In this document: positions 1 through 64,000 of the stretch, in pieces
How positions within the stretch are numbered: the stretch's first letter is position 1
Layout of the letters: every line of letters begins with the position of its first letter
From: an uncultured Gammaproteobacteria bacterium
GTDB lineage: Bacteria > Patescibacteriota > Patescibacteriia > UBA9934
NCBI GenBank assembly: GCA_964599455.1
Contig: CAZREA010000004.1
Span: 1,628 to 65,627 of the forward strand
Direction: 5' to 3'
DNA: 64,000 bases
Made by a program: the position numbers and the translations under genes
The notes under the pieces: generated by a model
The model's database searches: none
What the model was told of the DNA's origin: nothing
The model's input: the letters and a program-made list of their open reading frames with translations, nothing else

Positions 1-387
1 GTTATCATTGCCCTTGTCATTATTTTTATCGGTCAGATGATTCTTGCACGATTACAAGGGAAGTATCGCGAGACTTTACTGCTGCTTCGTGACGGCGTCA
101 TCATCTTTTCCTTGCTCTTCTTGCTGACACCTGCATTGTATGCACTGATTATTGCTCTTTTTGCTCCATCTTTTCTCATCATCTTTCGTTCGCAAAAGAT
201 TGTGCAATATGTCATTGCCTTATTGACGCTTGCGGTCACGCTGCAGCTGTTCTTTGCATCAATCACCTCGATTGTGTTGCGTGTCACAAGTATGGGAAGC
301 GCATTGCGTATTGCTTTGGCAATGGCGGTGGTGAGCTCCATTGTCTGTAAATATGCATTTCTTCCCTCTTCCCAAGAACGCGTATGA
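1..387 (+). CDS. hydrophobic membrane protein, 5' end outside window (frame open from nt 1; track ORF 37..387)
   Basis: Continuous hydrophobic ORF, stop at 385-387. Confidence 0.4.
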   Translation, partial: VIIALVIIFIGQMILARLQGKYRETLLLLRDGVIIFSLLFLLTPALYALIIALFAPSFLIIFRSQKIVQYVIALLTLAVTLQLFFASITSIVLRVTSMGSALRIALAMAVVSSIVCKYAFLPSSQERV

Positions 388-1643
388 GAATCGTTGCTGA
401 CTTGCATGTCCATTCTCGTTACTCGCGCGCATGTTCTCAGCTGCTCACCCTTGAAAATAATGCTTTGTGGTGCGCGAAGAAAGGCGTTAATGTGCTTGGC
501 ACCGGAGATTTTACGCATCCAAAATGGTTTGCTGATATTGAAGAACAATTGATTGAAGCCGAGCCGGGATTGTATCATTTGCGTTCCGGTAATCATGCGG
601 ATGTACGCTTCATGATCACCTCAGAAGTTTCGCAGATTTATAAACGCGGCGACAAAGCACGACGCATTCATAATCTCATTTTTGCTCCCTCGATTGAAAC
701 CGCACGACGCATCAACGCATGGCTCACCGATGCGGGATACAATTTGAAATCTGATGGTCGTCCTATTCTTGGATTAGATGCGGAAGAACTTTATAAGCGA
801 TTGAAAGATATTGATGAGCGTATTGTGTTGTGTCCGGCGCATGTATGGACACCATGGTTTGCACTTTTTGGTTCGAAGTCAGGTTTCAATTCCATTGAAG
901 AATGTTTTGGTGAGATGTCGTCAGAAGTCTTTGCACTCGAAACGGGGCTCTCGAGCGATCCACTAATGAATCGTTCATGGTCGCATCTTGATCGCTGTGC
1001 ACTGTTATCAAATTCTGACGCACATAGTCCGCAAAACTTTGGTCGTGAGGCAAATGTGTTTGAGATTGATCAAATGAGATTGTCTTTTGATGAAATCATG
1101 CGCGTTATCCGTGAGAAGGATGAAAAAAACTTTTTATATACGATTGAATTCTTCCCTGAAGAAGGAAAATATCACCTGGATGGCCATGCAGCGTGCGGTT
1201 TTTCCTGTTTGCCCGAAGAGACAAAAAGACTCGGTGGCGCTTGTCCAAAATGCGGTGCACGAATAACGGTTGGCGTACTTTCTCGTGTTGCTGAACTTGC
1301 TAATAAAGAGCACAAAAAAGAAGTTATGCAGGGACACGTGCCGTTTCGTTCCATCGTTCCATTACCTGAAGTGATCGCGAATGTTCTTGGTGTGAAAGCT
1401 GCATCAAAGAAAGTACAGGCAACGTATGAACAGATGATTGCGCAAGGCGGGAATGAATTTCATCTTTTACTTGACGCGTCACTTGCTGACATCACTGCAC
1501 TTGCAGGACATGATGTTGCGACGGCAATTGCACGTATGCGCGAAGGAAATATTTCCGTCACACCCGGATATGATGGCGTGTATGGTGTTGTGCAAATATT
1601 TTCTGCTGCAACACGACCATCTTTGCAACAAATATTGTTGTAA
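384..1643 (+). CDS. PHP-domain metal-dependent phosphoesterase with C-terminal CxxC zinc ribbon (EndoQ-like)
   Basis: N-term 'IVADLHVHSRYS' PHP His cluster; 'CPKCG' ribbon; ~420 aa. Confidence 0.6.
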   Translation: MRIVADLHVHSRYSRACSQLLTLENNALWCAKKGVNVLGTGDFTHPKWFADIEEQLIEAEPGLYHLRSGNHADVRFMITSEVSQIYKRGDKARRIHNLIFAPSIETARRINAWLTDAGYNLKSDGRPILGLDAEELYKRLKDIDERIVLCPAHVWTPWFALFGSKSGFNSIEECFGEMSSEVFALETGLSSDPLMNRSWSHLDRCALLSNSDAHSPQNFGREANVFEIDQMRLSFDEIMRVIREKDEKNFLYTIEFFPEEGKYHLDGHAACGFSCLPEETKRLGGACPKCGARITVGVLSRVAELANKEHKKEVMQGHVPFRSIVPLPEVIANVLGVKAASKKVQATYEQMIAQGGNEFHLLLDASLADITALAGHDVATAIARMREGNISVTPGYDGVYGVVQIFSAATRPSLQQILL

Positions 1644-1752
1644 AAAGAAAAGTTATTCACAGATGTTGCATGTAAAAATGTTTATCCACACGTTTTTCAT
1701 TTATACTACTAAGTAGTCGCGAGCCTTATCGCGAGTTAATTCAAACTTTTAT

Positions 1753-1857
1753 ATGGCAATGGCCAAAAAGAAAGCAGCAAAGCGCCCAGCAAAAAAGGCT
1801 GCAAAGAAAGCTGCACCACGCCGCAAGGTTGCTCGCAAAGCAGCAAAGCGCCGATAA
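1753..1857 (+). CDS. 34-aa Lys/Ala-rich basic peptide (MAMAKKKAAKRPAKKAAKKAAPRRKVARKAAKRR), below track size cutoff
   Basis: ATG-initiated ORF in a 230-nt gap, followed by a hairpin and T-run; AKKA repeats like HU/H1-type basic tails. Confidence 0.3.
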   Translation: MAMAKKKAAKRPAKKAAKKAAPRRKVARKAAKRR

Positions 1858-1942
1858 GTGCAAAACAAAATCGCTTGATGAACGTGTGCTCTTTTGCACA
1901 AAGAAGGAGACGCTCATCGGCGATTTTTTATTTTATGAAATT

Positions 1943-2055
1943 CGCGTTTATTTGGGTCATTTTGGAGCCCTCATCGCTGCGGCCGACTCACCGTATGTTT
2001 AATACGGCTCGTCGGTCCTCGCTCTTCGGGTCCAAACTGCCTCCAAATAAACACG
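1943..2055. repeat. R1 hairpin repeat, copy A
   Basis: Core 'CTCATCGCTGCGGCCGACTCACCGTA..TACGGCTCGTCGGTCCTCGCTCTTCGG' between terminal inverted repeats CGCGTTTATTTGG/CCAAATAAACACG; near-identical to copy B. Confidence 0.7.
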
Positions 2056-2101
2056 AATCTTTCTTCCACTTTCCTCTTTTTCAAATCTCATCTCCTTCTA
2101 C

Positions 2102-3043
2102 TCAGAGAAGCATTGCAGTAAGAACACGTTTTGCATTTCGCGAGGCAATTGCTGTAAGTGTCTCCTCGCTGATATTACGATGACGAAGTTCTTGAAAAAG
2201 ATCGAGAATGCCCGCAACGGTATCAAGACCATCGATGGTTCCGCTGATGATGCCGCCGAGATCGGTTCCAAGATGAACGTGTTGAGGTCCCATGATGTCG
2301 AGCATGTGTTCGATGTGATTGGCAACGTCGCGTATGGTTGCTTTGCGATCGCTGCAGATGAAGCGATTGGCAAACATGATACCCACCGAACCATCGCGTT
2401 CGGCAATCGCTCGTAATTGGCGATCAGTGAGGTTTCGTGGCGAATCGCAAAGTGCTCGAGCATTGGCGTGACTCACGTAAATCGGACCGTCGGCTACTTC
2501 GGTGGCATTCCAAAATGTCGGTTCGTTCATGTGTGCGAAATCGATAACCATGCGACGCTCGCCAAGAAACGTCAGCACATCTTTTCCCAGTGGAGTTAAT
2601 CCTGCAGCATCATCTTTTGTCCCTCCGCCTAGTGCGTTGGTAAGATTCCAAACAATACCAACGGACCGTAGACCGAGGTCATACCAACGATTGAGACGTA
2701 TCCAATCTTCCTTTGTACCACTAAAGACATTCAAGCCTTCAATGTGGAGAAGAAGATTGTTGCGAGAGGCATCCAGAGTATCTTTTGTTGTTGCGATACT
2801 CCAATCTGGTGTGCAGTTGCAATGTGATCGATACGCGAGAAGATCATTTTCAATAAGCGTATTCACAGATGCATCGAACCACGCCTCGTTTTCGGGGATA
2901 GGAAAGGCGGTAGCGACAGTGCACGTAACATGTTGATCTTGTAACATGTCGTAATCGGTCTGTTGGTTTTGTTTATAGAAATCTCGATAGCGCAAGTGCG
3001 CGAGAAGATCCTGGTGGCAATCAATGAGAGGAAGGTTTTGCAT
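2102..3043 (-). CDS. membrane dipeptidase (peptidase family M19)
   Basis: 'IDCHQDL' N-terminal metal-binding motif and M19-like body. Confidence 0.7.
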   Translation of the reverse strand: MQNLPLIDCHQDLLAHLRYRDFYKQNQQTDYDMLQDQHVTCTVATAFPIPENEAWFDASVNTLIENDLLAYRSHCNCTPDWSIATTKDTLDASRNNLLLHIEGLNVFSGTKEDWIRLNRWYDLGLRSVGIVWNLTNALGGGTKDDAAGLTPLGKDVLTFLGERRMVIDFAHMNEPTFWNATEVADGPIYVSHANARALCDSPRNLTDRQLRAIAERDGSVGIMFANRFICSDRKATIRDVANHIEHMLDIMGPQHVHLGTDLGGIISGTIDGLDTVAGILDLFQELRHRNISEETLTAIASRNAKRVLTAMLL

Positions 3044-3081
3044 AAGAGGAAAGTGTGGGGCTAGCGAACCAGCCCCAGGAA

Positions 3082-4200
3082 TTACGTACGCAGTCGCGTC
3101 ATCAGGCGGACGGCGTTTTCGACGTCAGCGAGTGGTGCCTCGAGTGCCCACGGGTGGATGTGGATCGCTTCACCGCTCGAGATGAGGTCATACTGACTCA
3201 GGAATGAACCGTCTTTGATATCGTAGAACGGTTCAGGACAGGCAGCGATCGCTTCACGCAGTTGGTTGTTGGCTCTGTACCGCTCTTCGTTTGCCGCCCT
3301 GATGAGCACGGTCTTTTCATCCGCATTTGCTTCACGCATCTTTTTCGCCCACGAGTCGCGCATGAATTCGAGCGCCAGATAGCTTTCAATGAGTTCTTGC
3401 AGTGCCTGCTGGCGACTCTTGGTTACCGCGAAGCGCATTTCGGCAACTCGCACGACGTGATAAGTCATCGCCTCGGGGAGTTCGGGCATGACTTCACGCA
3501 AACCATTGTAGAGTTGGTGCAATTGCGGTTGAAGAGGAGCAATGTAGACGAACATATCAGGACCGGAGAGCGAGAATACTTCGCGTTCACCCATAATCAC
3601 AGCATCGATCACTCCATCCATGAGAATATTGAGGATATTGGGCATGAGCCAGCCGTTGGTGAGTGACGTGATGCCAAAGAATCCATGACGACTGAGTGAG
3701 CTCGCGTTCATGCGATCCTGCACCGTCTGTCCGCTTATCATAACGCGACGTTCGAAGAGCGCAGGGAAACGCTCGGCGAAGAAACGAGCGATACGCATGC
3801 TACGTTCGGAATGCTTTGGAAGAAAATCGGCATTCAGTCGTTCGGCGTTGAGACAGGGGATCGCGTAGCGAAGCGCCTGCATGTGATTTGCACTGATGAA
3901 TTCACCTTGACGCATATGCTCGGTCGGCTGTTCGACCTTCGCGTGCGTCATCAGTAGATCGGGGCTTCCGACGATCGTCTGCCTTCCACCTTGAATCACC
4001 GTATGCGGGTGAAAATTTTTGTCGCGTTCACCCCGTGTTTGATCGCAGATTTTCATGCGAATGCCGAGCGAGGCGATGGCGAGATTGTTTGGATACCAAT
4101 TGCCAACGTGCGGCGTTTTCATGACGCAACGGCCAGCACGTGAAAGTCCCACGAGTTGGTTGAGTGACAAATCGTTCCTGATATTGACGTGAAAGGGCAT
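3082..4200 (-). CDS. GCS2/YbdK-like carboxylate-amine ligase (start moved to internal Met with GGAGG SD)
   Basis: Weak similarity to the YbdK family; 'aaacGGAGGtcacATG' upstream of internal ATG. Confidence 0.45.
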   Translation of the reverse strand: MPFHVNIRNDLSLNQLVGLSRAGRCVMKTPHVGNWYPNNLAIASLGIRMKICDQTRGERDKNFHPHTVIQGGRQTIVGSPDLLMTHAKVEQPTEHMRQGEFISANHMQALRYAIPCLNAERLNADFLPKHSERSMRIARFFAERFPALFERRVMISGQTVQDRMNASSLSRHGFFGITSLTNGWLMPNILNILMDGVIDAVIMGEREVFSLSGPDMFVYIAPLQPQLHQLYNGLREVMPELPEAMTYHVVRVAEMRFAVTKSRQQALQELIESYLALEFMRDSWAKKMREANADEKTVLIRAANEERYRANNQLREAIAACPEPFYDIKDGSFLSQYDLISSGEAIHIHPWALEAPLADVENAVRLMTRLRT

Positions 4201-4273
4201 GTGACCTCCGTTTGCATGATGTGTCCGCCGCTCCGCGCGCGCGAAGCGGCGGAGTCGACGTGCAAGCGTCAAC

Positions 4274-4306
4274 AAAAAAAACCGCCGAAGTTCGCGGCGG
4301 TTTTTT
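4274..4306. terminator. bidirectional intrinsic terminator
   Basis: A-run, stem CCGCCGaagttcGCGGCGG, T-run. Confidence 0.6.
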
Positions 4307-4458
4307 GTCAGATGCTTGCTTTAGACAAGCGAAAAGATGACGGAACCACGCGAACGCAAAAGAGAGACATGCCAATAGCCATGCTGCGTTGCGTGAGTGG
4401 TTTGCGTCGAAAATGCGTTCATAGTTCTTTCCTTAGAATATCTTGTTCCAAACCTTTG

Positions 4459-5799
4459 TCAAGGAATGATCTCAACGGGCGTTCCGATTTCCGCCCAATT
4501 ATAGACTTTCTCAGCATCAAGTAAGCTAGTATTCACGCAGCCGTGACTCATACGATGACCAAAATTATTGTGCCAGTAGGCGGAGTGAATGTAGTAATGA
4601 TTGCGGAAGCGAAGATTCCATTTGACGTTGGGAAGGGAATAGTTATTGCGATTACCTGCACCGTAGTACCAGGAGTAGTCATGGACGGGAAGTTTCGCGA
4701 GTACGGCTGTTTTTCCGAGCGGCGTCGGAAACGAGTACGTTCCACTTGAAATGAGGAATGAAAAAGCAGGAATGCCGTACACATATGCTCTGAGCCGTTG
4801 CTCAGAAACATCAACACGAATATATTTCGCAGAAACATCAGCAAAAAGCGGTGTGACCGCATTGCCTGCCACGATAAGATTGCCATTGTTATCCGATCCA
4901 CTTGCAAGGGCAAGGAATGCATCACTCGCGGATGAAAAAGTTGTCATGGTGCCATTGGTCAAAGAGATGCTTGCTGTTGTAGAGAATGCTGGACTACCCG
5001 AAATACTCTCTTTTTGTTGCAAAATCATGGCGCGAGGCTGTGTTGCGGCGCTACTCAGTGTTGTTTCAGAAATCTTTTTTAAAGAGCCATCTTCAGTATC
5101 AAAGATAGTGCGAACCGGTACATCATAGGCAGCGGGAGCAGTGATAATCTCCAATTCTGCATCGGCATCCGCATTTCCCACATTCACCAGCAAACCGGTT
5201 ACTTTTTCTTTACTTCCTACAAAGTTTTCATCAATAATTTTTCCTGTTGCCGAAAAAACTTTCAAATGCGGACCACCTCCAGGGCCTGACCCGGTGATAA
5301 TTTCTGCTTTGCCATCGCCGGTTACATCACCACAGGCAATGTTCACGCCACCGGTAAAACCTGCGTCATAGGCAAAAAATCCCCCAATGGCCTCGCCCAT
5401 GCTGGTGAATATCCGAACATGTGGTCCGCCACCAAAACCGGCGCCCGTAACAATTTCTTGTTGTCCATCGCCATCAAGGTCGCAGGCGGCAACATAGACG
5501 CCTCCGGTAAAGGCTTCGGTATAGGCGGAAAAAGAACCAATCAGCGTGCCATCTTGGCGAAAAACGCCAACCGTGGGTTTTGATCCGTATCCAGCTCCGA
5601 CAAGAATTTCGGCAATGCCATCATCACCTAAATCGCCAAGAGCGACGGAACCAATGGTGATATCGGTAAAGGGCGTGAATGAACTAATAAGCGTACTATC
5701 GCGATAGAGTTTGACGGTGGCGTCTTGGGCAAAGGTGCTCTTGGGGAAAAGGATGCATCCAGCAAGAAGAAGGAAGGAGAGGAGGTGACGAGAGGACAT
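4459..5799 (-). CDS. secreted FG-GAP repeat protein with C-terminal L,D-transpeptidase (YkuD) domain
   Basis: Signal peptide; repeated 'GDxxGDGxxEI' FG-GAP units; catalytic 'SHGCVN' motif. Confidence 0.7.
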   Translation of the reverse strand: MSSRHLLSFLLLAGCILFPKSTFAQDATVKLYRDSTLISSFTPFTDITIGSVALGDLGDDGIAEILVGAGYGSKPTVGVFRQDGTLIGSFSAYTEAFTGGVYVAACDLDGDGQQEIVTGAGFGGGPHVRIFTSMGEAIGGFFAYDAGFTGGVNIACGDVTGDGKAEIITGSGPGGGPHLKVFSATGKIIDENFVGSKEKVTGLLVNVGNADADAELEIITAPAAYDVPVRTIFDTEDGSLKKISETTLSSAATQPRAMILQQKESISGSPAFSTTASISLTNGTMTTFSSASDAFLALASGSDNNGNLIVAGNAVTPLFADVSAKYIRVDVSEQRLRAYVYGIPAFSFLISSGTYSFPTPLGKTAVLAKLPVHDYSWYYGAGNRNNYSLPNVKWNLRFRNHYYIHSAYWHNNFGHRMSHGCVNTSLLDAEKVYNWAEIGTPVEIIP

Positions 5800-5844
5800 A
5801 GGGGAAATGTTTTCCCTAGTATATAGGATGTCATCTCATCATGG

Positions 5845-5877
5845 CGAAAAAAACAACAGCCGCCTGTGTGGCGGCTG
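5845..5877 (-). terminator. intrinsic terminator for 5899..6222
   Basis: CAGCCGCCtgtgtGGCGGCTG then T-run on minus strand. Confidence 0.5.
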
Positions 5878-5898
5878 AAGTGAGAGTATTTTTGAGGT

Positions 5899-6222
5899 CT
5901 ATACTTTGGTTTCTGAATCGCTACTATCTTCATCATCAGGACGGTTATCATGTTCTTTGGTAACTATCTCTCCTGAAGGAGTTCTTGTATGAAAAAGAAT
6001 AGCTGGACTTTGTTCATCGAGATCAGGATCGGGCTCGGTAGCAATATCCACATCCTCCTCTTTGAGATCTGGTATCCTTTCTTGTCTCCCACTTAAGAGG
6101 TCTAGGGTCTCGAGCTCCTTTGTAAGATTTTCTTCTCTTCCCTCACCTGTACTTGTATCATCCGCCCCATAGGGATTTCCTAAAGATTTACCCCATTCCC
6201 ATGTATTCTTTTCTTCACGCAT
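5899..6222 (-). CDS. acidic hypothetical protein (107 aa)
   Basis: ORF with its own downstream terminator; D/E-rich; lower GC than neighbours. Confidence 0.35.
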   Translation of the reverse strand: MREEKNTWEWGKSLGNPYGADDTSTGEGREENLTKELETLDLLSGRQERIPDLKEEDVDIATEPDPDLDEQSPAILFHTRTPSGEIVTKEHDNRPDDEDSSDSETKV

Positions 6223-6349
6223 ATAATGAAAGTATACTTGAGGTGATTGTTTTTGAAAAAGCCTATTTTGTGACTATTCTCCTGTGGTCGCTTGATGTAT
6301 TATAAAGTTTGCAAAAAATAATCGATAGGGTATAGTATTCGGGCTTTTC

Positions 6350-6425
6350 GGGCCCTTAGCTTAGTTGGTAGAGCGCCGCATTTGCAATGCGGAGGTCATC
6401 GGTTCAAATCCGATAGGGTCCACCA
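6350..6425 (+). tRNA. tRNA-Ala (anticodon UGC), CCA encoded
   Basis: Cloverleaf with G3:U70, anticodon loop tTGCa, T-arm GGTTCAAATCC, 3' CCA. Confidence 0.9.
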
Positions 6426-6426
6426 C

Positions 6427-6549
6427 AAAACCGTTTTATTTGGGCCATTTTGGACTCCTCATCGCTGCGGTCGACTCACCGTACGTCATTGTACGGCTCG
6501 TCGATCCTCGCTCTTCGGAACCAAACTGTCTCCAAATAAAACGGTTTTG
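6427..6549. repeat. R1 hairpin repeat, copy B, abutting tRNA-Ala 3' end
   Basis: Perfect 18-bp terminal inverted repeat CAAAACCGTTTTATTTGG/CCAAATAAAACGGTTTTG; core ~90% identical to copy A. Confidence 0.75.
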
Positions 6550-6597
6550 TTTTCAGTACTTTTCTATCCGTTCGCCGTTACGTATCATTGAGGAGAA

Positions 6598-6629
6598 TAA
6601 AAATCCGGCATTACTTGCCGGATTTTTTT
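6598..6629. terminator. bidirectional intrinsic terminator
   Basis: ATCCGGCAttacTTGCCGGAT flanked by A-run and T-run. Confidence 0.6.
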
Positions 6630-6904
6630 CTGTGCACTTCTCGAACAAAATCTTCAACAAGCTCACTTACAAGACTGGGAGAAGCTTCTCTTCCGAATTC
6701 TAGAACGGTATCTTCATCGACAAAGGGATCATGATCACCTAGACCAACTACGGGAACAGGCTCTAGGCTAAATGGAGGTATCGGGGTTTCTTGGGAGCCT
6801 TTGCTTGGAGCCTTTATTTTTTCTACTTTTACGCGGAGACCTTGAGGAGGTTCTGTATTTTCAGCATTCATAAAATAGGAAAAGATATTACTTTTGTTTA
6901 TCAC
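6611..6904 (-). CDS. hypothetical protein (97 aa)
   Basis: ORF only; its C-terminal codons overlap the terminator hairpin. Confidence 0.3.
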   Translation of the reverse strand: MINKSNIFSYFMNAENTEPPQGLRVKVEKIKAPSKGSQETPIPPFSLEPVPVVGLGDHDPFVDEDTVLEFGREASPSLVSELVEDFVREVHRKKSGK

Positions 6905-7621
6905 TTATTCAATCATCGAAAAATCAAGTGTTGATTTGATCATTTCCCATCCGGAACGCTGCTCTTCCCACATGCCAGGACCAAAATACAGTGCCGACAC
7001 ATGAGCATCGGTGACATACTGGATACTTTCAAATGGTCCCGAGGCGATGCCTTCGACGTATGCACCACTGATGGAGTAGAGGATACCCTTTCCCTTTTTC
7101 TCTGAGGTGATGACCAGATCTTGTATGCCCTCGTATTCTTTATAAAGATAGGCTTCGTACGAAATTGCGCCTCCAAGATCCAAAGAGGAGGTGCGGAAGG
7201 TCTGGATATTGATAGGGATATTTGTTTCTTCGCTGGGAGTATAGGTTATGAGTGGTCCTGGTCCTAGGTCCATGCGAAAAAGAAAAAGCGTATCTGCTTC
7301 GGGTTCGCCAATGATTTCGGTGCCCGATGCCGACCAGGTTGCAGGATAGGAAAAACCGGGGTGCAGAGCACTCGGTGCAACGGCAAGGGGAGCGGCATTT
7401 TCATTTTTCGCTATCGCTAATTGTGAGGCGCATGCGGCAGTCAGTTCATTCGCACGCTGTTGCACGGCAGTGGTCACTTCTTCGCCACAGATGTCGACAA
7501 TGGCATTCTTGGGTCCTTTGCTGATAATGTTCACGATGAGCGCAACGGCAATCAGTGAAAGAATGAGAATGGTAATAAGCAGGCCGACGATGAGTTGATG
7601 ATGTTTGAGATCTTTAGGCAT
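6905..7621 (-). CDS. membrane-anchored hypothetical protein (single N-terminal TM helix)
   Basis: N-terminal hydrophobic helix then soluble domain; start overlaps the small upstream ORF. Confidence 0.5.
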   Translation of the reverse strand: MPKDLKHHQLIVGLLITILILSLIAVALIVNIISKGPKNAIVDICGEEVTTAVQQRANELTAACASQLAIAKNENAAPLAVAPSALHPGFSYPATWSASGTEIIGEPEADTLFLFRMDLGPGPLITYTPSEETNIPINIQTFRTSSLDLGGAISYEAYLYKEYEGIQDLVITSEKKGKGILYSISGAYVEGIASGPFESIQYVTDAHVSALYFGPGMWEEQRSGWEMIKSTLDFSMIE

Positions 7622-7739
7622 AGAAGGACATTTTGATTAAATAGTAAACCGCAATGCCGAGAAGGCCAATATTCCACACCAACAGCATGATAATCCAGAA
7701 GTGCAATTTTGTATCTGAAGAAGGAGATTTTGCAGGCAT
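7614..7739 (-). CDS. 41-aa small membrane peptide (MPAKSPSSDTKLHFWIIMLLVWNIGLLGIAVYYLIKMSFYA), not in track
   Basis: Fills the gap between two minus-strand genes; stop overlaps the downstream start (ATGCCTAA). Confidence 0.3.
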   Translation of the reverse strand: MPAKSPSSDTKLHFWIIMLLVWNIGLLGIAVYYLIKMSFYA

Positions 7740-7744
7740 ACGAT

Positions 7745-8368
7745 TTACTCAAGACAAAGGAGTGGATTTGCTTCAAGTTGTGGCTGATTTGTATCGAGCA
7801 AACAGCTGTGTTCATCAAAAGAGATGAGCATGTTTTCAGGAATCTGATCATCTGTTAAAGAGGTTTCTTTTATCAGTGTGCCGTCGATAAGTCGATACAG
7901 AGCGACACGATTCTTATCAAGAATACCAACAATTTCTTGATTAGCCGAAAGAGAAATTTGTAAAGCATCAACGCTGAGTGTTGCGGCTTGCATTTGGCCA
8001 GTTGCAACATCAAACGGATAGATTTTTAAGAGCGTGAGATCGGTATCGAGAATCGCGCGAACATAGACGATACCTTGGTAGTTTTCTTGAGGAATCGCGA
8101 AAAGGCTAAAGTCGGTAATGTCATCGGTAAGCGAAGAAGAATAGAGGGTGCGGATGGTTTCTCCTTCTTCATTGACCTCAACGATCATGGCCTGGTTGCC
8201 GGAGATTTTGGTGTCTAACCGTGGAGGGGTGAGTGGTTCGGATGTGTCAGGCCTGGAGGGATTGGTAAGAAGCGTGTGAAATTCGAGCGTAAAAAAAGAA
8301 AAAAGCACGAGCACGATGGCAAACGCGCCGAGGATGAGTAGTCCCTCCATGACCCGATGGCTTTTCAT
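7745..8368 (-). CDS. membrane-anchored hypothetical protein (start moved to internal Met)
   Basis: TM helix then soluble domain; likely an operon with 6905..7621. Confidence 0.45.
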   Translation of the reverse strand: MKSHRVMEGLLILGAFAIVLVLFSFFTLEFHTLLTNPSRPDTSEPLTPPRLDTKISGNQAMIVEVNEEGETIRTLYSSSLTDDITDFSLFAIPQENYQGIVYVRAILDTDLTLLKIYPFDVATGQMQAATLSVDALQISLSANQEIVGILDKNRVALYRLIDGTLIKETSLTDDQIPENMLISFDEHSCLLDTNQPQLEANPLLCLE

Positions 8369-8397
8369 GTCGAAAATAAAAGATTTCTTCGAGTTTC

Positions 8398-9390
8398 TTA
8401 ATTGCGCATGCGTACCTCTCTCACCGAAATTGCTTTGCAAGCTTTAGCGCTTGGCCATGAGCGCAGTATACCAGTTTTCGCACCTACGTGTTGCACAACA
8501 CTGGCGGCGTTGAGTGTGGCAATTTGCATGGCGGTGATTACGTCATCACTCTTCATGACTCCAGCCACAAATCCTGATCCAAAGGCATCACCTGCACCCG
8601 TTTGCGAAATCGAAGCAACGTCGAGTGCACGCACAAAAAAGAGTTTTTTGTCATGCCACGCACATGCTCCTTGCGGCCCATCGGTGACCACGACATATGA
8701 TGGTCCGTCGGCAAGTGCAAGACAGAGTTCCGACGCATCTTTACTTGCTTTGGCGCTGAGCATTTGCGCCTCTTCTTTGTTGACCAGCAAGATATCGACG
8801 TCACGGAGTATCCGTCGGAGCGATGCTGCTTTTTTCAGTTCTCCCGCGCCAGGATTGCAGGCGATAGAGATTTTCTTTTTTTTGCAAAAATCGATGATTT
8901 TTTCGAGCAGTTCTACATTTCCGCCGAGTGAAGTGATATAGACCCAGTCGCCTGCTAGAGCCTTTGTAGGGATATCGGTTGAGCTAAACGCGACTGAGAC
9001 GCCGCGAAACACCAGAATCGTCCGCTCGCCATCGCTCGTCGTAAGAATAGTGCTGTAGCTTGTTTGGCCTTTTTTGTCGACACGAATGTTTGCGCAATTG
9101 ACGCCTGCTCTTTTAAGCTCGGTAACAATGTCTCGCCCCGGTTCGTCATTGCCGATTTTGGTGATGATGGAAGGAGAAAATCCTAATTGCGCAAAGGTGA
9201 CCGCAGCATTTGTAGCTCCACCGCCGGTTGAAAACACGCATGATTCCACATCGATTTTTGCCCCAAGTGTCATGCACTCAGCTTTGCCGCCGATAAATTG
9301 TGATGAACGAATAACTTGAAATGCCGGTGAGGCAAGAAACACATCGCGTGTGGCGGCACCGATAGTGGTGATGGAGGGAAGGGGGGGCAT
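8398..9390 (-). CDS. PfkB-family carbohydrate kinase (alternative start at 9462)
   Basis: 'GAGDAF' ribokinase-family motif; N-term 'ITTIGAATRD'. Confidence 0.7.
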   Translation of the reverse strand: MPPLPSITTIGAATRDVFLASPAFQVIRSSQFIGGKAECMTLGAKIDVESCVFSTGGGATNAAVTFAQLGFSPSIITKIGNDEPGRDIVTELKRAGVNCANIRVDKKGQTSYSTILTTSDGERTILVFRGVSVAFSSTDIPTKALAGDWVYITSLGGNVELLEKIIDFCKKKKISIACNPGAGELKKAASLRRILRDVDILLVNKEEAQMLSAKASKDASELCLALADGPSYVVVTDGPQGACAWHDKKLFFVRALDVASISQTGAGDAFGSGFVAGVMKSDDVITAMQIATLNAASVVQHVGAKTGILRSWPSAKACKAISVREVRMRN

Positions 9391-9449
9391 AGGAGGGGAG
9401 AAAGGGGAGAGAGGAAGGTGAATATGGAACGAAGAGTAGTGAAGCTTTT

Positions 9450-10286
9450 TTATTCCCCCCATTTTTCTACGAATCGTGTGAAGTTTTCCGCAATGCGATC
9501 AACGGCTTCATCTTCACTCATTGTACCTTGAACAATTTGTGCGATGGCGTCGGCAAAAATCGTTCGTCCAATGGCAAAACCGTCGACTACGCCACTGTCT
9601 CTGGCGATTTCGACATGTTGTGTCACGATTTTTTCATCTTCGCCACGTCCAAGAACGATGAGTTTTGCTGCTCTGGCGGCCTTTTTTACTTGTCCCCAGT
9701 CTTCCGCAGAGGGAAGACCTTCAAGTTTCCAAATAGCGGGATGAATGCCTGCTTCTCGAAGTGTGTTGATGGTTTTTGTGATGTGATTTGCTCGATCTTT
9801 GAAGGGAACGGAGAAAAGAAGTTCAAGCATCAGTGGAATATCGGCAGTGTCGAGTTGTGCTTGTAGCGATGCGAGTGTATCGATTTGTTCATCATCGATC
9901 TCGGGCGCATGCTCCCAGCGAACTAAGACCTTCGCACACGAAGCCCCGAGCAACCGCAACTGGGTTGCAGTTTCCTGACCATACAATAACGACAATGACG
10001 ATCCACCGCTCTTTTCCGTTGAAACCGCCGTAAATATTTTTTCTTCCCCTGCCTCTAAAAGAACTTCTCTCCCTGTTTCCTCATCAAGCAAAATACCAAA
10101 TGTTTCTTCATCAGACGACGCTTCGCGAACCCGCAAAAACGCTTGATAAATCAATCTTTTTAAATGACCTGCCTGTTGGCGATCCTGTTTGGAAAAGGGA
10201 TAGCTGACATGCATGATGTCTTTGGCAAATCCAGTGCGATGATCGAAGGGAAGAATGAAGAGGGGCATAGAGGGAGGGGGAGTCAT
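9450..10286 (-). CDS. aldolase-like TIM-barrel protein (DUF2090/LacD-like)
   Basis: N-term 'FILPFDHRTGF' resembles LacD/DUF2090 starts; sits beside the PfkB kinase like split IolC-type fusions. Confidence 0.5.
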   Translation of the reverse strand: MTPPPSMPLFILPFDHRTGFAKDIMHVSYPFSKQDRQQAGHLKRLIYQAFLRVREASSDEETFGILLDEETGREVLLEAGEEKIFTAVSTEKSGGSSLSLLYGQETATQLRLLGASCAKVLVRWEHAPEIDDEQIDTLASLQAQLDTADIPLMLELLFSVPFKDRANHITKTINTLREAGIHPAIWKLEGLPSAEDWGQVKKAARAAKLIVLGRGEDEKIVTQHVEIARDSGVVDGFAIGRTIFADAIAQIVQGTMSEDEAVDRIAENFTRFVEKWGE

Positions 10287-10816
10287 TCAGAAAAATCACT
10301 GCCGCGATATTCGTAAAAGCTTAAACATCCTGATCGCTTATGTGTTTTGCGTGGTGGAAAATCAGCCGGAGGCCAACCTTCAAAAAGCACAATAGCATTT
10401 TTAGCAAACGTCGGGCCAAGGATATGCGCAATGCGATTATGCGGTTCGGCCATGATAAAGGAGATGATGACGTCGGCTTTGCTTAAATCCGCCTTATAGA
10501 AAGAACCAAATTGGAGACGAATATTCTTATATATGTTTCCGTGAAGCTGTTTACGCAAAAAAGCAATGAAGAGCGGGCCAAGTGAGAGTTCAATGCCTTG
10601 AAAAGTGGCGCGAGGATATTTTTTGGCAAGCGCAAAGAGAATAGAGCCTGTTCCGCAGCCAATATCAACGACATGTTTGCCGGAAAGATCAGGAAGAATT
10701 TCGAGAATATGCTGAATTTCTCCTTTTCGCGTGGGAACCCATGGCGCGCCTTTCCACGCCGCCAGGCAAGCGGTGCCGAGGATGAGGAAAAGAAAAAGAT
10801 ACAGTGCAATCATCAT
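10283..10816 (-). CDS. class I SAM-dependent methyltransferase with N-terminal TM helix
   Basis: 'VVDIGCGTGS' motif I. Confidence 0.65.
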   Translation of the reverse strand: MMIALYLFLFLILGTACLAAWKGAPWVPTRKGEIQHILEILPDLSGKHVVDIGCGTGSILFALAKKYPRATFQGIELSLGPLFIAFLRKQLHGNIYKNIRLQFGSFYKADLSKADVIISFIMAEPHNRIAHILGPTFAKNAIVLFEGWPPADFPPRKTHKRSGCLSFYEYRGSDFSE

Positions 10817-11514
10817 ATTTTACCGGTTGCTTCGAGCAGTTCCCGTTCTTCCTCTTCGGTAAGATGACGCCATTCACCGACGTGCAAATTGCCAAGCTTA
10901 ATATGCATAATGCGATCACGTCGCAAGGACACGACGTCGTAACCGACCGCTTCACACATACGACGAATTTGCCGATTGCGCCCCTCGATGATTGTAATCG
11001 CAAAACTATTCACACTTGTTTGCACCACTCGTGCTGGCAGCGTTTTACGTCCATCAAGCATAATGCCGCCACGCATCCGCTCGAGTGCGTTCTGATCAAT
11101 TTCACGATCAACAATCACCGCATATTCTTTTTCGTGCTTTTCTTCGGCACGCAAAATACGATTGACGATGTCGCCATCATTGGTCAAAAGAATGAGTCCT
11201 GACGAAGCAACGTCGAGTCTGCCAATATGGAAAAGTCGATCTGGATAACCAATCGCATCAATGATGTTGTCATTGGCCTTGGGATCACTCGTGCAAATAA
11301 TGCCCACCGGTTTGTAATAGGCAATATAGACGCGGGTGGTGACGGGTACGACTTTTTTTCCTCGAACGCGAATATCTTCGCTACCTTCAACTTTTTGTCC
11401 AAGTATTGCTTGCTGGTTATTGATGGTAATTGCACCTTGTTCGATTAAGCGATCTGCTTCGCGTCGCGAACAGACACCGGCATCAACCAAAAATTTATTG
11501 AGACGAATGGGCAT
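10813..11514 (-). CDS. rRNA pseudouridine synthase (RsuA/RluB family)
   Basis: S4 domain 'LNKFLVDAGVCSRREA' and catalytic 'GRLD'. Confidence 0.8.
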   Translation of the reverse strand: MPIRLNKFLVDAGVCSRREADRLIEQGAITINNQQAILGQKVEGSEDIRVRGKKVVPVTTRVYIAYYKPVGIICTSDPKANDNIIDAIGYPDRLFHIGRLDVASSGLILLTNDGDIVNRILRAEEKHEKEYAVIVDREIDQNALERMRGGIMLDGRKTLPARVVQTSVNSFAITIIEGRNRQIRRMCEAVGYDVVSLRRDRIMHIKLGNLHVGEWRHLTEEEERELLEATGKI

Positions 11515-11536
11515 ACAGATAGGAGTATTGTAAACT

Positions 11537-11986
11537 ATGGATACTATTTGGCTACTCTATATGGATCAACAACCGCAAATGGGAAAAGTTCTCAAATTTG
11601 AAGCCCGAGCACGGCCTCCGCAAAATGCGGGGAGGGATAGTGGTCAAACGAGAGACCCGGAAAAGAACGATGTCGGAAATCTCTATGAATTTTCTCGGAT
11701 CGAGGCAGAAAAAAGAAGAGCGGATTTACAAAGAGAGGGCTTTTATCTCCAAAAAAGACAGCTTGCTTTGGTAAGAAAAGGTATTCTGACTGCTCAGAAA
11801 GAAACAGGACGAGTGCTTCAGCGGGCAACTATTGAAAATTGTCGTGAAGGTTTGGTGGATGTATCGGATGCTGATCTGTATAGAATAATTAACGGTGCAT
11901 CTTTGAATGATGTTGTTTTGCGTCCCGTTCGTTATCAGGCGTGTTTGGAAGTACTGGCAGAACGAGGTATTTTGCAAGCAAGATAG
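11537..11986 (+). CDS. hypothetical protein (149 aa)
   Basis: ORF only. Confidence 0.35.
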   Translation: MDTIWLLYMDQQPQMGKVLKFEARARPPQNAGRDSGQTRDPEKNDVGNLYEFSRIEAEKRRADLQREGFYLQKRQLALVRKGILTAQKETGRVLQRATIENCREGLVDVSDADLYRIINGASLNDVVLRPVRYQACLEVLAERGILQAR

Positions 11987-11989
11987 AAA

Positions 11990-12976
11990 TTATTTTTTGC
12001 GACGTAAAGCACGACGCGCAGCTTTTTCAATCCACGATGCAGTGAGTTTGTAATGTTCGAGCAGTTCTGCGGGCTTTCCTGACTGTCCAAAGACATCTTC
12101 GAGTCCCACGCGTTCGACAGGAACGGGATAGTGTTTTGTTACGATTTCCGCAATCGCACCACCAAGTCCGGCAACGGCCTGTGCTTCTTCAACCGTGACG
12201 ATGGCGCCACATGTTCGCGCTGCATCGATAATGACATACTCGTCGATGGGTTTAATGCTGACCATATTGATCACTCGTGCTTCGATGCCGTGTTTGCTGA
12301 GTGCTTCGGCGGCCTGAAGCGCTTCATAGACAAGCGGACCACAGGCAAGGATGGCAAGATCATTTCCTTTACGGAATGTTTCTGCTTTACCAATGGCAAA
12401 CGGCGTTTTTTCCGTGGTGAAGACAGGTGAAGCGTCGCGGGTAAAACGAATATAGACCGGCCCTGGGTGATTGATGGCTGCGATGGTGGCTTTGCGGGTT
12501 TCGATGGCGTCACAGGGCGCAAGCACGGTCATGTTTGGCAATACGCGCATCAGTGCGATGTCCTCGGTCATCTGATGTGTGGCACCATCCGGACCAACGG
12601 AGATTCCTGCATGCGCACCGGCGATTTTGACATCAATTTCTTGTAAACATATCGTCGTACGAATTTGTTCCCAATTTCGTCCAGGAGAAAAGGTCGCATA
12701 ACTGGCAATAACGGGAATTTTCCCCGCTAACGCAAGCCCAGCGGCGATAGCGGCGAGCGATTGTTCCGAAACGCCGAGTTGGACAAAGCGATCGGGAAAC
12801 GTTTTTTTAAAATCTTCCACTCGGGTGGACTCGCTCAAATCTGCGCATAACACGACCACGCGTTCATTTTCTTTTCCGGCAATGACAAGACCTTCACCAA
12901 AACCATTTCTGGTGGGAAGCATCGGTATATTCGCAGAGAAGAGTTTGCTAGAGAGATTGAGATAGGAAGAGGGCAT
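11990..12976 (-). CDS. tkt: transketolase, C-terminal subunit (split tkt)
   Basis: Pyrimidine-binding and C-terminal domains of transketolase; ~330 aa. Confidence 0.85.
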   Translation of the reverse strand: MPSSYLNLSSKLFSANIPMLPTRNGFGEGLVIAGKENERVVVLCADLSESTRVEDFKKTFPDRFVQLGVSEQSLAAIAAGLALAGKIPVIASYATFSPGRNWEQIRTTICLQEIDVKIAGAHAGISVGPDGATHQMTEDIALMRVLPNMTVLAPCDAIETRKATIAAINHPGPVYIRFTRDASPVFTTEKTPFAIGKAETFRKGNDLAILACGPLVYEALQAAEALSKHGIEARVINMVSIKPIDEYVIIDAARTCGAIVTVEEAQAVAGLGGAIAEIVTKHYPVPVERVGLEDVFGQSGKPAELLEHYKLTASWIEKAARRALRRKK

Positions 12977-12981
12977 ACGGT

Positions 12982-13320
12982 TTATCCGGAGTAGTGAGAC
13001 GATGCCTGAAGAAATCTGGCAAGAGCAAGCAGAAAAGAGAATAGTGAAAGAACGACGTATCGGTTTTTGAGAATCGTTCTTAGCTGAGCGTGTTTTTTAT
13101 ATGTGGTTATATATGCGCCTGTGCTCAATATCATCGCTATTGAGCAGAACAGAACAATGACGATTACGCCGCTCGTATCGACAAGCCGCGGATCATTTGT
13201 CCACGCATAGCGATTTATGGGGATCATGTAACTCAATAAGCTCATGGTCAATGAGGCGCAATTCAAGAGTATATTGAGTATCTTTTTCATCACATTTTGA
13301 TTAGTCGTTTTCACTGGCAA
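12982..13320 (-). CDS. small membrane protein between the transketolase halves (alternative start 'MKKIL')
   Basis: Two or three TM helices; TTG start in the track. Confidence 0.35.
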   Translation of the reverse strand: MPVKTTNQNVMKKILNILLNCASLTMSLLSYMIPINRYAWTNDPRLVDTSGVIVIVLFCSIAMILSTGAYITTYKKHAQLRTILKNRYVVLSLFSFLLALARFLQASSHYSG

Positions 13321-14155
13321 TTTGTCCTTGAAGCGTGCGTAGTTCTTTTAATGCTATCTTCAACTCATCCGGTTTTGGTGGCTTGCCGTGCCAGCGAAAG
13401 TCGTTTTCCATAAAGTCGATGCCTTTGCCGGGAATAGTGTGGGCAATGATAACCGTAGGCTTTTCGTGGGTTGCTTTTGCTTGTTCGCACGCGTCGATAA
13501 ACTCGCGGATATTGTGACCATTGATTTCCAAAACATTCCAATTGAACGCAGAGAATTTTTCATGAAGCGGTTCGAGTGGCATGATGTCTTCGGTGCGACC
13601 ATCAATCTGAATATTATTGCGATCAATAATCCAGGTAAGATTATCCAATCGATACTTTGCCGCAAATAATGCTGCTTCCCAAGTAATCCCTGCCGCCAGT
13701 TCTCCATCCGACATCACGCAATATACATGCCAATCAGCTTTATCCATTTTGCCGGCATAGGCGGTTCCTGCTGCTTGTGAGGAACCGTCGCCAAGTGGAC
13801 CAGACGTGTGTTCAAGCGCGGGCATGAAGTGATATTCCGGATGGCCTTGGAGCGGCGAGCCGAATTTTCGCAATGTCGCAAGGTTTTCTTTAGGAAAATA
13901 GCCGGCATGGGCCATGGCTACATAGCGGATTGGGACAATGTGCCCATTGCTTAAAAAGAGTCGATCGCGTGCTTCCCAGCGAATCTTTTTAGGATTATGA
14001 CGCAAAACATAAAAATAGAGTGCACTAAAAATATCAGCCATGCCCAACGGCCCAGCCGAGTGGCCGCTGCCAGCCGTGGTAAGCATGGTTAATACGTCCC
14101 GACGCAATTCGTTGGCCTTGAGTTCGAGTTCACGCATTTTTTTATCCGTAATCAT
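13301..14155 (-). CDS. tkt: transketolase, N-terminal subunit (TPP-binding)
   Basis: 'GSGHSAGPLG' and the TPP-binding region. Confidence 0.85.
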   Translation of the reverse strand: MITDKKMRELELKANELRRDVLTMLTTAGSGHSAGPLGMADIFSALYFYVLRHNPKKIRWEARDRLFLSNGHIVPIRYVAMAHAGYFPKENLATLRKFGSPLQGHPEYHFMPALEHTSGPLGDGSSQAAGTAYAGKMDKADWHVYCVMSDGELAAGITWEAALFAAKYRLDNLTWIIDRNNIQIDGRTEDIMPLEPLHEKFSAFNWNVLEINGHNIREFIDACEQAKATHEKPTVIIAHTIPGKGIDFMENDFRWHGKPPKPDELKIALKELRTLQGQIASEND

Positions 14156-14308
14156 AGTGCTGTAGAGACGGGGTGTCTTGTCCTGACGATAGGAAGGATG
14201 ACCCGTCTTTCAGGTGGTGCATGTGAGTGCACGTTCATCGTCCGTCAGTATACCAAAATAAAAATCGCCTCCCGATTGCTCGAGAGACGATTTTCTGAAG
14301 AAATATCC

Positions 14309-15157
14309 TTAGTTAATGACAACCTCGCAATCCTCAACATAAATCGCACCGGTGTTTACGCTGTCGTAGCCATCGTAGAAGCTATACGTTCCTTCTTCGC
14401 TAAAGCGCTTGACGAAATCATCACCTGCTTGGAGCGTACCGCTGCCCCAGGTGAGATCATCGGCAGTAACGGTGTGCTTGTCGTCACCATCGTTGGTGAA
14501 ACGAACCGTTTGATCAACGCAAATCGTAACGTCGATAGGATCGTAGCCGTCGTCAGCGATGCTGATATTTTCGGGTTCAATCAAACCTTTATCGTCATCG
14601 ATGGTGTAAGAAGTATCGGCTTGCGCGATTTCATCTTCAGCGATGCTTGCACTTACTTCGCGGTCAGTTAGGGTGTAGTTGGCGAAGAAGCCATCCGGAA
14701 CGTCATCAATATCTTTGTTCCAGTTGCTGCCGTAAAGCGTGGTTGCCATGGTTTCGGAAGCAACCCAGTAGAGTGCGCCATCCTGGCCAACGAAGTAGGT
14801 TTTTTCGTCAGAGTTGATTTTGATCATGCGGACACCCGGCTTGTAGGTGACGTTGCCACCGATTTGGATATCGGCCAAACTCGCATCGGAAATGGTGATG
14901 ACATCCGAGAAGTCGGGATTGCCACTTGAGTCCGAGTACCAGGTTTTGTAAGTCTTTTCGTTCGGAAACACATAGCGGAACCCATCGGCGCCCATATAGT
15001 ACACGGCCGAAAAGGTAGTGCCGCGAATAAGATCACCTGCAGAAACGGTTGTTGCTGCACGCGTGGTGGCGATTGAGGTGCCAAACATGCCGGCAATGAC
15101 CAAAGTCATGACCGCACTGGCAAAAAAAGAAGAGCGAAGAGAAGTCATAGAATACAA
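14309..15157 (-). CDS. secreted protein with C-terminal cupredoxin-like beta domain
   Basis: Signal peptide; C-term 'VRFTNDGDDKHTVT' cupredoxin-like pattern without a full copper-ligand set. Confidence 0.4.
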   Translation of the reverse strand: MYSMTSLRSSFFASAVMTLVIAGMFGTSIATTRAATTVSAGDLIRGTTFSAVYYMGADGFRYVFPNEKTYKTWYSDSSGNPDFSDVITISDASLADIQIGGNVTYKPGVRMIKINSDEKTYFVGQDGALYWVASETMATTLYGSNWNKDIDDVPDGFFANYTLTDREVSASIAEDEIAQADTSYTIDDDKGLIEPENISIADDGYDPIDVTICVDQTVRFTNDGDDKHTVTADDLTWGSGTLQAGDDFVKRFSEEGTYSFYDGYDSVNTGAIYVEDCEVVIN

Positions 15158-15162
15158 AAGAA

Positions 15163-15855
15163 TTATAGCACAACTTTGGCGGCATCAAGCAAGTCATCAT
15201 GTGCATCTTCGGGATGTGGGTGTTGCCACAGTGCTGCGCCGCAGACACAGCGGTTTGCACCTGTTTCCGCGAGCGATCCAATATTATCGCGCGTCACGCC
15301 GCCATCAAGTGCGATATCGAGATTGGGAAAGAGGACTCGGGTCCGACGAATTTTCGCTAAAATCGGCTCTCCAAGAAAAGCTTGGCCCGAGGCACCCGGA
15401 TGCACGCTCATGAGCAGGACCTCGTCGATATGTTTTTGATACTTTTCGAGATGTTCGATCGGTGTTTCGGGATTGAGCGCAACCGTCCGATCAAGCTTCA
15501 GGATTTCCACTTGCTCAAGAATTGTTCCGAGTGGTCGGGCAATTTCCTGATGCAGAATTACTCGCCGCAAGCTTGCTACATATTTATGCCAGGCAACAAC
15601 ATGAAGAAAGGGATTTTCAGACATTATGTGAATTTCGATTTCGGGTAAATCAGGCCACGATCCGATCATTTCCGGATCAGCCCAGCTGGTGGCGTTAAAC
15701 AGGGTTCCATCAAGAATATCAATATGGAATCGTAGATTCTTCCGATGAAGTCCTGGATGGAAAAGCTTTTCGCGGCATTCTTGTTCGTTTTTGGCGAGAA
15801 TGGATGGGGTGATAAGCATATGTTCTTTATGTTCCCAATTCGTCCATCTGTCCAA
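15163..15855 (-). CDS. rpe: ribulose-phosphate 3-epimerase
   Basis: 'MSVHPG..GQ.F' and 'DGGV' motifs; GGAGG SD before the track start. Confidence 0.8.
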   Translation of the reverse strand: MDRWTNWEHKEHMLITPSILAKNEQECREKLFHPGLHRKNLRFHIDILDGTLFNATSWADPEMIGSWPDLPEIEIHIMSENPFLHVVAWHKYVASLRRVILHQEIARPLGTILEQVEILKLDRTVALNPETPIEHLEKYQKHIDEVLLMSVHPGASGQAFLGEPILAKIRRTRVLFPNLDIALDGGVTRDNIGSLAETGANRCVCGAALWQHPHPEDAHDDLLDAAKVVL

Positions 15856-16273
15856 TCCTCCGTTTATGTCGTTCGGCTTCAGAAAACGGCGTTGTTAAAA
15901 AAGTTTCTACTAGCACAAACGGATCGTCATCGGTCGTGATGCGAGTCGGAATGCACAAAATATTCGCATCATCATCATTGCGCATCGCCTGTACTGCCTC
16001 TTGCGAAAACCCTACGCCCGCACGAATCCCGGAAAATTTATTGGCTGCCATGCACATGCCCTCAGCACTTCCACAAACAAGAATGCCCATGCTACCGGGA
16101 TGATTCTGTGCGGCATGTGCTACTCGTGCCGCATATTCTGGGTAATCGTCGTCAGGATCGTTTTGATACGCGCCAAGATCTTCAACGATCATATCTCGCA
16201 ACCGCAACGAATCTGCAATCGCATTTTTAAGTGTGCGACCGGCGTGGTCGGCACCGAGGAAGATGGTGGGCAT
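15827..16273 (-). CDS. rpiB: ribose-5-phosphate isomerase B
   Basis: 'LVCGSAEGMCMAANK' RpiB/LacAB signature. Confidence 0.85.
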   Translation of the reverse strand: MPTIFLGADHAGRTLKNAIADSLRLRDMIVEDLGAYQNDPDDDYPEYAARVAHAAQNHPGSMGILVCGSAEGMCMAANKFSGIRAGVGFSQEAVQAMRNDDDANILCIPTRITTDDDPFVLVETFLTTPFSEAERHKRRIGQMDELGT

Positions 16274-16440
16274 AGTACGAATATTACCTTTTCACTTAAA
16301 GCATATCATCACGCATTCGTTAAAAACATCGTATTAAAGGTATTTTGATATACTTTTTGAGGATGATGTATGTTATTAAGATTATTTTATAGAATCAGCC
16401 GAAGTTTGCATTTGCGTTAAAGAAGTAGAGATACGAGCCT

Positions 16441-17382
16441 ATGACCTTTATCTTGGCGGCAAATCTAAGCGATCGCATTTTACTAGCGACCGACACGGTG
16501 GTCACGCGCCTGTCGGCTGACGGATCCCGAGGCGTCGTCTGTTACTACCCTAAATTGCAGCACTTTTCTAACGGTAATAACACCCAATTCGTAAGTTTTC
16601 TATTTGCCGGAAACCTCGGGTACGCGCGTTTCCTCTCCCGCAAGATTTCCGGCGCATTAGATGAGGGTCGATTGCCATGCGATATAGTCGATCTACAGCG
16701 CGAAATTCCTAGCTTTATTACAGATTTTTCGACAGGATATCCTGATAAGAAAAAGGCGACCTTCATTGTCGCTGGCAGGACGTACGATGGCTCGCTTGAT
16801 TTAGTAGATTTTGGGCGATTTTCTGAAATTATCGGTCCATCCGCCGGACAGGTGACCGACCCAGTGATGGTCGCCGCTCTCCAGATGGCCTCGAAAATCG
16901 GGGGTCTCGAGAAATGGAACGGCAGAGTGCCCGTCATGTTGCCCAGACAAGCAATCTTCAGAGTGTCGATTGACGAGAATAAAAATGTTTTCGAAGTGAG
17001 CGACTTGCTGGGCAAGCATCAGATGATGACAGCGGGCACGCGTCTGCTGACGCGTGAGGAAGAAAATAAGCTCCTGCGCTTTTTCCTCGATAAACGTGCA
17101 ATCGAGGTAGAAGGAAAGGATCTGGTCAACTTCATGAGAAACCAGTTTTCTGACTCGATCGGAGGTGCTGTTATGCTCGGGTATATTGATGGACGAGAAG
17201 GCGTATCTCCACTACGTTACGTTGGTTACGAGCTCGACAGGAGTTCCGGAACCAACTCGGACAAAAACTGGTCATTCCGGATTACGGATGGGAAATTTAT
17301 TGCCGTCAGCCCCAATAACGAGGAGATCGATCTTCTTACAAGTCACTATGAAGAAGCGGCGGAGGGGGGTCTTGAGATTTAA
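16441..17382 (+). CDS. hypothetical protein (313 aa), possibly Ntn-hydrolase-like
   Basis: ORF only; N-term 'ILAANLSDRILLATDTVVT' loosely proteasome/HslV-like. Confidence 0.4.
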   Translation: MTFILAANLSDRILLATDTVVTRLSADGSRGVVCYYPKLQHFSNGNNTQFVSFLFAGNLGYARFLSRKISGALDEGRLPCDIVDLQREIPSFITDFSTGYPDKKKATFIVAGRTYDGSLDLVDFGRFSEIIGPSAGQVTDPVMVAALQMASKIGGLEKWNGRVPVMLPRQAIFRVSIDENKNVFEVSDLLGKHQMMTAGTRLLTREEENKLLRFFLDKRAIEVEGKDLVNFMRNQFSDSIGGAVMLGYIDGREGVSPLRYVGYELDRSSGTNSDKNWSFRITDGKFIAVSPNNEEIDLLTSHYEEAAEGGLEI

Positions 17383-17549
17383 CCCGAGTTTTACGTGTCT
17401 AACGATATCAACCCCTTTCTTACTCTTTATTGTTGGTTTTATTGATGAGGTAACACGCGTGGTCTACGAACGAAGCTGCGAGCGTCCCGAGTACCATCCC
17501 TTCATCTCCTCTTCACCCCTCCCACCCCTTCCTGTATGCTGTTCCTACT

Positions 17550-20456
17550 ATGCCCGACACTACCGCCCCCCAGCGATCACCTCACTCGCAAGACGAAGTA
17601 AATCTTTTGGAATACTGGGAAAAACACCAAATTTTTGAGCGTTCGGTCAATGAACGCCCGGAAGCAAAACCCTATACATTTTACGATGGTCCGCCGTTTG
17701 CCACCGGTTTGCCGCATTATGGGCATATTGTTGCGAGCGTCATGAAGGATGTGGTGCCACGTTTTTGGACCATGCGCGGTTATCGAGTTGAGCGTAAATG
17801 GGGCTGGGATTGTCATGGTTTGCCGATCGAAAATATTGTCGAGAAAAAGTTTGATTTCAAATCCAAAAAAGATATTGAAAATTTTGGCATCGGCAAATTC
17901 AATGAAACGTGCGAGTCGGTGGTTTTGGATTATGTCGAGGATTGGAAAAAGGTCATTCGTCGATTGGGTCGTTGGGTCGACATGGAAAATGCCTACAAAA
18001 CCATGGACTTGCCGTTCATGGAATCCATTTGGTGGGTGTTTAAAACCATGTGGGAAAAAGGGCTTATTTACGAAGGCTACAAGCCCATGCACATCTGCCC
18101 TCGATGCGAGACCACGCTGTCAAACTTTGAGGTCAGTCAGGAATATGCCGATGTCACCGATATTTCAGTCACGGTCGCGGTCAATCTGACGAGTGGCCAC
18201 CATGAAGGCGCAAAAGTATTAGTGTGGACCACTACGCCATGGACCTTGCCGGGAAATGTATTGATTGCTGTCGGTGCAGACATGGAATATGCGCTCGTAG
18301 AAATGGAAGGGGAAAAATATATTCTCGCTTCATCATGTGTCGAGCGTGTGTTTGCGGGAAAATTGTATAAAGTCATGGAAACGTTTTCGGGTTCAACGCT
18401 CATCCATGCAACCTACGACCCAATCTTCCCGTACTTCCTTCATCACGCCAATGCATTCCGTGTTGTTTCGGCCGATTTTGTTTCCGATGAAGAGGGAACG
18501 GGGATGGTGCACATCGCTCCTGCATACGGAGAAGATGACATGCGTTTGGGCGAAGCAGAAAAAGTGGCACCTCTTTTTCATGTCAAAATGAACGGTCATT
18601 TTATACCGGAAGTATCTGAACCGCTTGAAGCCGAGGGATATCGTGTTGGCGAAGTGCCCGTGAAGGCAAAGGGAGCATATAGCGAAATAGATATTCAAAT
18701 CATCAAATGGCTCGCACATCACGGAAAACTTTTTGCCAAAGAAAAGCTCGTCCATAGCTATCCGCATTGCTGGCGTTGCGATACGCCACTTTTGAACTAT
18801 GCAACCCATTCTTGGTTTGTGCGGGTGTCGAGCATGGTTGATGATTTGGTGAAGAATAACGAGTCAACACATTGGGTGCCGGCAAACATGAAATACGGCC
18901 GTTTTGGCAAACGTCTCGAAGGCGCACGCGATTGGGCAATTTCGCGTTCACGTTTTTGGGGAACACCGTTGCCGGTTTGGCGGGCAGAAGATGGAGAGAT
19001 TCTCGTTATTGGCTCAAAAGAAGAATTGGAGAAATATGTGGGGCATGCGGTCACGAATTTGCACAAACATGTCATTGATTCTTTAGCGATCGAGAAAGAC
19101 GGCAAAATCTATCGTCGTATTCCTGAGGTTCTTGATTGTTGGTTTGAAAGCGGATCAATGCCGTACGCGCAGCTTCACTATCCTTTTGAAAATAAGGAAG
19201 GATTCGACAAGAAGTTTCCTGCAGACTTTATTGCTGAAGGACAGGATCAAACCAGTTTATGGTTTTACACGCTCCATGTCATTGGTAATGTGCTTTTTGG
19301 CAAACCCGCGTTCAAGAATGTGATTGTCAACGGGATTGTATTGGCGGAAGATGGAAAAAAGATGAGTAAGCGTCTAAATAATTATCCTGACCCGATGATG
19401 GTGATGGAAAAATATGGTGCTGATGCCGTGCGGTATTACCTAATGTCAACACCGGTAGTGTCGGCAACGGATTTACGTTTTAGTGAATCAGGTGTGGAAG
19501 AAGTGGGGAAAAAATTCATCACGATTTTGCGTAATGTCGTTTCGTTCTACAAATTGTACGCTGAGCATGACGACTATCGTTCGCCGAGCAATAAACATGT
19601 TCTTGATGCGTGGATTGTTGCTCGACTGAACGAGACGCTCGAAGAACAAACACGCGCCATGGAATCGTATGAACTTGATCATGCTGCTCGTGTGTTGCAA
19701 ACATTTGTTACTGATCTTTCCACGTGGTACGTGCGCCGCTCACGCGATCGCATGAAGACCGAAGGCGATGATCGCATCGAAGCGCTTGCAACCTTGCGCT
19801 ACGTTTTGGAAATGTTCTCAAAGATGCTCGCGCCCTTTATGCCGTTTTTGGCCGAGATGATCTATCGTGAGATCGGACAAAAATCCGAAGGTGCATCGGT
19901 ACACTTGGAAACCTGGCCTGTCACTGTAAAGACAGTCGGGTCGGTCGTCTCTGGGGACGTACTCGAGCAAATGGGTATCGTCCGCGCGCTGGTATCTCGC
20001 GCCCTCGAAGTTCGTGAACAAGCAGGAATCGCCATTAAACAAGCCCTTGGTGAAGCAACGCTCTCGGTGCCCTCCGGCGATTTTGCGGACGCATACGTAC
20101 AAGTTTTTTGTGATGAACTCAATATCAAAAAAGCAACCGTACAAAAAGGAGATCTTGGCGTAACGCTAAATCTTGCCCTTACTCCCGAACTTTTGCGCGA
20201 AGGTATGGCTCGTGAAATTACGCGCAAGATTAATGGTATGCGCAAAGAGGCAGGGTTGAGTATTCAGGATCGCATTAGTGCCGCGATTTTTTCGGACAGC
20301 GACGAGGTTAACGTGATGCTCGACGAACACGGTGAATCATTACGTGTCGACATTCTTGCGACCGAGTTGCACTTTGGCAAGCATGATGATTGGGAACACG
20401 TCGCTTCGTTCCGTGTAAATGAAATTGATGTGTGGATTGGGTGGACGATAATGTAG
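17550..20456 (+). CDS. ileS: isoleucine--tRNA ligase (type 2)
   Basis: 'PPFATGLPHYGHI' HIGH region; 'WGWDCHGLP'; 'KMSKR' KMSKS; 968 aa. Confidence 0.9.
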   Translation: MPDTTAPQRSPHSQDEVNLLEYWEKHQIFERSVNERPEAKPYTFYDGPPFATGLPHYGHIVASVMKDVVPRFWTMRGYRVERKWGWDCHGLPIENIVEKKFDFKSKKDIENFGIGKFNETCESVVLDYVEDWKKVIRRLGRWVDMENAYKTMDLPFMESIWWVFKTMWEKGLIYEGYKPMHICPRCETTLSNFEVSQEYADVTDISVTVAVNLTSGHHEGAKVLVWTTTPWTLPGNVLIAVGADMEYALVEMEGEKYILASSCVERVFAGKLYKVMETFSGSTLIHATYDPIFPYFLHHANAFRVVSADFVSDEEGTGMVHIAPAYGEDDMRLGEAEKVAPLFHVKMNGHFIPEVSEPLEAEGYRVGEVPVKAKGAYSEIDIQIIKWLAHHGKLFAKEKLVHSYPHCWRCDTPLLNYATHSWFVRVSSMVDDLVKNNESTHWVPANMKYGRFGKRLEGARDWAISRSRFWGTPLPVWRAEDGEILVIGSKEELEKYVGHAVTNLHKHVIDSLAIEKDGKIYRRIPEVLDCWFESGSMPYAQLHYPFENKEGFDKKFPADFIAEGQDQTSLWFYTLHVIGNVLFGKPAFKNVIVNGIVLAEDGKKMSKRLNNYPDPMMVMEKYGADAVRYYLMSTPVVSATDLRFSESGVEEVGKKFITILRNVVSFYKLYAEHDDYRSPSNKHVLDAWIVARLNETLEEQTRAMESYELDHAARVLQTFVTDLSTWYVRRSRDRMKTEGDDRIEALATLRYVLEMFSKMLAPFMPFLAEMIYREIGQKSEGASVHLETWPVTVKTVGSVVSGDVLEQMGIVRALVSRALEVREQAGIAIKQALGEATLSVPSGDFADAYVQVFCDELNIKKATVQKGDLGVTLNLALTPELLREGMAREITRKINGMRKEAGLSIQDRISAAIFSDSDEVNVMLDEHGESLRVDILATELHFGKHDDWEHVASFRVNEIDVWIGWTIM

Positions 20457-20511
20457 GGATCAGGCATACCTGATCCCAAAAGAAAAAAACGGACCAAGAG
20501 TCCGTTTTTTT
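20456..20511. terminator. tandem hairpins after ileS (second is a bidirectional intrinsic terminator)
   Basis: GGGATCAGGcataCCTGATCCC, then A-run ACGGACcaagagTCCGT T-run. Confidence 0.6.
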
Positions 20512-20526
20512 ATAGATCCGAAAACG

Positions 20527-20712
20527 CTATTCATCAATCCCTTGTTTATTCAGGGCATCATTTCTTAGAATTTCTTGAACTTTTTTTTGAGCGTCTGGAA
20601 GAAGACTCGCGATATCTCTAGTGACATCCTTTATATTATCCGGTGGTTGAGTATTGGGAGTTCGTTCTTGTGGTTTTGGTGCTTGAATCCTAATTATTTT
20701 TGAATCGCTCAT
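20527..20712 (-). CDS. small hypothetical protein (~61 aa from internal Met)
   Basis: ORF only; lies between ileS and the ileS-end duplicate. Confidence 0.3.
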   Translation of the reverse strand: MSDSKIIRIQAPKPQERTPNTQPPDNIKDVTRDIASLLPDAQKKVQEILRNDALNKQGIDE

Positions 20713-20885
20713 AGGATAATAGTAAAGATATAAATTATAGAATAAAGTATACTCCAATATTGTAATTTATAAAAAAGCTGATTTAATTAACAAAACTGCG
20801 GCAAAGGTTGTCATTGAATGCGCAACTTCATGTGCATACTAATGGCAACAACGTGTTTAGCTCATATTCAAGGGGCCGATCGGGT

Positions 20886-20928
20886 GAGTGAAATTGATGT
20901 GTGGGTAGGATTGAAGCAAGATGCGTAA
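20886..20928 (+). other. duplicated ileS 3' end (encodes ..SEIDVWVGLKQDA*)
   Basis: 16/16 nt identical to ileS 20420-20435 and in-frame homology to NEIDVWIGWTIM*. Confidence 0.6.
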
Positions 20929-20940
20929 AAAAAACATGAG

Positions 20941-20971
20941 CGCGGCCGATCTCCGAGAGGTCGGCCGCGCA
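20941..20971 (-). terminator. GC-rich intrinsic terminator H1 after paralog A1
   Basis: GCGCGGCCGA-loop-TCGGCCGCGC, T-run on minus strand. Confidence 0.6.
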
Positions 20972-20991
20972 CGTCGTTGATAGAGGTTGGT

Positions 20992-21576
20992 TCAGATCTC
21001 GTCGGGACGATCGATTCCGAACTTGGCCTGTACGGCCCTGACCCGTTCGGTGAGCTTGATGATCTCCTCTCGGCTGGAGAAGCCGTCGATCGTGAAGTCG
21101 ATGTCCTCTTCCAACAGGAGCTTGAGCATCCTGATCTCGCGCTCGAGCCCGTGGGCCAAGAGCTGTGCCATCGGGTCTTCCGGAGTATTCACCAGGGAGT
21201 CGAGCATGCTCTCAACCTTCTCCTTGTAGGTGAGCGGGACGGAGGACGAGCGCCTGCGTCGTCGCAAGAGTTTGCTCAAGCGGTGCAGCAGGTTCCAGGG
21301 GATGGCGTCCGCCAGGAAGAGGAGAAGCTTCAGCCTGCGGGACTTTGCGTAGGCTACTCCTATCACACCGTGGTTGACCTCGAACAGGCCGACGTCCTCG
21401 TCGTGACTGTTCCAGACGATGTAGATGCCGTCTGGCAGCGCGTCGGTGTCCGCGGTGCTGATGATGACCCCGTTGTGCTGGATATCTACGTTGAAGTTCC
21501 CGTGTTCGCCCCGCCGCCGTACGCGATAGGAGCCAGGGTTCAGGACTCTTCGGCGATCACCTGTTCTCTCGTTCAT
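20992..21576 (-). CDS. GC-rich cassette gene A1 (194 aa); shares N-terminal domain with A2 and A3
   Basis: GAGGAG SD before internal ATG; 'SYRVRRRG..LPDGIYIVW..GLFEVNHGV' N-domain; GC-rich. Confidence 0.55.
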   Translation of the reverse strand: MNERTGDRRRVLNPGSYRVRRRGEHGNFNVDIQHNGVIISTADTDALPDGIYIVWNSHDEDVGLFEVNHGVIGVAYAKSRRLKLLLFLADAIPWNLLHRLSKLLRRRRRSSSVPLTYKEKVESMLDSLVNTPEDPMAQLLAHGLEREIRMLKLLLEEDIDFTIDGFSSREEIIKLTERVRAVQAKFGIDRPDEI

Positions 21577-21757
21577 GGCACTCTCCTCAATGTACGGGTG
21601 ATTGGTGGTACTTGACGACAGTTCTTTGTCGTCACCTTTTATCTTCCTTTTTGTAAAGAAAGGCAAAAGGTGACGTTGAAGCAACGGAAGATAGTAGAAA
21701 AGACCGGAGATTTTGTAAAGGAGAGAGGAAATCAAGAAGAGGAGTCCCATAAAAACA

Positions 21758-21795
21758 GTTCGCGGTCGATCCCAAGAGGAATCGACCGCGTGAAC
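21758..21795 (-). terminator. GC-rich intrinsic terminator H2 after A2
   Basis: GTTCGCGGTCGAT-loop-ATCGACCGCGtGAAC, T-run on minus strand. Confidence 0.6.
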
Positions 21796-21807
21796 GAGAG
21801 GTTTCTT

Positions 21808-22269
21808 CTACGAAGGTGCGTGCGCAGACTCGTTGCCGAGCTCGGCCTCATGGTTGGGGGAGCGCAGAAGGGTGTCGAACGGACTTCTGGTGGACAGTGC
21901 GAGCTCCTCGAACACGCCTTGGCCCTCCTCGTCGTCCTCCACCACTCGCAGGGACGGCCGGGGTCTGCCGACCACTTGGAGTGCTGGCCCTTGGCCTTTG
22001 CCACCCTGGATGAGTCGTGGTGGGTAGCTCGACGTCGAGCGCACCTCCTCGTTGCTCTTGGCGTTGCGCGGTACACCTCCGACCACCGCGAACGTCCCGA
22101 CGACCACCTGGTCCAAATAGAGGACCTCGTAATCTCCGTCGAGAAGCGGGCGCGAGCACTGTGTGACCCGCCCACTCCTGTACTCGATCGTGACGCGAGC
22201 GATTCCTTTGCTCTCGTCTCCCCGCGGCCGTACTCTGTAGACTCCTGACTTCTCAGCTTCTGTAGTCAA
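21808..22269 (-). CDS. GC-rich cassette gene A2 (153 aa), TTG start with GGAGG SD
   Basis: 'VYRVRPRG..PLLDGDYEVLYLD..GTFAVVGGVP' N-domain shared with A1 and A3. Confidence 0.55.
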   Translation of the reverse strand: MTTEAEKSGVYRVRPRGDESKGIARVTIEYRSGRVTQCSRPLLDGDYEVLYLDQVVVGTFAVVGGVPRNAKSNEEVRSTSSYPPRLIQGGKGQGPALQVVGRPRPSLRVVEDDEEGQGVFEELALSTRSPFDTLLRSPNHEAELGNESAHAPS

Positions 22270-22387
22270 CTCAGCCTCCGCTTTGCGTTCATTGAACGCG
22301 TCAGGTGAATAGTTATCGTCTTAAGGACGGCGCATCTTACACGCAAAAGATGTTTTTTGTAAAGGTTTTTGGCTATAAAAACATAAC

Positions 22388-22417
22388 GCGGTCGACTCTC
22401 CGAAGAAAGTCGACCGC
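22388..22417 (-). terminator. GC-rich intrinsic terminator H3 after A3
   Basis: GCGGTCGAC-loop-GTCGACCGC, T-run on minus strand. Confidence 0.6.
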
Positions 22418-22501
22418 ACGAAGGGTGAGTTGCCTGCAGCGGTCAGGCGTCGCCGACCTCCTTTCTGGGGTGTAGTGAGCGATGGGGGAAGTAGTTGTTG
22501 C

Positions 22502-23221
22502 TCAGTCCGGGGTGGAGTCTTGCTCGACCGGTTCGTCCTCGATCTCGACGGTTGGCTCGGACTCCTGCGAGGCTGCCTCGCTGGTGCTCGAGGTCGGGAA
22601 CTCGGTCGCCTTGAGGGCGTCGAGTCGTCCCAGGAGCGTGTCGAGGTCCTCCGGGCTGCTGAAGCCGGCGGTTTTGAGCACGTCCTGATAGCCCTCGCTC
22701 TGTTTGCGGATCTCTACGGCCAACTCGCGGAACGGAATCATCATCGCCTCGAGCCCCTCCATCGTCCGCGACCAGTCCTGTACCATCTCCTCGATGAGTC
22801 TCGGCTCCAGCTTTTGTATCTTGCCGCAGTGGGGGCAGGACTCGCCTTTCGCCGCCGCCGCGAGCATCTCCAGGGGCATGAGCTTGCGCTCTGCCCACTG
22901 CTTCCAGGAGGATGGTTCACGCTTACCGCCTGCGCTGAAGCGCAGGAACACGACAGGACCACCTGCCAACAGCAGGTCCAAGTCGAGCTCGGCCCTTCTG
23001 TACAGCCGCCTTGCCTGACCGGGCACACCGTTCTGCACGGTGAAGCGGCCGATCTGCGTTCCCTCGTAGAAGATATCGTAGTCCCCATCCGTGAGGGGGG
23101 ACTCGCCAGTGGAGAAGATCTCGGCGGTCTGGCTGTCGATCTCGACCGGAATGATAGCCTCCTGGCCCTGCAGACCGACCATGTAAGCGGAACGGGTGGG
23201 TTGTTGTTGGGGTTCGGACAA
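22502..23221 (-). CDS. GC-rich cassette gene A3 (~239 aa; start chosen at TTG with GAGAGG SD; track start 23311)
   Basis: 'AYMVGLQG..PLTDGDYDIFYEG..GRFTVQNGVP' N-domain; C-terminal 'CPHCG' and acidic tail. Confidence 0.5.
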   Translation of the reverse strand: MSEPQQQPTRSAYMVGLQGQEAIIPVEIDSQTAEIFSTGESPLTDGDYDIFYEGTQIGRFTVQNGVPGQARRLYRRAELDLDLLLAGGPVVFLRFSAGGKREPSSWKQWAERKLMPLEMLAAAAKGESCPHCGKIQKLEPRLIEEMVQDWSRTMEGLEAMMIPFRELAVEIRKQSEGYQDVLKTAGFSSPEDLDTLLGRLDALKATEFPTSSTSEAASQESEPTVEIEDEPVEQDSTPD

Positions 23222-23278
23222 GGTTGCCTCTCTCAGCCCGTGTGGGCGTTTGGTGATTGGTGCGTGGACAGCTTTTTC

Positions 23279-23331
23279 TTCGCCGTCACTTTCTGCTTTT
23301 GAAGCATTCAAGTTCAGAAAGTGACGGCGAA
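23279..23331. promoter_or_regulatory. perfect 17-bp inverted repeat (TTCGCCGTCACTTTCTG / CAGAAAGTGACGGCGAA, 19-nt spacer)
   Basis: Sits about 60 nt upstream of A3 and between divergent genes; operator-like or hairpin. Confidence 0.4.
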
Positions 23332-23429
23332 AAACTGTTCTTTTTAGCGAAAAATCTCCTTTTTGTCAAACTCCGTCCCAAAACATACAGCAAAAATCAG
23401 CCCATATCGTACAATGAACAAAGAAAACT

Positions 23430-24269
23430 ATGAAAGACATCTCTTCCCATCTCCTGTTGTGTACGACCAACGACCCCGAATCTCTGCTTATTACCAAGAT
23501 TGCTCGGGCGCTTTTTCTCCCGATTCTTTCTTCTGCTCAACAACACGGTGCCCGTCTGAGCCAAGAATCTCATCTTTTTGATCGCGTTCGAGAAATGACA
23601 TCAGAAGCGAAAACGATCGTCATTGTAGAAATTCCTGGTCCCGATGAAGAAGGCATACTGAGAAAGGCGGGATATGAAGTGGTGATTATCGATCATCACA
23701 CCTACCCCAATCTCAATCGCATGCAGCCGCAATCGTCACTTGAACAATTTTTGCATTATTTTGAAATTTCCGACGAGAATTTGCTTGGTGTTGGATTTGA
23801 ACCGTATCTGGTAAAAGGTGTGGGTTGCATTGATCGCGGTTTTTTGTGGGAATTACAAAAAGATGGCTATAGCGATGAAGAGGCGCGACAGATTCGAGAA
23901 TATTACGTTGCACTTGAACGAGAAGTTGATCCGCGGTTTACCGAAGTCATGCAGATTGCGAAGGAGGCGTGGGAGCACAGAGAGTTACACGAAGGTATTT
24001 GGATTATTCGTTCATCGCATCAACAGGTGCATATTCGCAATGCAATTTCATTTTTGTTTGCCGATGCCTTTCCTCACGAAGCACCACCGGCGATTATCGT
24101 TGAGGGTGACGGCAAAATCACATTACAAGATCATGATCGTGCCAAGGAATTCTTTACTGCTTACGGCGGTTATCTTTTTGGAATGGAAACATGTTGGGGC
24201 ATAACGCCAGAGATGGGTGTCGTCCCCACCGTGGACGCTCTTTTGGCCAGACTCAGCGACATACGCTAG
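23430..24269 (+). CDS. hypothetical protein (279 aa)
   Basis: ORF only; 'VVIIDHHT' is weakly DHH-like. Confidence 0.45.
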   Translation: MKDISSHLLLCTTNDPESLLITKIARALFLPILSSAQQHGARLSQESHLFDRVREMTSEAKTIVIVEIPGPDEEGILRKAGYEVVIIDHHTYPNLNRMQPQSSLEQFLHYFEISDENLLGVGFEPYLVKGVGCIDRGFLWELQKDGYSDEEARQIREYYVALEREVDPRFTEVMQIAKEAWEHRELHEGIWIIRSSHQQVHIRNAISFLFADAFPHEAPPAIIVEGDGKITLQDHDRAKEFFTAYGGYLFGMETCWGITPEMGVVPTVDALLARLSDIR

Positions 24270-24282
24270 AATTGTCGTAGCT

Positions 24283-25050
24283 ATGCCGACAGATATTCAC
24301 CAGACGTTGTCCAAGCTTGGTCTTACCGATGCTGAGGCGCGCATGTATCTTTCTTTACTGAAATTGGGGACGCAACCCGTACAAAGTATTGCGCGTGAAG
24401 CGCGTGTTTCGCGCACGGCTGCGTATGACGTCATTTCCTCCCTAATTAAAAGAGGACTGGTTGCTTCTACCACGCAAAGTATGAAACGCGTGTTTGTGGC
24501 TGAAGATCCGGAGAAATTGGAATCGTATTTTTTGCAACGCGCCAAAAGTTTTGAAACTGAACTCGAAACTCTGCGCCGCTTGATGCCGGAAATGCGCGTG
24601 CTGCAAGGAGGTCTTGATGCAAAACCGCGGGTGCGCTTTTTGTCGGGAATCGAAGGTTTCAAAGCGTTGTTTCGCGATGTCGAAATGGTCGCACCTAAAG
24701 AGCTTTTAGAAATCTCCAATATCGATACTGTATACAAATATCTCGATCGCGCCATTTTAGAAGAGGCGCGCTCCGTCATTAATTACGAACGAACGAGCGT
24801 GAGGCTGCTACATGCGGGAAAATTGTTGCGCAAATCACCTCACGCGCAGTATCGCACCATGACCGGACCCTTTTTAGATTTTCAGGGAGATGTGTGGATT
24901 TATGCCAATCGTGTAGCGATGTTAAATTATGTTTCGCGCATCGAGGTGGTGTTACTCGATCATCAAGTGTTTGCTGATACCTTACGCGCGCTCTTTTTTA
25001 CGACGTGGCAGCAGAGTGCCGAATCAACCCTTGAACAACAAACTTTGTGA
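24283..25050 (+). CDS. TrmB-family transcriptional regulator (start moved to internal Met)
   Basis: N-terminal wHTH 'DAEARMYLSLLKLG..VSRTAAYDVISSLIKRGLV'. Confidence 0.55.
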   Translation: MPTDIHQTLSKLGLTDAEARMYLSLLKLGTQPVQSIAREARVSRTAAYDVISSLIKRGLVASTTQSMKRVFVAEDPEKLESYFLQRAKSFETELETLRRLMPEMRVLQGGLDAKPRVRFLSGIEGFKALFRDVEMVAPKELLEISNIDTVYKYLDRAILEEARSVINYERTSVRLLHAGKLLRKSPHAQYRTMTGPFLDFQGDVWIYANRVAMLNYVSRIEVVLLDHQVFADTLRALFFTTWQQSAESTLEQQTL

Positions 25051-26066
25051 CGAAGTTTTTTCTTCATTGGCTACAGGATGAAATCATGATCCCGCTCTAT
25101 CAAAAGCGAGCGAGTGATACTTTGGATAGCATGCGCACCATTGGAGAAATTGATGCGTTGTGCGTTATTCCACAAAGCCCACCGCATCATGCGGAAGGCG
25201 GAACGATCTCAGCGCATCTTTTGCGTGCGCTCACTGCTCTTGAAGGCATTGCTGCGGGTGTATCGATATTGTTTGTTGAAGAATTTGTCCGTGAACGACA
25301 ATTGGAAGGTTTCTTTTTGCGCCTGGAAAAAACGATCAAAGAAAATACTCCTCTTTTGCGCGCCTATATTCTTTGTCACGACTTAGGCAAACAAGATACG
25401 GCAACACACGACGGTACTTGCTGGCATTATCCGCAGCATGCCCATGTAGGTGCAGCAGAAGCGTATGCAGCGGTGCGCAGTGAAATATTGTCGCGTTGTG
25501 GTGTGGAGGTTGCGCATGCAAAAATGCTTCGTGAACTCGTTCGTTATCACATGCAAATTATTGCGCGTATCGAAAAAACCGATAATGTGGCTCTTTTGCA
25601 TTTTTTAGAAAACGCCGCGGATCGTCAGGGAATACACACCAAGCGCTTTTTGGCATTACTGCCCGCGTGCCTGTTTCTTGATGCCATTTGCGGCAGTCTT
25701 ACAAAACAAGAGGAGCAAGAATCAGCGCAAACGTCTTTGCTGATCGCCTACGCTAAAGCTGAGCGTGAAGCCTGTCCTTCGCAGGCGATTGAGGATAATT
25801 TGTTGATTACCCGCAAACGCCGAACGCGAGTTCGAGAGATTTTGCGAGGGGAAGGATTGGATTTTGAAGAGATATTTAAACTGTTGCACACACCTTTTGG
25901 TGAAGCGCGCGGTCCGGTAGCTCGAGCGCTTACGCGATATATCAAGAACATTGCTGATGACCAAGACGCGGCAGTGATTGGGATCGAATACGCAGAAATA
26001 ATCGCTGAGCGGGCAGCCGAGGTTCGTCGTCGATTGGAAGAGGAGGGGTTGTTAGGATATGTGTGA
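25047..26066 (+). CDS. HD-domain phosphohydrolase-like protein
   Basis: 'ILCHDLGK' HD motif and additional His clusters. Confidence 0.55.
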   Translation: MTKFFLHWLQDEIMIPLYQKRASDTLDSMRTIGEIDALCVIPQSPPHHAEGGTISAHLLRALTALEGIAAGVSILFVEEFVRERQLEGFFLRLEKTIKENTPLLRAYILCHDLGKQDTATHDGTCWHYPQHAHVGAAEAYAAVRSEILSRCGVEVAHAKMLRELVRYHMQIIARIEKTDNVALLHFLENAADRQGIHTKRFLALLPACLFLDAICGSLTKQEEQESAQTSLLIAYAKAEREACPSQAIEDNLLITRKRRTRVREILRGEGLDFEEIFKLLHTPFGEARGPVARALTRYIKNIADDQDAAVIGIEYAEIIAERAAEVRRRLEEEGLLGYV

Positions 26067-26487
26067 TTTTCCTATGCTCATTCGCAAAAGCGCCCTCCTC
26101 CTCCTTAATCCCGACTCAACGCAATTTTTAGTTACCCGAAAAAACGACAGCACGGTGACTGACTGGCTGCTGCCCGGCGGGACGATTGAAGAAGGGGAGA
26201 CGTTGATCGACGCGTTAGTGCGAGAAATTTGGGAAGAATTGCAATGCGAAGTCGATAAAACAGGTATTGAATTGATTGGCGAATACGAAGCGCCTGCTGC
26301 CGGTCGTCCGGGGCAAATTGTGCACATTACGCTTTTCCGAGCAACGATTGCTGGTACTCCACGTGCTTCGTCGGAAATTAAAGAATTAGGTTGGCTTTCG
26401 AAAGAAGATGTGACGAATCCCGAGGCAAGTGAAACGATTCGATTGCATCTGATTCCCGATTTGGTGAAACGTGGCATTCTTTTGTAA
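26059..26487 (+). CDS. Nudix hydrolase
   Basis: Nudix box 'GGTIEEGETLIDALVREIWEELQ'. Confidence 0.75.
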   Translation: MCDFPMLIRKSALLLLNPDSTQFLVTRKNDSTVTDWLLPGGTIEEGETLIDALVREIWEELQCEVDKTGIELIGEYEAPAAGRPGQIVHITLFRATIAGTPRASSEIKELGWLSKEDVTNPEASETIRLHLIPDLVKRGILL

Positions 26488-26500
26488 GATGTAAGGGAGT

Positions 26501-27043
26501 ATGTTTGCATATCTTGAAGGTAGTGTTGCTGTCGTTGAACTTGATGCAGTTATTGTTGATGTTCAGGGTATTGGGTATCGGGTATTTACCGCACGACTTG
26601 ATGTTGCGGTTGGTGAAACGCGGCGATGGCATATTGTGGAGATTATTCGCGAAGATCGACATGATTTGTATGGCTTTCTCTCCACCGACGAAAAAGTACT
26701 TTTTGAAACCCTGATTGGCGTGCAAGGTGTTGGGCCAAAACTCGGCACCAAAATTATGAGTGCCGCTGTGGCTGATGATTTGCGTCGACATATTCTCACG
26801 AGCAACGTTGATTTTTTTGTCGGTATTAGTGGCGTAGGAAAGAAGACCGCGCAGAAAATTATCTTAGATTTGAAAGGTGTGCTCGTTGATCCTGGTGCGG
26901 GCATTGTCCATGATGAAGTCGCTGATGCCTTGGCGGCATTTGGATATACGAAGGATGATATCGCCGCCGTGATTCCACATTTGCGAGAAAAAGATTTGGC
27001 ATTGCGAGTGAAAGAGGCATTGAAAATGTTAGGAAGAAAATAA
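26501..27043 (+). CDS. ruvA: Holliday junction branch-migration protein RuvA
   Basis: Domain I 'GIGYRVF', domain II HhH 'GVGPKLG / GVGKKTAQKI', domain III. Confidence 0.85.
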   Translation: MFAYLEGSVAVVELDAVIVDVQGIGYRVFTARLDVAVGETRRWHIVEIIREDRHDLYGFLSTDEKVLFETLIGVQGVGPKLGTKIMSAAVADDLRRHILTSNVDFFVGISGVGKKTAQKIILDLKGVLVDPGAGIVHDEVADALAAFGYTKDDIAAVIPHLREKDLALRVKEALKMLGRK

Positions 27044-27055
27044 AAAAAACATCTT

Positions 27056-27997
27056 ATGGACGCCGCATCATGGGATCAACACGTGGCGCAATTTGCCCCG
27101 CCGTTTGGCGCGTTTTTGCAATCATGGGCCTGGGGCGAGGTGCAGATGTTGTTGGGTTTTCCTGTGAAAAAGATTTTTCGAGAAATTGATGGCAAACATA
27201 TTGTTGCACAAGCCATTTGGCAACCGTTGCCGCTTGGCACTTCGTATTGGTTTCTTCCCAAGGGTCCGCTCGGTGATGCGGATTCTCAGGCCATGTTGGC
27301 GGTTTTAAAGGAGGAATTATCCGACGGTGCTTTTATGAAACTTGAACCCACGCATGTTCCTGCTGATGCTCGGTACGCCGATGAACGACATCCCGCGCAC
27401 ACGGTTATTGTTCCGTTACAGGCTGATGCAGAAATGATGCTTGCTGCCATGAAGCCCAAGACCCGTTACAACATTCGTCTTGCGCAAAAGAAAGGTGTGC
27501 AGGTTGAATATGCTGATGCGTCGCAATTGGAGCGGTTTTTGCGTTTGATGCGAGTAACTGCCAAGCGTGATGGCTTTCATTTGCACACTGCAGATCGGTA
27601 TCGTGCGATTGTGGAGAAATTTTCTGGTAATAACTGTCGCGCCTTTCTTGTTTTTGCCACGTATGAAGGGAAAGATCTTGCCGCCAACATGATGATCGAT
27701 GCCTTTGGTACACGAACATATTTGCACGGCGCTTCGTCGAACGAAGACCGCGATGTGATGGCGCCGTATGCATTGCATTTCGCATTAATGCGCGACGCGG
27801 CACAGCGCGGATTGCACGCCTATGATTTTTGGGGCGTTGCGCCCGAAGATGCGGACGCTTCGCATGCCTGGTTGGGCATCACGCGCTTTAAGCTCGGCTT
27901 TGGTGGCGAGCGCATCAGTATGCCGGGAACGTTTGATGTGCCAATTTCCAAAATGAAATACGGCATCTACACCCTTGCACGAAAAGTTCGTCGATAG
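27056..27997 (+). CDS. FemAB-family peptidoglycan interpeptide-bridge peptidyltransferase-like protein
   Basis: FemX-like GNAT-fold duplication; ~310 aa. Confidence 0.65.
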   Translation: MDAASWDQHVAQFAPPFGAFLQSWAWGEVQMLLGFPVKKIFREIDGKHIVAQAIWQPLPLGTSYWFLPKGPLGDADSQAMLAVLKEELSDGAFMKLEPTHVPADARYADERHPAHTVIVPLQADAEMMLAAMKPKTRYNIRLAQKKGVQVEYADASQLERFLRLMRVTAKRDGFHLHTADRYRAIVEKFSGNNCRAFLVFATYEGKDLAANMMIDAFGTRTYLHGASSNEDRDVMAPYALHFALMRDAAQRGLHAYDFWGVAPEDADASHAWLGITRFKLGFGGERISMPGTFDVPISKMKYGIYTLARKVRR

Positions 27998-28404
27998 AAA
28001 ATAAAAAATCCCGAATCTCGGGATTTTTTATTATGGCTTTTTTGGTCCTCCTCGACGATGTTTTTTCCTGAAGTTGCTGCTAAATCTTTATAAGAAGGCA
28101 CGGGTGCAGATGATGTAGGAAGAATATTTTCAGTATTTACATCACCGTCGCTTGGTTCAACGAATCTATCAATAAAGTCTTCTTGATCAAGCCCATCATA
28201 TAATTTGAATCCTAGTGGAGTAAGTCCGCCCTCAAGAAGGTCTTTTAGCATTGTACGTTTTGTTTGAAGAGTGGCGCTCTGCCATGACACGGGGAATCCT
28301 TCTGTTGCATACTGCCTGGCAACTCTCTCTATACGTTCTTCGTCCATTGTTTTAACTTTACTTGCTAAAGATTCTTTTTCGATTATTCCTCTTGAGATTT
28401 CCAT
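27967..28404 (-). CDS. hypothetical protein (doubtful: ORF reads through the terminator hairpin)
   Basis: ORF only. Confidence 0.25.
   Translation of the reverse strand: MEISRGIIEKESLASKVKTMDEERIERVARQYATEGFPVSWQSATLQTKRTMLKDLLEGGLTPLGFKLYDGLDQEDFIDRFVEPSDGDVNTENILPTSSAPVPSYKDLAATSGKNIVEEDQKSHNKKSRDSGFFIFYRRTFRARV
28003..28031. terminator. bidirectional intrinsic terminator
   Basis: AAAAAATCCCGAatctCGGGATTTTTT. Confidence 0.65.
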
Positions 28405-28478
28405 AGGGATAATATTTTAAAGCTAGAATAGGAAGAAGTATATCGAAGTAAAGGATCTATTCACAGTGTAAAAAGATT

Positions 28479-28509
28479 GACGCCCGGCCTCACGAGGAGG
28501 TCGGGCGTC
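28479..28509 (-). terminator. GC-rich intrinsic terminator H4
   Basis: GACGCCCGGCCtcacgaggaGGTCGGGCGTC, T-run on minus strand; near-identical stem to H5. Confidence 0.6.
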
Positions 28510-28515
28510 ACGGTT

Positions 28516-29781
28516 TTACGCCTTCACTTCCGCCGAGTTGCGGATGGCGGTGGAGCTGATGTCCCACCGCCCTTTGATCTCGACGAACAGATCTTCGTAG
28601 CCTTCCGGGATACCGACGTCCCGCAGCGTTTCGAACCGGTTGCCGTTGGCCCGGCCCGCCACGTAGAACTTCGTTCCGAGCTCCCGGAATCGCTGACAGA
28701 TGTCTGCCGGCGTCAGGTCCTCGGTGCAGAAGTTCGGGTCGAGGAGGCGTCGCAGGGTGTCGACCCCCACCAGGAAGCCGACACTGGGGAAGAGAGCTGC
28801 TTTCTTGAGATAGATGCCCGCTTCCTTCAGCACGATCACGGCCCTACGACCGAAGAAGGTGCTGACTCGTCTGGCCATCTCGTCATCTGGCACCATGCCT
28901 TTGACGGGGTGGTCGGCGTTGAGCTGGCACACGACCTCCATGCCGGTCTGTTCCTCGCAGGCTCGGGCCATGGCTGCGTGGCCGCGATGCCAGTCATTGA
29001 ACGATCCGGCAAAGAGGATGTGTTTTTTGCCGTCGATGTGGTCGAGTCCGTAGCGGCTGCCATCCGGCCAGTAGACCGGCTCGCGGTAGAGCGTGCTCGG
29101 TTCGATTTTCGGTTCGATGATCCTCGGCCTGAGTACACAGCCGCCTTCGGTTCCCGTGATGTTCCCCTCCTCGATGAGGTCATCGTCCAGAGGGATCTGC
29201 GGCAGTCCAGCGGCGAACAGCAGGAGGTTGAGGCCGATGAGATCGACCTGGTCACCCTGTCGGTTGCGGACTTCTGCTCGCTGGCGAAAGGCCTCATCTT
29301 CATCTATCGGCTGGTTATGTAGCTTGTGGGTCTTGAAGAAGCCCACGTGCACGACCAGGAAGAAGTCTGGCAGGCGCAGGGCCACCCAGACCTCGTCGCT
29401 GCCCTTACGATCTTCACGTTTGCCATCCTTCTCGCGCTCGGTGGCCACACTGGCGGTTCCACCGAGACCAGCGGGCGTGCCCGTTCTGCTTTCGGCCTTC
29501 ATGATCTCGATTGATGTCTCGAAGGCTTGCTGAGCCATGGCCATTGCGGTCTCGCGAGCCACGGACTTGGGGACGCGGCGACTCAGGAGGTCGCCGAGGG
29601 CGTGACCGGCGTAAGGCAGGCCGCCGTTCAGGATGAGCCCGCTGCATCCGGGCACCTGCCACAATATCTTCTGCAGCCCTGCGCCCGCGCCGGTCATGTC
29701 GAGGGTCAGGCGCAGCGGGATATTGGTCTTGAGGAGGGCGAGCACGGCCTTGAAGGTGGGGGTTTTGGTGATATGGGGCAC
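28516..29781 (-). CDS. fusion protein: unknown Gly-rich N-terminal domain plus C-terminal NMN/NaMN adenylyltransferase (NadD/NMNAT family); GTG start with AGGAG SD
   Basis: 'ILFAGSFNDWHRGH' (HxGH nucleotidyltransferase) and C-terminal 'ISSTAIRN'; N-domain 'DMTGAGAGL..LNGGLPYAGHALG' unassigned; GC-rich. Confidence 0.55.
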   Translation of the reverse strand: MPHITKTPTFKAVLALLKTNIPLRLTLDMTGAGAGLQKILWQVPGCSGLILNGGLPYAGHALGDLLSRRVPKSVARETAMAMAQQAFETSIEIMKAESRTGTPAGLGGTASVATEREKDGKREDRKGSDEVWVALRLPDFFLVVHVGFFKTHKLHNQPIDEDEAFRQRAEVRNRQGDQVDLIGLNLLLFAAGLPQIPLDDDLIEEGNITGTEGGCVLRPRIIEPKIEPSTLYREPVYWPDGSRYGLDHIDGKKHILFAGSFNDWHRGHAAMARACEEQTGMEVVCQLNADHPVKGMVPDDEMARRVSTFFGRRAVIVLKEAGIYLKKAALFPSVGFLVGVDTLRRLLDPNFCTEDLTPADICQRFRELGTKFYVAGRANGNRFETLRDVGIPEGYEDLFVEIKGRWDISSTAIRNSAEVKA

Positions 29782-29930
29782 GGGAACTCCTGTTGTGATG
29801 TGAGTGTGATATGAGTTATGAACGAAGACTTTTCGAAAAATGCTCGCCGAAGCGAGGAAAGAAGGTAACAAAAAATTGACCAAAAGTCAATTTTCCTCAG
29901 TAATATTGGCAATAAGATTTGTACAAAAGA

Positions 29931-30022
29931 AAACAGCGCACCCTCAGAGTCGGCAGGAGCGTTTCACCCCGGGGGTGTTGGCTGTTTTCCTGTCGTACTC
30001 GACCCCGCAAGTCGGGGAGGGT
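29931..30022 (-). terminator. large GC-rich multi-hairpin 3' element after 30034..30459
   Basis: Outer 10-bp stem GCGCACCCTC/GAGGGTGCGC enclosing CACCCCGGGGGTG and CCCCGcaagtCGGGG; T-run on minus strand. Confidence 0.45.
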
Positions 30023-30033
30023 GCGCACGTTTG

Positions 30034-30459
30034 TTAATAGAATTTTGGCATGTTGGCGATGAGTGGGAGGCGACCCATCTCCTCTTTGTTCAGTGTCACG
30101 CGCCCGTCGTAACCGTTCATCCAGAAGCGGAAGGAGAGTCCTTGATGGTGTAGTGGCTCGCCCACAATCTCGGTGAACAGATGCCCATATTGCATGAGTG
30201 CGTACACCAGTGCTGCTTCGAGATTGCCGCCGAAGCTGAACAGATTAATGTTCAAGAATCGCAGCAGATCATCTCGTGAAATTCTTTGCGGAAATGGAAT
30301 CTGTGCATCCCCGCAAGTCAGCACGAGTGCGAAGTCGTCGGACTTCATGTCGAGAGGTTCCGCGAATCGAATCCCGACTGTTCCGTGAATGATGAGATTC
30401 CGGTCTTGTTGGACGTTGAGTTTTGGCCTGAGGCCCTTTTTTACGACTCTGTCTTCCAT
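30034..30459 (-). CDS. GC-cassette hypothetical protein (141 aa; internal ATG with AGGAG SD)
   Basis: ORF with SD; no recognisable domain. Confidence 0.45.
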   Translation of the reverse strand: MEDRVVKKGLRPKLNVQQDRNLIIHGTVGIRFAEPLDMKSDDFALVLTCGDAQIPFPQRISRDDLLRFLNINLFSFGGNLEAALVYALMQYGHLFTEIVGEPLHHQGLSFRFWMNGYDGRVTLNKEEMGRLPLIANMPKFY

Positions 30460-30568
30460 GACATCTCCTGTTGTTCGAAGGCGGAAGGTGTTCGAAAGCA
30501 ACCGTGAAGTATGGCATAAAATCTCTTTTTTGTCCAAAAAGTTTCAAAAGATATAAGAAAAAAAAGTT

Positions 30569-30600
30569 AACGCCCGGCCTCTTTGCAGAAGTCGGGCGTT
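30569..30600 (-). terminator. GC-rich intrinsic terminator H5
   Basis: AACGCCCGGCCtctttgcagaaGTCGGGCGTT, T-run on minus strand. Confidence 0.6.
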
Positions 30601-30636
30601 ACGGTTGTGTGAAGTGGGATGTGGCGATGATGAAGC

Positions 30637-31173
30637 TTACACCTTCACGCGACGGGGAGCGAGGATGTATCCGTCGCTGCCGTCCCGTGTAATGTCCGCC
30701 CCTTCGCGGACTTGCTCTGGTGCGATGCGCAGGGGTATTGGAGGGCGGCCGGCTGCGTGCAGGAGAAGACTGCTCGCCACGATGATCCGCGTCTCGCTGC
30801 GAGGATTGCGGAATGCGAGATCGACCTCTGCGTCGATGACGAAGTCGACACAGACGACGAGCACATCTTTCTCGCCAGCAAACAGAGTGATGAAGGCCGT
30901 GTCGCCCTCCGAAAGACCGATGCCGATCGCTGCGCCCGGTTGCTCGCGAGCGTGAATATACCTTCGTACTCGCTCCCAAGCAGCACCTGCCTGATCGATG
31001 GCCTCCGCCTCGCTGGAGTTTCGCGATTTGTTGGAGATGAGGGATCCAAGCAGGAGTCCTGCTTGAGAAAAGGTGTGTCCAACAAGGGGCGCGGTTGCGC
31101 CTCCCTCGATCCCGATCACGAGGTCGGGTCGTTGCCTGGCTAAACCTCGCAGGGTTCTGTGCGGTGTGGTCAC
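30637..31173 (-). CDS. GC-cassette hypothetical protein (178 aa; GTG start with GAGGAGGA SD)
   Basis: 'LVIGIEGGATAPLVGHTF..AIGIGLSEGD' motifs, unassigned; GC-rich. Confidence 0.45.
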   Translation of the reverse strand: MTTPHRTLRGLARQRPDLVIGIEGGATAPLVGHTFSQAGLLLGSLISNKSRNSSEAEAIDQAGAAWERVRRYIHAREQPGAAIGIGLSEGDTAFITLFAGEKDVLVVCVDFVIDAEVDLAFRNPRSETRIIVASSLLLHAAGRPPIPLRIAPEQVREGADITRDGSDGYILAPRRVKV

Positions 31174-31325
31174 GTGGTCCTCCTCGTCGATTGATGTGGG
31201 ATGTCGTCAGCAGTCGACGCACAAGACTATCCATTTTTCTTTTTCTTGTCCATTTGCTTGTGTGATGAAGAAACAAGAGGGAGTTTGTGCACATATTGTC
31301 CACAGGTTCGTGGTAAAATAGTGAC

Positions 31326-31886
31326 ATGCGGATGGGAATTGATGCACGAATGTACGGATTACCGATTGGCGGTGGCGGAATTGGCCGCTATGTCGCATCG
31401 TTAGTAAACCATCTGCAAGCAATTGATCACGAAAATACGTATGTGATCTTTCTGCAAAAAGAAAACTTTCATGATTTTGTTGTTACGCAAGCAAACTTCT
31501 CAAAGCAGTTGATCGACATCATTCCTTATAGCTGGGCTGAACAATTTCAGTTTCCAAAAGCGATTGCCTTATCTCGGGTTCAGGTAATGCACTATCCGCA
31601 TGGTCATGCGCCGGTGTGGTCGAGCGTACCGTTTGTCGTCACGTTGCATGACGAAACAATCGCACGTGGACTGCAAAATATGGCCCGACGCTATGCACTT
31701 GAACATGCCGTGCATGGTGCGCGTCATATCATGACATCTACGCATGAAACGAAACAGAACATCTTAAATCATTTCCGTGTAAAGCCCCAAAAGATTTCGG
31801 TGATTGCTGATGAGTTCGATCAACCCATTTCTTGTGCCAAACAAACGCATGCAACCTACATGACGCATGCCATCCCTCGCCTGTGA
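31326..31886 (+). CDS. GT4 glycosyltransferase, N-terminal domain only (186 aa; possible truncated remnant)
   Basis: 'MRMGIDARMYGLPIGGGGIGRYV' GT4 N-domain; no C-terminal catalytic half; overlaps the next ORF. Confidence 0.35.
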   Translation: MRMGIDARMYGLPIGGGGIGRYVASLVNHLQAIDHENTYVIFLQKENFHDFVVTQANFSKQLIDIIPYSWAEQFQFPKAIALSRVQVMHYPHGHAPVWSSVPFVVTLHDETIARGLQNMARRYALEHAVHGARHIMTSTHETKQNILNHFRVKPQKISVIADEFDQPISCAKQTHATYMTHAIPRL

Positions 31887-34582
31887 GCAACCCCCTTTCT
31901 CAACATCCCTTCGACGATGCGCTACCCGAGCGCTTACTTGGTCGTACGCATAAAGAAGATGAACAGCGCACCGCCATTCCTTTGCACCGTGAAGCAACGG
32001 TGTTGTCGCCTTACATTGTCAAAGTGACGCACGATGCCGCCATTGCGCACTTTTCTCAAGGTGCATATGTTATCGAAGATGCTGATATCTTTCCCGATGA
32101 AGCACCACTCGTGGAATTGCGTGATGGCACCATTACCGTCTTGCCCGATGAAGTGGCGGCACAATTAGCTGAAATCGATACACCTCTCGAATTGCCGATC
32201 TTGGCACCCTATCCTGCCATTGCCCAAGCATGGGATAAAGCCGTGCCGGAAAATTTTGTTGTACAAACCGATCCGGTAGATATTTTTGCGCATTTAATTG
32301 AACAGAACATGGACATGTCTGACCCGTCCATGGCCGATGATGCGGATCGTGGGGGTTTGGCATTACCAAACCCCTCACTTGAATTGAACCAAGACGTTAT
32401 TGTTGCGCCAATGATCGACGGCATGCATATCGAATACGCCGACGGAACGGTGATGATGTTGGAAGGGGACGAAGGGGGAGGCGGGGTAAAAGGGGACGAG
32501 GACGCACCGTACGTCATTGCGAGGAGGAAGGCTTTGCCGACCGACGAAGCAATCTCTAAATCCGCGGACGCGCACGCATCCGAATCATGGCCCGTTCTAT
32601 TTTGGCGTCATGCTCGTCACGCTACTGCCTTTTCGGCATTAGCTGCGGTTTTACTTCTTCCTCTGCATACCTATCAAGTGTTTGCGCGTGCGCGTCAAAC
32701 GCAGGCAACGGTTGTTGCTGAAGGACAAAGTGGTTTGTCGGCCTTTTTGCGCGGAGCCAATGCTGCCTCTTCCGAAGATTTCCAAGGTGCCGAAAAAGAT
32801 TTTGCGCAAGCAGCTGCTTTCTTTTCTTCGGCCAAAGATTCATTTGATTCGTTGCATGGGGTGATTGTGGCCGCGGTCAGTGTTATTCCTTCCACAAATA
32901 CCACACTCGAAACCGGCACAGCGCTTGTAGATATGGGTGAACGGTTAGCTCGCGCGTCGTCACTCTTAGCGCAAGCAGGTGAAGATATTCGCAACGCCGA
33001 AGCATTGAGTGTCACTGATAAAATTGAGGTATTGCGTGCCTATACCAAACAGGCACTTCCTGAAATGCAAGCAGCAAGTCGAGCAGCAGAAAAAGTTGAT
33101 CTAGCACTTATTCCCGCCGATCAATATGACGTGGTGGCGCAAGCGATTGCTTCAACCAAAACATTCGCCTCTTCGCTTGAGGAGTTTGATCATTTTGCTG
33201 GACTTCTCGCCATGTTGCTCGGCGGTGATGGCAAAAAAGAATATCTATTCGCTTTCCAAAACAATACCGAGTTACGTCCAACCGGTGGTTTTATTGGTAG
33301 CTTTGCCGAATTAAGTTTTGATGATGGTGCACTCGTCGATATGCATGTTCCTGGCGGCGGCAGTTACGACGTGCAGGGGCAACTGAAAGAATTCGTCGCA
33401 GCTCCAGGGCCGTTGCAATTGTTACGTGCACGCTGGGAATTCCAAGATGCGAACTGGTTCCCTGATTTCCCCACCTCGGCCAGAAAAATGTTGTGGTTTT
33501 ATGAAGCGAGCGGTGGTCCCACTATGGATGGCGTTGTCGCGGTCAATGCCACGCTCGTTCCGGACTTGTTGCAGATACTCGGTCCTATCGACATGCCGGC
33601 GTATGACAAAACCATTAATGCCGAAAATTTTCTGTTTGAAACGCAAAAGATCGTTGAATTCGAATACGATACAATAGAAAATAAACCTAAAGCGTTCATC
33701 GGTGATTTAGCGGCAGCACTTTTAGCAAAGATCGAACAGGCCGATACGCCGACGTTATTGCAGATCATTGCCGCCATGGGTCAGGCATTGTCTGATCGTG
33801 ATGTGCAGATTTATTTTTCCGACAATGATGCACAAGCCTTGATGACAGAGGTGGGCTGGTCGGGAGAACTCAAGCAAACCTCGGGTGATTACCTGATGCT
33901 CGTGCACACCAATCTGGGAGGAGGGAAGACTGATGGTGTAATCACCCAAGATGTACAAGTCGATGTCACTATTGCTGAAGACGGAACCGTTGAAAACACG
34001 GTTACGCTCACTAAAACGCATCATGGCATGAAAAATGCCTTGTTGAGCGGCGTGAACAATGTCGATTATGTGCGTTTGTATGTTCCGGTCGGCAGCGAGC
34101 TCGTGTCGGCATCCGGATTTGAGATTCCTTCAGAAACACTTTTTGAACAATCTGATATTCCGCTCGGTATCGACGAAGATTTGGCACTTGCCATGCATGA
34201 TGTGCAAAAAGATCCGTGGTCGCGTACTGATGTGTGGGAAGAGCAGGGAAAAACGGTGTTTGGTAATTGGATACAAACAGCGCCTGGAGAAACACAATCG
34301 GTAAGTTTTACATATCGTTTACCTGCTAAGGTCTTTACGCAAGATACGCAGTGGGGCGCGATCGGCAAATTCGTGGGCATTCGCGATGCGCTGGGATACT
34401 CACTCTTTATCCAAAAGCAATCAGGCGTCCAACATCAAAATGTACAGGTGAACGTCAACATTCCTGCTGTATTGAAAACCGTGTGGACCTCATTTGCAAA
34501 AGATGGAGAATCGACGACCGACATTTTACTGTCAGAACAGCAGCACGATACCTTCTTTGGCTGGGTTTTTGAGCGTCTTTAA
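31832..34582 (+). CDS. large membrane-anchored DUF4012-family protein (start uncertain)
   Basis: TM helix then 'NNTELRPTGGFIGSF' DUF4012 signature; 916-aa ORF. Confidence 0.55.
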   Translation: MCQTNACNLHDACHPSPVSNPLSQHPFDDALPERLLGRTHKEDEQRTAIPLHREATVLSPYIVKVTHDAAIAHFSQGAYVIEDADIFPDEAPLVELRDGTITVLPDEVAAQLAEIDTPLELPILAPYPAIAQAWDKAVPENFVVQTDPVDIFAHLIEQNMDMSDPSMADDADRGGLALPNPSLELNQDVIVAPMIDGMHIEYADGTVMMLEGDEGGGGVKGDEDAPYVIARRKALPTDEAISKSADAHASESWPVLFWRHARHATAFSALAAVLLLPLHTYQVFARARQTQATVVAEGQSGLSAFLRGANAASSEDFQGAEKDFAQAAAFFSSAKDSFDSLHGVIVAAVSVIPSTNTTLETGTALVDMGERLARASSLLAQAGEDIRNAEALSVTDKIEVLRAYTKQALPEMQAASRAAEKVDLALIPADQYDVVAQAIASTKTFASSLEEFDHFAGLLAMLLGGDGKKEYLFAFQNNTELRPTGGFIGSFAELSFDDGALVDMHVPGGGSYDVQGQLKEFVAAPGPLQLLRARWEFQDANWFPDFPTSARKMLWFYEASGGPTMDGVVAVNATLVPDLLQILGPIDMPAYDKTINAENFLFETQKIVEFEYDTIENKPKAFIGDLAAALLAKIEQADTPTLLQIIAAMGQALSDRDVQIYFSDNDAQALMTEVGWSGELKQTSGDYLMLVHTNLGGGKTDGVITQDVQVDVTIAEDGTVENTVTLTKTHHGMKNALLSGVNNVDYVRLYVPVGSELVSASGFEIPSETLFEQSDIPLGIDEDLALAMHDVQKDPWSRTDVWEEQGKTVFGNWIQTAPGETQSVSFTYRLPAKVFTQDTQWGAIGKFVGIRDALGYSLFIQKQSGVQHQNVQVNVNIPAVLKTVWTSFAKDGESTTDILLSEQQHDTFFGWVFERL

Positions 34583-34585
34583 TCT

Positions 34586-36469
34586 ATGGCCAAACATCAT
34601 CTAAAAAAACATGATGCGCAGTTTGACCATGTCCATTTAAAAGAAGACGGACTTCATAATGAGCGCACAACCGAATCCGCAAAAGCATTTGCGCGTGATG
34701 TGGAAGAGGGATTGCAGGTTATTTATGGCGACGACACGCAAGATTTGCATGTGGTTGAAAAAGATCAGCATCATGCCACGCGTGTGCTCGTAAAAATCGT
34801 CCTCGCGCTGGCGTTGTGTACGGGGCTCGCGTATATCGCTTTTTTTGCCTACACCACGTTTTTTCGCGAACAGGTCCAGGAGCCTTTACACATTACGATT
34901 ACCGCACCAACACAGGTGCAGAGCGGGAGTGAAATTACCATTGAGGTTGCCTACGGGAATCCGCAAAATATTCCCCTAGCGCAACTGAGTATTGATCTCA
35001 ATCTTCCTTCGGGATTTGTCGTCACCTCCTCTTTGCCCGATCCTAGCAATGCGGAAGAATTGGTTTGGACCATTGGTTCGCTGGGCCAACATTCCGATGG
35101 AAAAATCATCTTCACCGGCTATTGGTTTGCTGAAGTTCCTTCCATCGGCATAGTGCAAGCGGTTTCGACCTATCGCCCGGCTAATTTTAATGCCGACTTT
35201 TCTACCATCACGACCGCTTCGTTGTCTGCTGATTCTTCATTACTCCAATCTTCTCTCACAGGACCAGCCGCTGTTGCCCCGGGCGAAGAAGCGACCTATG
35301 TTTTTTCGCTTACGAACACCGCCACACGTACACTTGAACATATCGCTACCGAGTTTTTATTGCCGAGTACGTTTATTGTGACTTCGTTTGAGCCGGCGTT
35401 AGAACCTGGCGGCGCAAAGGTGTGGACTCTTGCTTCATTGGAAGCCGGGCAATCAACGTCTATGACCTTACGCGGAGCGTATGCGGGTGATGCGAAGGAC
35501 GTGCAGCAGCTTGATGTGCGCACCACGCTGATTCCTGCCGAGGGTCGATCAGCCGTTGTGCAGGCAACGACGAGTTGGTTTACCGATGTACAAGGAGGAG
35601 ATGTTCGCCTGTCATTAGCGGCCAATGGCTCAACGAGTCAGGCATTAGTAGCTCCGGGTGAACAATTGCGTGTGAGTGCCCAAGTGGTGAATGAGGGCGA
35701 AAAGGCACTGAGTGATCTTGTGCTCACGCTCGATTTTCAACCCGAGCAAGGCATTCCTATTTCTTGGAGTGAAAGTACGCTCGGTGGCGCACAAATTACG
35801 GCGGCCGGAATTGTCCTTTCTGCACAAAAGATTGGTACTCTTGCGCCGGGTGAACGTAAAACTTTTTCATTCCTTTTCCCACTCAAAGCAGAAGTTACTT
35901 CCACCAACGTCACCGATTTTGCGGTAACGGCGTACGTGACAAGTGCACAAGGAAAAGTACAAAGCACACCCATTGCCGTGCAGGTAAATGCCGCGGTTGC
36001 CCTTGACGCGCAGGCACGTTATTACGATGCACAAGGTGCACCCGTGGGCGCAGGTGTGTTTCCACCCGAGGTTGATCAGGAAACCACGTTTTTGCTGACT
36101 TGGAAAATCGATAAACAATTGCATGCACTCGAGGATGTCAGTATTGCCGCAACCTTGCCTCCTGATGTCACCTTTGTACGTGCCGATACTGCAACTGCGG
36201 GCACGTTAAGCTATGATGAAGCAACGCGCACGGTGCGCTGGACCGTTGATGTCATGCACGAAGACGAACAAACGCTTACACAAGGATTTTTTCTTACCCT
36301 TATTCCGGGTGATGAAGATGTTGATACGTACGTCAAATTGCTTTCATCCAGCATCCTACGTGCAACAGACTCTGTCACCGGCGCAACGCTTGCCGATGAA
36401 GATGCAGCCTTAACAACTGAATTACCCGACGATGTAACGGCAGCCGGAAAGGGTATTATTGCCGACTAA
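34586..36469 (+). CDS. membrane-anchored surface protein with repeated beta-rich (DUF11/CARDB-like) domains
   Basis: TM helix then about five similar ~100-aa T/S/V-rich repeats. Confidence 0.45.
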   Translation: MAKHHLKKHDAQFDHVHLKEDGLHNERTTESAKAFARDVEEGLQVIYGDDTQDLHVVEKDQHHATRVLVKIVLALALCTGLAYIAFFAYTTFFREQVQEPLHITITAPTQVQSGSEITIEVAYGNPQNIPLAQLSIDLNLPSGFVVTSSLPDPSNAEELVWTIGSLGQHSDGKIIFTGYWFAEVPSIGIVQAVSTYRPANFNADFSTITTASLSADSSLLQSSLTGPAAVAPGEEATYVFSLTNTATRTLEHIATEFLLPSTFIVTSFEPALEPGGAKVWTLASLEAGQSTSMTLRGAYAGDAKDVQQLDVRTTLIPAEGRSAVVQATTSWFTDVQGGDVRLSLAANGSTSQALVAPGEQLRVSAQVVNEGEKALSDLVLTLDFQPEQGIPISWSESTLGGAQITAAGIVLSAQKIGTLAPGERKTFSFLFPLKAEVTSTNVTDFAVTAYVTSAQGKVQSTPIAVQVNAAVALDAQARYYDAQGAPVGAGVFPPEVDQETTFLLTWKIDKQLHALEDVSIAATLPPDVTFVRADTATAGTLSYDEATRTVRWTVDVMHEDEQTLTQGFFLTLIPGDEDVDTYVKLLSSSILRATDSVTGATLADEDAALTTELPDDVTAAGKGIIAD

Positions 36470-37584
36470 TTTTTTACAGAGTTGAGAGCAGTGAGAAGTG
36501 ATTGCGCGGTTTTCTCCCAAGAATGCGTTTTTGCCAACGCAAGGCCTTTGGTACGCAACGTTTCCAGGACAGCATGATTTTTTTCTTCACAAATAAGTGC
36601 AAGTGCTCGTGCAATGTCTTCGCTATTGTGCGCATCAATACTCAAAACCGTATCGCCAAAAAGCGTGTGCGGAGCAGTGCTGGCAGTGGTGATAACCGGC
36701 GTTCCGCATGCAAGGGCTTCGAGTACGGGTAAACCAAACCCTTCAAAAAATGAAGGAAACAGAACAGCTCTAGCACCGCGTAACAGTGCTGGTCGATGTT
36801 TGGCGGGAATATAGCCTAGTTCGAGAATTGTTTTTCTGTTGTGTATAGGAGCATATTTCCAACCTGGTGCACCCGCGATGACGAGCGGAAGATCATTGCC
36901 TGCATGATCGCTCCATTTGAGGAAACCTTCAATAATGCCGGGAAGATTTTTTCGCGGTTCTTGGGTGGCTAAACTCAGCACATATGGCCGATTCAAGTCA
37001 TACATGGCGCGAAATGATCGATCAGATGATTGTTCGCGGGCGCAAAATACTTGGTGGTCAACACCAAGAGGAAGAGGAGAAATGCGTTCAGGTGCAATAT
37101 CCCACGTGTGTTGAATATCGTGTGCCGTTGTGGGTGAGACGGCAAGAATGTGCTGGGCTTGCGCAGCAAGTTCTTGCGGACGAGCCAAGGCACGCAACAC
37201 ATTATCTTTCGGCGAAAAGAAATCAGGAAAATGAACAAAGCTTAAATCATGAACGGTGAGAATGTACGGCTTTTCCGTGCGGATAATCGTCCAATTAGGA
37301 AACCACCAGGCATCAATCGGTTCTGGCAAATATGCCTCAAGCGGTGTGCCGGTCAGAGTAAGTGCGAAGACAAGACGATTTGGCAGTGCTTTGCGCACGA
37401 CTGTGACATGCGGGTGGGAAAAGGTGGGTAATCGTGCCAAGGTATCAGCACTTCCCGACGCAAAAAGAACAAAGTGATGTTCGGTTGGTAAAGAAAAAAG
37501 TTCTTTGAGTGTTTCGAGCAAAGCAAAACCGACGCCGGTAAGATGGCGATCAGTTAATGAACGAATGTCAATTGCAATACGCAT
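36466..37584 (-). CDS. glycosyltransferase family 4
   Basis: 'EGFGLPVLEALACGTPVITT' GT4 C-domain. Confidence 0.75.
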   Translation of the reverse strand: MRIAIDIRSLTDRHLTGVGFALLETLKELFSLPTEHHFVLFASGSADTLARLPTFSHPHVTVVRKALPNRLVFALTLTGTPLEAYLPEPIDAWWFPNWTIIRTEKPYILTVHDLSFVHFPDFFSPKDNVLRALARPQELAAQAQHILAVSPTTAHDIQHTWDIAPERISPLPLGVDHQVFCAREQSSDRSFRAMYDLNRPYVLSLATQEPRKNLPGIIEGFLKWSDHAGNDLPLVIAGAPGWKYAPIHNRKTILELGYIPAKHRPALLRGARAVLFPSFFEGFGLPVLEALACGTPVITTASTAPHTLFGDTVLSIDAHNSEDIARALALICEEKNHAVLETLRTKGLALAKTHSWEKTAQSLLTALNSVKN

Positions 37585-38696
37585 TAGCGTTCACCAAGAA
37601 TATGCTGAGCATGCGTGCGATATGTTTCACGCACGACCCTCATCATCTTTTCACGAAACACGGTTGTTGAAAATCCCTCAGCATGCTGGCGAATGCGGGC
37701 AGGGGAGAAAACGGTGTGGTTAAAGTGTGTAATTGCATCAATAAGTCCATCAACACTTTGGGTTGTGAAAAAACTTCCCGTTACTCCTTCAATAACCGTT
37801 TCCAGTGCACCACCTTTTTTATAGGCAATCACCGGTCGTCCTGCCGCCATGCTTTCGACGGCCGTAATGCCGAAATCTTCTTCTTGCGGATAAATAAATG
37901 CGATGGCATCAGTAAACAATCGTGCCCGTTCTTCATCGCTGACCCGACCAATAAATTCGATATTGCTTTTTGCGCGTTTACGTAAACTCGCTTCGGCAGG
38001 GCCTGTGCCAAATATTTTTAGCGGTTTTCCTAATTTATTAAACGCATCAACGATTAAGTCAAAGCGTTTGTAGGCAACCAAACGTCCACCGGCTAAATAG
38101 TAGGTTTTCTCGTTACTACTGATGTGAAAGCGCTCAACATCAACGGGTGGATAAATGACCTCGCTGTCTTTGTTGTAATATTTTTTGATGCGCAAGCGAA
38201 CAGCTTCAGAGTTCGCGATAAATCGATCAACGCGATCTGCAGACGTACGATCCCACATGCGTAAAAAAGTTAACAAGGGAGGGAGAAGGAATTTAATCGG
38301 TTTGGGAATAAAGAGCTCCTCAACGTAATCGCTTGTTTCGGACCACAAATACCGAGTAGGTGTGTGGCAGTAACAAATATGCACCGTGTGCGGATGGGTG
38401 ATGACACCCTTTGCTAAGGCGCTTGAACTCGAAATAACGACGTCATACGGACGCAGGTCATAACTCTCAATTGCGGTCGGCATCAGCGGGAGAAACCAGC
38501 GTAAGTGCGAAATGCCTCCAGGAAGGCGTTCCAGAAATGAGGTGCGAATATCACGATGGGCGAATTCAGGAAAGTGATTCTTGGCGAAGGCAAGCGTATA
38601 AAGCGGAGCGTAGGGCCAGAGCGCGGCTAATGCTTCTAACACCCGCTCAGCGCCTCCTTTTTGTATGAGATGGTCATGGACAAGAGCAACGCGCAT
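37584..38696 (-). CDS. glycosyltransferase family 4
   Basis: 'EDFGITAVESMAAGRPVIAYKKGG' GT4 C-domain; start/stop overlap with the upstream GT4. Confidence 0.75.
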   Translation of the reverse strand: MRVALVHDHLIQKGGAERVLEALAALWPYAPLYTLAFAKNHFPEFAHRDIRTSFLERLPGGISHLRWFLPLMPTAIESYDLRPYDVVISSSSALAKGVITHPHTVHICYCHTPTRYLWSETSDYVEELFIPKPIKFLLPPLLTFLRMWDRTSADRVDRFIANSEAVRLRIKKYYNKDSEVIYPPVDVERFHISSNEKTYYLAGGRLVAYKRFDLIVDAFNKLGKPLKIFGTGPAEASLRKRAKSNIEFIGRVSDEERARLFTDAIAFIYPQEEDFGITAVESMAAGRPVIAYKKGGALETVIEGVTGSFFTTQSVDGLIDAITHFNHTVFSPARIRQHAEGFSTTVFREKMMRVVRETYRTHAQHILGER

Positions 38697-38957
38697 AGGG
38701 GAGGAACAGATGGGACGGATTGTAGACGGATTTAGGGGATATGGAAAGGGTGCTGAATTGAATCTAAAATTATTGACTTTCCTGCCGTTTTTGTTACCTT
38801 AGTCTATCGTTCAGAGAACATTGTTCGTGTTGAACGTAGCGTTTTGGACCTAAAAAGATGGATCTAAAACGCCGTGCTCAACCAATGGCCTGCATCATTC
38901 CGGTATCTATCGGAAGAAATGCCTGCCCACGGCTTTCCAAAAAGGAGGCTCGTCGCC

Positions 38958-39860
38958 ATGTCGACACGCCTTGCTGATTTGCCTTATGGAGTCGTCGATC
39001 AGCTGCATCGCCAGCTCGCCAGCAACCTGACCGCCGAGGAGGGACGGAAGCTTCATGATCGCCCCGAGCTCTGGAAGGTCATGGTCGAAGCCCTGCGCAG
39101 GCAGATAGGGCCTAAACTTGTTCACGGTCGGTTCACCCCGCTCGCGGACAAGATCGCGATGGTGAAGACGTGGCCCGGCATCAACCCGGCCGACGTCGAC
39201 GCCGCGTTCGCCACGGCGATGGAGAACGGGACGATCGCCGGCTACGAGGCCGAGGTCGGGAAGAACCCGTTCCTCGACATCGTCGTCACGGTCTACCGCG
39301 AGTCCATCCCCGCCACCGTCGTGTACGCGCGCGAGCGCATGCGTGAGGTCTGGGGTGACAAATACAGCGAGTGGGAAGCAGCCTACGCGCAGGACGTCGA
39401 TGACGACCGCGTGAAGGCCATCCCGGGCGCGAAGCAGTTCACTCCCAACCGGATCGTCATCGAGGTTGTCGACTTCGGGGCGAACTGGAACCTGAAGGAC
39501 GGCGTCGTGCTTGAGGAGGTTCAGAAGTCCCAGGCTGCTCAGCTCGCGAGTTTTGCCGTGATCTACAACGCCGTGCAGAGCCCCAAGTGGCTCTGGCAGA
39601 TGGACGGTAAGAAGGTACCGTATGCCCTCGTGGCTGCGCTTCTGCTCAACGTGCCGAACCACAGAAGAGATAGGGAGACAGAGGAGATGGAGCGTGCCAT
39701 GATGTATGCGCTCATCATCGACAGGCCACTGCCTTACGAGGCGTGGCGTTACTCACCGAGCGTCTTGCGCGACGGTGGCGAGGCGAGGCTGAGCGGCGAC
39801 TACGTCGGGTGCCGTTTCCACAACTGCGCCGTGCCTGTCCTCCGGGAGTACAAGCGCTAG
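38958..39860 (+). CDS. GC-cassette hypothetical protein (300 aa; internal ATG with AGGAGG SD)
   Basis: Visibly GC-rich; no recognisable domain; two hairpins downstream (GTCCGCgaaGCGGAC, GATACGT..ACGTATC). Confidence 0.5.
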   Translation: MSTRLADLPYGVVDQLHRQLASNLTAEEGRKLHDRPELWKVMVEALRRQIGPKLVHGRFTPLADKIAMVKTWPGINPADVDAAFATAMENGTIAGYEAEVGKNPFLDIVVTVYRESIPATVVYARERMREVWGDKYSEWEAAYAQDVDDDRVKAIPGAKQFTPNRIVIEVVDFGANWNLKDGVVLEEVQKSQAAQLASFAVIYNAVQSPKWLWQMDGKKVPYALVAALLLNVPNHRRDRETEEMERAMMYALIIDRPLPYEAWRYSPSVLRDGGEARLSGDYVGCRFHNCAVPVLREYKR

Positions 39861-40032
39861 GGATTCGGCGACTCGTTATTTGGGAGCCTTGGACTCTGAG
39901 TTCTTGGCTCTCGTCCGCGAAGCGGACTTGATACGTCGATCGCTCAACGTATCTCGCGACATCGGGAAATTCTGGCCTCAACGAGGGGTGGCATCTCCGG
40001 GTGTCGCTCTTTTTTTAGAGAAGGAAGATGTC

Positions 40033-41457
40033 TCAATACGCCCCCTTGCGAAAAAGCACCGCAAACGGAGTCTTTAATAAAATCGTCAAATCCATCCATG
40101 GACTCCAATTTTCGATGTAGTGCATATCCAGTCGGACTTCTTCTTCAAAGTCGAGATTGGCGCGGCCGCTGACTTGCGATAAACCGGTAATGCCGGGTTT
40201 CACGGTTAATACCCGACGCTCGTGTGCTTTATAAAGTGAGACTTCTTCGGGTAAATGCGGGCGTGGACCAACGAGGCTCATGCGTCCCAGAAAGACCAGA
40301 TAAAATTCAGGCAGCTCATCTAAACTATATTTGCGAATGAATGAGCCAACGCGCGTGACACGGGGATCGTGCGCAAGTTTAAACAACGGCGTTCCTTCAC
40401 GCATGTTTCCATGTGCTTTTAAAAATTTTTGATCAAAACGATAGGTGTGTGCATTTTTGATCATCGAACGAAATTTGAAATAGGGAAAAGACTTGCCAAA
40501 TTGTCCAACGCGCACGACGTGCTCGCCGTTGGGAAGTTTGCGAAAGAAGATTGCGCCGGGTTGTTCGAGAAAAAGGGCTAGAGCAACAAGTATCTGAAGG
40601 GGAAGTGTCAGTAAAATAAGAAGCGTTGAGAGGATCACGTCAAACAGTCGTTTATAAATTGCTCCCCAGCCATCAAGCGGGGTTTTAGGAACTTCAATAA
40701 CGGGCGAATCTCCAAGCGTATGCACGATTGGCTGCAGAGTGCTGCCTGCAAACAAATCGGCACTATAAAGAAAGACGAGGTGTTCGTTATCGGCAAAGGA
40801 TTTGAGTGACAAAATTTCTTGTCGTGAGGCTTCGGAATTGGCCAAAAGCACGCCATCAAGTCGTCCTTCGCGGCGAAGGGCCTGTAATTTTTTGGCTACA
40901 TCATCGGTGAAGATGGGAATTTGAGTAATGACACGATAGCCCCAAGAAGGATGATATTTGAGTGAAGAAACGAGTGTGTTGGCACTTTTAGTTTTTCCAA
41001 TCACCACCAGTGTCGTGACATTCACGCCAAGGGTTCGGAGGCTTTTTTGCACTAATCGTACGACTAAACGCATAATCACCACAAAAATGATTGATAGTGC
41101 CCATGCTGCCAAAATAATAAAACGCGAATCAAACAGTTCACGCGAAAAGAAAGCAATGGCCAGCACGGCGGCCATTGCTGTTGAAGCAGCCATGCTCACT
41201 CGCAAACTTTCGTGCAGCATCCCTCCGCGCGGACGAATGCGATAAAGTCCTCCCAAAGCAAAAATGCCCAGATACAAAAAAGCGATCGGTACAACGACGG
41301 TGAGATATTCGGGAAGGGTAAGTGCGAATTGGACCGGCTTCAGCCACGTAAAAAATCCGGTAAAACGCAACGAATACGCAGCGACAGCTGCGGCGACCAA
41401 GGCCAAATAATCCAGTGGAACTAATACTGCCGCAATGGCCAAATCGGCACGTTTCAT
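40033..41457 (-). CDS. polyprenyl-phosphate sugar phosphotransferase (WbaP/EpsL-like)
   Basis: Five TM helices then a 'bacterial sugar transferase' domain ('SLVGPRP'). Confidence 0.8.
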   Translation of the reverse strand: MKRADLAIAAVLVPLDYLALVAAAVAAYSLRFTGFFTWLKPVQFALTLPEYLTVVVPIAFLYLGIFALGGLYRIRPRGGMLHESLRVSMAASTAMAAVLAIAFFSRELFDSRFIILAAWALSIIFVVIMRLVVRLVQKSLRTLGVNVTTLVVIGKTKSANTLVSSLKYHPSWGYRVITQIPIFTDDVAKKLQALRREGRLDGVLLANSEASRQEILSLKSFADNEHLVFLYSADLFAGSTLQPIVHTLGDSPVIEVPKTPLDGWGAIYKRLFDVILSTLLILLTLPLQILVALALFLEQPGAIFFRKLPNGEHVVRVGQFGKSFPYFKFRSMIKNAHTYRFDQKFLKAHGNMREGTPLFKLAHDPRVTRVGSFIRKYSLDELPEFYLVFLGRMSLVGPRPHLPEEVSLYKAHERRVLTVKPGITGLSQVSGRANLDFEEEVRLDMHYIENWSPWMDLTILLKTPFAVLFRKGAY

Positions 41458-41488
41458 ACCCTGCTATTTTAGCACGGGAAAGGAGGTA

Positions 41489-42358
41489 TTACGTGTTTTG
41501 CTTTTTTCGACAGCGAAAAACGTTGTATTTTTTATATTCTTTGGTGTCGAGAATTGTGAAAAGTTTTTGGGCATCTTTTTCAAAAAGAGCTACAAATCTG
41601 CCCTCGGTCACAAAAAAGAATTCCCCTTTTTGTTTCAGAAGGAGTGTCGCAGAGGTGAAAAACTTTTCTCTTTCCTCATTGCGAATATGAAAGGAAAAAT
41701 TGCTCACGATAAAGTCGATCTTATTGCGTAATGGTCTTCTTTGCTCGTCTTCTGCGGTGAGATCGGTTTGGAGAATCTCTACATTTTTTAACTCCTGCAC
41801 ATTTTCTGCCAATGCTTTATAGGCACCAATCTCTTTTTCGCAGGCAATAATGTGAGCGTCGGGGAATTCAGTTGCGAGTATGACCGAGATCGCGCCCCAT
41901 CCTGCGCCCAAATCGGCGACCACTTTTCCTGAGAGATCATCTGCTGCACGCAGAAAAACATCTAAAAGAAAACGTGTCCCTTCATCAAGATCTGTTTGCG
42001 AAAAAACCGCATCTCCAGGCGAGATGGTGTACATCTTTTCTTTGAAATAAAAGGTAATGGTGCGCTTGTTTTGTAAGGGTGCAAGATTTTGCGTGCTCTC
42101 TTTTACAATCTCCACAAGACGAATGTCCTCGCCACCTTTACCGACGATGATAGGATTCAAACCGTGTTCTTTCAGAAGAGTGAGTGTACTTTTGAGGCCG
42201 TACTTTTTTCTCGAAAGTAAAAAGATTCGATCTCCAATCGCAAGATTTTTCCATGCATCAACGATTTGATGATAGACGTTGCTCGCATCCTGTCCCCATT
42301 CGTGCCGGAGAAGGATAGAGGAAGGATATTGTTCTAAAATGCGCTGATAATCTTTCAT
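41489..42358 (-). CDS. RsmC/RlmG-like rRNA (guanine-N2) methyltransferase
   Basis: 'VADLGAGWGAIS' motif I; methyltransferase small domain. Confidence 0.6.
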   Translation of the reverse strand: MKDYQRILEQYPSSILLRHEWGQDASNVYHQIVDAWKNLAIGDRIFLLSRKKYGLKSTLTLLKEHGLNPIIVGKGGEDIRLVEIVKESTQNLAPLQNKRTITFYFKEKMYTISPGDAVFSQTDLDEGTRFLLDVFLRAADDLSGKVVADLGAGWGAISVILATEFPDAHIIACEKEIGAYKALAENVQELKNVEILQTDLTAEDEQRRPLRNKIDFIVSNFSFHIRNEEREKFFTSATLLLKQKGEFFFVTEGRFVALFEKDAQKLFTILDTKEYKKYNVFRCRKKQNT

Positions 42359-42804
42359 ACCGCATTCCCCTCGGTGAGATCTTCGTCGTCTTGTTGGAGA
42401 GTATGCGCGACGGACTGCGCTCGCGCTTCGGCTTTGTTTAGCGCGGCATCAAGATTTGCATCCTTTATGTGAATGAAAGCAATGATACCGTCAGGACTCT
42501 GTATTTCAAGTGAAACGTCCCATTCGATATGATCCTTTTTTTCGGAAGATTGATGAAAAGAGATTTCTGCCTTCTGAATCGAAGGATGAAGAGGGAAATG
42601 CACCACTTGCCAGTGTTTTCCTTGGGAGTCAGTATGTTCTTCGCCTAACGGTATACCTCGTTTTCTGAGCGCATGATGAAGGATAGTTTCTGGATGACTC
42701 GTGATGCGTTCTTGTTGATAATCATCCACGACGTTCAAAAGTTCTTGAATACGTTTACTTCTTTCTGATGACATAGGATGTGGTAAATAACTACAGTGTA
42801 ACAA
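42355..42804 (-). CDS. ribosome hibernation factor-like protein (HPF/RaiA family)
   Basis: C-terminal 'ANLDAALNKAEARAQS' resembles the HPF helix. Confidence 0.35.
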   Translation of the reverse strand: MLHCSYLPHPMSSERSKRIQELLNVVDDYQQERITSHPETILHHALRKRGIPLGEEHTDSQGKHWQVVHFPLHPSIQKAEISFHQSSEKKDHIEWDVSLEIQSPDGIIAFIHIKDANLDAALNKAEARAQSVAHTLQQDDEDLTEGNAV

Positions 42805-42839
42805 ACAAAAGATTTTCAGCAGAATACAAGGGCGTGTGC

Positions 42840-42868
42840 TTGATTTTTTCGCGAAAATCCGTATACTA
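42840..42868 (+). promoter_or_regulatory. sigma70-like promoter for rnpB (TTGATT-N17-TATACT)
   Basis: Consensus-like hexamers with 17-nt spacer just 5' of the RNase P RNA. Confidence 0.5.
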
Positions 42869-42873
42869 TTCCG

Positions 42874-43368
42874 GCTTGGCGCGCCGGACGGCTATGCGTG
42901 GTTTACCACGTAAGGAAAGTCCGAACACCCTTTGTGCAGCAATGCACAATGAGCAAAGGCGTTGTTAACGACAACCAGGAAGAGATCGCAAGATCAGAGC
43001 CTAGGGAAAGTCTCATCTCGACGCAAGAACGGATGAGGTCAAAATCGGCGGGAAACGGCCGACAATGACGCAACAGAGACATTCAAACCTCCTTCGATTT
43101 GTTCATGGAGGCAAAAGGTGAAACGTGATGGGGACGCAAGTTTCCCATCTCCCTGCATGGTGACATGCAGGGTGGCAAACCCGCCTTGGTGCAAGAGCAA
43201 GATTGGTAGCTCGCTTGCCCCCAACGGAGCTCCGACCCACTTTGCGCAAGCTAGGTGGGGAGGAGCGAAGTGGGGCTTAGGTCACTGGCAACAGTGATCA
43301 CAGAGAAATGGCCGTCTCCCCCGAGCGTAAGCGAGGGGCCAGACAAAATTCGGCTTACAGGCGCGTCC
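42874..43368 (+). ncRNA. rnpB: RNase P RNA
   Basis: 'GGAAAGTCCGAACAC' (CR-I) and 'ACAAAATTCGGCTTACAG' (CR-IV/V); promoter and terminator flank it. Confidence 0.75.
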
Positions 43369-43409
43369 AAACAAAAACACACCTTCGTCAGCGAAGGTGT
43401 GTTTTTGTT
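43369..43409. terminator. bidirectional intrinsic terminator after rnpB
   Basis: AAACAAAAACACACCTTCGtcagCGAAGGTGTGTTTTTGTT. Confidence 0.7.
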
Positions 43410-43412
43410 GTA

Positions 43413-43434
43413 GGGGCTGGGCGTGCCCAGCCCC
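43413..43434. repeat. perfect GC-rich palindrome GGGGCTGGGcgtgCCCAGCCCC at island edge
   Basis: 9-bp perfect stem. Confidence 0.5.
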
Positions 43435-43860
43435 TGACGCGATCGGAATAAAAAAGAGCTCAAAAGAAGATCTCTCGAGGGCAAAAAGCAAAGGTTATAC
43501 AAAACGTGCATTTACAAAAAGGATGTCCTCGGCAAATAATCGGTATATGTTCCACCGTTTTCGCAAGATGAGCGGTGGGACATGGATGGCGTGCAAAGGT
43601 CCGTGCTGGGCGGATAATGCCTACGTTCTCAAATGGGTGAGGGCCTGGGTGTATTCAAGCCTTTGTACGCCATCCTCTCTTTTTGTCTGGGCGGGACCTG
43701 GAATGATGCATTTCGCGATAGCCTTCAGAAGGTCCTCGCTGAATGGTTTTCGCGGCGATGCGCTTGTCGAGTGGTTCGGCAAGCGGTCCGGTGTTGTTCC
43801 AGGTCCCGTTTTTATCCCACGCGCGCTCGTGGGATTTTCCTTAAAACATGAACCCCCGCC

Positions 43861-43890
43861 ACGACTCGGTCGGGCGGGGGTCACGAATGG
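43861..43890 (-). terminator. GC-rich terminator-like hairpin H6
   Basis: CCCCCGCCacgactcggtcGGGCGGGGG. Confidence 0.5.
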
Positions 43891-43896
43891 TGCTGG

Positions 43897-44514
43897 CTAC
43901 TTCACTGCTTCGGCCGCTGCGGCGTCGGCAGGAGGAGAAGCGGGGATGTCGCCGTAGTAGACATCGAGCTCACCGATCGGCGCAGGGCTTTCGGGGGCGA
44001 TGAAGAGAGAGCCCTTCTGCTTGAAGCGCGGAACTCCCTCGTCCTCCTTATTCCTCCTGGGGATGACATTGCCCGGCTTTCTGCGGGGGAGTCTGACTTT
44101 CGTCCAGCCCCTCTGTGTGATTGCCTCCACTCGCTTCGGCCTCTCCAGCTCGAGGTCCGTGTAGTGGCGAGAGAATTCGCCGGGCGACCACGACTGCATC
44201 GCTCGACACCGCTGAAGCAGCGTCTCGGCGTGCTCGATCTGTGTCTTGATGTCCTGAGGATCTTCTGCCGTACGGACTCCGTTCCGCAGAGCCCGCATGC
44301 GACGAATCACCAATGTGAACGCATGGTGCGTTCCGTTGATCTTCATTCCGTCACGAATGCGTTCTGCGGTAGCGGCAAATTGCGAGATGGTCCGAGTAGC
44401 TGCGTTTTTACGACCTCGATCCTTTTCCTCTTTGGCAGGCTGAGGGGGATGATGTTTGCGGGGGTGCCAGGTGGACGTGTGCAATGAAACGACCCTCTTG
44501 TCTCTGCCCGACAT
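43897..44514 (-). CDS. GC-cassette hypothetical protein (205 aa; start uncertain, no SD found)
   Basis: GC-rich ORF with a downstream hairpin; basic, no domain recognised. Confidence 0.4.
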   Translation of the reverse strand: MSGRDKRVVSLHTSTWHPRKHHPPQPAKEEKDRGRKNAATRTISQFAATAERIRDGMKINGTHHAFTLVIRRMRALRNGVRTAEDPQDIKTQIEHAETLLQRCRAMQSWSPGEFSRHYTDLELERPKRVEAITQRGWTKVRLPRRKPGNVIPRRNKEDEGVPRFKQKGSLFIAPESPAPIGELDVYYGDIPASPPADAAAAEAVK

Positions 44515-44595
44515 GGGAAGAGTTCATCTAAGTTGCCGCAAAAGAAAGAAAAAAGCAAATCACGGATGTGTTTTAAAAAAAGAACACCACTCGCA

Positions 44596-44639
44596 CGCAG
44601 CAGAGACGAGGCCGCAACAAGCGGTGATGTTCTGCTGCG
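44596..44639 (-). terminator. GC-rich hairpin H7 after 44674..45096
   Basis: CGCAGCAGA..TCTGCTGCG with inner CCGCaacaaGCGG. Confidence 0.5.
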
Positions 44640-44673
44640 CCACAGGTGGCGAAAGGTTTGTAGCTCGTTGGAG

Positions 44674-45096
44674 CTACTTGTTGTCGATGAAGCGCAGGGA
44701 CGTCTGCAGATCGCAGGCGTTCTTGCTTCTCTCGGCGGCTTCTTTGCTGTCCTGAGTATTGGTCTCCCAGAGTACGTAGGTATTTCCTTTGGCTCCGCAG
44801 GCCTCGGTATGGCCTACGAAGAGCGTAACGCCGGTTGCGCCCTGGACGACTCGCACCTTTTGACTGACGTCATTCAGGGAGCGTGCCGTCTTTTCTCCGA
44901 AGATGATTGCGAGCACTTCCGAGGTCGTCTTGCTGGCGACCTGAAAATTCACGCCGTGTGGTGTGGCGTAGATTTCGCCACCATACCCCGGAATCTCCAC
45001 GTAGACGCGATCAGTCTGCGAGAGCTTGCTCGGCTTGGGCAGCTCCTCGGCCTTGGCAATCGCGAAAGACAGGAGAATGAAGAACAAACTACACAT
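44674..45096 (-). CDS. GC-cassette secreted hypothetical protein (~140 aa; ATG with AGGTG SD)
   Basis: Signal peptide 'MCSLFFILLSFAIAKA'; GC-rich. Confidence 0.45.
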   Translation of the reverse strand: MCSLFFILLSFAIAKAEELPKPSKLSQTDRVYVEIPGYGGEIYATPHGVNFQVASKTTSEVLAIIFGEKTARSLNDVSQKVRVVQGATGVTLFVGHTEACGAKGNTYVLWETNTQDSKEAAERSKNACDLQTSLRFIDNK

Positions 45097-45159
45097 GTTC
45101 ACCTCATTTTGATTGAGTGAAATTTAGGATACGAAGCAATCAATCAGTATAATAAAAAT

Positions 45160-45400
45160 GCTGCTTCGTCAACGGAAGTGGATGATTTTTGCAAAAAGAG
45201 AAAAAAGAGGTAAACAGTACGCGTTTAGCGCTTGCCTTGGCGGGCGTTAAGCTGGACGGAGTCTGGAGAGGTCCAATACCGTTTCGGCGGGATTCTTGTT
45301 GGATTTTTCTGGCGGACAGGGAATTTCTTCCTGTTCGTTTTAACACGGACTCCGTCCTTCATCTTTCTCGGGCCACTCTTCGGAGCGGCCCTTCTTATTT
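45160..45400 (+). ncRNA. candidate small structured RNA (~240 nt), class unknown
   Basis: TTAGGA-N18-TATAAT upstream; 8-bp stem ACGGAGTC..GACTCCGT encloses ~95 nt; ends GGGCCACTCttcgGAGCGGCCC plus T-run. Confidence 0.25.
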
Positions 45401-46384
45401 TGCCAAATGCAGCCCCATTCGTTTTTTGACAACGCGAATCTTTTCGTTCGCGATCTCATTCGCCCGCGCACTTCCCTCGGCGACAATTTTTTCAAGTTCG
45501 TCCGGATGCTTGAGATAATCGTTAATTTTTTCTTGGATCGGTTGCAAATACAAGACGAGCGCCTCGGCAACATCTTCTTTTAAATCTTTCATGCCCTTAC
45601 CTTCGTAGTCTTTGACGACTTTTTCAGCAGAGCGGTGGGTCGCAAGACCAAGAAGGGTGAGGAGATTTTTCACACCCGGACGTTCGTCATCAAGGGTGAC
45701 CGTCGCGAGCGAATCTGTGACCGCTGATTTGATTTTTTTGCGAATCACTTCAGCCTCGTCCATGATGGAAATATAATTCTTTTCCGATGATGCACTTTTG
45801 CTCATCTTTTTCATCGGATCATCAAGACCGAGAATTCGTGCTCCTTCTTTGCGGATTACTGGCTGTGGTACGACAAACGTTTCGCCGAAATCGCGATTAA
45901 ATCGTTCGGCTAAGTCGCGAGCAAGTTCGACGTGTTGTTTTTGATCAGCACCTACGGGCACCGCATCGGTGTCATAAAGCAAAATGTCCGCCGCCATAAG
46001 AATAGGATACGTGAGTAATCCTACCGATACATTCTCTCCCTTCACCTTACTCTTATCTTTAAATTGCGTCATACGTTCGGCTTCACCAATACGACAAACG
46101 CATTGTAAAAGCCAGGCAAGTTCTGCATGCGCCGGCACGAGTGATTGTTGAAAAAAGAGTGACTTTTTTTGATCGATGCCTGCGGCAAGATAGGTTGCCG
46201 CGGCAAAGGCGATGTTATGCGGAAGCTTTGCAGGATCTTGTGCAACGGTAAGCGCATGAAGATCAACGATCATGATGCGTACATCGTAGTCTTTTTGCAT
46301 CTCTACTGCAGGCAAAAGTGCGCCAAAATAGTTGCCGACATGAAGAAGGTTTGTGGGTTGAATTCCAGTAAGAGCTCGTTTCAT
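45395..46384 (-). CDS. trpS: tryptophan--tRNA ligase (start moved to 'MKRALTGIQP')
   Basis: 'TGIQPTNLLHVGNY' HIGH-type region; 'KMSKS'. Confidence 0.85.
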   Translation of the reverse strand: MKRALTGIQPTNLLHVGNYFGALLPAVEMQKDYDVRIMIVDLHALTVAQDPAKLPHNIAFAAATYLAAGIDQKKSLFFQQSLVPAHAELAWLLQCVCRIGEAERMTQFKDKSKVKGENVSVGLLTYPILMAADILLYDTDAVPVGADQKQHVELARDLAERFNRDFGETFVVPQPVIRKEGARILGLDDPMKKMSKSASSEKNYISIMDEAEVIRKKIKSAVTDSLATVTLDDERPGVKNLLTLLGLATHRSAEKVVKDYEGKGMKDLKEDVAEALVLYLQPIQEKINDYLKHPDELEKIVAEGSARANEIANEKIRVVKKRMGLHLAK

Positions 46385-46427
46385 AGATAGGTACAGATTT
46401 ACACAGATCGAGAAGAGAGTAAACAGA

Positions 46428-46832
46428 TTACCAGTGTTTCCGATCATTGGTATAAATAATTCTTCGAAAATAAAGAGACATCATACCAAAATTCAAGAGG
46501 TAACCTAATTCATAACCTGTCACTTTAAGATAATCTCTCAATTGCGTTTCGTGAATTTTTACGGAATATTTTGTTGCCTTCATCTCAAGAATAATTTTAT
46601 CCGAGATAAGAAAGTCTGGCTGATACCAACCTAATCTTTTTTTCGTATCCACGGAATAAACGGGGATTTTTGGTTGATTTACGTAAGGAATTTTATGAAG
46701 CTCTAATTTTTCTTGAAATGCTCTCTCATAAATAACTTCTTTATGGGCAGATCCATATGAGTTATGAACGTCTATAGCAATACCAATAATTGCATGGCTA
46801 AGTTCTGGATGAAGATTTACAGAGGTATTCAT
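46428..46832 (-). CDS. GxxExxY-like protein (PD-(D/E)xK superfamily), internal start
   Basis: 'ELSHAIIGIAIDVHNSYGSAHKEVIYERAF..DFLI..IILEMKA' pattern. Confidence 0.5.
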   Translation of the reverse strand: MNTSVNLHPELSHAIIGIAIDVHNSYGSAHKEVIYERAFQEKLELHKIPYVNQPKIPVYSVDTKKRLGWYQPDFLISDKIILEMKATKYSVKIHETQLRDYLKVTGYELGYLLNFGMMSLYFRRIIYTNDRKHW

Positions 46833-46914
46833 GAAGAGGAGTATAACAAAAAGACCCCGAGTTCGTCGGAGTCTTTTGTGATCTGTCATTATTTTTTTGA
46901 TCTGTGTAAATCTG

Positions 46915-48792
46915 TTATACCTCAATAATCACCGGCAGAATCATCGGTCGTCGTTCCGTCTGTTGGAACAAGAATTTTCCGAGCTCCTCACGAATCGTGG
47001 TTTTTACTTGGTCGGGATCAAGTGGAGTGGAGGGAGTAGAATCTTTCAACGCCTTTGCCAAATGGAAACGCATTTTGTTCACGAATTCTTTGTTCTCCTT
47101 CATCTGAATAAAGCCACGACTAATGATGTCGGGTTCAGTAATAAGGGCACCGGTCTTTTGTTCGAATTGCGCAATGACAACGAGCATACCATCTTCAGCC
47201 ATCGCTTGACGATCGCGAAGAACAACTTGGGAAATATCTCCTACACCCAGTCCATCGACATACACATGATCAACAGGCACTTTTTCGTTGGTCATGTGTG
47301 CTTCGCCGAATGGCGATCCCGCTTTGGGGGGAAGAATTTCGATAATCTGTCCATTGTCTGCAACGAAGACGTTTTCTTCGCTCCATCCCATCGAATAGGC
47401 AACATCAGCATTTTCACGCAATAAAAAGTGGTTGCCTTCAATCGGCATGTAGTACTTTGGTTTAAAGAGCGCGATCATGAGTTTGATGTCCTCTTTTTTT
47501 GCATGACCTCCGGCGTGAACGTCCATGAGATCTTTGTGAATGACACGTGCGCGCTTGCGATACAGAAGATCTTTGAGGCGCTGTACGGAAGCCTCATTTC
47601 CCGGAATAACTGAGCTTGAGAAAATAAGTGTGTCATCCTGATCGAGACGAATAAAGCGGTGTTCATCATTGGCAATACGTGAAAGTGCCGCATTTTTTTC
47701 ACCCTGCGCACCTGTACAGATAACGGTAATTTTTTCGGGAGGGTAATTATTCACTTGTTCAATTGGAATAATATTTTTTTCTGCTACTTTAATAAATCCA
47801 AGTTCTTTGGCGATTTCGACGTTGGTTTTCATGGAATACCCATCGAGAGCGATTTTTCGTCCACAGCGCTCGGAAATTTCCATGATCTGTTTCACGCGGG
47901 ATAAGAGTGAAGCGAAGGTAGCGATAATCACGCGACCTTTGGCCTTTTCAATAATGCCCTGCAGTTCTTCGCCAATAATTTTCTCAGATTTTTGATGGCC
48001 AGGATGCTCAGCATTGGTGGAATCTCCCATGAGCAGTGTAACGCCCTGTTCGCCAAGGCGAGCCATTTTATGAAAATCTGCAGGTGCTTCCCCGACAGGA
48101 TGGAAGTCATACTTCCAATCTCCGGTGTGCGAAATGATGCCGTTAGGTGTTTCGACCACAATTCCTGCAGCGTCGGGGATATTGTGATTGATGTTGAAAA
48201 AGTGCACTTTAAAAACACCAAGTTGGAGCGTTGTTTCGATGGAAATGGTTTTAACGGTAACCTGAGATTCGGGAAAATCTGTTTGTCGCTTTTTGATAAT
48301 ACCGGCCGCCATTGGAAGGGCGTAGACGGTGGGATTTCCAATTTTTGGAAGTACATGCGGAATAGCGCCGATGTGATCGTAGTGACCATGGGTAATAATC
48401 ACGCCACGGATATTTTTTTCTTTTCCGCGAAGATACGACATGTTCGGGATGAGGTAGTCAACGCCAGGCATTTCTTCGGTGGGGAACATGAGTCCCATGT
48501 CGATGAGAATGATGTCGTTTTTATACTCGATGAGTGTACAGTTGATGCCGACTTCTTCAAGTCCACCTAAAACGATGACACGAACTTTGTCATCGGTGGG
48601 TGCGGGATAGAGCGTGGGAGCATTATTGTGCTCGGTGCTCACAAGTGGGGCATTTGGACCGCGTTGTTTAGAGGCGCGGAAGTTTCCGCGAGCAAATGAT
48701 GGGCGTTTGCCTTGGGGTGCACCTGCGGCCGGAGCAGCACGATGCGGTTGTGAGAATGGTTTAAAATTTCCCATAACAGTGAAATTAAGCAC
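46915..48792 (-). CDS. rnj: ribonuclease J
   Basis: Metallo-beta-lactamase 'ITHGHYDHIGA', beta-CASP and C-terminal domain; basic N-terminal extension. Confidence 0.85.
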   Translation of the reverse strand: MLNFTVMGNFKPFSQPHRAAPAAGAPQGKRPSFARGNFRASKQRGPNAPLVSTEHNNAPTLYPAPTDDKVRVIVLGGLEEVGINCTLIEYKNDIILIDMGLMFPTEEMPGVDYLIPNMSYLRGKEKNIRGVIITHGHYDHIGAIPHVLPKIGNPTVYALPMAAGIIKKRQTDFPESQVTVKTISIETTLQLGVFKVHFFNINHNIPDAAGIVVETPNGIISHTGDWKYDFHPVGEAPADFHKMARLGEQGVTLLMGDSTNAEHPGHQKSEKIIGEELQGIIEKAKGRVIIATFASLLSRVKQIMEISERCGRKIALDGYSMKTNVEIAKELGFIKVAEKNIIPIEQVNNYPPEKITVICTGAQGEKNAALSRIANDEHRFIRLDQDDTLIFSSSVIPGNEASVQRLKDLLYRKRARVIHKDLMDVHAGGHAKKEDIKLMIALFKPKYYMPIEGNHFLLRENADVAYSMGWSEENVFVADNGQIIEILPPKAGSPFGEAHMTNEKVPVDHVYVDGLGVGDISQVVLRDRQAMAEDGMLVVIAQFEQKTGALITEPDIISRGFIQMKENKEFVNKMRFHLAKALKDSTPSTPLDPDQVKTTIREELGKFLFQQTERRPMILPVIIEV

Positions 48793-49045
48793 AGGACTTT
48801 CGAAAGAACGTGATTTGTCGATAAAAACGGCTAACCGTTTTTATCGCTATGTTTCGAGATTCGAAAATTCTGATCTGAAATAATAAGTTCAAAATTTCAA
48901 AACGAATTTGAGATTTTAAATTTAGTATTTAGAGCTGTAGAAAAAAGAAAGGGAAGGTGTTTGGAATAAGAATGGTGAGAGCGAAGATATGGGATCTCTT
49001 TATTTTTTCACTGACTAGGCGCCGGCGATAGCGAACGGAAGGTAG

Positions 49046-49170
49046 CAGAACCTTTTAAAATGATTCAGGCCTAGGAGGCTACACGACGCAGGCCGAGACG
49101 TACTGCAGACGTACGTTGAGGCCGAGTCGAGTGTCGCCGACAACGGCATGGAGCATTTTAAAAGGTTCTG
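49046..49170. repeat. R2 repeat copy a, enclosed by a perfect 17-bp inverted repeat, abutting tRNA-Leu 3' end
   Basis: CAGAACCTTTTAAAATG / CATTTTAAAAGGTTCTG flank a core ~85% identical to R2b with ACGTAC-N7-GTACGT. Confidence 0.65.
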
Positions 49171-49172
49171 TC

Positions 49173-49259
49173 TGGTGCGGATGGAGGGACTTGAACCCTC
49201 AAGGTGTCACCACCACAGGCTTCTGAGACCTGCGCGTATGCCAATTCCGCCACATCCGC
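49173..49259 (-). tRNA. tRNA-Leu (anticodon CAG), long variable arm, CCA encoded
   Basis: Anticodon loop ctCAGaa, long extra arm, T-arm GGTTCAAGTCC. Confidence 0.85.
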
Positions 49260-49321
49260 CTGTTGGACATCGCGTCCAAAAATCATCATGAACAATACCA
49301 GATCCTCCCTTTTGGGTCAAT

Positions 49322-51019
49322 TTACTTCAGAATGCGCTTGGTTTTGAGATACCAGGCTTCGATAGGAGCGAAACGATCAGCGGGCGTGGAAAGACTGTGC
49401 AGGGGACTGGTGGTAAGGCGAGGAGGAAGGAGAAGGGCAAAAGGCGATTGGTAGAAGAAAATTGCCGGTGTTTGTGCGAGGATTTCTTGTGTTAATGCGG
49501 TATAGGCCTGCGTACGTGTTTCGGGATTTGACGAGGAGCGCAGAGCAGTGACGGCTTCATCGATCACCTTTGAAGAGAACTGCGTGATGTTCAGTCCAGA
49601 GCCGCTTGTTTGCGAGGAATGCCAAAATGGATAGGGGTCAGCAATGGCACCGTAGCGTTCGGCGGTTAACAGTACATCGAAATTGCGTTCTTTAATCAGC
49701 GACAAAAGTGTGGCGTCATCGACGGTTGAAACTTGTACCGAGATACCGAGTGCCGACCAGGTTTCTTTCATTTTTTCTGTAAGCAGTTCGTACTCGGGAA
49801 TGTGTGAACTTAAAATCGTCAGTGATAAGGTGGTGGTATTTTTTGCACGCACTCCCTGTTCATTGAGTTTCCATCCCGCTTCATCCAAAAGTGTTGCTGC
49901 TTGCACGGGATCGGCTCCAGTTAATGGGGATGACGAAAATCCGGGTAAGCCGAAGGTGATGGCCTGTGCCATGTTTTGTGTCGCGTGCGCGGTAATGGAC
50001 GATCGATCAAGTGCAAGTGCGAGAGCTTTACGCACTTCTGCTTGTGCAAGTACATCGCGCTTCGTATTGAAAAATGCACCAACGTATTGGGTTAAGCTTG
50101 GGGTTTGGAGAGTGAAATCATTTTGCGCCAATATTTTAGCGGTTGTGATGTCTAATCCCGCTGCGCTCGTGACATATTTATTTTTTACGGCTTCGGTTAA
50201 TGAAAAGATGTCGGGGAAGAACTTGACGGTAATTTCTTTCATGTATGGCACTTGATGATAGCTTTCTTGATTGGAGTACAGAGTGACGCTACGTAGTGAT
50301 CCGCGTGAATCCTTGCTCAATTTTCCAAAGGTATAAGGGCCCGAACCAATCGGCTTAATGTTGAGTGGTGCTAACTTGGCATTGCTGGGTGCGATATCCG
50401 CCCACAAATGGGAAGGCAAGATGCCTGTTGTCAACAAAGAAGGAAACGCTGCGTAAGGTTCGGTGAGGGTAAATGTAAATGTTTGGTCATCAATTGCAGC
50501 GAGAGTAACTTTGCTAAATGCATCAAAAAGTGGGCTGCCAAAAGCGGGATCTTGAATAGCTTGAAAAGTGAAGAGGACATCCTGCAAGGTTACCGGTTCA
50601 TGATCGTGCCATTTTGCATCTGCGCGCAAGGTGAGGGTGTACACCTTGCCATCTTCACTTATGCTAAAACTGGAGGCAAGATCAGGAATAAAGGTTGCTT
50701 GGTCGGGATCAAAACGTAAAAGGCCACTAAAAACAAGTGCGGTTAAATCTTGATCAACATCGTTGGAAAGGGCATACAAGGGATTGATAAGTTGGGGATA
50801 ACCCACTACACCCTCAACGAGATTGCCACCCGAACTGGGCACGGGCATGGTTATTTCTTGCAGTGCACCAATGCTAAGAAAAAAGATTCCTAATACGGTT
50901 GCTGCGAAAGCTCCACGAAAGAGTTTTTGTTCCTTTGTCGATAAAATGTTGCCGAGCATCCGCCACTGTTGCCATGAGGGTAGTGAGTGGAGGGATTTTG
51001 CAGCAGCTAATTGACGCAT
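49322..51019 (-). CDS. ABC transporter substrate-binding protein, family 5 (peptide/nickel type)
   Basis: N-terminal TM/signal; SBP_bac_5-like length and motifs. Confidence 0.65.
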   Translation of the reverse strand: MRQLAAAKSLHSLPSWQQWRMLGNILSTKEQKLFRGAFAATVLGIFFLSIGALQEITMPVPSSGGNLVEGVVGYPQLINPLYALSNDVDQDLTALVFSGLLRFDPDQATFIPDLASSFSISEDGKVYTLTLRADAKWHDHEPVTLQDVLFTFQAIQDPAFGSPLFDAFSKVTLAAIDDQTFTFTLTEPYAAFPSLLTTGILPSHLWADIAPSNAKLAPLNIKPIGSGPYTFGKLSKDSRGSLRSVTLYSNQESYHQVPYMKEITVKFFPDIFSLTEAVKNKYVTSAAGLDITTAKILAQNDFTLQTPSLTQYVGAFFNTKRDVLAQAEVRKALALALDRSSITAHATQNMAQAITFGLPGFSSSPLTGADPVQAATLLDEAGWKLNEQGVRAKNTTTLSLTILSSHIPEYELLTEKMKETWSALGISVQVSTVDDATLLSLIKERNFDVLLTAERYGAIADPYPFWHSSQTSGSGLNITQFSSKVIDEAVTALRSSSNPETRTQAYTALTQEILAQTPAIFFYQSPFALLLPPRLTTSPLHSLSTPADRFAPIEAWYLKTKRILK

Positions 51020-51113
51020 GGCGAAACGCTCACTCGAAAGGGTGGTCGAGCGTCGTGAACGAAAAAATGTGCGCAGGCGTTGAAGTATAGAGAGAATGCT
51101 TACTGCTCAAGGT

Positions 51114-51329
51114 TTACCAGGCAAAAAGCATGTTCAGCGCGCCGGCAACAAAGAAAAGGACAGCAACGACAATGGTAAAAATATGCAGACCGCGTTCGAT
51201 GCCGCGACGCGTGCGATACATGCTGCCATCGCCGCCAAAGGCAAGGCCAGCGTCACTGCCTCGAGCTTGCAATAAAATCCCTCCACATAACAAGAGTGCA
51301 AAAATGACCAAAAGAATGTCGAGAATCAT
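51114..51329 (-). CDS. secG: preprotein translocase subunit SecG (internal start)
   Basis: Two TM helices; 'LLQARGSDAGLAFGGDGSMYRTRRG' SecG pattern. Confidence 0.6.
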   Translation of the reverse strand: MILDILLVIFALLLCGGILLQARGSDAGLAFGGDGSMYRTRRGIERGLHIFTIVVAVLFFVAGALNMLFAW

Positions 51330-51576
51330 ATCGCCGAGAGCATAGCAAGAAACCCGAAAAAAGTGAAATAAGAGAGGTGGGTCTAGCTGGGCTAGGACGT
51401 AGGTGGAGGCGAAGGGATGAACAGACCCTGACTCTGAGCGAAGCGAAGAGGAAGGGCCTAGAAAAATTTCTGCGTAACACAATCGTTTACGAGACCTTTC
51501 CTAACGTCAGGGTCTTTTTGCTCCTTATCTTGTTCAGCTTGTCCGCTCCTTCAGTGCTATACTGTTTATATCTGCT

Positions 51577-52344
51577 ATGGAACAGGATGCTACACCTATT
51601 GAGCGCGAAGTTTCATCCCATGAAGTGGCTCATCGCCCTTCTTGGACGAAAATTTTGGCAACGATCGTGTTGTGCGGTGTCATTGCGCTTGTGCTTTCTT
51701 TTTCTTGGAAGGTGTTTGCCTACTATCAAGAGATTAAAAATGGCACGTTAGATCCTAACCTCGGCACCTTTTCCTCAACAACCATCAGTGCTGATCGCTT
51801 ACAGCTACTTGCACAAAGTGCTCCGGGGAGCGGTATGTTGGCAACTGCAGACGATCCTTCGCTCGGGATAGCTGACGCCGCGGTCACTATCGTGGCTTTT
51901 GCAGATTTTGGTTGTCCCTATTCGCAAGAAGAAAGCTATATTTTGCGCGCAATCACCAAAGCCTTTCCTGAAGATGTGCGAGTAATCTACCGAGATTTTC
52001 CTTTAATTGAACTCCATCCAGGCGCTGACCTGGCGGCACAAGCTGCTGAGTGTGCATCTGAGCAGGGGAAATTTGGGGAGATGTATGATGAGCTGTATCG
52101 TAATCCTCCCGAGTTTACGGCGGAAGATCTTGAAGCAACGGCGCTGTCGTTGGGCTTAGATGGGAATGTATACAAAAAGTGCATGGCGTCCGGGTATTAT
52201 CAGGAGGAAGTGGCGCAAGACATTGCTGATGGTGTGGCTGCGGGCGTAACCGGTACCCCAACCTTGTTTATTAATGGAATTAAAGTTGAAGGTGCAATGC
52301 CGTATGGAGTTCTTACCCAAGTTGTTACTGCCATGGTTCCGTAA
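51577..52344 (+). CDS. membrane-anchored DsbA-family thioredoxin-fold protein with CPYS (CxxS) active site
   Basis: TM helix; 'FADFGCPYSQ' at the DsbA active-site position with Ser replacing the second Cys. Confidence 0.6.
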   Translation: MEQDATPIEREVSSHEVAHRPSWTKILATIVLCGVIALVLSFSWKVFAYYQEIKNGTLDPNLGTFSSTTISADRLQLLAQSAPGSGMLATADDPSLGIADAAVTIVAFADFGCPYSQEESYILRAITKAFPEDVRVIYRDFPLIELHPGADLAAQAAECASEQGKFGEMYDELYRNPPEFTAEDLEATALSLGLDGNVYKKCMASGYYQEEVAQDIADGVAAGVTGTPTLFINGIKVEGAMPYGVLTQVVTAMVP

Positions 52345-53803
52345 AGCGGCGCTCATTGGCGTTATTTTTCTTTTTGCATTGCCAGGAAAAGCGCAGGCCG
52401 CAGATACGTGTACCTGTTTTTGTGGTAATAACGAATTGGGTGCCGTGGAGTCGGTAACCTATGACTCGGCGGCTGATTGCGCGAAGAGTTGTCGGGATGC
52501 GGGAACATTGTATGTCGGATGTTTTACGAATGAAACCTATTTTCCAGAAAATAGCGACTTGTGTTGGACTGAGATGGAATGCGAAAGTCATCCAATTGAA
52601 GTTGCCGGTAAAACGTATTATGGAAGCTGGACTTCCCAGTCTCCGTACTGTAGTAAAAAACCGATAACCGGTGCGGAGATGGGGTATTGTTATGGTCCGT
52701 TGAGACCCATTACCCTTTCGGTTCCCATTTTTGGCACAACGGAAATTGGTGATTTAGGGCAGTACGTCAATCTTCTGTACACGTATGCGATACCGATCGC
52801 TGCGCTGATCGCCGTTCTGTTGTTTATGATTGCGGGGTTTCAATACATGACCGCAGGTGGTGATAAGAAAGGGGTGACGCAGGCAAAAGAGCGCATGAAA
52901 AATACGGTCATTGGTCTCATCTTACTTTTATCAGTTTACGCCATCGCTAATTTCCTCGATCCTCGCTTGGTACGGTTTACCTCTCTGCGCCCACCATTGA
53001 TTAAAGAAGCGGTGCTTATTGATGCGCAAACAACCTGCGAAGCCATGCAGGAGTATGGATATACCATTCAACCTACCTCGGGTTCTTGTGGTAATAAGGG
53101 AACAATTGTCGATGATGATGGCGTGCAGGGGAATATTGCCAATCCACCCGATATGGGAGACACCTGTACATTTAGTGCATGTTCGGAAAGCGGGAAAGCC
53201 TGTGCATTGAATTCGGATGGAAGCGGTGGCGTTTGTGTGGCGTGTAATCAAATCTCCTCTAACTCGGTTACGGTTTCTGTCACGCCATCTACCGCGACAT
53301 GCAAGGGTATCGCAAAGACTGCTGATACTAATGATCGTAATGATCTGCACGTCTACTCTTGTTACTATGATGATGATTTGTTAGGAAGTGACGAGTGTGT
53401 ACAGCTCTATACTTCCGGTGAAAATTATATAAATTGCGCCGAACTGTATGGGTATATGGAAACAACGGCGTGGGGTGAAGATGGGTGTGATGCCTATGAA
53501 AAATTGAACGCAGATTCGTATGGCCTAAACACCGACGGAACACTGTCGGCGATGTTTATGGCGGGCAGCGCCGATGAGATTGGTGATTTTGAAGAAGTAT
53601 TCCAGAGACTATGCGAGGATGATCCGTGCAAAATGGCGGAAAAAAGTGGGCAGAACAGTTGTGTGTTTCAAGTGACTGACAGTTTAACGAATAGTGCATT
53701 ATCTTCGCTTCCCGGCGTTACGGGAATGTTTGCCTCTTATGTCATTGATCAGAATTTAAACTGTATCGGACAAAAGACACTTGATGCATCAGGATCTGAG
53801 TAA
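52304..53803 (+). CDS. secreted cysteine-rich protein (~28 Cys) with central pair of TM helices (VirB2/TrbC-pilin-like hairpin)
   Basis: Signal peptide; two Cys-rich extracytoplasmic domains; 'IAALIAVLLFMIAGFQYMTAGGDKKG..VIGLILLLSVYAIANFL'. Confidence 0.5.
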   Translation: MEFLPKLLLPWFRKAALIGVIFLFALPGKAQAADTCTCFCGNNELGAVESVTYDSAADCAKSCRDAGTLYVGCFTNETYFPENSDLCWTEMECESHPIEVAGKTYYGSWTSQSPYCSKKPITGAEMGYCYGPLRPITLSVPIFGTTEIGDLGQYVNLLYTYAIPIAALIAVLLFMIAGFQYMTAGGDKKGVTQAKERMKNTVIGLILLLSVYAIANFLDPRLVRFTSLRPPLIKEAVLIDAQTTCEAMQEYGYTIQPTSGSCGNKGTIVDDDGVQGNIANPPDMGDTCTFSACSESGKACALNSDGSGGVCVACNQISSNSVTVSVTPSTATCKGIAKTADTNDRNDLHVYSCYYDDDLLGSDECVQLYTSGENYINCAELYGYMETTAWGEDGCDAYEKLNADSYGLNTDGTLSAMFMAGSADEIGDFEEVFQRLCEDDPCKMAEKSGQNSCVFQVTDSLTNSALSSLPGVTGMFASYVIDQNLNCIGQKTLDASGSE

Positions 53804-53804
53804 A

Positions 53805-53838
53805 CAAAAAAATCCGACCTGTATGGCCGGATTTTTTA
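53805..53838. terminator. bidirectional intrinsic terminator
   Basis: A-run ATCCGACCtgtatGGCCGGAT T-run. Confidence 0.55.
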
Positions 53839-54189
53839 TTACTTCTTTTTGATGATTACTTCTTTTAATTTGCGAGCGAAGTCTTTCACGAAGGTAAGTT
53901 TGGCGCGACGGACACGATAGGTTTTGACGAGTTCGATCTTATCGATAGAAGGAGAATGAACCGGGAAGATTTTTTCTACGCCAAATCCATCAGTTTCTTT
54001 GCGGATGGTAAAGGTGCGCGAAGTGCCTGCACCACGAACGGCAAGAACCAAGCCTTCAAATACCTGAATGCGTTCACGTTTTTCACCCTTGGCGCTAATG
54101 TCTTGCACCTTTTCGTGAATGCGCAACATTTGACCAGAAGTGATATCAGCGGGGGTGATAACCGCGTATTCTTTGTTGTTTTGTGCCAT
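53839..54189 (-). CDS. rplS: 50S ribosomal protein L19 (internal start)
   Basis: 'RVRRAKL' and L19 body. Confidence 0.85.
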   Translation of the reverse strand: MAQNNKEYAVITPADITSGQMLRIHEKVQDISAKGEKRERIQVFEGLVLAVRGAGTSRTFTIRKETDGFGVEKIFPVHSPSIDKIELVKTYRVRRAKLTFVKDFARKLKEVIIKKK

Positions 54190-54248
54190 AGAAGAGAGGG
54201 GAATTGCCCAAAAGAATGGGCGAATAGTAGCCAAATTGCCTATCGGCG

Positions 54249-54806
54249 TCAAGCTTCGACGGGGATATGGGCTAAAATTTGCTCAAGAACTTCCTTTGGA
54301 GTCAGTGAGGTAGTGTCGATAACCAGGTCGTAATGGGTGATATCAAGGAAATCGACGCCGTACCATTGTTGGAGTCGTTTTTGGTTTTGGGCGACGCGTG
54401 CGGCGATGGCCTGAGCCGCATCTTCGACTGATGCATAGAGTCGTTCATCTTGTCGGGATTTTCCTTCAGATTGCTGCTCGGTAAAGATTCGCCGTGCTCC
54501 TTCGAACGGATCGATCGTTAAGAATACTTTAAAACTCTGAGGAATAAAATGCCATGACATCCAGCCGTCGATGATAAAGTTGTCTTCTTTTTCTCCTAAC
54601 TCTTTCTGGAATACATCGACAAGTTGGTCGCTGGTAGGATCGTACATTCCCTGGGCATTCAGTTCATCAATGGTCATGCCGTGCTCCAGGGCATATTTTC
54701 CGCGCAGGTCTCCCATGCCATAGGATTTCCATCCTACTGTTTCGGCTAGGAGTTTTTTGATCGTACTTTTGCCAGCACCTGCCAATCCACCCAGACTGAT
54801 AATCAT
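54249..54806 (-). CDS. cytidylate kinase-like P-loop NMP kinase
   Basis: 'ISLGGLAGAGKST' Walker A. Confidence 0.5.
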   Translation of the reverse strand: MIISLGGLAGAGKSTIKKLLAETVGWKSYGMGDLRGKYALEHGMTIDELNAQGMYDPTSDQLVDVFQKELGEKEDNFIIDGWMSWHFIPQSFKVFLTIDPFEGARRIFTEQQSEGKSRQDERLYASVEDAAQAIAARVAQNQKRLQQWYGVDFLDITHYDLVIDTTSLTPKEVLEQILAHIPVEA

Positions 54807-55753
54807 ACGGTAGGATAAGGTTTGAGTTGGGAAAGTACCGCTTGCAGTTCGGTGGGAAGCGGAGCGGTAAAGGCGGTGCGTTCACCAGAAGGAAGCGTAA
54901 GCGTGAGTGATGAGGCGTGCAGAAAAAGTCGTCCGAGTGGCATCGACTTTTTGTTGCGGTGCACGTACAGTGTGTCTCCGGCAACGGGATGACCGATGGC
55001 GAACATATGGGCACGAATTTGGTGTGTGCGCCCGGTTTCAATGCGGATTGTAAGAAGAGTAGAACTCGAGTAGCAGGTGGTGCGTTTGTAGTGGGTGATC
55101 GCTTCTTTTCCTTCTTGCGAAAGAGGTCGTGCGGCCATGCGTCCGCGCGTTGTTGAGCGAGCGATAGGGAAAGTGATCGTGCCGTGCTCGTCTTGTACAT
55201 GACCAAGAACCAGGACGGTATAGATCTTTTCTGTTTCTCGATTTTTAAACTGCTCTTTCAAGAATGCGTGAGTTTGTTCATTTTTTGCCAACACCACAAC
55301 ACCTGAGGCGTCTTTGTCGAGACGATGGACAACGCCCGATCGCAACGGATTGCCGCCTACCCCAGCCATGGATGGAATATGTGCCACGGCCGCATCCATA
55401 AGCGTCGTTGGTTGTTCTTTTGCTGCGCCTGTTGGATGCGTGAGTATTCCGGCGGGTTTATTGACGACCAAAACATGCTCGTCTTCAAAAAGAATATCCA
55501 ATGTCAGAGGAGTGTGAGGTGTTGAACTTACCGCAGAAGAAGATTCCTCTATGGTAATGACGTCGCTTGGCAAAATCATGGTATGAGCAGATACCAAGGC
55601 ATCATTAACCAAAATACGCCCTTCTTTGATGAGTTTTTGGGCTTGGTTGCGACTGATTGCCATCTTTTCTGCCAAGGCTACATCGAGTCGTTTGGCAAGA
55701 GTATCATGAGAAGGAATGTCAGACATGGCCAGAGTATGGCAGAAAATGTTCAT
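54803..55753 (-). CDS. RluA-family pseudouridine synthase (RluD-like)
   Basis: S4 domain plus 'HRLDKDASG' catalytic motif. Confidence 0.8.
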   Translation of the reverse strand: MNIFCHTLAMSDIPSHDTLAKRLDVALAEKMAISRNQAQKLIKEGRILVNDALVSAHTMILPSDVITIEESSSAVSSTPHTPLTLDILFEDEHVLVVNKPAGILTHPTGAAKEQPTTLMDAAVAHIPSMAGVGGNPLRSGVVHRLDKDASGVVVLAKNEQTHAFLKEQFKNRETEKIYTVLVLGHVQDEHGTITFPIARSTTRGRMAARPLSQEGKEAITHYKRTTCYSSSTLLTIRIETGRTHQIRAHMFAIGHPVAGDTLYVHRNKKSMPLGRLFLHASSLTLTLPSGERTAFTAPLPTELQAVLSQLKPYPTV

Positions 55754-55814
55754 TTGGGCTACAGTAAAGGGCGTTTAGAAATGCGCGACGACGGCTGACT
55801 AAGTTTGTCAGATG

Positions 55815-55890
55815 CTAGGAGGCAATACGACGCAGGTCGAGACGTACTACAGCCGTACGTTGAAACCGAGTTCAGTATTGCCGACACCGC
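55815..55890. repeat. R2 repeat copy b, ~30 nt upstream of tRNA-Ile(UAU)
   Basis: 'CTAGGAGGCaaTACGACGCAGGtCGAGACGTACtacagccGTACGTTGA..' ~85% identical to R2a. Confidence 0.6.
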
Positions 55891-55920
55891 AGCTGGCAAA
55901 CTTGGGTCGGCTGTCGGTAC

Positions 55921-55997
55921 GGGCCTGTAGCTCAGTTGGTTAGAGCTCCGAGCTTATACCTCGGTGGTCCCTGGTTCGAATCCAGGCAGGCCTACCA
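55921..55997 (+). tRNA. tRNA-Ile (anticodon UAU), CCA encoded
   Basis: Anticodon stem CCGAG/CTCGG with loop ctTATac; Ile-type D-arm TAGCTCAGTTGGTTAGAGC; T-arm GGTTCGAATCC. Confidence 0.7.
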
Positions 55998-56000
55998 TTG

Positions 56001-56178
56001 AAAGCCTTTTTATTCGGGCTATTTTCTGCCTTCATCACTGCGGTCAACTCACCGTACAGAAGAAGTACGGCTTTCTCCTTCGCTAAAGCTTCGGGGGAAT
56101 GACCCCGTAGCTTACAGCGGAGGGTCATCGTTGATCCTCGTTCTTCAGGACAGGAATTATCTCCAAATAAAAAGGTTT
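56001..56178. repeat. R1 hairpin repeat, copy C (longer variant), abutting tRNA-Ile 3' end
   Basis: Same terminal inverted repeats and 'CATCACTGCGGTCAACTCACCGTA' core plus ~55-nt internal insertion. Confidence 0.65.
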
Positions 56179-56179
56179 T

Positions 56180-56362
56180 TTGCAGAACACTCCTTATTCT
56201 ATGTTTTTCCTCCCCATTCTGTGTTTAGCTCTTGCCGGTTTTTTAGCCTGGTTTGGCCATCATGAACAAAATACCGTGTTCTATATTTTGGCGTTTACGT
56301 TATTAGTAGCGGCGTTAGGGACTGCGCTTTTGAGTTATTTTGCGCTCTCTATTATCAACTAG
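56180..56362 (+). CDS. small membrane protein (60 aa, TTG start)
   Basis: Two TM helices. Confidence 0.35.
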   Translation: MQNTPYSMFFLPILCLALAGFLAWFGHHEQNTVFYILAFTLLVAALGTALLSYFALSIIN

Positions 56363-56365
56363 ACT

Positions 56366-56740
56366 ATGCCGCTTGATATCCTTTCACCTTCATCGTTTAT
56401 TTTTGCTCTGGCATTGTTGTGGTTTCTTTTCTTTTGGATTGGTGGCGGTGTCTTTTTTGCCATCCTGTCACTTTCACGTTTCATGCACGTGCATAGAGCA
56501 CGCTTTAGTTGTGTATTTACGTTATTGAGCGCGGTTGCCGCATATGGATCAGCATGGCTTGGTGTGCGGAGATTGCTTTTGCAGCCTGTGTGTATAGAAC
56601 AAGCGAAACAGCTGCGTGATATCTTTTCTGTGATGTTTTCCTGTGGAGCGTGGGAGATTTTTTCGGCGGCAGGAATATGCTTTTTGCTGTTGATGGTGTT
56701 AGGAGCGGTGGTGATGTTTTCGTCGAGAGGGAAGAGATAG
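56366..56740 (+). CDS. membrane protein (124 aa, 3-4 TM helices)
   Basis: Hydrophobic ORF followed by a terminator. Confidence 0.45.
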   Translation: MPLDILSPSSFIFALALLWFLFFWIGGGVFFAILSLSRFMHVHRARFSCVFTLLSAVAAYGSAWLGVRRLLLQPVCIEQAKQLRDIFSVMFSCGAWEIFSAAGICFLLLMVLGAVVMFSSRGKR

Positions 56741-56741
56741 C

Positions 56742-56768
56742 AAAAACTCCTCATAATGAGGAGTTTTT
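56742..56768. terminator. bidirectional intrinsic terminator
   Basis: AAAAACTCCTCAtaaTGAGGAGTTTTT. Confidence 0.7.
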
Positions 56769-56769
56769 G

Positions 56770-56846
56770 TGGTGGGCGGTACAAGATTCGAACTTGTGAC
56801 CTTCACAATGTCAATGTGACGCTCTAACCAACTGAGCTAACCGCCC
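56770..56846 (-). tRNA. tRNA-Val (anticodon GAC), CCA encoded
   Basis: Anticodon loop ttGACat; T-arm ACAAGTTCGAATCTTGT; acceptor GGGCGGT/ACCGCCC. Confidence 0.85.
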
Positions 56847-56902
56847 TTTGACTACTGACAAAGCGGAATAACTATAGGGATATTTATCAAATACGTCAAC
56901 GT

Positions 56903-58204
56903 TTATTCTCTTTGCAAAACGAGTCGATGGGCAAATTGCAATGCATCCTCATGGGATGAAAGCGCGCCTTTTAGTTGTTCATTACGCACATGCTGTAAAA
57001 GCAGACGCAAGGCTGGTCCTGGGGCAATGCCAAGAGGGAGGAGATCGCGTCCACGTAACAGTTTCGGCATCAGCGCCTGTTTCGGCAGACGATCACGAAC
57101 AATGGCTGCACGTTCGATATTGCGTAGCAATTGTCGTTGCGGCGAGATGAGGGATGTTGCGTAGGTCAGGGCCAGTGCTTGTGCACCGATATCGCCACCT
57201 ACGATTTTTTCTGCCTGGGCAAGCGACCACAGATCAGGATTTTCTTCACTTATGCGTCGAGTTTTTTGCAATATGTCTTGCGTTGCCTGTTCATCAAACG
57301 ACAAATAAGGATGCGATGCTCCGGCCGCATGAAAACGACGCGCATGGGTTTGGAACGCTCCTTCTCCTTCAGGATGCGCGGCAAAAAGTCCGGCAGCAGT
57401 AAGCGATGCACTCAACGGCGCGTTGGCATAGCGTTGGCGAATGTAGTCATCATGCAGTGCGGAAAGAATTTGTTCTTCTGGATGACCATTTTGCACGTGC
57501 GGCAAAAGTACCGGAAGTAACCCTGCCTCATCAAAAAGTTTCCAGGCATTTTTTGGGTGATGATGGAGTGCGAGAAGTTTTTCAGTAAAAAGCTGATGCC
57601 GCGGTACCTTGTAGACGGCGGTTCCATGCTCTTCATGTGTCACTCGCGCATGAAGATGTTTGGCGTAGGTTTGTATCGCTGTCCACGTTTCCGAATCAAT
57701 AGTGAGATGAAACTGTATACTTAATCGTATTGCACGCAGTAATTGCAAGGGGCGCAAACGAAATTGCGTTGCGGGAGATTCTATGGTGCGGAGCGTTCCT
57801 TTTTGCAAGGCAGAGATGCCATCAAAAGGATCGTGTAACTGGCCGTTACGTACCGAATAGCCCATGGCATTCATGGTGAAGTCAGCTTTTGTCAGTGCAT
57901 CATGCAAGGGATCGGGAATAGAAGATTCTTTTAAAGCAAGAAGCGTAATTTCGAACATCGTGGGAGCAGGATGTTGTGCGAGCCACGCATTTGTACGAAG
58001 AACATTCGGCGTCAGAATAAAAACGTGCACATGTGCGGGCAATCGACCTAAGAGTGCATCACGCACAGTTCCGCCAAATAAAACGATATCCGATGCGGGA
58101 AACGCCTGGAGATAGCGAAACATCCAGGAGCACGCAGGCGTATCGGCAACAAATGCGCCAACGCGTTGTGCAGGAGGAAAAGGTGATCGCCAAGCAAGGG
58201 ACAT
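56903..58204 (-). CDS. cca: CCA-adding enzyme / poly(A) polymerase family tRNA nucleotidyltransferase (internal start)
   Basis: 'FGGTVRDALLG' class II nucleotidyltransferase motif; the track ORF's N-terminal extension is antisense to the GC island. Confidence 0.7.
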   Translation of the reverse strand: MSLAWRSPFPPAQRVGAFVADTPACSWMFRYLQAFPASDIVLFGGTVRDALLGRLPAHVHVFILTPNVLRTNAWLAQHPAPTMFEITLLALKESSIPDPLHDALTKADFTMNAMGYSVRNGQLHDPFDGISALQKGTLRTIESPATQFRLRPLQLLRAIRLSIQFHLTIDSETWTAIQTYAKHLHARVTHEEHGTAVYKVPRHQLFTEKLLALHHHPKNAWKLFDEAGLLPVLLPHVQNGHPEEQILSALHDDYIRQRYANAPLSASLTAAGLFAAHPEGEGAFQTHARRFHAAGASHPYLSFDEQATQDILQKTRRISEENPDLWSLAQAEKIVGGDIGAQALALTYATSLISPQRQLLRNIERAAIVRDRLPKQALMPKLLRGRDLLPLGIAPGPALRLLLQHVRNEQLKGALSSHEDALQFAHRLVLQRE

Positions 58205-58316
58205 GACAAGATTATAGCAGAACCATCCTTTTATTGACGTTTGCTCGATAGTTTGTTGAACTATCCCCTCGGACTTCCTCGAGCCTTTCGGTGTTGGCCA
58301 ACCGAACGGAGGCGCC

Positions 58317-58805
58317 ATGCGCACCCTTACTCTCATCGCGTTCTTCCTCCTTGCCTCCCGCGCATTTGCGCAGGAGTCCACTTTGCCCGCTCCAACCAGC
58401 GTCGTCATCATGGCGCAAGAGTCGAATGATCGTGTGCGGAATGCGGTGGTGTCGAATGCCATCGTCGTCAACTGGACCACCTCGCCGCCCACGATCTCGA
58501 TCTTCGTCGAGTCCGTGGACACCGGGAGACACATCCAGACGCTCAGCCTGTCCGGCGAACGCAACGGCGCGTTCTGGATCTTCCGCGTCCCCGTCCAAGC
58601 CAGCGTGTCCTCCCCGTTCGTCGAGGTCATCCTCGGGTCCGGGAACGTGTTCGCGGTGACCATCGACGAGGCGGGCGAACGTCAGTTGGTCGCCGTCAAC
58701 CAGGTAGCCGAGGTCTACTTCCCGTTCAACGCGAACGGGGATGAGTACTGCGTTTCCCTGAGCAAGCCGATCGCCTGCATGGGGAGCAATTGCCCGCCGA
58801 TCTGA
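58317..58805 (+). CDS. GC-cassette secreted hypothetical protein (162 aa, GGAGG SD)
   Basis: Signal peptide 'MRTLTLIAFFLLASRAFA'; GC-rich. Confidence 0.5.
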   Translation: MRTLTLIAFFLLASRAFAQESTLPAPTSVVIMAQESNDRVRNAVVSNAIVVNWTTSPPTISIFVESVDTGRHIQTLSLSGERNGAFWIFRVPVQASVSSPFVEVILGSGNVFAVTIDEAGERQLVAVNQVAEVYFPFNANGDEYCVSLSKPIACMGSNCPPI

Positions 58806-58828
58806 GCCACGTCACCACCTGACCCAGC

Positions 58829-58876
58829 AAAACATCACCCCCGTGCGGTGATCCTGCTGCGCGCGGGTGGTGTTTT
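58829..58876 (+). terminator. GC-rich hairpin H8 after 58317..58805
   Basis: AAAACATCACCCCCG..CGCGGGTGGTGTTTT. Confidence 0.45.
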
Positions 58877-59004
58877 GTTTAGGGGATAAAGGTAGAATAT
58901 ATTCTTGTTTACCGCGTATTTTTCTCCCTTCATCCTCACTTTCATAAAATTAAATAATACCTCTAATATCAGCCAAATATTCACCCTTTCATCAAGAGAA
59001 ATAC

Positions 59005-59033
59005 TTGACGAAAGGGTAAAAATATGATATAAA
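59005..59033 (+). promoter_or_regulatory. sigma70-like promoter TTGACG-N17-TATAAA
   Basis: Consensus-like hexamers, 17-nt spacer. Confidence 0.5.
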
Positions 59034-59039
59034 ATGTGC

Positions 59040-59702
59040 ATGATACGGAGCTGATCCATCACGGATCAAGCCGGATCAGTGAAAGGAGGTGAAACAACTT
59101 CTTTTCCGGGGAGGCTCTCAAGCTCCCCAATGCCCCAGACGCCCCTGCTAAGCGGGGGCACGATCAAGATGCGCCAGGAGTCGAGAGGAGTCGCCAAGAC
59201 TCTCGCGTCAACGGCAACGTTGATTCAACATTGGCAAAGCCGGACGAATGCGAGTAGGGGAGGTTAGCCGACCTCCCGTGGTGGAGTAATCCATCGCCCC
59301 TAAGGCTAGAGCCTCTCTCTCCTAATCGGGAGGATGATGGCTCGACTCGCAGCTTGCTGCGAGCCTTGTGGGAGTAAAACGTCGATGAGGGGTTGTTATG
59401 CTGAGCCCCTCAACCTTTCAGTGCATTAGGCGCTGAAAGAGGCCAGAATCAGTAAAAAATCTCACAGGCTCTCACGATCCGAAAGGATGAGCCAATGAGA
59501 TGTTTCGCACGGTGACGTGTGAACGGCGGCAACAACTTCCTTCGTGAAAGGAAGTCAAGGCCAAACTCTGTCGGATAAAGCGTCCGCAACTGACAGAGCA
59601 ATGTGATTCCCCTCGACTGCATTGAGTGCGAGGGTGAGTCACGCGGATTAGTCTTCTAGACCATCGTGTATGCGGCAACGCAGACGATGGTCGCTTTTTT
59701 TT
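59040..59702 (+). ncRNA. candidate large structured RNA (~650 nt), class unknown
   Basis: Bounded by the promoter and terminator GACCATCGT..ACGATGGTC plus T8; at least ten local GC-rich hairpins with GNRA/UUCG-type loops; no credible ORF. Confidence 0.3.
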
Positions 59703-59766
59703 ATCCCTTGAAACCGATGAACGCGCTTTATGTTACTATCTTGGGGTATTTTGATTTGATTTTTCT

Positions 59767-60630
59767 ATGTCAAAACAGCATCTTCACGCGCTCGGCGTCC
59801 TCGCCCTTTGTTCGGCGGGTTGCGAAAGACCGCCAGAATCTTTTCCTTTAACTGATGATCAGAAAGATGAAGTCGTTGCACATGCTGAAAAGATAGAGAG
59901 AACTGCGCCATTTATGGTTGCCCTCATGAAGTATTCATATGAGGATTATCAATTTGGCAAACGAAAAAAAGAGGGTATAGATGAGGCGGAAGAGGATCTT
60001 TACGCTTCTTTGGATGACTTATGGAGTTTTATCGAGCGTGATCGTGTATATGGTTTTCATGGAGAGAATTTTCGTGATGGTACCATCGCCGCATCTATAC
60101 AGCGGCGTATTTTAAACTTCCGTGAATATATAACGATTGATGTGGATGGGTTCGAAGCGATTACGAGTTCAATGCTATTCCACGAAACCGGACATCTCGA
60201 AACTTTTCATCACAAAAAATCTCTTGAAGATGCGATTTTAGCGTTTAATGCGGAAAATGAAGCCTCATACGCCAATGACCCTGACATCATTCGCCTAATC
60301 GCTGATCAACAAGATTTTCCCTATCTACTGACGGTTTTTGGAGAATTTGCCGATGTGTTATTAGACAGCATTGAATCTCAAGTAGAATCTAGAGATCTTT
60401 CCGATCTTTCTCTTGAAAAAGAAAGAGACATTTGGCTCGAGAATGAGACTTCGCGGTTGACCGAAATGAAAGCTCCGGCTATGGATGCATTGGGAATTAC
60501 GGAAGAGGAATTGAAGGAGTCGTTGCGAGAATCCAAGATGTTTGATTACAAGAAAGAATTGTACAACGAGCGGAAAAGAGAATTGGGAGAAAAAATACGA
60601 AATGATGCACCAAAACCTGCAAAACGTTAG
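59767..60630 (+). CDS. lipoprotein with HExxH zinc-metallopeptidase motif
   Basis: Lipobox 'LALCSAGC'; 'LFHETGHLETFHH'. Confidence 0.5.
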   Translation: MSKQHLHALGVLALCSAGCERPPESFPLTDDQKDEVVAHAEKIERTAPFMVALMKYSYEDYQFGKRKKEGIDEAEEDLYASLDDLWSFIERDRVYGFHGENFRDGTIAASIQRRILNFREYITIDVDGFEAITSSMLFHETGHLETFHHKKSLEDAILAFNAENEASYANDPDIIRLIADQQDFPYLLTVFGEFADVLLDSIESQVESRDLSDLSLEKERDIWLENETSRLTEMKAPAMDALGITEEELKESLRESKMFDYKKELYNERKRELGEKIRNDAPKPAKR

Positions 60631-60671
60631 AAAGAGGCGCTATAAGGATTCTTCTGGCGAATACAAGAAGT

Positions 60672-61424
60672 TTACTGAACAGCTTCGTAGCGCCGTTTCA
60701 ATGCTTCGATCTGTTCATTCGATCCGCAGACGACCGACAAAAATATCCTTGCTTCATGCAGTGGGGGTTCGGAATGCACTTTCGCATTCTCATCTCCTAC
60801 GAGATAGATCGTTGCGTGATGTTCTTTAACCCGTTCAGTTTCGTGCACGATCGCATCGAGCTCTCTTCTTAAACGAGTGTCTTCTTTCTCAATTTCTTCG
60901 GGATCTGCATCCTCTCTCGCATAATTTTCAGCAATCTCGCGAGAAAGTTGTTGAAACTTTTCTTTATCTTTTATCTCGGCAAAACGGGAGGGAGGGCCTT
61001 TTACTGCAAAAACTAATTTGTACGTTTTTTCTTCAGATGAAAAATATTTTCCATCAACGTGCCATCTCGGAAGATCAAAAGTATCATCGGGCAATGTAAC
61101 TCTCACCATAACCCATGCAGCTTCTTGATGAAGTTTTTTTCGCACATCTTCAGCTATTCGTGCGATAAAACGAGAAAGAGTGATGATGCTTTCTTTGCGG
61201 TTACCTTCCAGCTGAGAGAGATGAGCGATGAGATTTTCTAAAAGTTCATGATCTATTGGTCCGTAATGATTAAATTGAGGAAGCTCTTTTTGAATAATGA
61301 TTTCCCGTATGCTCTCCTGTTCTTCTGGAGTGAATCCGACATCAAACGACACGATACCCCTTTCTTTGAGGATCTCCATGTTGTTTTTTAATTGCTCTCG
61401 TCCTTCTTTTTCTGAATAGTGCAT
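60672..61424 (-). CDS. hypothetical protein (250 aa)
   Basis: ORF only; lower GC than neighbours. Confidence 0.4.
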   Translation of the reverse strand: MHYSEKEGREQLKNNMEILKERGIVSFDVGFTPEEQESIREIIIQKELPQFNHYGPIDHELLENLIAHLSQLEGNRKESIITLSRFIARIAEDVRKKLHQEAAWVMVRVTLPDDTFDLPRWHVDGKYFSSEEKTYKLVFAVKGPPSRFAEIKDKEKFQQLSREIAENYAREDADPEEIEKEDTRLRRELDAIVHETERVKEHHATIYLVGDENAKVHSEPPLHEARIFLSVVCGSNEQIEALKRRYEAVQ

Positions 61425-61556
61425 ATTGCTTCATCTTAACGAAAGTCGTTCTATACAATCAAATTTCATAAAGAAGCTGCTCTAAAGAGTTTCTTTATCC
61501 ACCTATTTCTTTTTGTAAAAAAAGCAAAATGATTTACTCTGGTAGAAGAATATTTA

Positions 61557-62045
61557 ATGGCATCGTTCAATATGAAACTAGTATCAGAAACGTATATGGG
61601 ACCAGATGGGAAGACAAACTTTTTGGGTGAGTTGGCAGTTCTTGAAGCGTATGAATATCCAAGGCGTGCGATGAAGGATGGTAAATGGGTCTACGATGCA
61701 CGAAGAGATAGCGATGATAATAATATGTTCAGGGCGGCTACGTTGGCTGAGCAACTGTTGGCACGAGGTGATTATCAAAATGCTCTTCGGGCGGCGCAGG
61801 TAGAGGTGCGTTTTGGATGCGCGATTCTTGATCAATCGGGACAGCACGCTTATCAAATCGCCGAAATGGCGCTTGCGAATAATGATTGGGAAGGTTTTCG
61901 CGCGGCACTTGAAGCTGCTCGTGGCATGGGTGCGTGGGCGTATGATCCTGCACGAACAATACGAGAAATGGGTATAGAGCGAGCACGAACAACCGGAAAT
62001 ACTGAAATGCTTGCAAAGTTAGAAGATGAAGCTGCAAGAGAGTAA
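61557..62045 (+). CDS. hypothetical protein (162 aa)
   Basis: ORF only. Confidence 0.4.
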   Translation: MASFNMKLVSETYMGPDGKTNFLGELAVLEAYEYPRRAMKDGKWVYDARRDSDDNNMFRAATLAEQLLARGDYQNALRAAQVEVRFGCAILDQSGQHAYQIAEMALANNDWEGFRAALEAARGMGAWAYDPARTIREMGIERARTTGNTEMLAKLEDEAARE

Positions 62046-62084
62046 TAAAAATACCGAGTCTATACTCGGTATTTTTATGAAAGA

Positions 62085-63206
62085 TTATGAAATGTTGTTC
62101 AAGGATTGCACTATCTCCTCTCGAATATTTGCTAATGATTTCTCTTTTTCAAAACTACACATTACCAAGTCCCGTGTTCCTTCCATTTTTGTTGCTGCAC
62201 AGAGCTGGCGAGCATCAAGCGGACGATTGACGGCAACCAAAGCACGATTTGCCTGCTCATCTTCAAAAAGAAGTACCACGATTTTGGCCTCAGCCGTTGA
62301 TTGTAAAAGCTCTTGAGCGATTTCTTCCAAATGATCAGGCGTTGTGTGCGTTTTGAAAAAATCATCGCGACCAATGGTGCTTGTAAAGATGCCTGGCGCA
62401 ACTTCTTCAATTCGTGAAAAAACTGTTCCCCACAAGCGCATTGCGTCGACTGATCTTGTGCGATACAGGTTTTCCATGATGTGCATTCGTTCAGCTCCTC
62501 GCTCGATGAGTTTCGCTGAAGTGGCAAGTGTTGCCGAGGTGACGCGATCGCTGCGAAAGTTTTTGGTTTTGGCAATCATGCCGGTAAGCAGACAGGTAGC
62601 CACATGATTGGCGACCGATTCGGGTGAAAGCGACAGAAGGAGATTGGCACACGCTTCGCTGACCGAACCTGCTTGTGTATCAATACTATTCCAACGCCCG
62701 TATTCTTCATTGGAAGGGTGCCAATCAATGTTGAGAATCGGCATGGTGCTTAAGCTATCGGCATGATCACGGAAAAGAGAGCCAAGACTACTTAATTCGC
62801 GAGTGCCAAGGGTAATGAGCAAATCGTGCGCAGCAACACCGTGTTGCAAGCTGATGTTGTTGGCGGTGAGGGTACCTTCTTCTGGCGTTAACACAAGTGA
62901 AGTAAAGCCATTGTGTTCCATGCGTTCAACGGAACGTAATTTCATGCCCTGCGGCAAACTCACAGCCAAAGAGCGCAAATGCACGAGCGACGAAACAAGT
63001 GAGAGTTGTTGAATGAGAAATTGCAGCGACGAGGGTATGTTTTTTTCGCAGGCAATGAGTGTTTGTTTGCCGAGCGATGAAAGTACATGAGCTAAAGCGC
63101 ATGCTGCCGCAAAGCTATCGGCATCAGTATTGGCTGGTAAGGCAATAAGTGGTCGACGGGTGTCGAGCAGAATATCGTGAATTTGGGTAGAAAGATCTTT
63201 AGCCAC
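62085..63206 (-). CDS. DHH-family phosphoesterase (NrnA-like)
   Basis: N-term 'ANTDADSFAAACAL' DHH-type metal site; DHHA1-like C-terminus; GTG start. Confidence 0.5.
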   Translation of the reverse strand: MAKDLSTQIHDILLDTRRPLIALPANTDADSFAAACALAHVLSSLGKQTLIACEKNIPSSLQFLIQQLSLVSSLVHLRSLAVSLPQGMKLRSVERMEHNGFTSLVLTPEEGTLTANNISLQHGVAAHDLLITLGTRELSSLGSLFRDHADSLSTMPILNIDWHPSNEEYGRWNSIDTQAGSVSEACANLLLSLSPESVANHVATCLLTGMIAKTKNFRSDRVTSATLATSAKLIERGAERMHIMENLYRTRSVDAMRLWGTVFSRIEEVAPGIFTSTIGRDDFFKTHTTPDHLEEIAQELLQSTAEAKIVVLLFEDEQANRALVAVNRPLDARQLCAATKMEGTRDLVMCSFEKEKSLANIREEIVQSLNNIS

Positions 63207-63419
63207 AGGATGGGGGATGATAAGGGAGGAAGGGGAGAGCGGTCAAGAAGGGAGGGGATTGAGGCGCTTCTCCCTCCTGCCAGGAGGGAGATTAAGAGGG
63301 AGGCGAGCGAAGGAATATACTAGGCCCTTCGCATTCGCTCAGGGTCTGTTCGCTCGTCTTACCTTGCCCAACTAGCCAAACTAGCCTACTTTATTTGTTT
63401 TCGCTACAATCACCACACT

Positions 63420-64000
63420 ATGCTCGAGATGCCCAAGGCCTACGATCCTCATCTTGTTGAAGATACCTTATATAGTCGATGGTTGGAAAGTGGATATTTT
63501 AATCCCGATAAGCTTCCGGGAGATCGAAGAGAGATTTTTTCCATCATGATGCCGCCGCCAAACGTGACGGGCGTTCTTCATCTTGGGCACGCACTGGAAA
63601 ATTCTCTCATGGATGCCATGGCACGTTATCAGCGTTTGCTTGGCAAAAAGGTGCTTCTTATTCCCGGAACCGATCATGCCGCTTTGCCTACACAGGCAAA
63701 AGTAGAAAAGATGTTAATGAGTGACGGCATGAAAAATCCTCGTCAGGAATTAGGTCGCGAGGCGCTGGTCGCAAAAATTCGCGCATTTGCTGAAGATTCA
63801 AAAGCGACCATTCTCAAGCAAGTGAAAAAAATGGGAACCAGTGCGGATTGGTCCAGGTTGGCGTACACGTTTGATGAAGATCGCAATAAAGCCGTCAACA
63901 AGCTTTTTACCCGCATGTACGAAGATGGTCTTATTTATCGCGGCTTTCGTGTAGTCAATTGGTCGGTCAAAGGGCAATCCACTTCATCCGACGATGAAAT
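63420..64000 (+). CDS. valS: valine--tRNA ligase, 5' portion (continues beyond window)
   Basis: 'PPPNVTGVLHLGHALE' HIGH region. Confidence 0.85.
   Translation, partial: MLEMPKAYDPHLVEDTLYSRWLESGYFNPDKLPGDRREIFSIMMPPPNVTGVLHLGHALENSLMDAMARYQRLLGKKVLLIPGTDHAALPTQAKVEKMLMSDGMKNPRQELGREALVAKIRAFAEDSKATILKQVKKMGTSADWSRLAYTFDEDRNKAVNKLFTRMYEDGLIYRGFRVVNWSVKGQSTSSDDE

Follow-up and report, generated by a model that had tools for sequence, protein, structure and literature searches.

A Patescibacteria clade with affinity to Candidatus Uhrbacteria carries a family of non-coding hairpin elements, each about 120-130 nt long, that had not been described before. Five copies were found in the 64-kb stretch of DNA analysed here (the window), three of a type called R1 (R1A, R1B and R1C) and two of a type called R2 (R2a and R2b). 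R1 is a young, genome-specific branch of this wider hairpin family, and R2 is its second branch. With a probability of about 0.55, we consider these elements to be non-autonomous mobile hairpins that depend on single-strand structure, behave like REPINs without having the build of a REPIN or a MITE, and are tolerated in tRNA leaders and trailers.

Three copies of R1 with a common core had been noticed in the preliminary description, and all of them were recovered, with extents of 1938-2060 (R1A; covariance model match, repeat alignment and fold), 6426-6551 (R1B) and 55999-56180 (R1C). In all three, the GA strand, named after the tandem G·A mismatches that make up its internal loops, is the minus strand; in R1A and R1B this is also the better-folding one. 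For the core, a 26-nt pattern gave three matches at up to three mismatches while none was expected from 100 shuffles, and the second half of the core matched R1A and R1B only at the same stringency, again with zero expected by chance. BLAST showed 88% identity between R1A and R1B over 106 nt and 81% between R1B and R1C in two blocks, which are split by an insertion of 56 nt in R1C (56072-56127, plus strand). This insertion, described before as about 55 nt with its own hairpin, was found as such by alignment and folding and adjoins the apical stem-loop. It is similar to a small hairpin located 3' of tRNA-Leu in the relative L037 (6045-6136; 0 of 2000 shuffles scored as high). The ORFs 1875..2183 and 6365..6703, which had been regarded as simple translations of the repeat, do exist; because their reading frames through the repeat differ and the frame translations had no homologue in a search, they are most likely not genes. 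No further R1 copy was detected in the 64-kb window by a covariance-model search with filters off, and scans for the exact pattern in the JGI metagenomes and in a single genome of each species found none elsewhere.

Every R1 copy folds into one long imperfect hairpin, as was claimed, with z-scores of -6.8 to -10.2 on both strands relative to dinucleotide shuffles. The inverted repeat of R1B is perfect over 19 bp (6425-6443 / 6532-6550), where 18 bp had been given, and takes in the final A of the tRNA-Ala CCA. The proposed T-run at the end is true of R1B (TTTTGTTTT) and R1C (TTTTTTG) but is weak in R1A (CTTTCTT). On the transcribed strand, a U-tract is seen in R1B (UUUUGUUUU) and R1C (UUUUUUG) and is absent from R1A (CUUUCUU) and R2a (CUACCUU); a simple terminator scan gives no score to hairpins of R1 or R2 length.

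ARAGORN placed tRNA-Ala(UGC) at 6350-6425 and tRNA-Ile(UAU) at 55921-55997, both on the plus strand. R1B, a long hairpin with its GA strand antisense to the tRNA, abuts the 3' end of tRNA-Ala and starts 1 nt past the CCA, in agreement with the preliminary description. R1C does lie downstream of the tRNA-Ile CCA, but not right after it as had been stated, since its stem begins 3 nt past the CCA. Behind R1C there are two conserved small membrane-protein ORFs, co-directional with tRNA-Ile; they are orthologous in relatives, where they start within about 17-33 nt of the tRNA. R1A is neighboured by a 34-codon basic ORF with its terminator on the plus strand and by an M19 dipeptidase gene on the minus strand (stop codon 2102-2104). 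Both R1A and R1B are situated between convergent genes.

The R2 copies also adjoin tRNAs. R2a (49046-49170, plus strand) abuts the 3' end of tRNA-Leu(CAG) (49173-49259, minus strand), lying 2 nt past its CCA with the GA strand antisense to the tRNA. R2b (55790-55917, plus strand) lies between a conserved promoter and tRNA-Ile, within the 5' leader, and stops 3 nt short of the tRNA. tRNA-Ile is flanked by R2b (5') and R1C (3'), which are in mutually inverted orientation. Homologous copies stand at the R2b site in L027, L034, L035 and L037. Covariance models join R1 and R2 reciprocally, with R1 on the minus strand equivalent to R2 on the plus strand: the R1 model scored 39.4 bits on the minus strand of R2a (E 3e-7) against 16.8 bits on the plus strand, and 20.9 bits on the minus strand of R2b, while the R2 model matched R1A and R1B at full length on the minus strand with 38.8 and 36.7 bits (E about 1e-7). 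R1A and R1B themselves scored 84 bits (minus) against 18 (plus) and 90.5 (minus) against 31 (plus), respectively. R2a and R2b are 84% identical across the inner 75 nt and only about 30% in the outer stems. In Rfam 15, no repeat match reached the gathering score over the whole window, and nothing meaningful was found at E up to 10 around R1B, R2b and R1C. Plasmid and phage sequences gave no match to the elements.

Base pairing is well preserved by compensatory changes. Double changes occur in 13 of 44 pairs of R1, among only three copies and with one single change and four broken cells, and in 20 of 41 pairs of R2. In an alignment of 11 copies, which leaves out R1C, 93.7% of cells are paired and 32 of 41 pairs show double changes; sliding the partner by 1-3 columns lowered the pairing to 32-42%, and 0 of 500 shuffles reached the observed values. 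The hairpin apex CGTAC...GTACG, with tandem G·A motifs on either side, is invariant in 11/11 copies. The apex and the inner loops are the most conserved parts and the distal stem is the least conserved, its outermost 7-25 bp being specific to each copy (ATTCGCG/CACGAAT, AAAACCGT/ACGGTTTT and AAAGCCTT/AAGGTTTT in R1). As grounds for refutation the preliminary description had named a total of only three copies with no compensatory changes, or a match to a known IS or MITE family; instead, such changes are abundant, further relatives of the repeat exist and no known family is matched.

Strand-specific selection acts on the GA strand. In the 11-copy alignment this strand has 40 G·U cells and 3 A·C cells, and it folds 10-23 kcal/mol better than its complement in 11 of 12 copies (-63.5 against -52.1 in R1A), an asymmetry that persists with DNA parameters. 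In the copies downstream of tRNAs, the favoured strand is antisense to the tRNA. The GA strand is the better-folding one in R1A, R1B, R2a and the L037 copy at 6136-6258, but not in R1C, which is oriented like the other downstream copies and yet folds slightly better on the tRNA-sense strand.

All tRNA-adjacent copies obey one orientation rule: the 3' end of the GA strand points to the tRNA. The rule is followed upstream of tRNAs by R2b, by the copies of L027, L034 and L035 and by three copies of L037 (69-196, 5700-5829 and 5834-5962, the last of them 0 nt from tRNA-Leu), and downstream by R1B, R1C and two R2-type copies behind tRNA-Leu, R2a and L037 6136-6258. R2a and R2b, with their common core, obey it on opposite sides of different tRNAs. 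The support amounts to about 6-7 independent events.

Presence of the elements varies among Uhrbacteria-like relatives. The leader site of tRNA-Ile is filled in the window and in L027, L030, L034, L035 and L037, and empty in L029, L033, L036, L159 and L160, where the gap between promoter and tRNA is only 5-20 nt; in a tree of RluD proteins, genomes with filled and with empty sites are interleaved. At the 3' site of tRNA-Ile, R1C is present in the window only, and the site is empty in L027, L034 and L035. Tandem copies lie upstream of tRNA-Leu in L037, and truncated 5' halves precede full copies in L027 and L034. The copies in the tRNA-Ile leader retain the loop motifs AGGAG and GAC though the RluD proteins are only about 60% identical, which could equally mean a host function under purifying selection.

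The preliminary description had offered three readings: terminators or processing elements of tRNAs or gene ends, a MITE, or an unrecognised structured small RNA. Among these the mobile-element option fits best, given the presence and absence at orthologous sites, the nested insertion and the tandem and truncated copies, although not in the form of a classical MITE, and the tRNA-terminator reading is weakened. The elements would then be mobile, or recently mobile, without autonomy, and the propagating form would be a single strand, ssDNA or RNA, folded as one long hairpin of the GA strand. New copies would settle beside strongly structured DNA. The usual target would be the base of a tRNA acceptor stem, 5' or 3' of the gene, and the GA strand would point its 3' end at the tRNA; in one case a terminator would have served instead. 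The data show the family with its structure and covariation, the bias toward one strand, the rule of orientation and the filled and empty orthologous sites, whereas we infer mobility through a single-stranded intermediate and the targeting of structured DNA. Sites at tRNA ends may tolerate the insert because leaders and trailers are removed by normal end-processing. The element would supply no protein and would be moved by a presumed enzyme; a Pfam scan of the larger ORFs in the 64-kb window found no transposase, integrase, reverse transcriptase or HUH nuclease. A probable side effect is that neighbouring genes use the hairpins as leaky terminators or RNA-end structures. It counts against mobility that the element termini are non-conserved, unlike most transposon ends. 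In the flanks of the five window copies, no target-site duplication was seen at R1A, R1B, R2a or R2b, and a possible TTG duplication at R1C could be chance.

More tentatively, and as a possibility well short of even odds, the family may represent a new class of selfish element or of tRNA-linked RNA, which would recognise the base of the tRNA cloverleaf from either side and be inserted or processed strand-specifically. It would use a single-stranded hairpin intermediate and an enzyme new to mobile DNA, with a small PD-(D/E)XK nuclease or a tRNA-processing activity like RNase P as candidates, and may grow by nesting hairpins.

It is rather doubtful that the elements are cis-acting RNAs of the host, serving downstream of tRNAs as long intrinsic terminators or as structures for 3' end protection and processing, and upstream as leaders that modulate RNase P processing or transcription. 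The U-runs behind R1B and R1C and the position of R1A and R1B between convergent genes agree with such a role, but R1A and R2a are without a U-tract, and in R1B, R2a and L037 6136-6258 (R1C is the exception) the tRNA-sense strand, with its U·C/C·U loops and C·A mismatches, is less stable by 9-16 kcal/mol. The tRNA-Ile leader copy follows the conserved promoter (GAGCTATAGTA) in several genomes and is therefore transcribed with the tRNA, and conserved loops with covarying stems have the look of a functional RNA; orthologous tRNAs of close relatives, however, are wholly without elements. Other tRNAs of this genome, for example tRNA-Val, have ordinary terminators directly past the CCA. It also speaks against such a role that R1C separates tRNA-Ile from the two conserved co-directional ORFs, where an efficient terminator would sever both ORFs from the tRNA promoter. 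Two jobs for one family in opposite orientations would also be unparsimonious.

Trans-acting structured small RNAs, expressed by riding on tRNA genes and freed by RNase P or other tRNA end-processing enzymes, are an unlikely explanation. At the upstream copies, the tRNA leader includes the GA strand, which ends 0-4 nt before the RNase P site, so RNase P would free a discrete hairpin RNA of about 130 nt. The invariant apex between tandem G·A motifs is typical of protein-binding RNA, and the covariation and the G·U bias are strong. In R1B, R1C, R2a and L037 6136-6258, by contrast, the GA strand runs antisense to the tRNA and no promoter for it is evident; occurrence in close relatives is patchy, nested, tandem and truncated copies are unexpected for an RNA gene, and no Rfam family is matched. 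Small RNAs linked to tRNAs are known from the dicistronic tRNA-snoRNA genes of plants and from the tRNA-linked C/D sRNAs of Nanoarchaeum, which this explanation would parallel.

It is very improbable that the elements are classical IS-derived MITEs, or REPs/REPINs that a RAYT moves, with the parent transposase elsewhere in the genome: they do have a small size, no coding capacity, a dispersed location, a palindromic build and a polymorphic presence, and REPINs likewise are long ssDNA hairpins with frequent compensatory changes (PMC3116915), but here the terminal sequences are the least conserved part, as the outer and inner identities of R2a and R2b illustrate, target-site duplication is not consistent at the five window copies, the build is not that of two REP units whose distal 16-mers are conserved, a GTAG or CGTC head is not evident, and no transposase was found among the larger ORFs of the 64 kb examined.

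Genomes of CPR/Patescibacteria, of about 1 Mb and tightly packed, are generally considered poor in repeats and mobile DNA. As this hairpin family shows, even such genomes retain intragenomic replicators or structured RNAs linked to tRNAs. A covariance model combined with phylogenetic profiling across genomes with and without the family provides a handle on the mechanism of movement. Spurious ORFs arise from the elements, and assemblies may also break at them, since in relatives several short-read contigs have their ends in or beside the tRNA-Ile gene or the element.

Comparison with known systems shows partial likeness only. Integron attC sites do not fit, because the R''/R' motifs (RYYYAAC ... 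GTTRRRY) are absent, by inspection, from the variable hairpin bases and the copies are dispersed by tRNAs without cassette arrays. Intrinsic bidirectional terminators share with R1B and R1C an A-tract, a stem and a T-tract at the base, and the location at tRNA 3' ends. R1 and R2 are, however, about 10 times longer, form a repeated family with a conserved interior, include copies lacking a U-tract, and fold better mostly on the strand that is not transcribed with the tRNA; the G·U over A·C excess lies on that opposite strand, against selection on the strand transcribed with the upstream gene. Genuine terminators of this genome are located at 56741-56769, after tRNA-Val, and at 6599-6628. With classical IS-derived MITEs, the elements share small size, lack of coding, several copies within 64 kb and filled and empty orthologous sites, but their copy-specific outer stems provide no shared terminal inverted repeats, and no target-site duplication is seen at the five window copies beyond the possible TTG at R1C.

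Rickettsia palindromic elements (RPEs), Neisseria Correia elements and ERIC are non-autonomous palindromic repeats of 100-150 bp. Like R1 and R2, they are co-transcribed with neighbours, form long RNA hairpins and vary in presence among relatives. In Correia elements the 26-bp terminal inverted repeats are conserved and a TA is duplicated, and RPEs are inserted in frame into protein-coding genes; neither is known to show the variable termini, the strand-specific G·A/G·U signature or the tRNA-end preference found here. Among structure-targeting elements, class C group II introns insert after terminator hairpins, IS1397 and ISKpn1 in REP loops, and IS200/IS605 transpose as ssDNA. They resemble R1 and R2 in insertion at stable hairpins, strand specificity and absence of target duplication, but they have defined ends and encode, or derive from encoders of, a reverse transcriptase/ribozyme or transposase, whereas R1 and R2 are 125-nt hairpins without such parts.

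REPINs come close in behaviour. We know of no REPIN described with strict abutment to tRNA ends and the orientation rule, and no RAYT (Y1/HUH transposase) gene was found among the larger ORFs of the 64-kb window scanned with Pfam. REPINs form one long hairpin in ssDNA or mRNA, and compensatory changes on the two sides are common (PMC3116915). They share with R1 and R2 the short length, the lack of coding and the scattered extragenic location, as well as selection on a hairpin in single-stranded form that compensatory changes maintain. They consist of two highly conserved distal REP sequences around a variable centre, whereas R1 and R2 show the reverse arrangement, with conserved apex and inner loops and copy-specific distal stems.

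Three true copies of the hairpin repeat R1 were present in the window, namely R1A (1938-2060), R1B (6426-6551) and R1C (55999-56180), and both sequence reading and alignment gave one common unit for them. This unit spans from TTTATTTGGG to CTCCAAATAAA and is about 105 nt long in R1A and R1B, which share 88% identity over 106 nt. R1C is 81% identical to R1B in two blocks, parted by a 56-nt insertion in R1C (56072-56127). The 26-nt R1 core occurred three times at up to three mismatches, and never in shuffles. As the preliminary description had proposed, two copies adjoin tRNA 3' ends: the inverted repeat of R1B (19 bp, perfect) starts from the last A of the CCA of tRNA-Ala(UGC) (6350-6425, ARAGORN), and the stem of R1C begins 3 nt beyond the CCA of tRNA-Ile(UAU) (55921-55997, ARAGORN). 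Every copy forms one long hairpin with imperfect pairing, and z-scores ranged from -6.8 to -10.2 over the two strands, so the hairpin claim also held. The claimed T-run at the end of the unit applies to R1B and R1C, which are followed by U-runs, but not to R1A. The ORFs 1875..2183 and 6365..6703, which had been regarded as translations of R1, do overlie the repeat, but in differing frames. Searching protein databases with concatenated frame translations of R1, for spurious ORFs over other copies, gave nothing at E values up to 10.

Just ahead of R1A, the interval 1858-1937 contains the hairpins GTGCAAAA..TTTTGCAC and ATCGCTTGATGA..CTCATCGGCGAT and a T-run; the two are mutually exclusive or pseudoknotted. 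It is preceded by a 34-codon ORF (1753-1857) encoding a very basic Lys/Ala-rich peptide, MAMAKKKAAKRPAKKAAKKAAPRRKVARKAAKRR, which was not called by the gene caller of the Logan contig.

A repeat search of the window uncovered a second hairpin-forming repeat, R2, in two copies. R2a (49046-49170) begins 2 nt past the CCA of a tRNA-Leu on the minus strand, and R2b (55790-55917) terminates 3 nt ahead of the 5' end of tRNA-Ile. R2 is built like R1: its outer stem is long, its internal loops are small, and its apical stem is CGTAC...GTACG. The R1 covariance model matched R2a with 39.4 bits on the minus strand (E 3e-7) versus 16.8 bits on the plus strand, and R2b with 20.9 bits on the minus strand; the R2 model matched R1A (38.8 bits) and R1B (36.7 bits) at full length on the minus strand. 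R1 and R2 are thus linked in both directions and strand-specifically, R1(-) being the counterpart of R2(+). With filters off, a superfamily model found no additional member in the whole window. The window thus holds five family members including R1C, which that model overlooked because of its insertion.

The fold is strongly conserved by covariation. Among the three R1 copies, both sides changed in 13 of 44 pairs, with one one-sided change and four broken cells, and among four R2 copies both sides changed in 20 of 41 pairs. In an 11-copy alignment of the family, 93.7% of cells were paired and 32 of 41 pairs showed double changes; when the partner was slid by 1-3 columns, pairing fell to 32-42%. 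Because this alignment had been fitted to the model, it is biased towards pairing, but such a bias does not account for so large a gap to the slid controls; no shuffle attained the observed pairing or double-change values. The pairs were strongly asymmetric, with 40 G·U cells versus 3 A·C cells on one strand. This strand, here called the GA strand after the tandem G·A/G·A mismatches that form its internal loops, was also more stable by 10-23 kcal/mol in 11 of 12 copies, and DNA parameters agreed. Its apex is flanked by ..CGAG / ..UGAG, and all 11 aligned copies carry CGTAC...GTACG unchanged.

Four of the five window copies adjoin a tRNA gene with a gap of 0-4 nt. In the related contig L037, the leader of tRNA-Leu carries two tandem copies, the second at 0 nt from the tRNA, and one further copy lies 3' of the same tRNA-Leu and another in the tRNA-Ile leader. 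All tRNA-adjoining copies point the 3' end of their GA strand at the tRNA, which makes this strand tRNA-sense in upstream copies and antisense in downstream copies. R2a and R2b, with 84% identical cores, lie on opposite sides of their tRNAs and both comply, so the rule is not mere inheritance of two ancestral arrangements.

The window was identical to Logan contigs of SRR16481182 and SRR16481183, and one of its genes encodes a T4SS-pilin protein of a type typical for CPR bacteria. The RluD-type pseudouridine synthase beside tRNA-Ile was 58-67% identical to its closest homologues, of which those with names came from Patescibacteria or Candidatus Uhrbacteria. Synteny around RluD was conserved in the relatives (cmk, L19, pilin, DsbA, SecG, SBP, tRNA-Leu, RNase J and TrpRS). 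Among these, L037, L035 and L160 correspond to the assemblies GCA_964649025.1, GCA_965006295.1 and GCA_964582615.1. A Logan contig that extends the window beyond position 1 on its upstream side (L025, 14205-15397) stops within a 5S rRNA gene, which places an rRNA operon directly before the window. The tRNA-Ile with UAU anticodon keeps its position beside RluD across this CPR clade (window, L027, L033-L036, L159, L160); tRNA-Ile genes with this anticodon are uncommon in bacteria. The tRNA-gene promoter of the window is consistent, TTGnCn-17-TATAGT (6308-6336, 56899-56871, 49320-49292 and 55757-55768), and its version in the tRNA-Ile leader, (G)AGCTAYAGTA, is conserved across the clade.

An R2-type element occupied the orthologous tRNA-Ile leader in the window as well as in L027, L030 (a contig that begins within this element), L034, L035 and L037. 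This site was empty in L029, L033, L036, L159 (Ca. Uhrbacteria GW2011_GWD2_52_7) and L160/L161, where just 5-20 nt of leader come after the promoter GAGCTATAGTA. Filled and empty genomes were interleaved on a rough RluD tree, so gain or precise loss must have happened several times. L027 (880-960) and L034 (860-930, both on the tRNA-Ile strand) carry a truncated R2-type 5' half (GACTTGCCACTAAGTT...) ahead of the full copy, which suggests repeated insertion at one site. Contigs of the relatives frequently stop in or beside tRNA-Ile or hairpin elements, suggesting that assembly breaks at hairpin repeats.

On the other side of tRNA-Ile, the R1C site was vacant in L027, L034, L035 and L036. R1C sits between the tRNA and two small membrane-protein ORFs of 53 and 124 aa on the same strand (56201-56740, +), whose orthologues in relatives begin about 17-33 nt after the tRNA. 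Both ORFs were kept in all relatives examinable downstream of tRNA-Ile, with no terminator between tRNA and ORFs, and are probably co-transcribed with the tRNA.

The insertion in R1C resembles a small hairpin straight after tRNA-Leu in L037 (6045-6136; none of 2000 shuffles scored as high), and it apparently represents a different small palindromic element nested within R1C. The CCA of this tRNA-Leu, like that of tRNA-Ile in L033 (1-38, reverse strand; the contig stops within the hairpin), is followed directly by a small hairpin of about 35-55 nt. Together with window positions 56072-56127, these two hairpins may form a third, miniature palindromic family.

Similarity among family copies ends abruptly. 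R2a and R2b share 84% identity over the inner 75 nt, but their outer stems (about 25 bp) are about 30% identical; R1A and R1B are 88% identical over 105 nt, while their outermost 7-9 bp diverge yet remain paired. The variable outer stem could be a fast-evolving clamp, a product of recombination or gene conversion between copies, or a sign that cores inserted into older hairpins. That the outer stems were earlier terminator hairpins entered at the loop is unsupported at the tRNA-Ile sites: relatives with an empty site lack a hairpin there, which means that the outer stem came along with the element. For R1B and R2a, a jump into the loop of an existing terminator is possible.

These observations point to a probable non-autonomous mobile hairpin that would replicate as a single strand. 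Related copies are dispersed, orthologous sites are filled or empty, nested, tandem and truncated copies occur, coding capacity is absent, and no target duplication is seen. In addition, the single-stranded hairpin is selected irrespective of local transcription direction, and its orientation is fixed relative to a structured neighbour. Such elements would insert beside structured DNA, mainly tRNA gene ends, and would be tolerated there because leaders and trailers get trimmed off. A Pfam scan of the larger window ORFs gave no match to a transposase, integrase, reverse transcriptase or HUH nuclease. In the window (46428-46925, -) and in L037 (8203-8688), which show the highest numbers of hairpin copies within the sequence in view, a small PD-(D/E)XK nuclease gene (PF13366, PDDEXK_3) separates RNase J from TrpRS; it is missing from this interval in L027, L029 and L030, which keep the two flanking genes adjacent. 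It is a possible lead to the mobilising enzyme, though the association is weak.

Could the family instead serve its host as a cis-element, that is, a terminator, leader or processing signal? The main point for a host or RNA function is that loop motifs in the tRNA-Ile leader are conserved across genomes with about 60% RluD identity. As a terminator, R1 is weakened by the orientation rule, because in R1B and in R2-type copies 3' of tRNA-Leu, co-transcription with the tRNA yields the strand that folds poorly; R1C is oriented like R1B, yet its tRNA-sense strand folds slightly better. The U-tract is also missing from both R1A and R2a. We regard a host cis-element as unlikely. The same conserved motifs would suit a tRNA-linked small RNA freed by RNase P from leader copies, where the GA strand is tRNA-sense, but the GA strand is antisense in downstream copies, and we find this reading quite improbable.

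Comparison with known elements gave no match for the repeats in Rfam, nor by blastn against plasmids and phages. The exact pattern CTGCGGYCRACTCACCGTA matched 12 times in a one-genome-per-species set, 12 times in JGI metagenomes and not at all in a viral collection; these were bare 19-28-nt chance matches with dissimilar flanks, and these scans, which required exact matches, gave no other R1 copy. A gapped R2 pattern had at least 120 matches in viral contigs, also by chance, as the R2 model fitted none of 80 loci among the matches listed. Identities as attC, retron, 6S RNA, SRP RNA, Y RNA or C/D-box RNA were rejected, each being without defining motifs or Rfam support. The orphan neighbour gene at 6905-7621 retrieved just itself in a homologue search. 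The bacterial class A RNase P RNA of the window (42876-43373) is 498 nt long against a 367-position model and scores 111 bits, barely over the gathering score of 100; its large extra segments, among them about 90 nt within the P12 region and some 48 nt in a helix further on, belong to its own helices and are not repeat copies.

In the literature we found no description of palindromic or MITE elements beside tRNAs in CPR bacteria, and we rate the family as a variety of bacterial palindromic repeat elements with unusual features. The nearest described analogue is the REPIN, whose defining paper reported hairpins in ssDNA or mRNA with frequent compensatory changes (PMC3116915). Our family is alike in its single-strand hairpin and compensatory changes, but its conservation inverts the REPIN pattern, with a conserved apex and variable ends, and an ordinary MITE or REPIN is very unlikely.

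Follow-up and report, generated by a model that had tools for sequence, protein, structure and literature searches.

A variant second copy of the ileS 3' end brackets an AT-rich orphan-gene segment in an uncultured Uhrbacterium

The 64-kb window, the whole stretch of DNA analysed here, comes from an uncultured Uhrbacterium and contains ileS, whose product (IleRS) is 50-73% identical to the IleRS proteins of 27+ Uhrbacteria and Patescibacteria loci. The last 15 codons of ileS occur a second time in a slightly different version, in direct orientation and at a spacing of 469 nt. The two copies bracket an AT-rich segment, and a GC-rich island lies outside them. The features of the locus are as follows.

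17550..20456, plus strand: ileS, 968 aa, of the DUF5915 C-terminal-domain type, the putative target gene (ORF; Pfam tRNA-synt_1, Anticodon_1, DUF5915)
20412..20456, plus strand: copy 1, the functional ileS tail, RVNEIDVWIGWTIM-stop (sequence reading)
20420..20435, plus strand: first copy of a 16-nt exact identity block, TGAAATTGATGTGTGG, a candidate crossover or junction; the second lies at 20889-20904 (motif scan)
20456..20477, plus strand: hairpin with a 9-bp stem, overlapping the final base of the ileS stop codon (folding, region z = -5.65)
20483..20511, no strand assigned: bidirectional intrinsic terminator (A7, hairpin with 12-bp arms, T7) serving both ileS and the small gene convergent to it (inverted repeat I9, 100% complementary; fold)
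20527..20712, minus strand: 61-aa orphan gene, the putative insert cargo, convergent to ileS (codon-position GC)
20713..20880, no strand assigned: AT-rich DNA 5' of the small gene, including a promoter-like site that runs from 20773 to 20746 on the minus strand, then further DNA up to the copy 2 junction (sequence reading)
20881..20928, plus strand: copy 2, a putatively displaced in-frame ileS tail relic, RVSEIDVWVGLKQDA-stop, with the second 16-mer inside it at 20889-20904 and a host-like composition
20940..20970, minus strand: GC-rich hairpin, the terminator of the first island gene (inverted repeat I7; sequence)
20992..23311, minus strand: GC island 1, made up of three paralogous orphan genes in tandem (20992-21750, 21808-22269 and 22502-23311), each with its own hairpins (codon-position GC)
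23430..24269, plus strand: p279, a conserved 279-aa gene at the right edge of the hotspot discussed below, directly 3' of ileS in several relatives (tblastn matches in 22 loci)

An earlier note on this DNA had described a variant in-frame ileS 3' end downstream of the gene and had interpreted it as the scar of a site-specific integrative element. The sequence confirms the duplicate, with a core identical at 16 of 16 nt at 20420-20435 and 20889-20904; the string quoted for it is present and starts at 20884 rather than 20886, a 2-nt offset. The possibility that TGAAATTGATGTGTGG is a common motif was not borne out, as it occurs at just these two sites in the window even with 2 mismatches allowed, and none of 100 dinucleotide shuffles contained two or more matches. 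The core sits within an imperfect direct repeat of 34 nt, 27 of which are identical (79%), between 20412-20445 and 20881-20914. Copy 1 reads CGT GTA AAT GAA ATT GAT GTG TGG ATT GGG TGG ACG ATA ATG TAG, and copy 2 reads CGG GTG AGT GAA ATT GAT GTG TGG GTA GGA TTG AAG CAA GAT GCG TAA. Copy 2 fits the C-terminal motif found throughout the IleRS family, (F)RVxExDxxxG[F] followed by 0-8 aa, which occurs a single time in the ileS of each relative; it is therefore a true homologue of the ileS tail and not a chance match. Upstream of 20881, homology to ileS is not significant (nucleotide local-alignment P = 0.48; protein P = 0.5-0.9). The tail of copy 1 ends in GW where the family has GF, and its stretch 3' of the 16-mer (20436-20456) was probably supplied by the insert. 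Compared with each other, the window copies match at 26 of 33 nt, while neither matches any relative at more than 24 of 33; being closer to each other than to any relative, they do not reveal from their sequence which is native. The synonymous bias between them (P = 0.07) is only suggestive.

The bracketed segment of 469 bp contains the new ileS tail, the hairpin, the bidirectional terminator and the 61-aa orphan gene with its promoter-like site, in agreement with the small ORF and AT-rich DNA previously noted between the copies. The segment is compositionally foreign: GC at codon positions 1, 2 and 3 of the small gene is 0.55, 0.34 and 0.23, against a third-position GC (GC3) of 0.49 in ileS. 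It is also an orphan. A search of 5.8 billion proteins with the 61-aa protein returned only itself, neither Pfam nor PHROG gave a match, and its AF2 model consists of a disordered N-terminus and one helix at residues 25-56 (pLDDT 73). The region 20713-20880 has no similarity to ileS or to the locus of any relative, and tblastx against all fetched relatives' loci found nothing. Rfam searches of the region and of the whole window placed no RNA family in the insert, and homologues of insert and island were absent from viral contigs and from phage and plasmid BLAST searches. Signs of a transposable element are likewise lacking at the insert: there is no transposase, the repeat extends over 34-48 nt at only 79% identity, and the sole inverted pair near the insert ends (I5) is A/T-rich low-complexity sequence.

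Two simple origins of the repeat fare poorly. A local tandem duplication of the ileS end, with the spare copy then diverging, would account for copies that are direct, in frame, 469 nt apart and more similar to each other than to any relative. However, the homology stops at 34-48 nt on both sides, the intervening DNA is foreign in composition, and the parallel cases described below differ almost only synonymously, unlike a decaying spare copy; such an origin is very improbable. Even less credible is an artefact of assembly in which the ileS ends of two strains became fused. The assembly is metagenomic and strain mixtures may occur in it, but over this region the window shows 100% identity to two more assemblies, SRR16481182 and SRR16481183, and structures of an equivalent kind came out of separate assemblies of other organisms. 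In addition, the 16-nt core is probably shorter than the k-mers of the assembler.

Beyond copy 2 the composition changes. GC-rich DNA starts about 12 nt past the copy 2 stop codon, so the duplicate does lie at the edge of the GC island, as had been noted. The minus-strand T-run of the island gene terminator is the A-run that begins at that stop codon. Values of about 0.6, 0.4 and 0.75 for GC at codon positions 1, 2 and 3 assign the island genes to the minus strand. Their proteins have in common an N-terminal beta domain of about 60 aa. In the structure predicted for the island protein this domain has a pLDDT of about 80, and no PDB fold matched with an E below 0.6. Searches with the 269-aa protein among 5.8 billion proteins and with the 252-aa protein among 1.8 billion representatives returned self matches only, and PHROGs gave nothing useful for the island proteins. 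The earlier view of the scar as the border of an integrated GC island does not hold, because the island lies beyond copy 2 and no third repeat copy exists at its far end, whether sought as the 16-mer with 2 mismatches, by seed-9 repeats, by blastn-short self-comparison or by a six-frame motif scan. The direct repeat expected of an integrase-type island thus flanks the 469-bp segment and not the GC island. This corrects the island boundary.

The relatives provide a context for both pieces of DNA. Among the 27 related Uhrbacteria and Patescibacteria loci compared, the gap between ileS and p279 is 3-117 nt in L006, L007, L009, L010 and L018 and 0.2-6.8 kb in the others, which points to an ancestral order with p279 directly after ileS. 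On this ancestral order, all the DNA that separates the two genes in the window was inserted, and the junction is a general insertion hotspot. Other inserts there are flanked by imperfect direct repeats of 54-186 nt and carry ordinary accessory genes. The GC island is probably a separate insertion in this same hotspot, earlier than that of the 469-bp segment. None of the relatives compared has the identical ileS-downstream arrangement, whose presence without an island would have refuted the earlier interpretation. An antisense match to the tail in L028 is not interpretable as a duplication. Genome and metagenome scans for closer relatives reached 73% IleRS identity at most, exact-protein look-ups returned the same organism only, and no empty-site genome above that identity was found, so the insertion in the window and its polarity are approached indirectly.

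The indirect evidence comes from similar structures in other lineages. L019/L036 have two copies of the ileS tail at a distance of 493 nt, and a 135-aa ORF lies between them. Eight of their nine differing codons are synonymous (P<5e-5). Copy 2 of L019 matches the nearest relative, L020, at 28 of 33 nt while copy 1 matches it at 21 of 33, and its tail GFVEG-stop resembles the GFVGE-stop of L020. A homologue of the L019 cargo lies directly after ileS, with no relic, in another lineage (L045); such a layout would be the kind of donor arrangement able to transfer an ileS tail together with its neighbour. In L010 it is the transketolase gene (tkt) whose 3'-terminal 20 codons are repeated, with 14 nt differences and no amino-acid changes, and the cargo is an AAA_14-DUF4143 gene. 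Copy 2 of L010 and the sequence following it match the single-copy site of L009: the copy differs at 8 of 63 nt, and the 42 nt available downstream are identical. A chimera test of the L010 copies against L009 gave a baseline divergence (12%) equal to the differences seen, and for that reason it does not separate a reciprocal crossover from one-sided recombination. Tail duplication arose independently at the L019 ileS and the L010 tkt. All three inserts hold a single gene and span 0.47-1.3 kb, with different cargo. Their longest identity blocks, of 16 nt (window), 8 nt (L019) and 8-11 nt (L010 tkt), are unrelated in sequence; in the window and L019 the blocks are at the left edge of copy 2 or close to it, the 8-nt one at the edge of the repeat itself.

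These cases are on balance best read as foreign DNA from a relative that, led by homology or microhomology, recombined into the last codons of the gene and pushed the native tail aside. In the window, copy 2 (20881-20928) would most likely be the original ileS 3' end. The AT-rich foreign segment of 469 bp would have recombined into the last 15 ileS codons and brought with it a different homologous tail (ending IGWTIM-stop), the hairpin, the bidirectional terminator and the convergent 61-aa gene. The native tail would have been shifted downstream, to become a non-coding relic abutting the GC island, and the 16-nt identity would mark the join between incoming and resident ileS sequences. We infer that the donor was related Uhrbacterium DNA, with the long ileS homology as the anchor. 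Possible routes are homology-facilitated illegitimate recombination and a single crossover involving a circular fragment; an integrase encoded by the element was probably not responsible. The host-like composition of copy 2 counts in favour of this reading; the identity tracts, at 8-16 nt, count against it, being short for a crossover of the RecA type.

Homology-facilitated illegitimate recombination is known from natural transformation in Acinetobacter and pneumococcus. The term is also used in PMC6382021. Its likeness to the window would lie in a long homologous anchor on one side (here potentially the 2.9 kb of ileS), short identity at the other junction and the addition of a relative's DNA. 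Patescibacteria have been shown or proposed to be naturally competent, with gene exchange mostly among themselves (PMC10633639, PMC12455944), and competence is a further point of likeness (PMC10633639). In contrast, the 16-nt junction identity exceeds the usual 3-10 nt, and target duplications at such frequency are not an established outcome of that process.

Part of the evidence also fits the integration proposed at the outset, in which the copies are attL and attR of an element targeting the ileS 3' end, since decayed to 469 bp or reduced to a miniature cassette mobilised in trans. A regenerated target with a displaced fragment is the classic signature of integrase-borne genomic islands at tRNA, tmRNA and protein-gene targets (the Islander principle, PMC4383910). 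As in those islands, the insert would supply a functional gene end, and the displaced native fragment would lie at its far end within a direct repeat that has an identical core (PMC4383910). An exact 16-nt core within a longer imperfect repeat of diverged similarity resembles an att site and counts against homology-guided recombination. The same is true of the left edge of the repeat: between the window and L019 its position in ileS varies by no more than one or two codons, which could mean site specificity. As 64 kb of the genome are visible, a trans-acting recombinase may be encoded elsewhere. No integrase is present in the window, as the earlier note had stated: no recombinase domain was detected by Pfam on 37 window ORFs, in precomputed Pfam calls over 1-30456, or near the L019 and L010 loci. 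Nor does the insert, whose sole ORF encodes the small single-helix protein, contain a recombinase gene. Unlike an integrase-borne island, it amounts to only 469 bp and one gene, and its core is flanked by diverged coding homologues where such an island would have a conserved att arm. By sequence reading, the core lacks the palindromic architecture of a recombinase site. Independent decay of three inserts to the same single-gene minimum is unlikely, and the L019 cargo family adjoins ileS in L045 with no relic. Recurrence in other lineages with unrelated cargo and identity blocks that hold no common motif argues against one dedicated site-specific recombinase, and a search of the literature turned up no relevant report of integration at ileS. 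The topology proposed earlier, with a regenerated gene end and a displaced variant terminus downstream, thus stands; its attribution to a site-specific integrative element is unlikely. An excising element would be predicted to leave the circular junction …GGGGCCGATCGGGTGAG-TGAAATTGATGTGTGG-ATTGGGTGGACGATAATGTAG…, with an empty site of …CGTGTAAATGAAATTGATGTGTGG joined to GTAGGATTGAAGCAAGATGCGTAA and a circle junction of …GGGGCCGATCGGGTGAGTGAAATTGATGTGTGG joined to ATTGGGTGGACGATAATGTAGGGATCAGG; the available assemblies (SRR16481182, SRR16481183) contain the occupied state only.

The polarity of the event could also be reversed. Copy 1 and the small-gene region would then be resident, and copy 2 would have come in together with the GC island, at the left end of a fragment from a relative whose island directly followed ileS; the fragment would have been anchored by homology in p279 and joined illegitimately at 20880/20881. 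This would restore the link between duplicate and island at no greater number of events for the window, and it is consistent with the fusion of the copy 2 stop codon to the island gene terminator, with an island that has no flanking repeats of its own and with high-GC3 orphan genes directly 3' of ileS in L003, L012 and L014. On the other hand, the 469-bp segment is itself foreign and orphan, the composition of copy 2 is host-like and not island-like, and the analogous reading of L010, where copy 2 and its downstream sequence match the uninterrupted L009 site, costs an extra event. Reversed polarity is accordingly rather unlikely.

The same anatomy is found in fungal mitochondria, where mobile endonuclease ORFs create gene hybrids in Allomyces atp6 and in Glomus atp6, atp9, cox2 and nad3 (PMC3630166). 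There, as in the window, a gene core is followed by an inserted foreign C-terminus in frame, a single mobile ORF and the native C-terminus, with the two termini similar in protein and diverged in DNA (PMC3630166). A homing-type mobile ORF in the window would have encoded a nuclease that cut the conserved FRV region of ileS, after which repair would have copied in the foreign tail and the mobile gene; the junctions at the same conserved codons in both ileS cases fit this. So does the DUF4143 domain of the L010 cargo, which we take to belong among nuclease-like folds. The fungal cargo, however, consists of LAGLIDADG or GIY-YIG endonucleases, whereas no endonuclease domain is present in the window 61-aa ORF or the L019 135-aa ORF, and the window cargo is a single-helix protein encoded on the opposite strand of a bacterial chromosome. 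There is thus only a slim chance that such an ORF was responsible.

If homology-guided recombination from a relative is the correct reading, an ultra-small uncultured bacterium took up a tiny foreign gene without an integrase and in the process exchanged the last codons of an essential synthetase gene for new ones; such events occurred repeatedly in related lineages. Paired gene tails differing at synonymous sites would then be a concrete sequence-level marker for tracing orphan-gene exchange among these reduced genomes. The finding is real and tidy, yet a modest case of gene-transfer scarring. A broader conjecture, which we hold to be doubtful, is that Patescibacteria may harbour recombinase-free, single-gene 'tail-swap' cassettes that insert within 15-20 codons of the end of essential genes (transketolase once, and ileS twice with nearly the same codon hit both times), each with a synonymously recoded tail and each leaving a native relic. 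These would be a bacterial counterpart of the fungal-mitochondrial hybrids, moved by a trans-acting nuclease or recombinase or by competence-linked recombination.

C-terminal displacement also occurs in the Rhs/CDI polymorphic toxins, which leave 'orphan' modules behind. The window resembles them in gaining a new C-terminal coding end with a linked small gene, and in keeping, 3' of it, the old end together with part of the conserved motif that precedes it. It differs in its target, a housekeeping aminoacyl-tRNA synthetase, in having no toxin or immunity domain, and in extent, as only about 5-7 residues change here.

ileS is followed by a second, variant copy of its own 3' end, as the earlier note had proposed with a coordinate off by 2 nt. 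The two tails enclose a 469-bp segment laid out as follows.

17550-20456, plus strand: ileS, ending RVNEIDVWIGWTIM and stop; its tail, copy 1, is 20412-20456
20456-20477: hairpin, between the tail copies
20483-20511: canonical bidirectional terminator, between the tail copies
20527-20712, minus strand: 61-aa ORF convergent with ileS, between the tail copies
Between the tail copies: AT-rich DNA with a promoter-like site
20881-20928, plus strand: copy 2, encoding RVSEIDVWVGLKQDA and stop in the same frame
20940-20970, minus strand: GC-rich terminator of the first GC-island gene

Checked as a possible common motif, the 16-mer shared by both tails occurs in the window only at 20420 and 20889, and two matches arise in 0/100 shuffles. 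The repeat around it spans 34 nt (27/34 identical, spacing 469 nt); upstream of 20881 similarity is at chance level, and the homology of copy 2 ends there. Both copies fit the family terminal motif (F)RVxExDxxxGF plus 0-8 aa, which is present once per relative, in every relative. Their codon changes, three synonymous and three conservative (P = 0.07), are at most suggestive of a synonymous bias. The intervening 61-aa ORF has GC1/2/3 of 0.55/0.34/0.23, versus 0.56/0.37/0.49 in ileS, and a predicted fold of a disordered N-terminus followed by one helix; protein, PHROG, viral-contig and relatives'-loci searches returned no homologues of it. The organism itself is Candidatus Uhrbacteria-like (Patescibacteria). 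The IleRS encoded in the window shares 50-73% identity with its counterparts in 27 GTDB loci and 11 metagenome loci, and 14181-30456 is matched at 100% in two Logan assemblies (SRR16481182/3).

A recurrence search, combining a six-frame motif scan with a comparison of the last 16 residues of every long ORF against downstream DNA, gave two independent parallels. The first is again in ileS, in loci L019 and L036, whose IleRS is 52% identical to that of the window.

L019 4340-4885 (= L036 7900-8440): ileS tail duplication, first FRVAEQDVTVGFKRCSI and stop, then 493 nt on FRVAEQDVMVGFVEG and stop

Between these copies lies a co-directional 135-aa orphan ORF, and 8/9 differing codons are synonymous (P<5e-5). 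The nearest relative, L020 (tail GFVGE and stop), matches the downstream L019 copy at 28/33 nt and the other at 21/33. A homologue of the L019 cargo (47% identical) lies directly 3' of ileS in L045 (5947-6400), with no relic, and no recombinase domain is seen around L045. In the second parallel, on the minus strand of L010 (DOZH01000003.1), a transketolase(-N) gene has its final 20 codons repeated 1288 nt further downstream; 14 nucleotides differ, and no amino acid does (P<5e-5). These copies enclose a single AAA_14-DUF4143 gene (ORF at + coordinates 586-1698) with its own promoter-like site. The uninterrupted site of the relative L009 is the counterpart of the second copy and its terminator, and past the stop all 42 nt available for comparison are identical; comparison with this outgroup did not separate reciprocal crossover from one-sided recombination. 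Because the copies differ mostly at synonymous sites, they cannot be the product of a decaying local duplicate; they belong to two distinct functional alleles, and one tail per pair came by transfer. In L006, the tail of a ~690-aa gene (9653-10250; ...WAGPDYRWDAGSQFVFRLRKFTQPKL and stop) is also repeated, 418 nt downstream at ~85% nt identity, but with amino-acid changes; it has the look of a paralogue or of a duplicate in decay rather than of a synonymous-only pair.

The conserved gene order in relatives is rpiB, ileS, p279 (a 279-aa gene, 23430-24269, plus strand, in the window), trmB-like and p339. The ileS-p279 gap is 3-117 nt in L006, L007, L009, L010 and L018, 0.2-6.8 kb in other loci and 2974 nt in the window. 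This spacing indicates that the 469-bp segment is, like the GC island (20992-23311), inserted DNA at a hotspot. In other loci the hotspot holds, among others, SET-domain, AAA_33, speD/speE and YecM genes, tRNAs and further high-GC3 orphans (GC3 0.95 in L012), several of them bracketed by imperfect direct repeats starting right after the ileS stop.

L003 10881-12944: insert, flanking direct repeat 54 nt, 93%
L012 10900-12635: insert, flanking direct repeat 57 nt, 89%
L024 10943-13871: insert, flanking direct repeat 74 nt, 89%
L027 10925-11960: insert, flanking direct repeat 186 nt, 85%

These four carry high-GC3 orphans, SET, AAA_33 or speD/speE genes, or a duplicated tRNA. The repeat unit of L003 recurs at another position in L005, and the L003 insert contains a tRNA-Ile(TAT); the window's tRNA-Ile, anticodon TAT, is at 55921-55997. 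On the other side of ileS, a 313-aa gene (16441-17382) separates it from rpiB, which lies ~100 nt upstream of ileS in several related loci. This gene has no Pfam match, and tblastn finds it in none of the 27 related loci, so the upstream flank also holds lineage-specific DNA.

The GC island comprises three minus-strand genes of 252, 153 and 269 aa that share a ~60-aa beta domain; searches with their products turned up no homologue, no PHROG family and no matching fold. Their GC3 is 0.73-0.77 with ordinary GC1 and GC2, which marks the minus strand as coding. Automatic gene calls of two public assemblies (L001 versus L002) conflict on strand over 20977-23311; the minus-strand ORFs are the real genes, judging by GC at the codon positions and by paralogy.

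In classical islands, a regenerated gene end and a displaced fragment mark both ends of the inserted DNA (PMC4383910). By this rule the tail pair delimits the 469-bp segment, and a search for repeats flanking the GC island found none. The earlier note's integrative-element scar thus holds as a tail-replacing insertion and fails in taking the island as the delimited DNA. We favour insertion of the segment into the last 15 ileS codons by recombination with a related organism's DNA. Long ileS homology would anchor the exchange, incoming and resident DNA would be joined at the 16-nt identity, and an element-encoded integrase would not be required. In its favour, all three cases are single-gene inserts lacking a recombinase, their identity blocks (16, 8 and 8-11 nt) are unrelated, the L019 cargo also occurs in a donor-type arrangement, and the ileS-p279 locus is a general hotspot; Patescibacteria, moreover, are competent and trade genes mostly within the group (PMC10633639, PMC12455944). 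The integrase that the note had placed behind the scar is therefore probably wrong; no recombinase domain is found in 37 window ORFs tested or in precomputed calls for 1-30456. A site-specific recombinase acting in trans is possible, given the exact 16-nt core and a repeat edge at a near-identical position in the window and L019. That coincidence could also reflect a small permissible target, since ancestrally no more than about 100 nt separate the ileS stop from the p279 start. Anatomically, the arrangement comes closest to the mobile-ORF gene hybrids of fungal mitochondria (PMC3630166); unlike there, no endonuclease is detectable at the window locus.

The copy 2 stop (TAA plus A-run) doubles, on the minus strand, as the T-run of the 20940-20970 terminator, which suggests that the island already stood beside a then-functional ileS end. 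Among the relatives' loci no empty site is closer than 73% identity, and we infer the polarity of the window insertion. The incoming fragment could equally be copy 2 plus the island, anchored in p279; each window copy has its best match in the other (26/33 nt), ahead of any relative. As a scar, the window case is a variant of a familiar type; its main interest is that such tail pairs turn up repeatedly in Patescibacteria, which would allow a large-scale survey.

Further GC-rich patches lie at 28470-31330, 38874-39860, 43897-45102 and 58317-58805. Their high-GC3 ORFs (0.68-0.85) mostly lack Pfam matches and show no relationship to the proteins of island 1. In island 2, minus-strand genes are followed by two near-identical GC-rich terminator hairpins (28470-28514 and 30560-30604), and a bacterial class A RNase P RNA (111 bits, 42876-43373) explains some of the high GC around 43 kb. 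A ~105-nt element is present in two copies (90-92% identical) at 1947-2051 and 6435-6540, 4488 nt apart, the second directly 3' of tRNA-Ala (6350-6425). Its predicted fold is a single long, imperfect hairpin (-48 kcal/mol, z = -7.2) with no Rfam match, and the gene block enclosed is somewhat GC-richer. The protein encoded at 52274-53803 has a type IV secretion pilin domain.

Follow-up and report, generated by a model that had tools for sequence, protein, structure and literature searches.

The window, by which is meant the whole stretch of 64,000 nucleotides that was analysed, has a GC content of 48.5% and contains six GC-rich segments (58.9, 62.4, 55.5, 61.1, 56.1 and 60.8% in positional order), outside which GC is 46.9%. 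An earlier note had described at least six GC-rich gene cassettes scattered through a lower-GC core genome, and all six are real. They hold ten genes (C1a to C6), eight of them on the minus strand, at five sites spread over 38 kb. As the note had stated, these sites are gaps between housekeeping genes, and the neighbours it named (ileS, GT4, Bac_transf/WbaP-like genes, rnpB at 42876–43373 and the CCA-adding enzyme) are correct. The features are as follows, with a milder seventh unit given last.

20933–21719, minus: cassette C1a; CDS 20992–21576, 194 aa, GC3 0.82, SD AGGAG
21719–21691, minus: C1a promoter-like TTTACA-17-TACTAT
21630–21675, minus: C1a leader inverted repeat, 21 nt
20933–20975, minus: C1a terminator hairpin and T8
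21761–22363, minus: cassette C1b; CDS 21808–22269, 153 aa, GC3 0.73, SD GGAGG, TTG start
22363–22334, minus: C1b promoter-like TTTACA-18-TAAGAT
21761–21790, minus: C1b terminator hairpin, 13 bp
22386–23372, minus: cassette C1c; CDS 22502–23311 or with start at 23182, 269 or 226 aa, GC3 0.77
23351–23367, minus: C1c TTGACA-type box with GACAAAAAGGAGATTTT motif
23276–23334, minus: C1c inverted repeat, 28 nt
22386–22419, minus: C1c terminator hairpin, 15 bp
28478–29890, minus: cassette C2; CDS 28516–29781, 421 aa, GC3 0.79, SD AGGAG, GTG start
29890–29862, minus: C2 promoter-like TTGACT-17-TACCTT
29843–29856, minus: C2 small leader hairpin
28478–28510, minus: C2 terminator
29931–30536, minus: cassette C3b; CDS 30034–30459, 141 aa, GC3 0.61, SD AGGAG
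30536–30508, minus: C3b promoter-like TGGACA-17-CATACT, containing GACAAAAAAGAGATTTT
29931–30032, minus: C3b multi-hairpin 3' structure of ~100 nt and T-run
30568–31190, minus: cassette C3a; CDS 30637–31173, 178 aa, GC3 0.65, SD GGAGG, GTG start
30568–30601, minus: C3a terminator, flanks sharing 86–89% identity with the C2 terminator flanks
38773–40016, plus: cassette C4; CDS 38958–39860, 300 aa, GC3 0.83, SD GGAGG
38773–38800, plus: C4 promoter-like TTGACT-16-TACCTT
38829–38882, plus: C4 structured leader, conserved, 23-bp hairpin
about 39740–39850, plus: C4 VR-equivalent
39861–40016, plus: C4 four-hairpin 3' element and terminator, conserved
43847–44514, minus: cassette C5a; CDS 43897–44514, 205 aa (195 aa in the NCBI call), GC3 0.68, basic protein
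43847–43885, minus: C5a terminator hairpin
44585–45160, minus: cassette C5b; CDS 44674–45096, 140 aa, GC3 0.72, SD GAGGTG, AT-rich upstream region
44585–44651, minus: C5b terminator
58235–58879, plus: cassette C6; CDS 58317–58805, 162 aa, GC3 0.85, SD GGAGG, TTGACG box near 58235
58826–58879, plus: C6 terminator, like that of C5b
3082–4275, minus: milder seventh unit; CDS 3082–4200, 372 aa, GC3 0.60, ATG at 4200

The deviant codon usage anticipated by the note is borne out by GC3, which in the correct frames of the ten cassette genes is 0.61–0.85, or z = +2.9 to +6.9 relative to 46 core genes (mean 0.430, sd 0.061, maximum 0.57), with only a slight increase in GC1 and GC2. Codon preferences are reversed, the cassettes favouring GAG, AAG, GAC and CAG, whereas the core favours GAA, AAA, GAT and CAA. 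An AGGAG, GGAGG or GAGG motif lies 5–12 nt upstream of the start in eight of the ten (C1a, C1b, C2, C3a, C3b, C4, C5b and C6; C5a has no clear SD), compared with ~3 of 47 core genes when any start within the first 40 codons was allowed; the ribosomal protein L19 gene (GC3 0.46) is without one. Each of the ten cassettes closes with a hairpin whose folding energy lies between -22 and -63 kcal/mol (z between -2.7 and -5.6) and, after it, a T-run; the antisense frames are stop-free. The SD, terminator and antisense features had all been described in the note. Some signals recur: the promoter box TTGACT..TGTTACCTT is common to C2 and C4, a GACAAAAARGAGATTTT motif to C1c and C3b, and the terminators of C2 and C3a, and of C5b and C6, resemble each other. 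The cassettes are independent units with their own promoters and terminators and with unrelated products, and the analysis supports their description as compositionally foreign, self-contained expression units.

Insertion sites in related genomes

The closest relatives of the window's ileS (72% identity) come from Candidatus Uhrbacteria/Patescibacteria metagenome-assembled genomes, and the genome is that of a Candidatus Uhrbacteria-like Patescibacterium. The cross-species comparison covers two of the five insertion sites, between ileS and a 279-aa gene and between femAB and GT4. The order ileS to 279-aa gene is conserved in about 22 relatives, with a gap as short as 9 bp (L006) and as long as 6.8 kb (L027). 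In six relatives the gap is 9–215 bp, too short for a gene, and in L003, L012, L014, L017 and L027 it holds unrelated GC3-rich ORFs, none of which is a homolog of C1a–c. The femAB–GT4 gap, occupied in the window by C2, C3b and C3a, measures between 150 bp (L019) and 5.2 kb (L007) in relatives and contains a thymidine kinase gene with GC3 0.75 (L012), an ORF with GC3 0.77 (L008) or a complete DGR (L006). The variable presence suspected in the note was thus found at both compared sites, where the same genes are absent from relatives. Since the gaps of relatives are empty or carry different cargo, the cassettes are variable accessory units in insertion hot spots.

The cargo of relatives at these sites is often GC3-rich and SD-led. 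Across the window and 26 related loci, a 5-mer SD precedes 11 of 19 GC3-rich ORFs versus 39 of 487 ordinary ORFs. High-GC Uhrbacteria (L011 and L016) are also without SD sites and are therefore not obvious donors.

Predicted products of the cassettes

C1a, C1b and C1c have an N-terminal beta-domain of 70 aa in common and no homologs among 5.8 billion proteins. They are an ORFan triplet of lineage-specific paralogs in which a single Ig-like beta-domain is joined to a helical tail.

C2 joins a CinA/PncC-like N-domain to a NadD-like adenylyltransferase C-domain; it matches CTP_transf_like in Pfam, and its family profile matches NaMN adenylyltransferase (1kam) and CinA (2a9s/4ct8), with all scores below the NCBIfam equivalog cut-offs. 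The fusion is rare (21 clusters among 5.8 billion proteins, the best 33% identical to C2). C2 is predicted to be an NAD-salvage enzyme with NMN-deamidase-like and NaMN/NMN adenylyltransferase-like domains, and the statement that no product is a recognisable housekeeping protein fails here. C3a is weakly similar to C2 residues 172–223 and may be a small, distant relative of the CinA/PncC-like part.

C4 is a DGR variable protein of orphan type, whose predicted C-type-lectin-like fold would serve as a ligand-binding scaffold. A homolog in L032 adjoins Avd and RT genes, and its VR departs from the TR at 14 of 27 TR-adenine sites and at 0 of 89 other sites; L039 and L042 show the same arrangement. 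The VR-equivalent of the window, compared with heterologous TRs, differs at 17–18 of 30 adenine sites and, elsewhere, at 21 of 86 sites, and is preceded by a 25-aa insertion. TR, RT and Avd were not found for C4 within the 64-kb window, and the database contains no sequence variants of it. C4 and C2 (PncC/NadD-type) are of known kinds, contrary to the note's view of the cassettes as a likely novel system.

C5b and C6 have signal-peptide-like N-termini, and C6 is divergent from cca, which probably starts at 58204. The seventh unit, which lies outside the range given in the note, has a TTGACG box, a GC hairpin in its leader and an SD (GGAGG); its protein matches no Pfam family.

Origin of the cassettes

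The explanation that we favour, and regard as probable, is that the segments are ten independent monocistronic cassettes (eleven with the milder one) of a Uhrbacteria-like flexible genome, with mixed functions and not forming one system. Each is a full expression module, with a sigma-70-like promoter, an SD-bearing 5' leader, an ORF whose codon usage fits an organism of roughly 60–65% GC, and an intrinsic terminator that is strong. The gaps that they occupy between conserved core genes behave as insertion hot spots throughout the lineage. The genes would have come by horizontal uptake out of a pool that is richer in GC and uses SD sites, and would have been fixed at permissive intergenic sites through recombination in the flanking conserved genes, without an integrase. 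In agreement with the note, a Pfam scan of the cassette proteins and of 30 core ORFs detected no integrase or transposase, and none appears in the precomputed Pfam annotations around ileS. The cassettes showed neither target-site duplications nor flanking repeats nor recombinase genes, so that the mechanism of insertion is one that we infer. The search for a donor found none, C1a–c being without homolog and C2 having a best homolog of 33% identity. C4 would have been stranded, its retroelement being absent from the window.

A possible, though clearly less likely, alternative is that GC-richness is actively maintained in a class of CPR accessory genes rather than being a fading mark of transfer, either by selection on synonymous sites (mRNA stability or structure, SD-led expression) or by GC-biased gene conversion in often-recombining genes; the cassettes would then circulate inside Patescibacteria as whole modules. 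The C4 family (45–72% identical to the window protein) argues for this. In 13 of 17 loci of varied genomic context its members stand out as GC islands (gene GC 0.60–0.66, GC3 0.75–0.92), whatever the GC of the flanks (0.36–0.59), so simple recent transfer is an insufficient explanation. No GC-matched home genome was seen for the family, and its named hosts are all Patescibacteria/Uhrbacteria except one bin labelled Lentisphaerae. The promoter-proximal leader, SD and 3' element accompany the gene with compensatory base-pair changes, and in L032 the GC-rich target gene stands beside AT-rich Avd and RT (0.40–0.43). The GC pattern of the family as a whole is awkward for simple recent transfer followed by amelioration. 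The SD-led, GC3-rich ORFs across the 26 related loci point the same way. However, the C2 relatives in other CPR genomes are compositionally native (in L034, GC3 0.35, neighbours 0.24–0.43), so maintained GC is not a general property, and the distant C4 relatives L046 and L048 are not GC-rich. Furthermore, somewhat raised GC1 and GC2 are what one expects of proteins with an evolutionary past at high GC, and there is no known mechanism by which a genome of 47% GC would keep GC3 above 0.8 in such genes. As a cause of high GC3, the DGR reverse transcriptase was considered and rejected, since depletion is as strong for T3 as for A3.

It is improbable that the cassettes are morons or remnants of Uhrbacteria phages or plasmids left after decay of the element. 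Phage morons are single genes of deviant base composition that bring their own promoter and terminator, an anatomy to which the cassettes are analogous, and the GC3-rich cargo here and in relatives includes typical phage auxiliary functions (thymidine kinase, a Macro-like protein and the NAD-salvage enzyme). Nevertheless, IMG/VR scans of C1c, C2, C3b, the C4 family, C5a and C6 gave no relative in any of the six, PHROGs gave one weak 38-residue match to the cassette proteins, and core genes flank the cassettes directly, with no capsid, terminase, integrase or repressor gene adjoining any of them.

That the cassettes jointly make up a single novel system of defence or symbiosis, as the note had proposed, is very unlikely. 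They do belong to a common compositional class with some promoter and terminator motifs in common, and a Csx3-domain gene occurs among the GC3-rich cargo of relatives. However, PADLOC matched none of the ten proteins, which are unrelated and expressed from separate promoters and terminators at the five sites; two products have ordinary explanations, the content of the same sites is wholly different between species, and the same set of families was not seen to co-occur in the 26 related loci. The splicing of GC-rich fragments of another organism into a Uhrbacteria contig, conceivable given the metagenome source, the sharp compositional boundaries and several genes without homologs, is the least credible account, since the junctions are identical in two independent Logan assemblies (two sequencing runs) and the 74-kb NCBI contig, the compositional boundaries coincide exactly with promoters and terminators and do not cut through genes, and similar islands occur in many independently assembled relatives.

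Comparison with known systems

Like phage morons, each cassette combines a single gene with a promoter and a factor-independent terminator of its own, stands between two genes that are direct neighbours in relatives, and is unlike its surroundings in base composition. The cassettes differ in lying in a bacterial chromosome amid housekeeping genes with no phage genes nearby, in having no relatives found in IMG/VR or PHROGs, and in a translation signal (SD) that the host does not share. Integron gene cassettes also combine a single ORF with a following imperfect inverted repeat, vary between strains and often have unknown functions. However, the window cassettes have their own promoters, face both directions and are not arrayed beside intI/attI, and an integrase was not found; their hairpins precede T-runs and are therefore terminators, not attC sites.

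Two cassettes resemble known proteins. C2 alone shares the CinA-like N-terminal domain with the CinA/PncC NMN deamidase, and the cytidylyltransferase-like C-domain with NadD/NadM-type NaMN/NMN adenylyltransferases, including the region of the G-x-F-x-P-x-H-x-G-H-type motif (GSFNDWHRGH); it differs from both in being a rare fusion that scores below the equivalog cut-offs. C4 alone resembles the DGR variable proteins, such as Mtd of a Bordetella phage and TvpA of Treponema denticola (PDB 2y3c), in its predicted fold and in the GC-rich hairpins 3' of the VR, and its family has the C-terminal VR, the TR differing only at adenines and the adjoining Avd and RT. Window C4 departs from them in its insertion, its lack of database variants and the absence of TR, Avd and RT, and the family in its conserved structured 5' leader, which belongs to no Rfam family.

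Chromosomal hot spots of horizontal gene transfer, or genomic islets, are flanked by core genes and carry no mobility genes. The cassette sites are similar in their conserved flanking core genes, species-specific cargo, occasional emptiness and lack of integrase. They are distinguished by cargo that consists of single genes, uniformly rich in GC within a lineage of lower GC, and by at least one cargo family that retains its GC-rich composition in many hosts.

Composition and expression signals of the cassettes

The GC-rich cassettes reported in the earlier note are real features of the window. GC content is 48.5% across the window, 55.5-62.4% in the six segments named by that reader and 46.9% in the remainder, and the cassettes are further set apart by GC at third codon positions (GC3), SD sites and terminators. 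The neighbours it gave were also correct, namely ileS, the GT4 and WbaP-like transferases, rnpB and cca. Cassette junctions are identical in two independent Logan assemblies and a 74-kb NCBI contig, and the GC-rich islands are not assembly artefacts. Ten single-gene cassettes were defined using shared motifs, SD positions, the highest-GC3 frame and gene calls made independently for public records, and a seventh, milder cassette was recognised in addition to the six segments, beyond the range given in that note:

20992-21576, minus strand: C1a, cassette coding sequence
21808-22269, minus strand: C1b, cassette coding sequence
22502-23311, minus strand: C1c, cassette coding sequence
28516-29781, minus strand: C2, cassette coding sequence
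30034-30459, minus strand: C3b, cassette coding sequence
30637-31173, minus strand: C3a, cassette coding sequence
38958-39860, plus strand: C4, cassette coding sequence
43897-44514, minus strand: C5a, cassette coding sequence
44674-45096, minus strand: C5b, cassette coding sequence
58317-58805, plus strand: C6, cassette coding sequence
3082-4200, minus strand: seventh, milder cassette (372 aa, GC3 0.60, SD GGAGG, GC hairpin in the leader)

GC3 is 0.61-0.85 in the ten cassette genes (z = +2.9 to +6.9) versus 0.430 ± 0.061, with a maximum of 0.57, in 46 core genes, the lower-GC genes that surround them. GC1 and GC2 exceed the core values by only ~0.05 and ~0.04. Third positions of the cassettes are depleted in both A and T, and the preferred codons (GAG, AAG, GAC, CAG, ATC, TTC) are the reverse of those of the core. 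An SD site (AGGAG, GGAGG or GAGG, properly spaced) precedes 8 of the 10 cassette genes versus ~3 of 47 core genes, the core count being a tolerant one that accepted any start within the first 40 codons. Promoter-like boxes occur upstream of the cassette units, and all ten 3′ ends form hairpins (-22 to -63 kcal/mol, z -2.7 to -5.6) followed by a T-run. When the window and 26 related loci were taken together, 5-mer SD sites were found at 11 of 19 GC3-rich ORFs versus 39 of 487 ordinary ORFs; such sites are rare in the relatives, including those of 61% and 66% GC.

The anti-SD motif has been reported missing from approximately half of Parcubacteria 16S rRNAs (PMC9297842), which makes the SD contrast between core and cassettes more pointed. 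If the host ribosome lacked the anti-SD, the cassettes would need a special expression route, or expression outside the carrier cell. The window contains no 16S gene. Leaderless expression of the core genes was rejected, as a TANNNT box 4-11 nt before the start was present in 14 of 46 genes versus 9 of 46 for a control window, which is not significant; the box is suggestive for ~8 core genes.

Two causes of the GC-richness were also rejected. Adenine loss caused by the reverse transcriptase (RT) of a diversity-generating retroelement (DGR) does not fit because T is depleted at third positions as much as A in every cassette. Host-style codon optimisation for high expression is contradicted by cassette codons opposite to those of the core and by L19 (53839-54252), the single ribosomal protein gene in the window, which has a GC3 of 0.46 and is without an SD.

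The surrounding genes have features of their own. A PD-(D/E)XK nuclease gene (PF13366; 46428-46925, minus strand) between a trpS/tyrS-type gene and RNase J is an AT-rich outlier (33.5% GC, GC3 0.29), a composition opposite to that of the cassettes. Also among the core genes, 52274-53803 (plus strand) encodes a 509-aa protein with a type IV secretion system pilin domain (PF18895). RNase P RNA (42876-43373, plus strand) was matched over 498 nt versus a 367-position model, scoring 111 bits against a gathering score of 100, which suggests sizeable lineage-specific insertions. The tRNA-Ile gene at 55921-55997 (plus strand) has a genome-encoded UAU anticodon, where the usual arrangement is CAU modified by TilS. 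Repeats of 50-100 nt adjoin tRNA genes and fall into two families (69-92% identical), one downstream of tRNA-Ala and tRNA-Ile (1947-2051, 6435-6540, 56008-56059) and the other beside tRNA-Leu and tRNA-Ile (49071-49145, 55815-55889).

Products of the cassette genes

C1a, C1b and C1c have a common 70-aa N-terminal beta-domain, and searches of 5.8 billion proteins revealed no homologs other than each other. A HMMER profile of the domain run against 1.84 billion representatives reached only Ig-like repeats (Filamin, Big_13) of giant proteins, and for the poor AF2 model (pLDDT 66) Foldseek gave no match below an E-value of 0.25. Near-perfect inverted repeats lie in the promoter/leader regions of C1c (23276-23334, 28-nt arms) and C1a (21630-21675, 21-nt arms). 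Both contain GTCAC...GTGAC and may be operators or leader stem-loops.

C2 is, judging by its sequence, an NAD-salvage fusion of PncC/NadD type, with both activities predicted. Its C-terminal half is cytidylyltransferase-like (PF01467, 22.7 bits, cut-off 21), with an H-x-G-H motif region in the nucleotidyltransferase domain, and a CinA/PncC-type domain is present besides. A family profile built from 21 distant homologs matched the NaMNAT structure 1kam with its C-terminal part (E 2e-6) and the CinA structure 2a9s with its N-terminal part (E 3e-4). One homolog carries PF02464 and one has a JGI annotation naming both activities. Scores against NCBIfam equivalog models fell below their cut-offs, and a single-sequence PDB search returned spurious matches only. 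C3a has weak similarity to residues 172-223 of C2, and its terminator flanks are 86-89% identical to those of C2.

C5b and C6 have similar terminators and, as read from the sequence, hydrophobic signal-peptide-like N-termini, while C3b and C5a had no match in any database searched. The seventh unit matches no Pfam family, its codon usage lies between core and cassettes, and it may be an older acquisition. Beside C6, 666 nt without an ORF (59035-59700, plus strand) extend from a promoter-like TTGACG...TATAAA box to a hairpin with a T-run and fold to -296 kcal/mol (z = -11.8 versus shuffles). This stretch may be a large structured non-coding RNA; no Rfam match was found even at E ≤ 1, nor a copy in any fetched locus.

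The C4 family and its RNA elements

Among 5.8 billion proteins, those that resemble C4 fall into no more than 44 clusters, and all named ones are Patescibacteria/Uhrbacteria except for one bin labelled Lentisphaerae. In L032, a homolog-bearing locus, the C4 homolog ends in 122 nt that recur 395 nt downstream. These variable and template repeats (VR and TR) differ at 14 of 27 TR-adenine sites and at 0 of 89 other sites, and the accessory gene Avd and an RT gene directly follow the TR copy; this arrangement is a textbook DGR. The layout is the same in L039 and L042, where RT and Avd adjoin the C4 homologs and the changes affect 15 of 30 adenine sites versus 6 of 86 others and 11 of 30 versus 1 of 86, respectively.

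C4 itself is concluded to be an orphan, within the window, among DGR variable proteins. A second copy of its 3′ end, which would be the TR, is absent throughout the 64 kb, and tblastn searches of the window gave no match to the RT or Avd of L032. When compared with heterologous TRs, the VR-equivalent of C4 differs at 17-18 of 30 adenine sites versus 21 of 86 others (p ~1e-3). No sequence variants occur within its 90% cluster, and a 25-aa insertion lies immediately ahead of the VR-equivalent. The predicted fold is of the C-type-lectin/FGE type, which presents variable residues, and C4 could be the remote target of a DGR located elsewhere in the genome. As the family illustrates, a DGR target gene does not require the presence of its retroelement in order to persist and move.

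Two conserved non-coding elements move together with the C4-family gene:

38829-38957, plus strand: conserved 5′ leader of the C4 family, with a 23-bp hairpin and covariation
39861-40016, plus strand: conserved 3′ element of the C4 family, ~150 nt after the stop codon with four hairpins

The 5′ leader, also present in four homolog-bearing loci (L037 500-629, L038 1066-1193, L031 7905-8000 and L039 5730-5852), comprises in order the 23-bp hairpin, two GGUCAGCC-type boxes that flank a small hairpin, and AGGAGG. Compensatory changes occur at 8 pairs across five sequences and one predicted pairing covers the SD; the leader may be a cis-regulatory RNA. The 3′ element recurs in L030, L037, L038, L039, L040 and L042, includes an invariant GTCCGC-GAA-GCGGAC hairpin, and has compensatory changes at 10 of 30 pairs in seven sequences. 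It may have a role in DGR target recognition besides termination. Neither element matched an Rfam family.

Insertion sites, origin and likeness to known systems

A search of 185,579 species representatives placed the closest ileS genes, at 72% identity, in Candidatus Uhrbacteria/Patescibacteria MAGs. The earlier note had called for a comparison with relatives, and among 26 related loci two sites could be compared, both of them variable. At the first, which lies between ileS and a conserved 279-aa gene (window 23430-24269), ~22 relatives have retained the gene order, with gaps of between 9 bp and 6.8 kb. Six relatives have a gap of 9-215 bp, without gene-sized room (L006, L007, L009, L010, L018, L023), and five carry other ORFs of GC3 0.70-0.95 (L003, L012, L014, L017, L027) that are homologous neither to C1a-c nor to one another. 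The second gap, between femAB and GT4, extends from 150 bp (L019) to 5.2 kb (L007). It contains a low-GC 145-aa gene with C2, C3b and C3a in the window, a thymidine kinase of GC3 0.75 in L012, an SD-bearing ORF of GC3 0.77 in L008 and a complete DGR in the close relative L006:

L006 7652-11604: DGR with 696-aa target, VR (9588-9722), TR (10060-10191), Avd and RT

Given this variation across relatives, both sites are best regarded as lineage-wide cargo bays. Hot-spot islets are marked by conserved core genes on either side, content that varies from species to species and sites that are empty in relatives, and these marks were found at two of the two testable sites. The cassettes as a whole are flanked by ileS, femAB, GT4, WbaP-like, rnpB, trpS/tyrS-type and cca genes. 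No integrase was present among the scanned ORFs, and no direct repeats or target-site duplications of at least 14 nt bound any cassette.

Each cassette is thus an autonomous transcription unit with predicted signals, the unit contents are unrelated, and the sites vary between species. The proposal of a novel accessory, defence or symbiosis system holds in part: the cassettes look foreign, vary between relatives and are accessory, yet with unrelated contents they do not form a single novel system. Horizontal acquisition from a gene pool of ~60-65% GC with SD-dependent translation, followed by fixation between conserved genes through recombination in the flanks, is the probable history, inferred from three absences, namely those of an integrase, flanking repeats and mobile-element genes. 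The high-GC Uhrbacteria L011 (61% GC) and L016 (66%) were rejected as donors, as they have 0 SD sites in 13 and 14 long ORFs and no cassette homologs.

The serious rival, although an unlikely one, is that the GC-richness is actively kept and not a recent import. In the C4 family, 13 of 17 loci have a gene GC of 0.60-0.66 and GC3 of 0.75-0.92 in flanks of 0.36-0.59, and the non-coding parts accompany the gene. The GC-rich members are 45-72% identical to the window protein and lie in differing genomic contexts, no GC-matched home genome was found among the 17 loci, and the Avd and RT genes of L032 have only 40-43% GC. Ordinary GC is confined to the most distant members, L046 and L048. GC-richness therefore looks like a persistent trait of this family. 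However, the C2 relatives found in a genome of 39% GC match their surroundings in composition. Since maintained composition fits the C4 family and not the C2 family, horizontal acquisition is kept as the main explanation. Active maintenance, if real, would amount to gene-specific control of base composition, something unusual in bacteria.

A broader proposal is more doubtful still: that the lineage carries a circulating pool of autonomous modules whose coding sequence is kept GC-rich and whose translation depends on the SD, when its own genes use neither. It is just as tentatively suggested that the best-documented module of such a pool is a DGR variable-protein gene moving with an undescribed structured 5′ leader and a structured 3′ element, the leader possibly being riboswitch-like or serving to mask the SD.

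How CPR/Patescibacteria, whose genomes are tiny, gain new functions is poorly understood. HGT islets themselves are ordinary. No paper was found on GC-rich, SD-led islands in CPR genomes, and three aspects are not ordinary and likewise without a paper found: within a CPR lineage, core genes that lack SD sites are cleanly separated from GC-rich modules that are led by them; modules of this type recur at conserved sites; and a DGR-target family stays GC-rich in many hosts and has conserved RNA elements. Two gene dialects thus occur together, a core without SD at 43% GC3 and modules with SD, 61-85% GC3 and strong terminators, and GC3 combined with SD offers a simple sequence signature for finding the flexible genome of the lineage.

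Among known systems, integron cassettes do not correspond, as there is no attC (perfect GC stems are followed by T-runs) and no IntI; unlike integron cassettes, the units have their own promoter-like sites and are scattered in both orientations outside any array. The suggestion of defence found no backing, since none of the ten proteins matched a PADLOC-DB family at E ≤ 0.05. A phage origin was rejected, as no relatives of C1c, C2, C3b, the C4 family, C5a or C6 were found in IMG/VR, and PHROGs yielded essentially nothing. The C4 family belongs with DGR variable proteins by homology and fold, whereas C4 of the window is without the cis elements that define an active target. With phage morons the cassettes share the promoter-gene-terminator unit, deviant composition and a position between genes that are adjacent in relatives; however, they are flanked by core genes and do not lie within a phage or prophage. 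The definition of HGT hot-spot cargo describes the cassettes. In anatomy they are likened to phage morons, and in genomic behaviour to integrase-free HGT hot spots.
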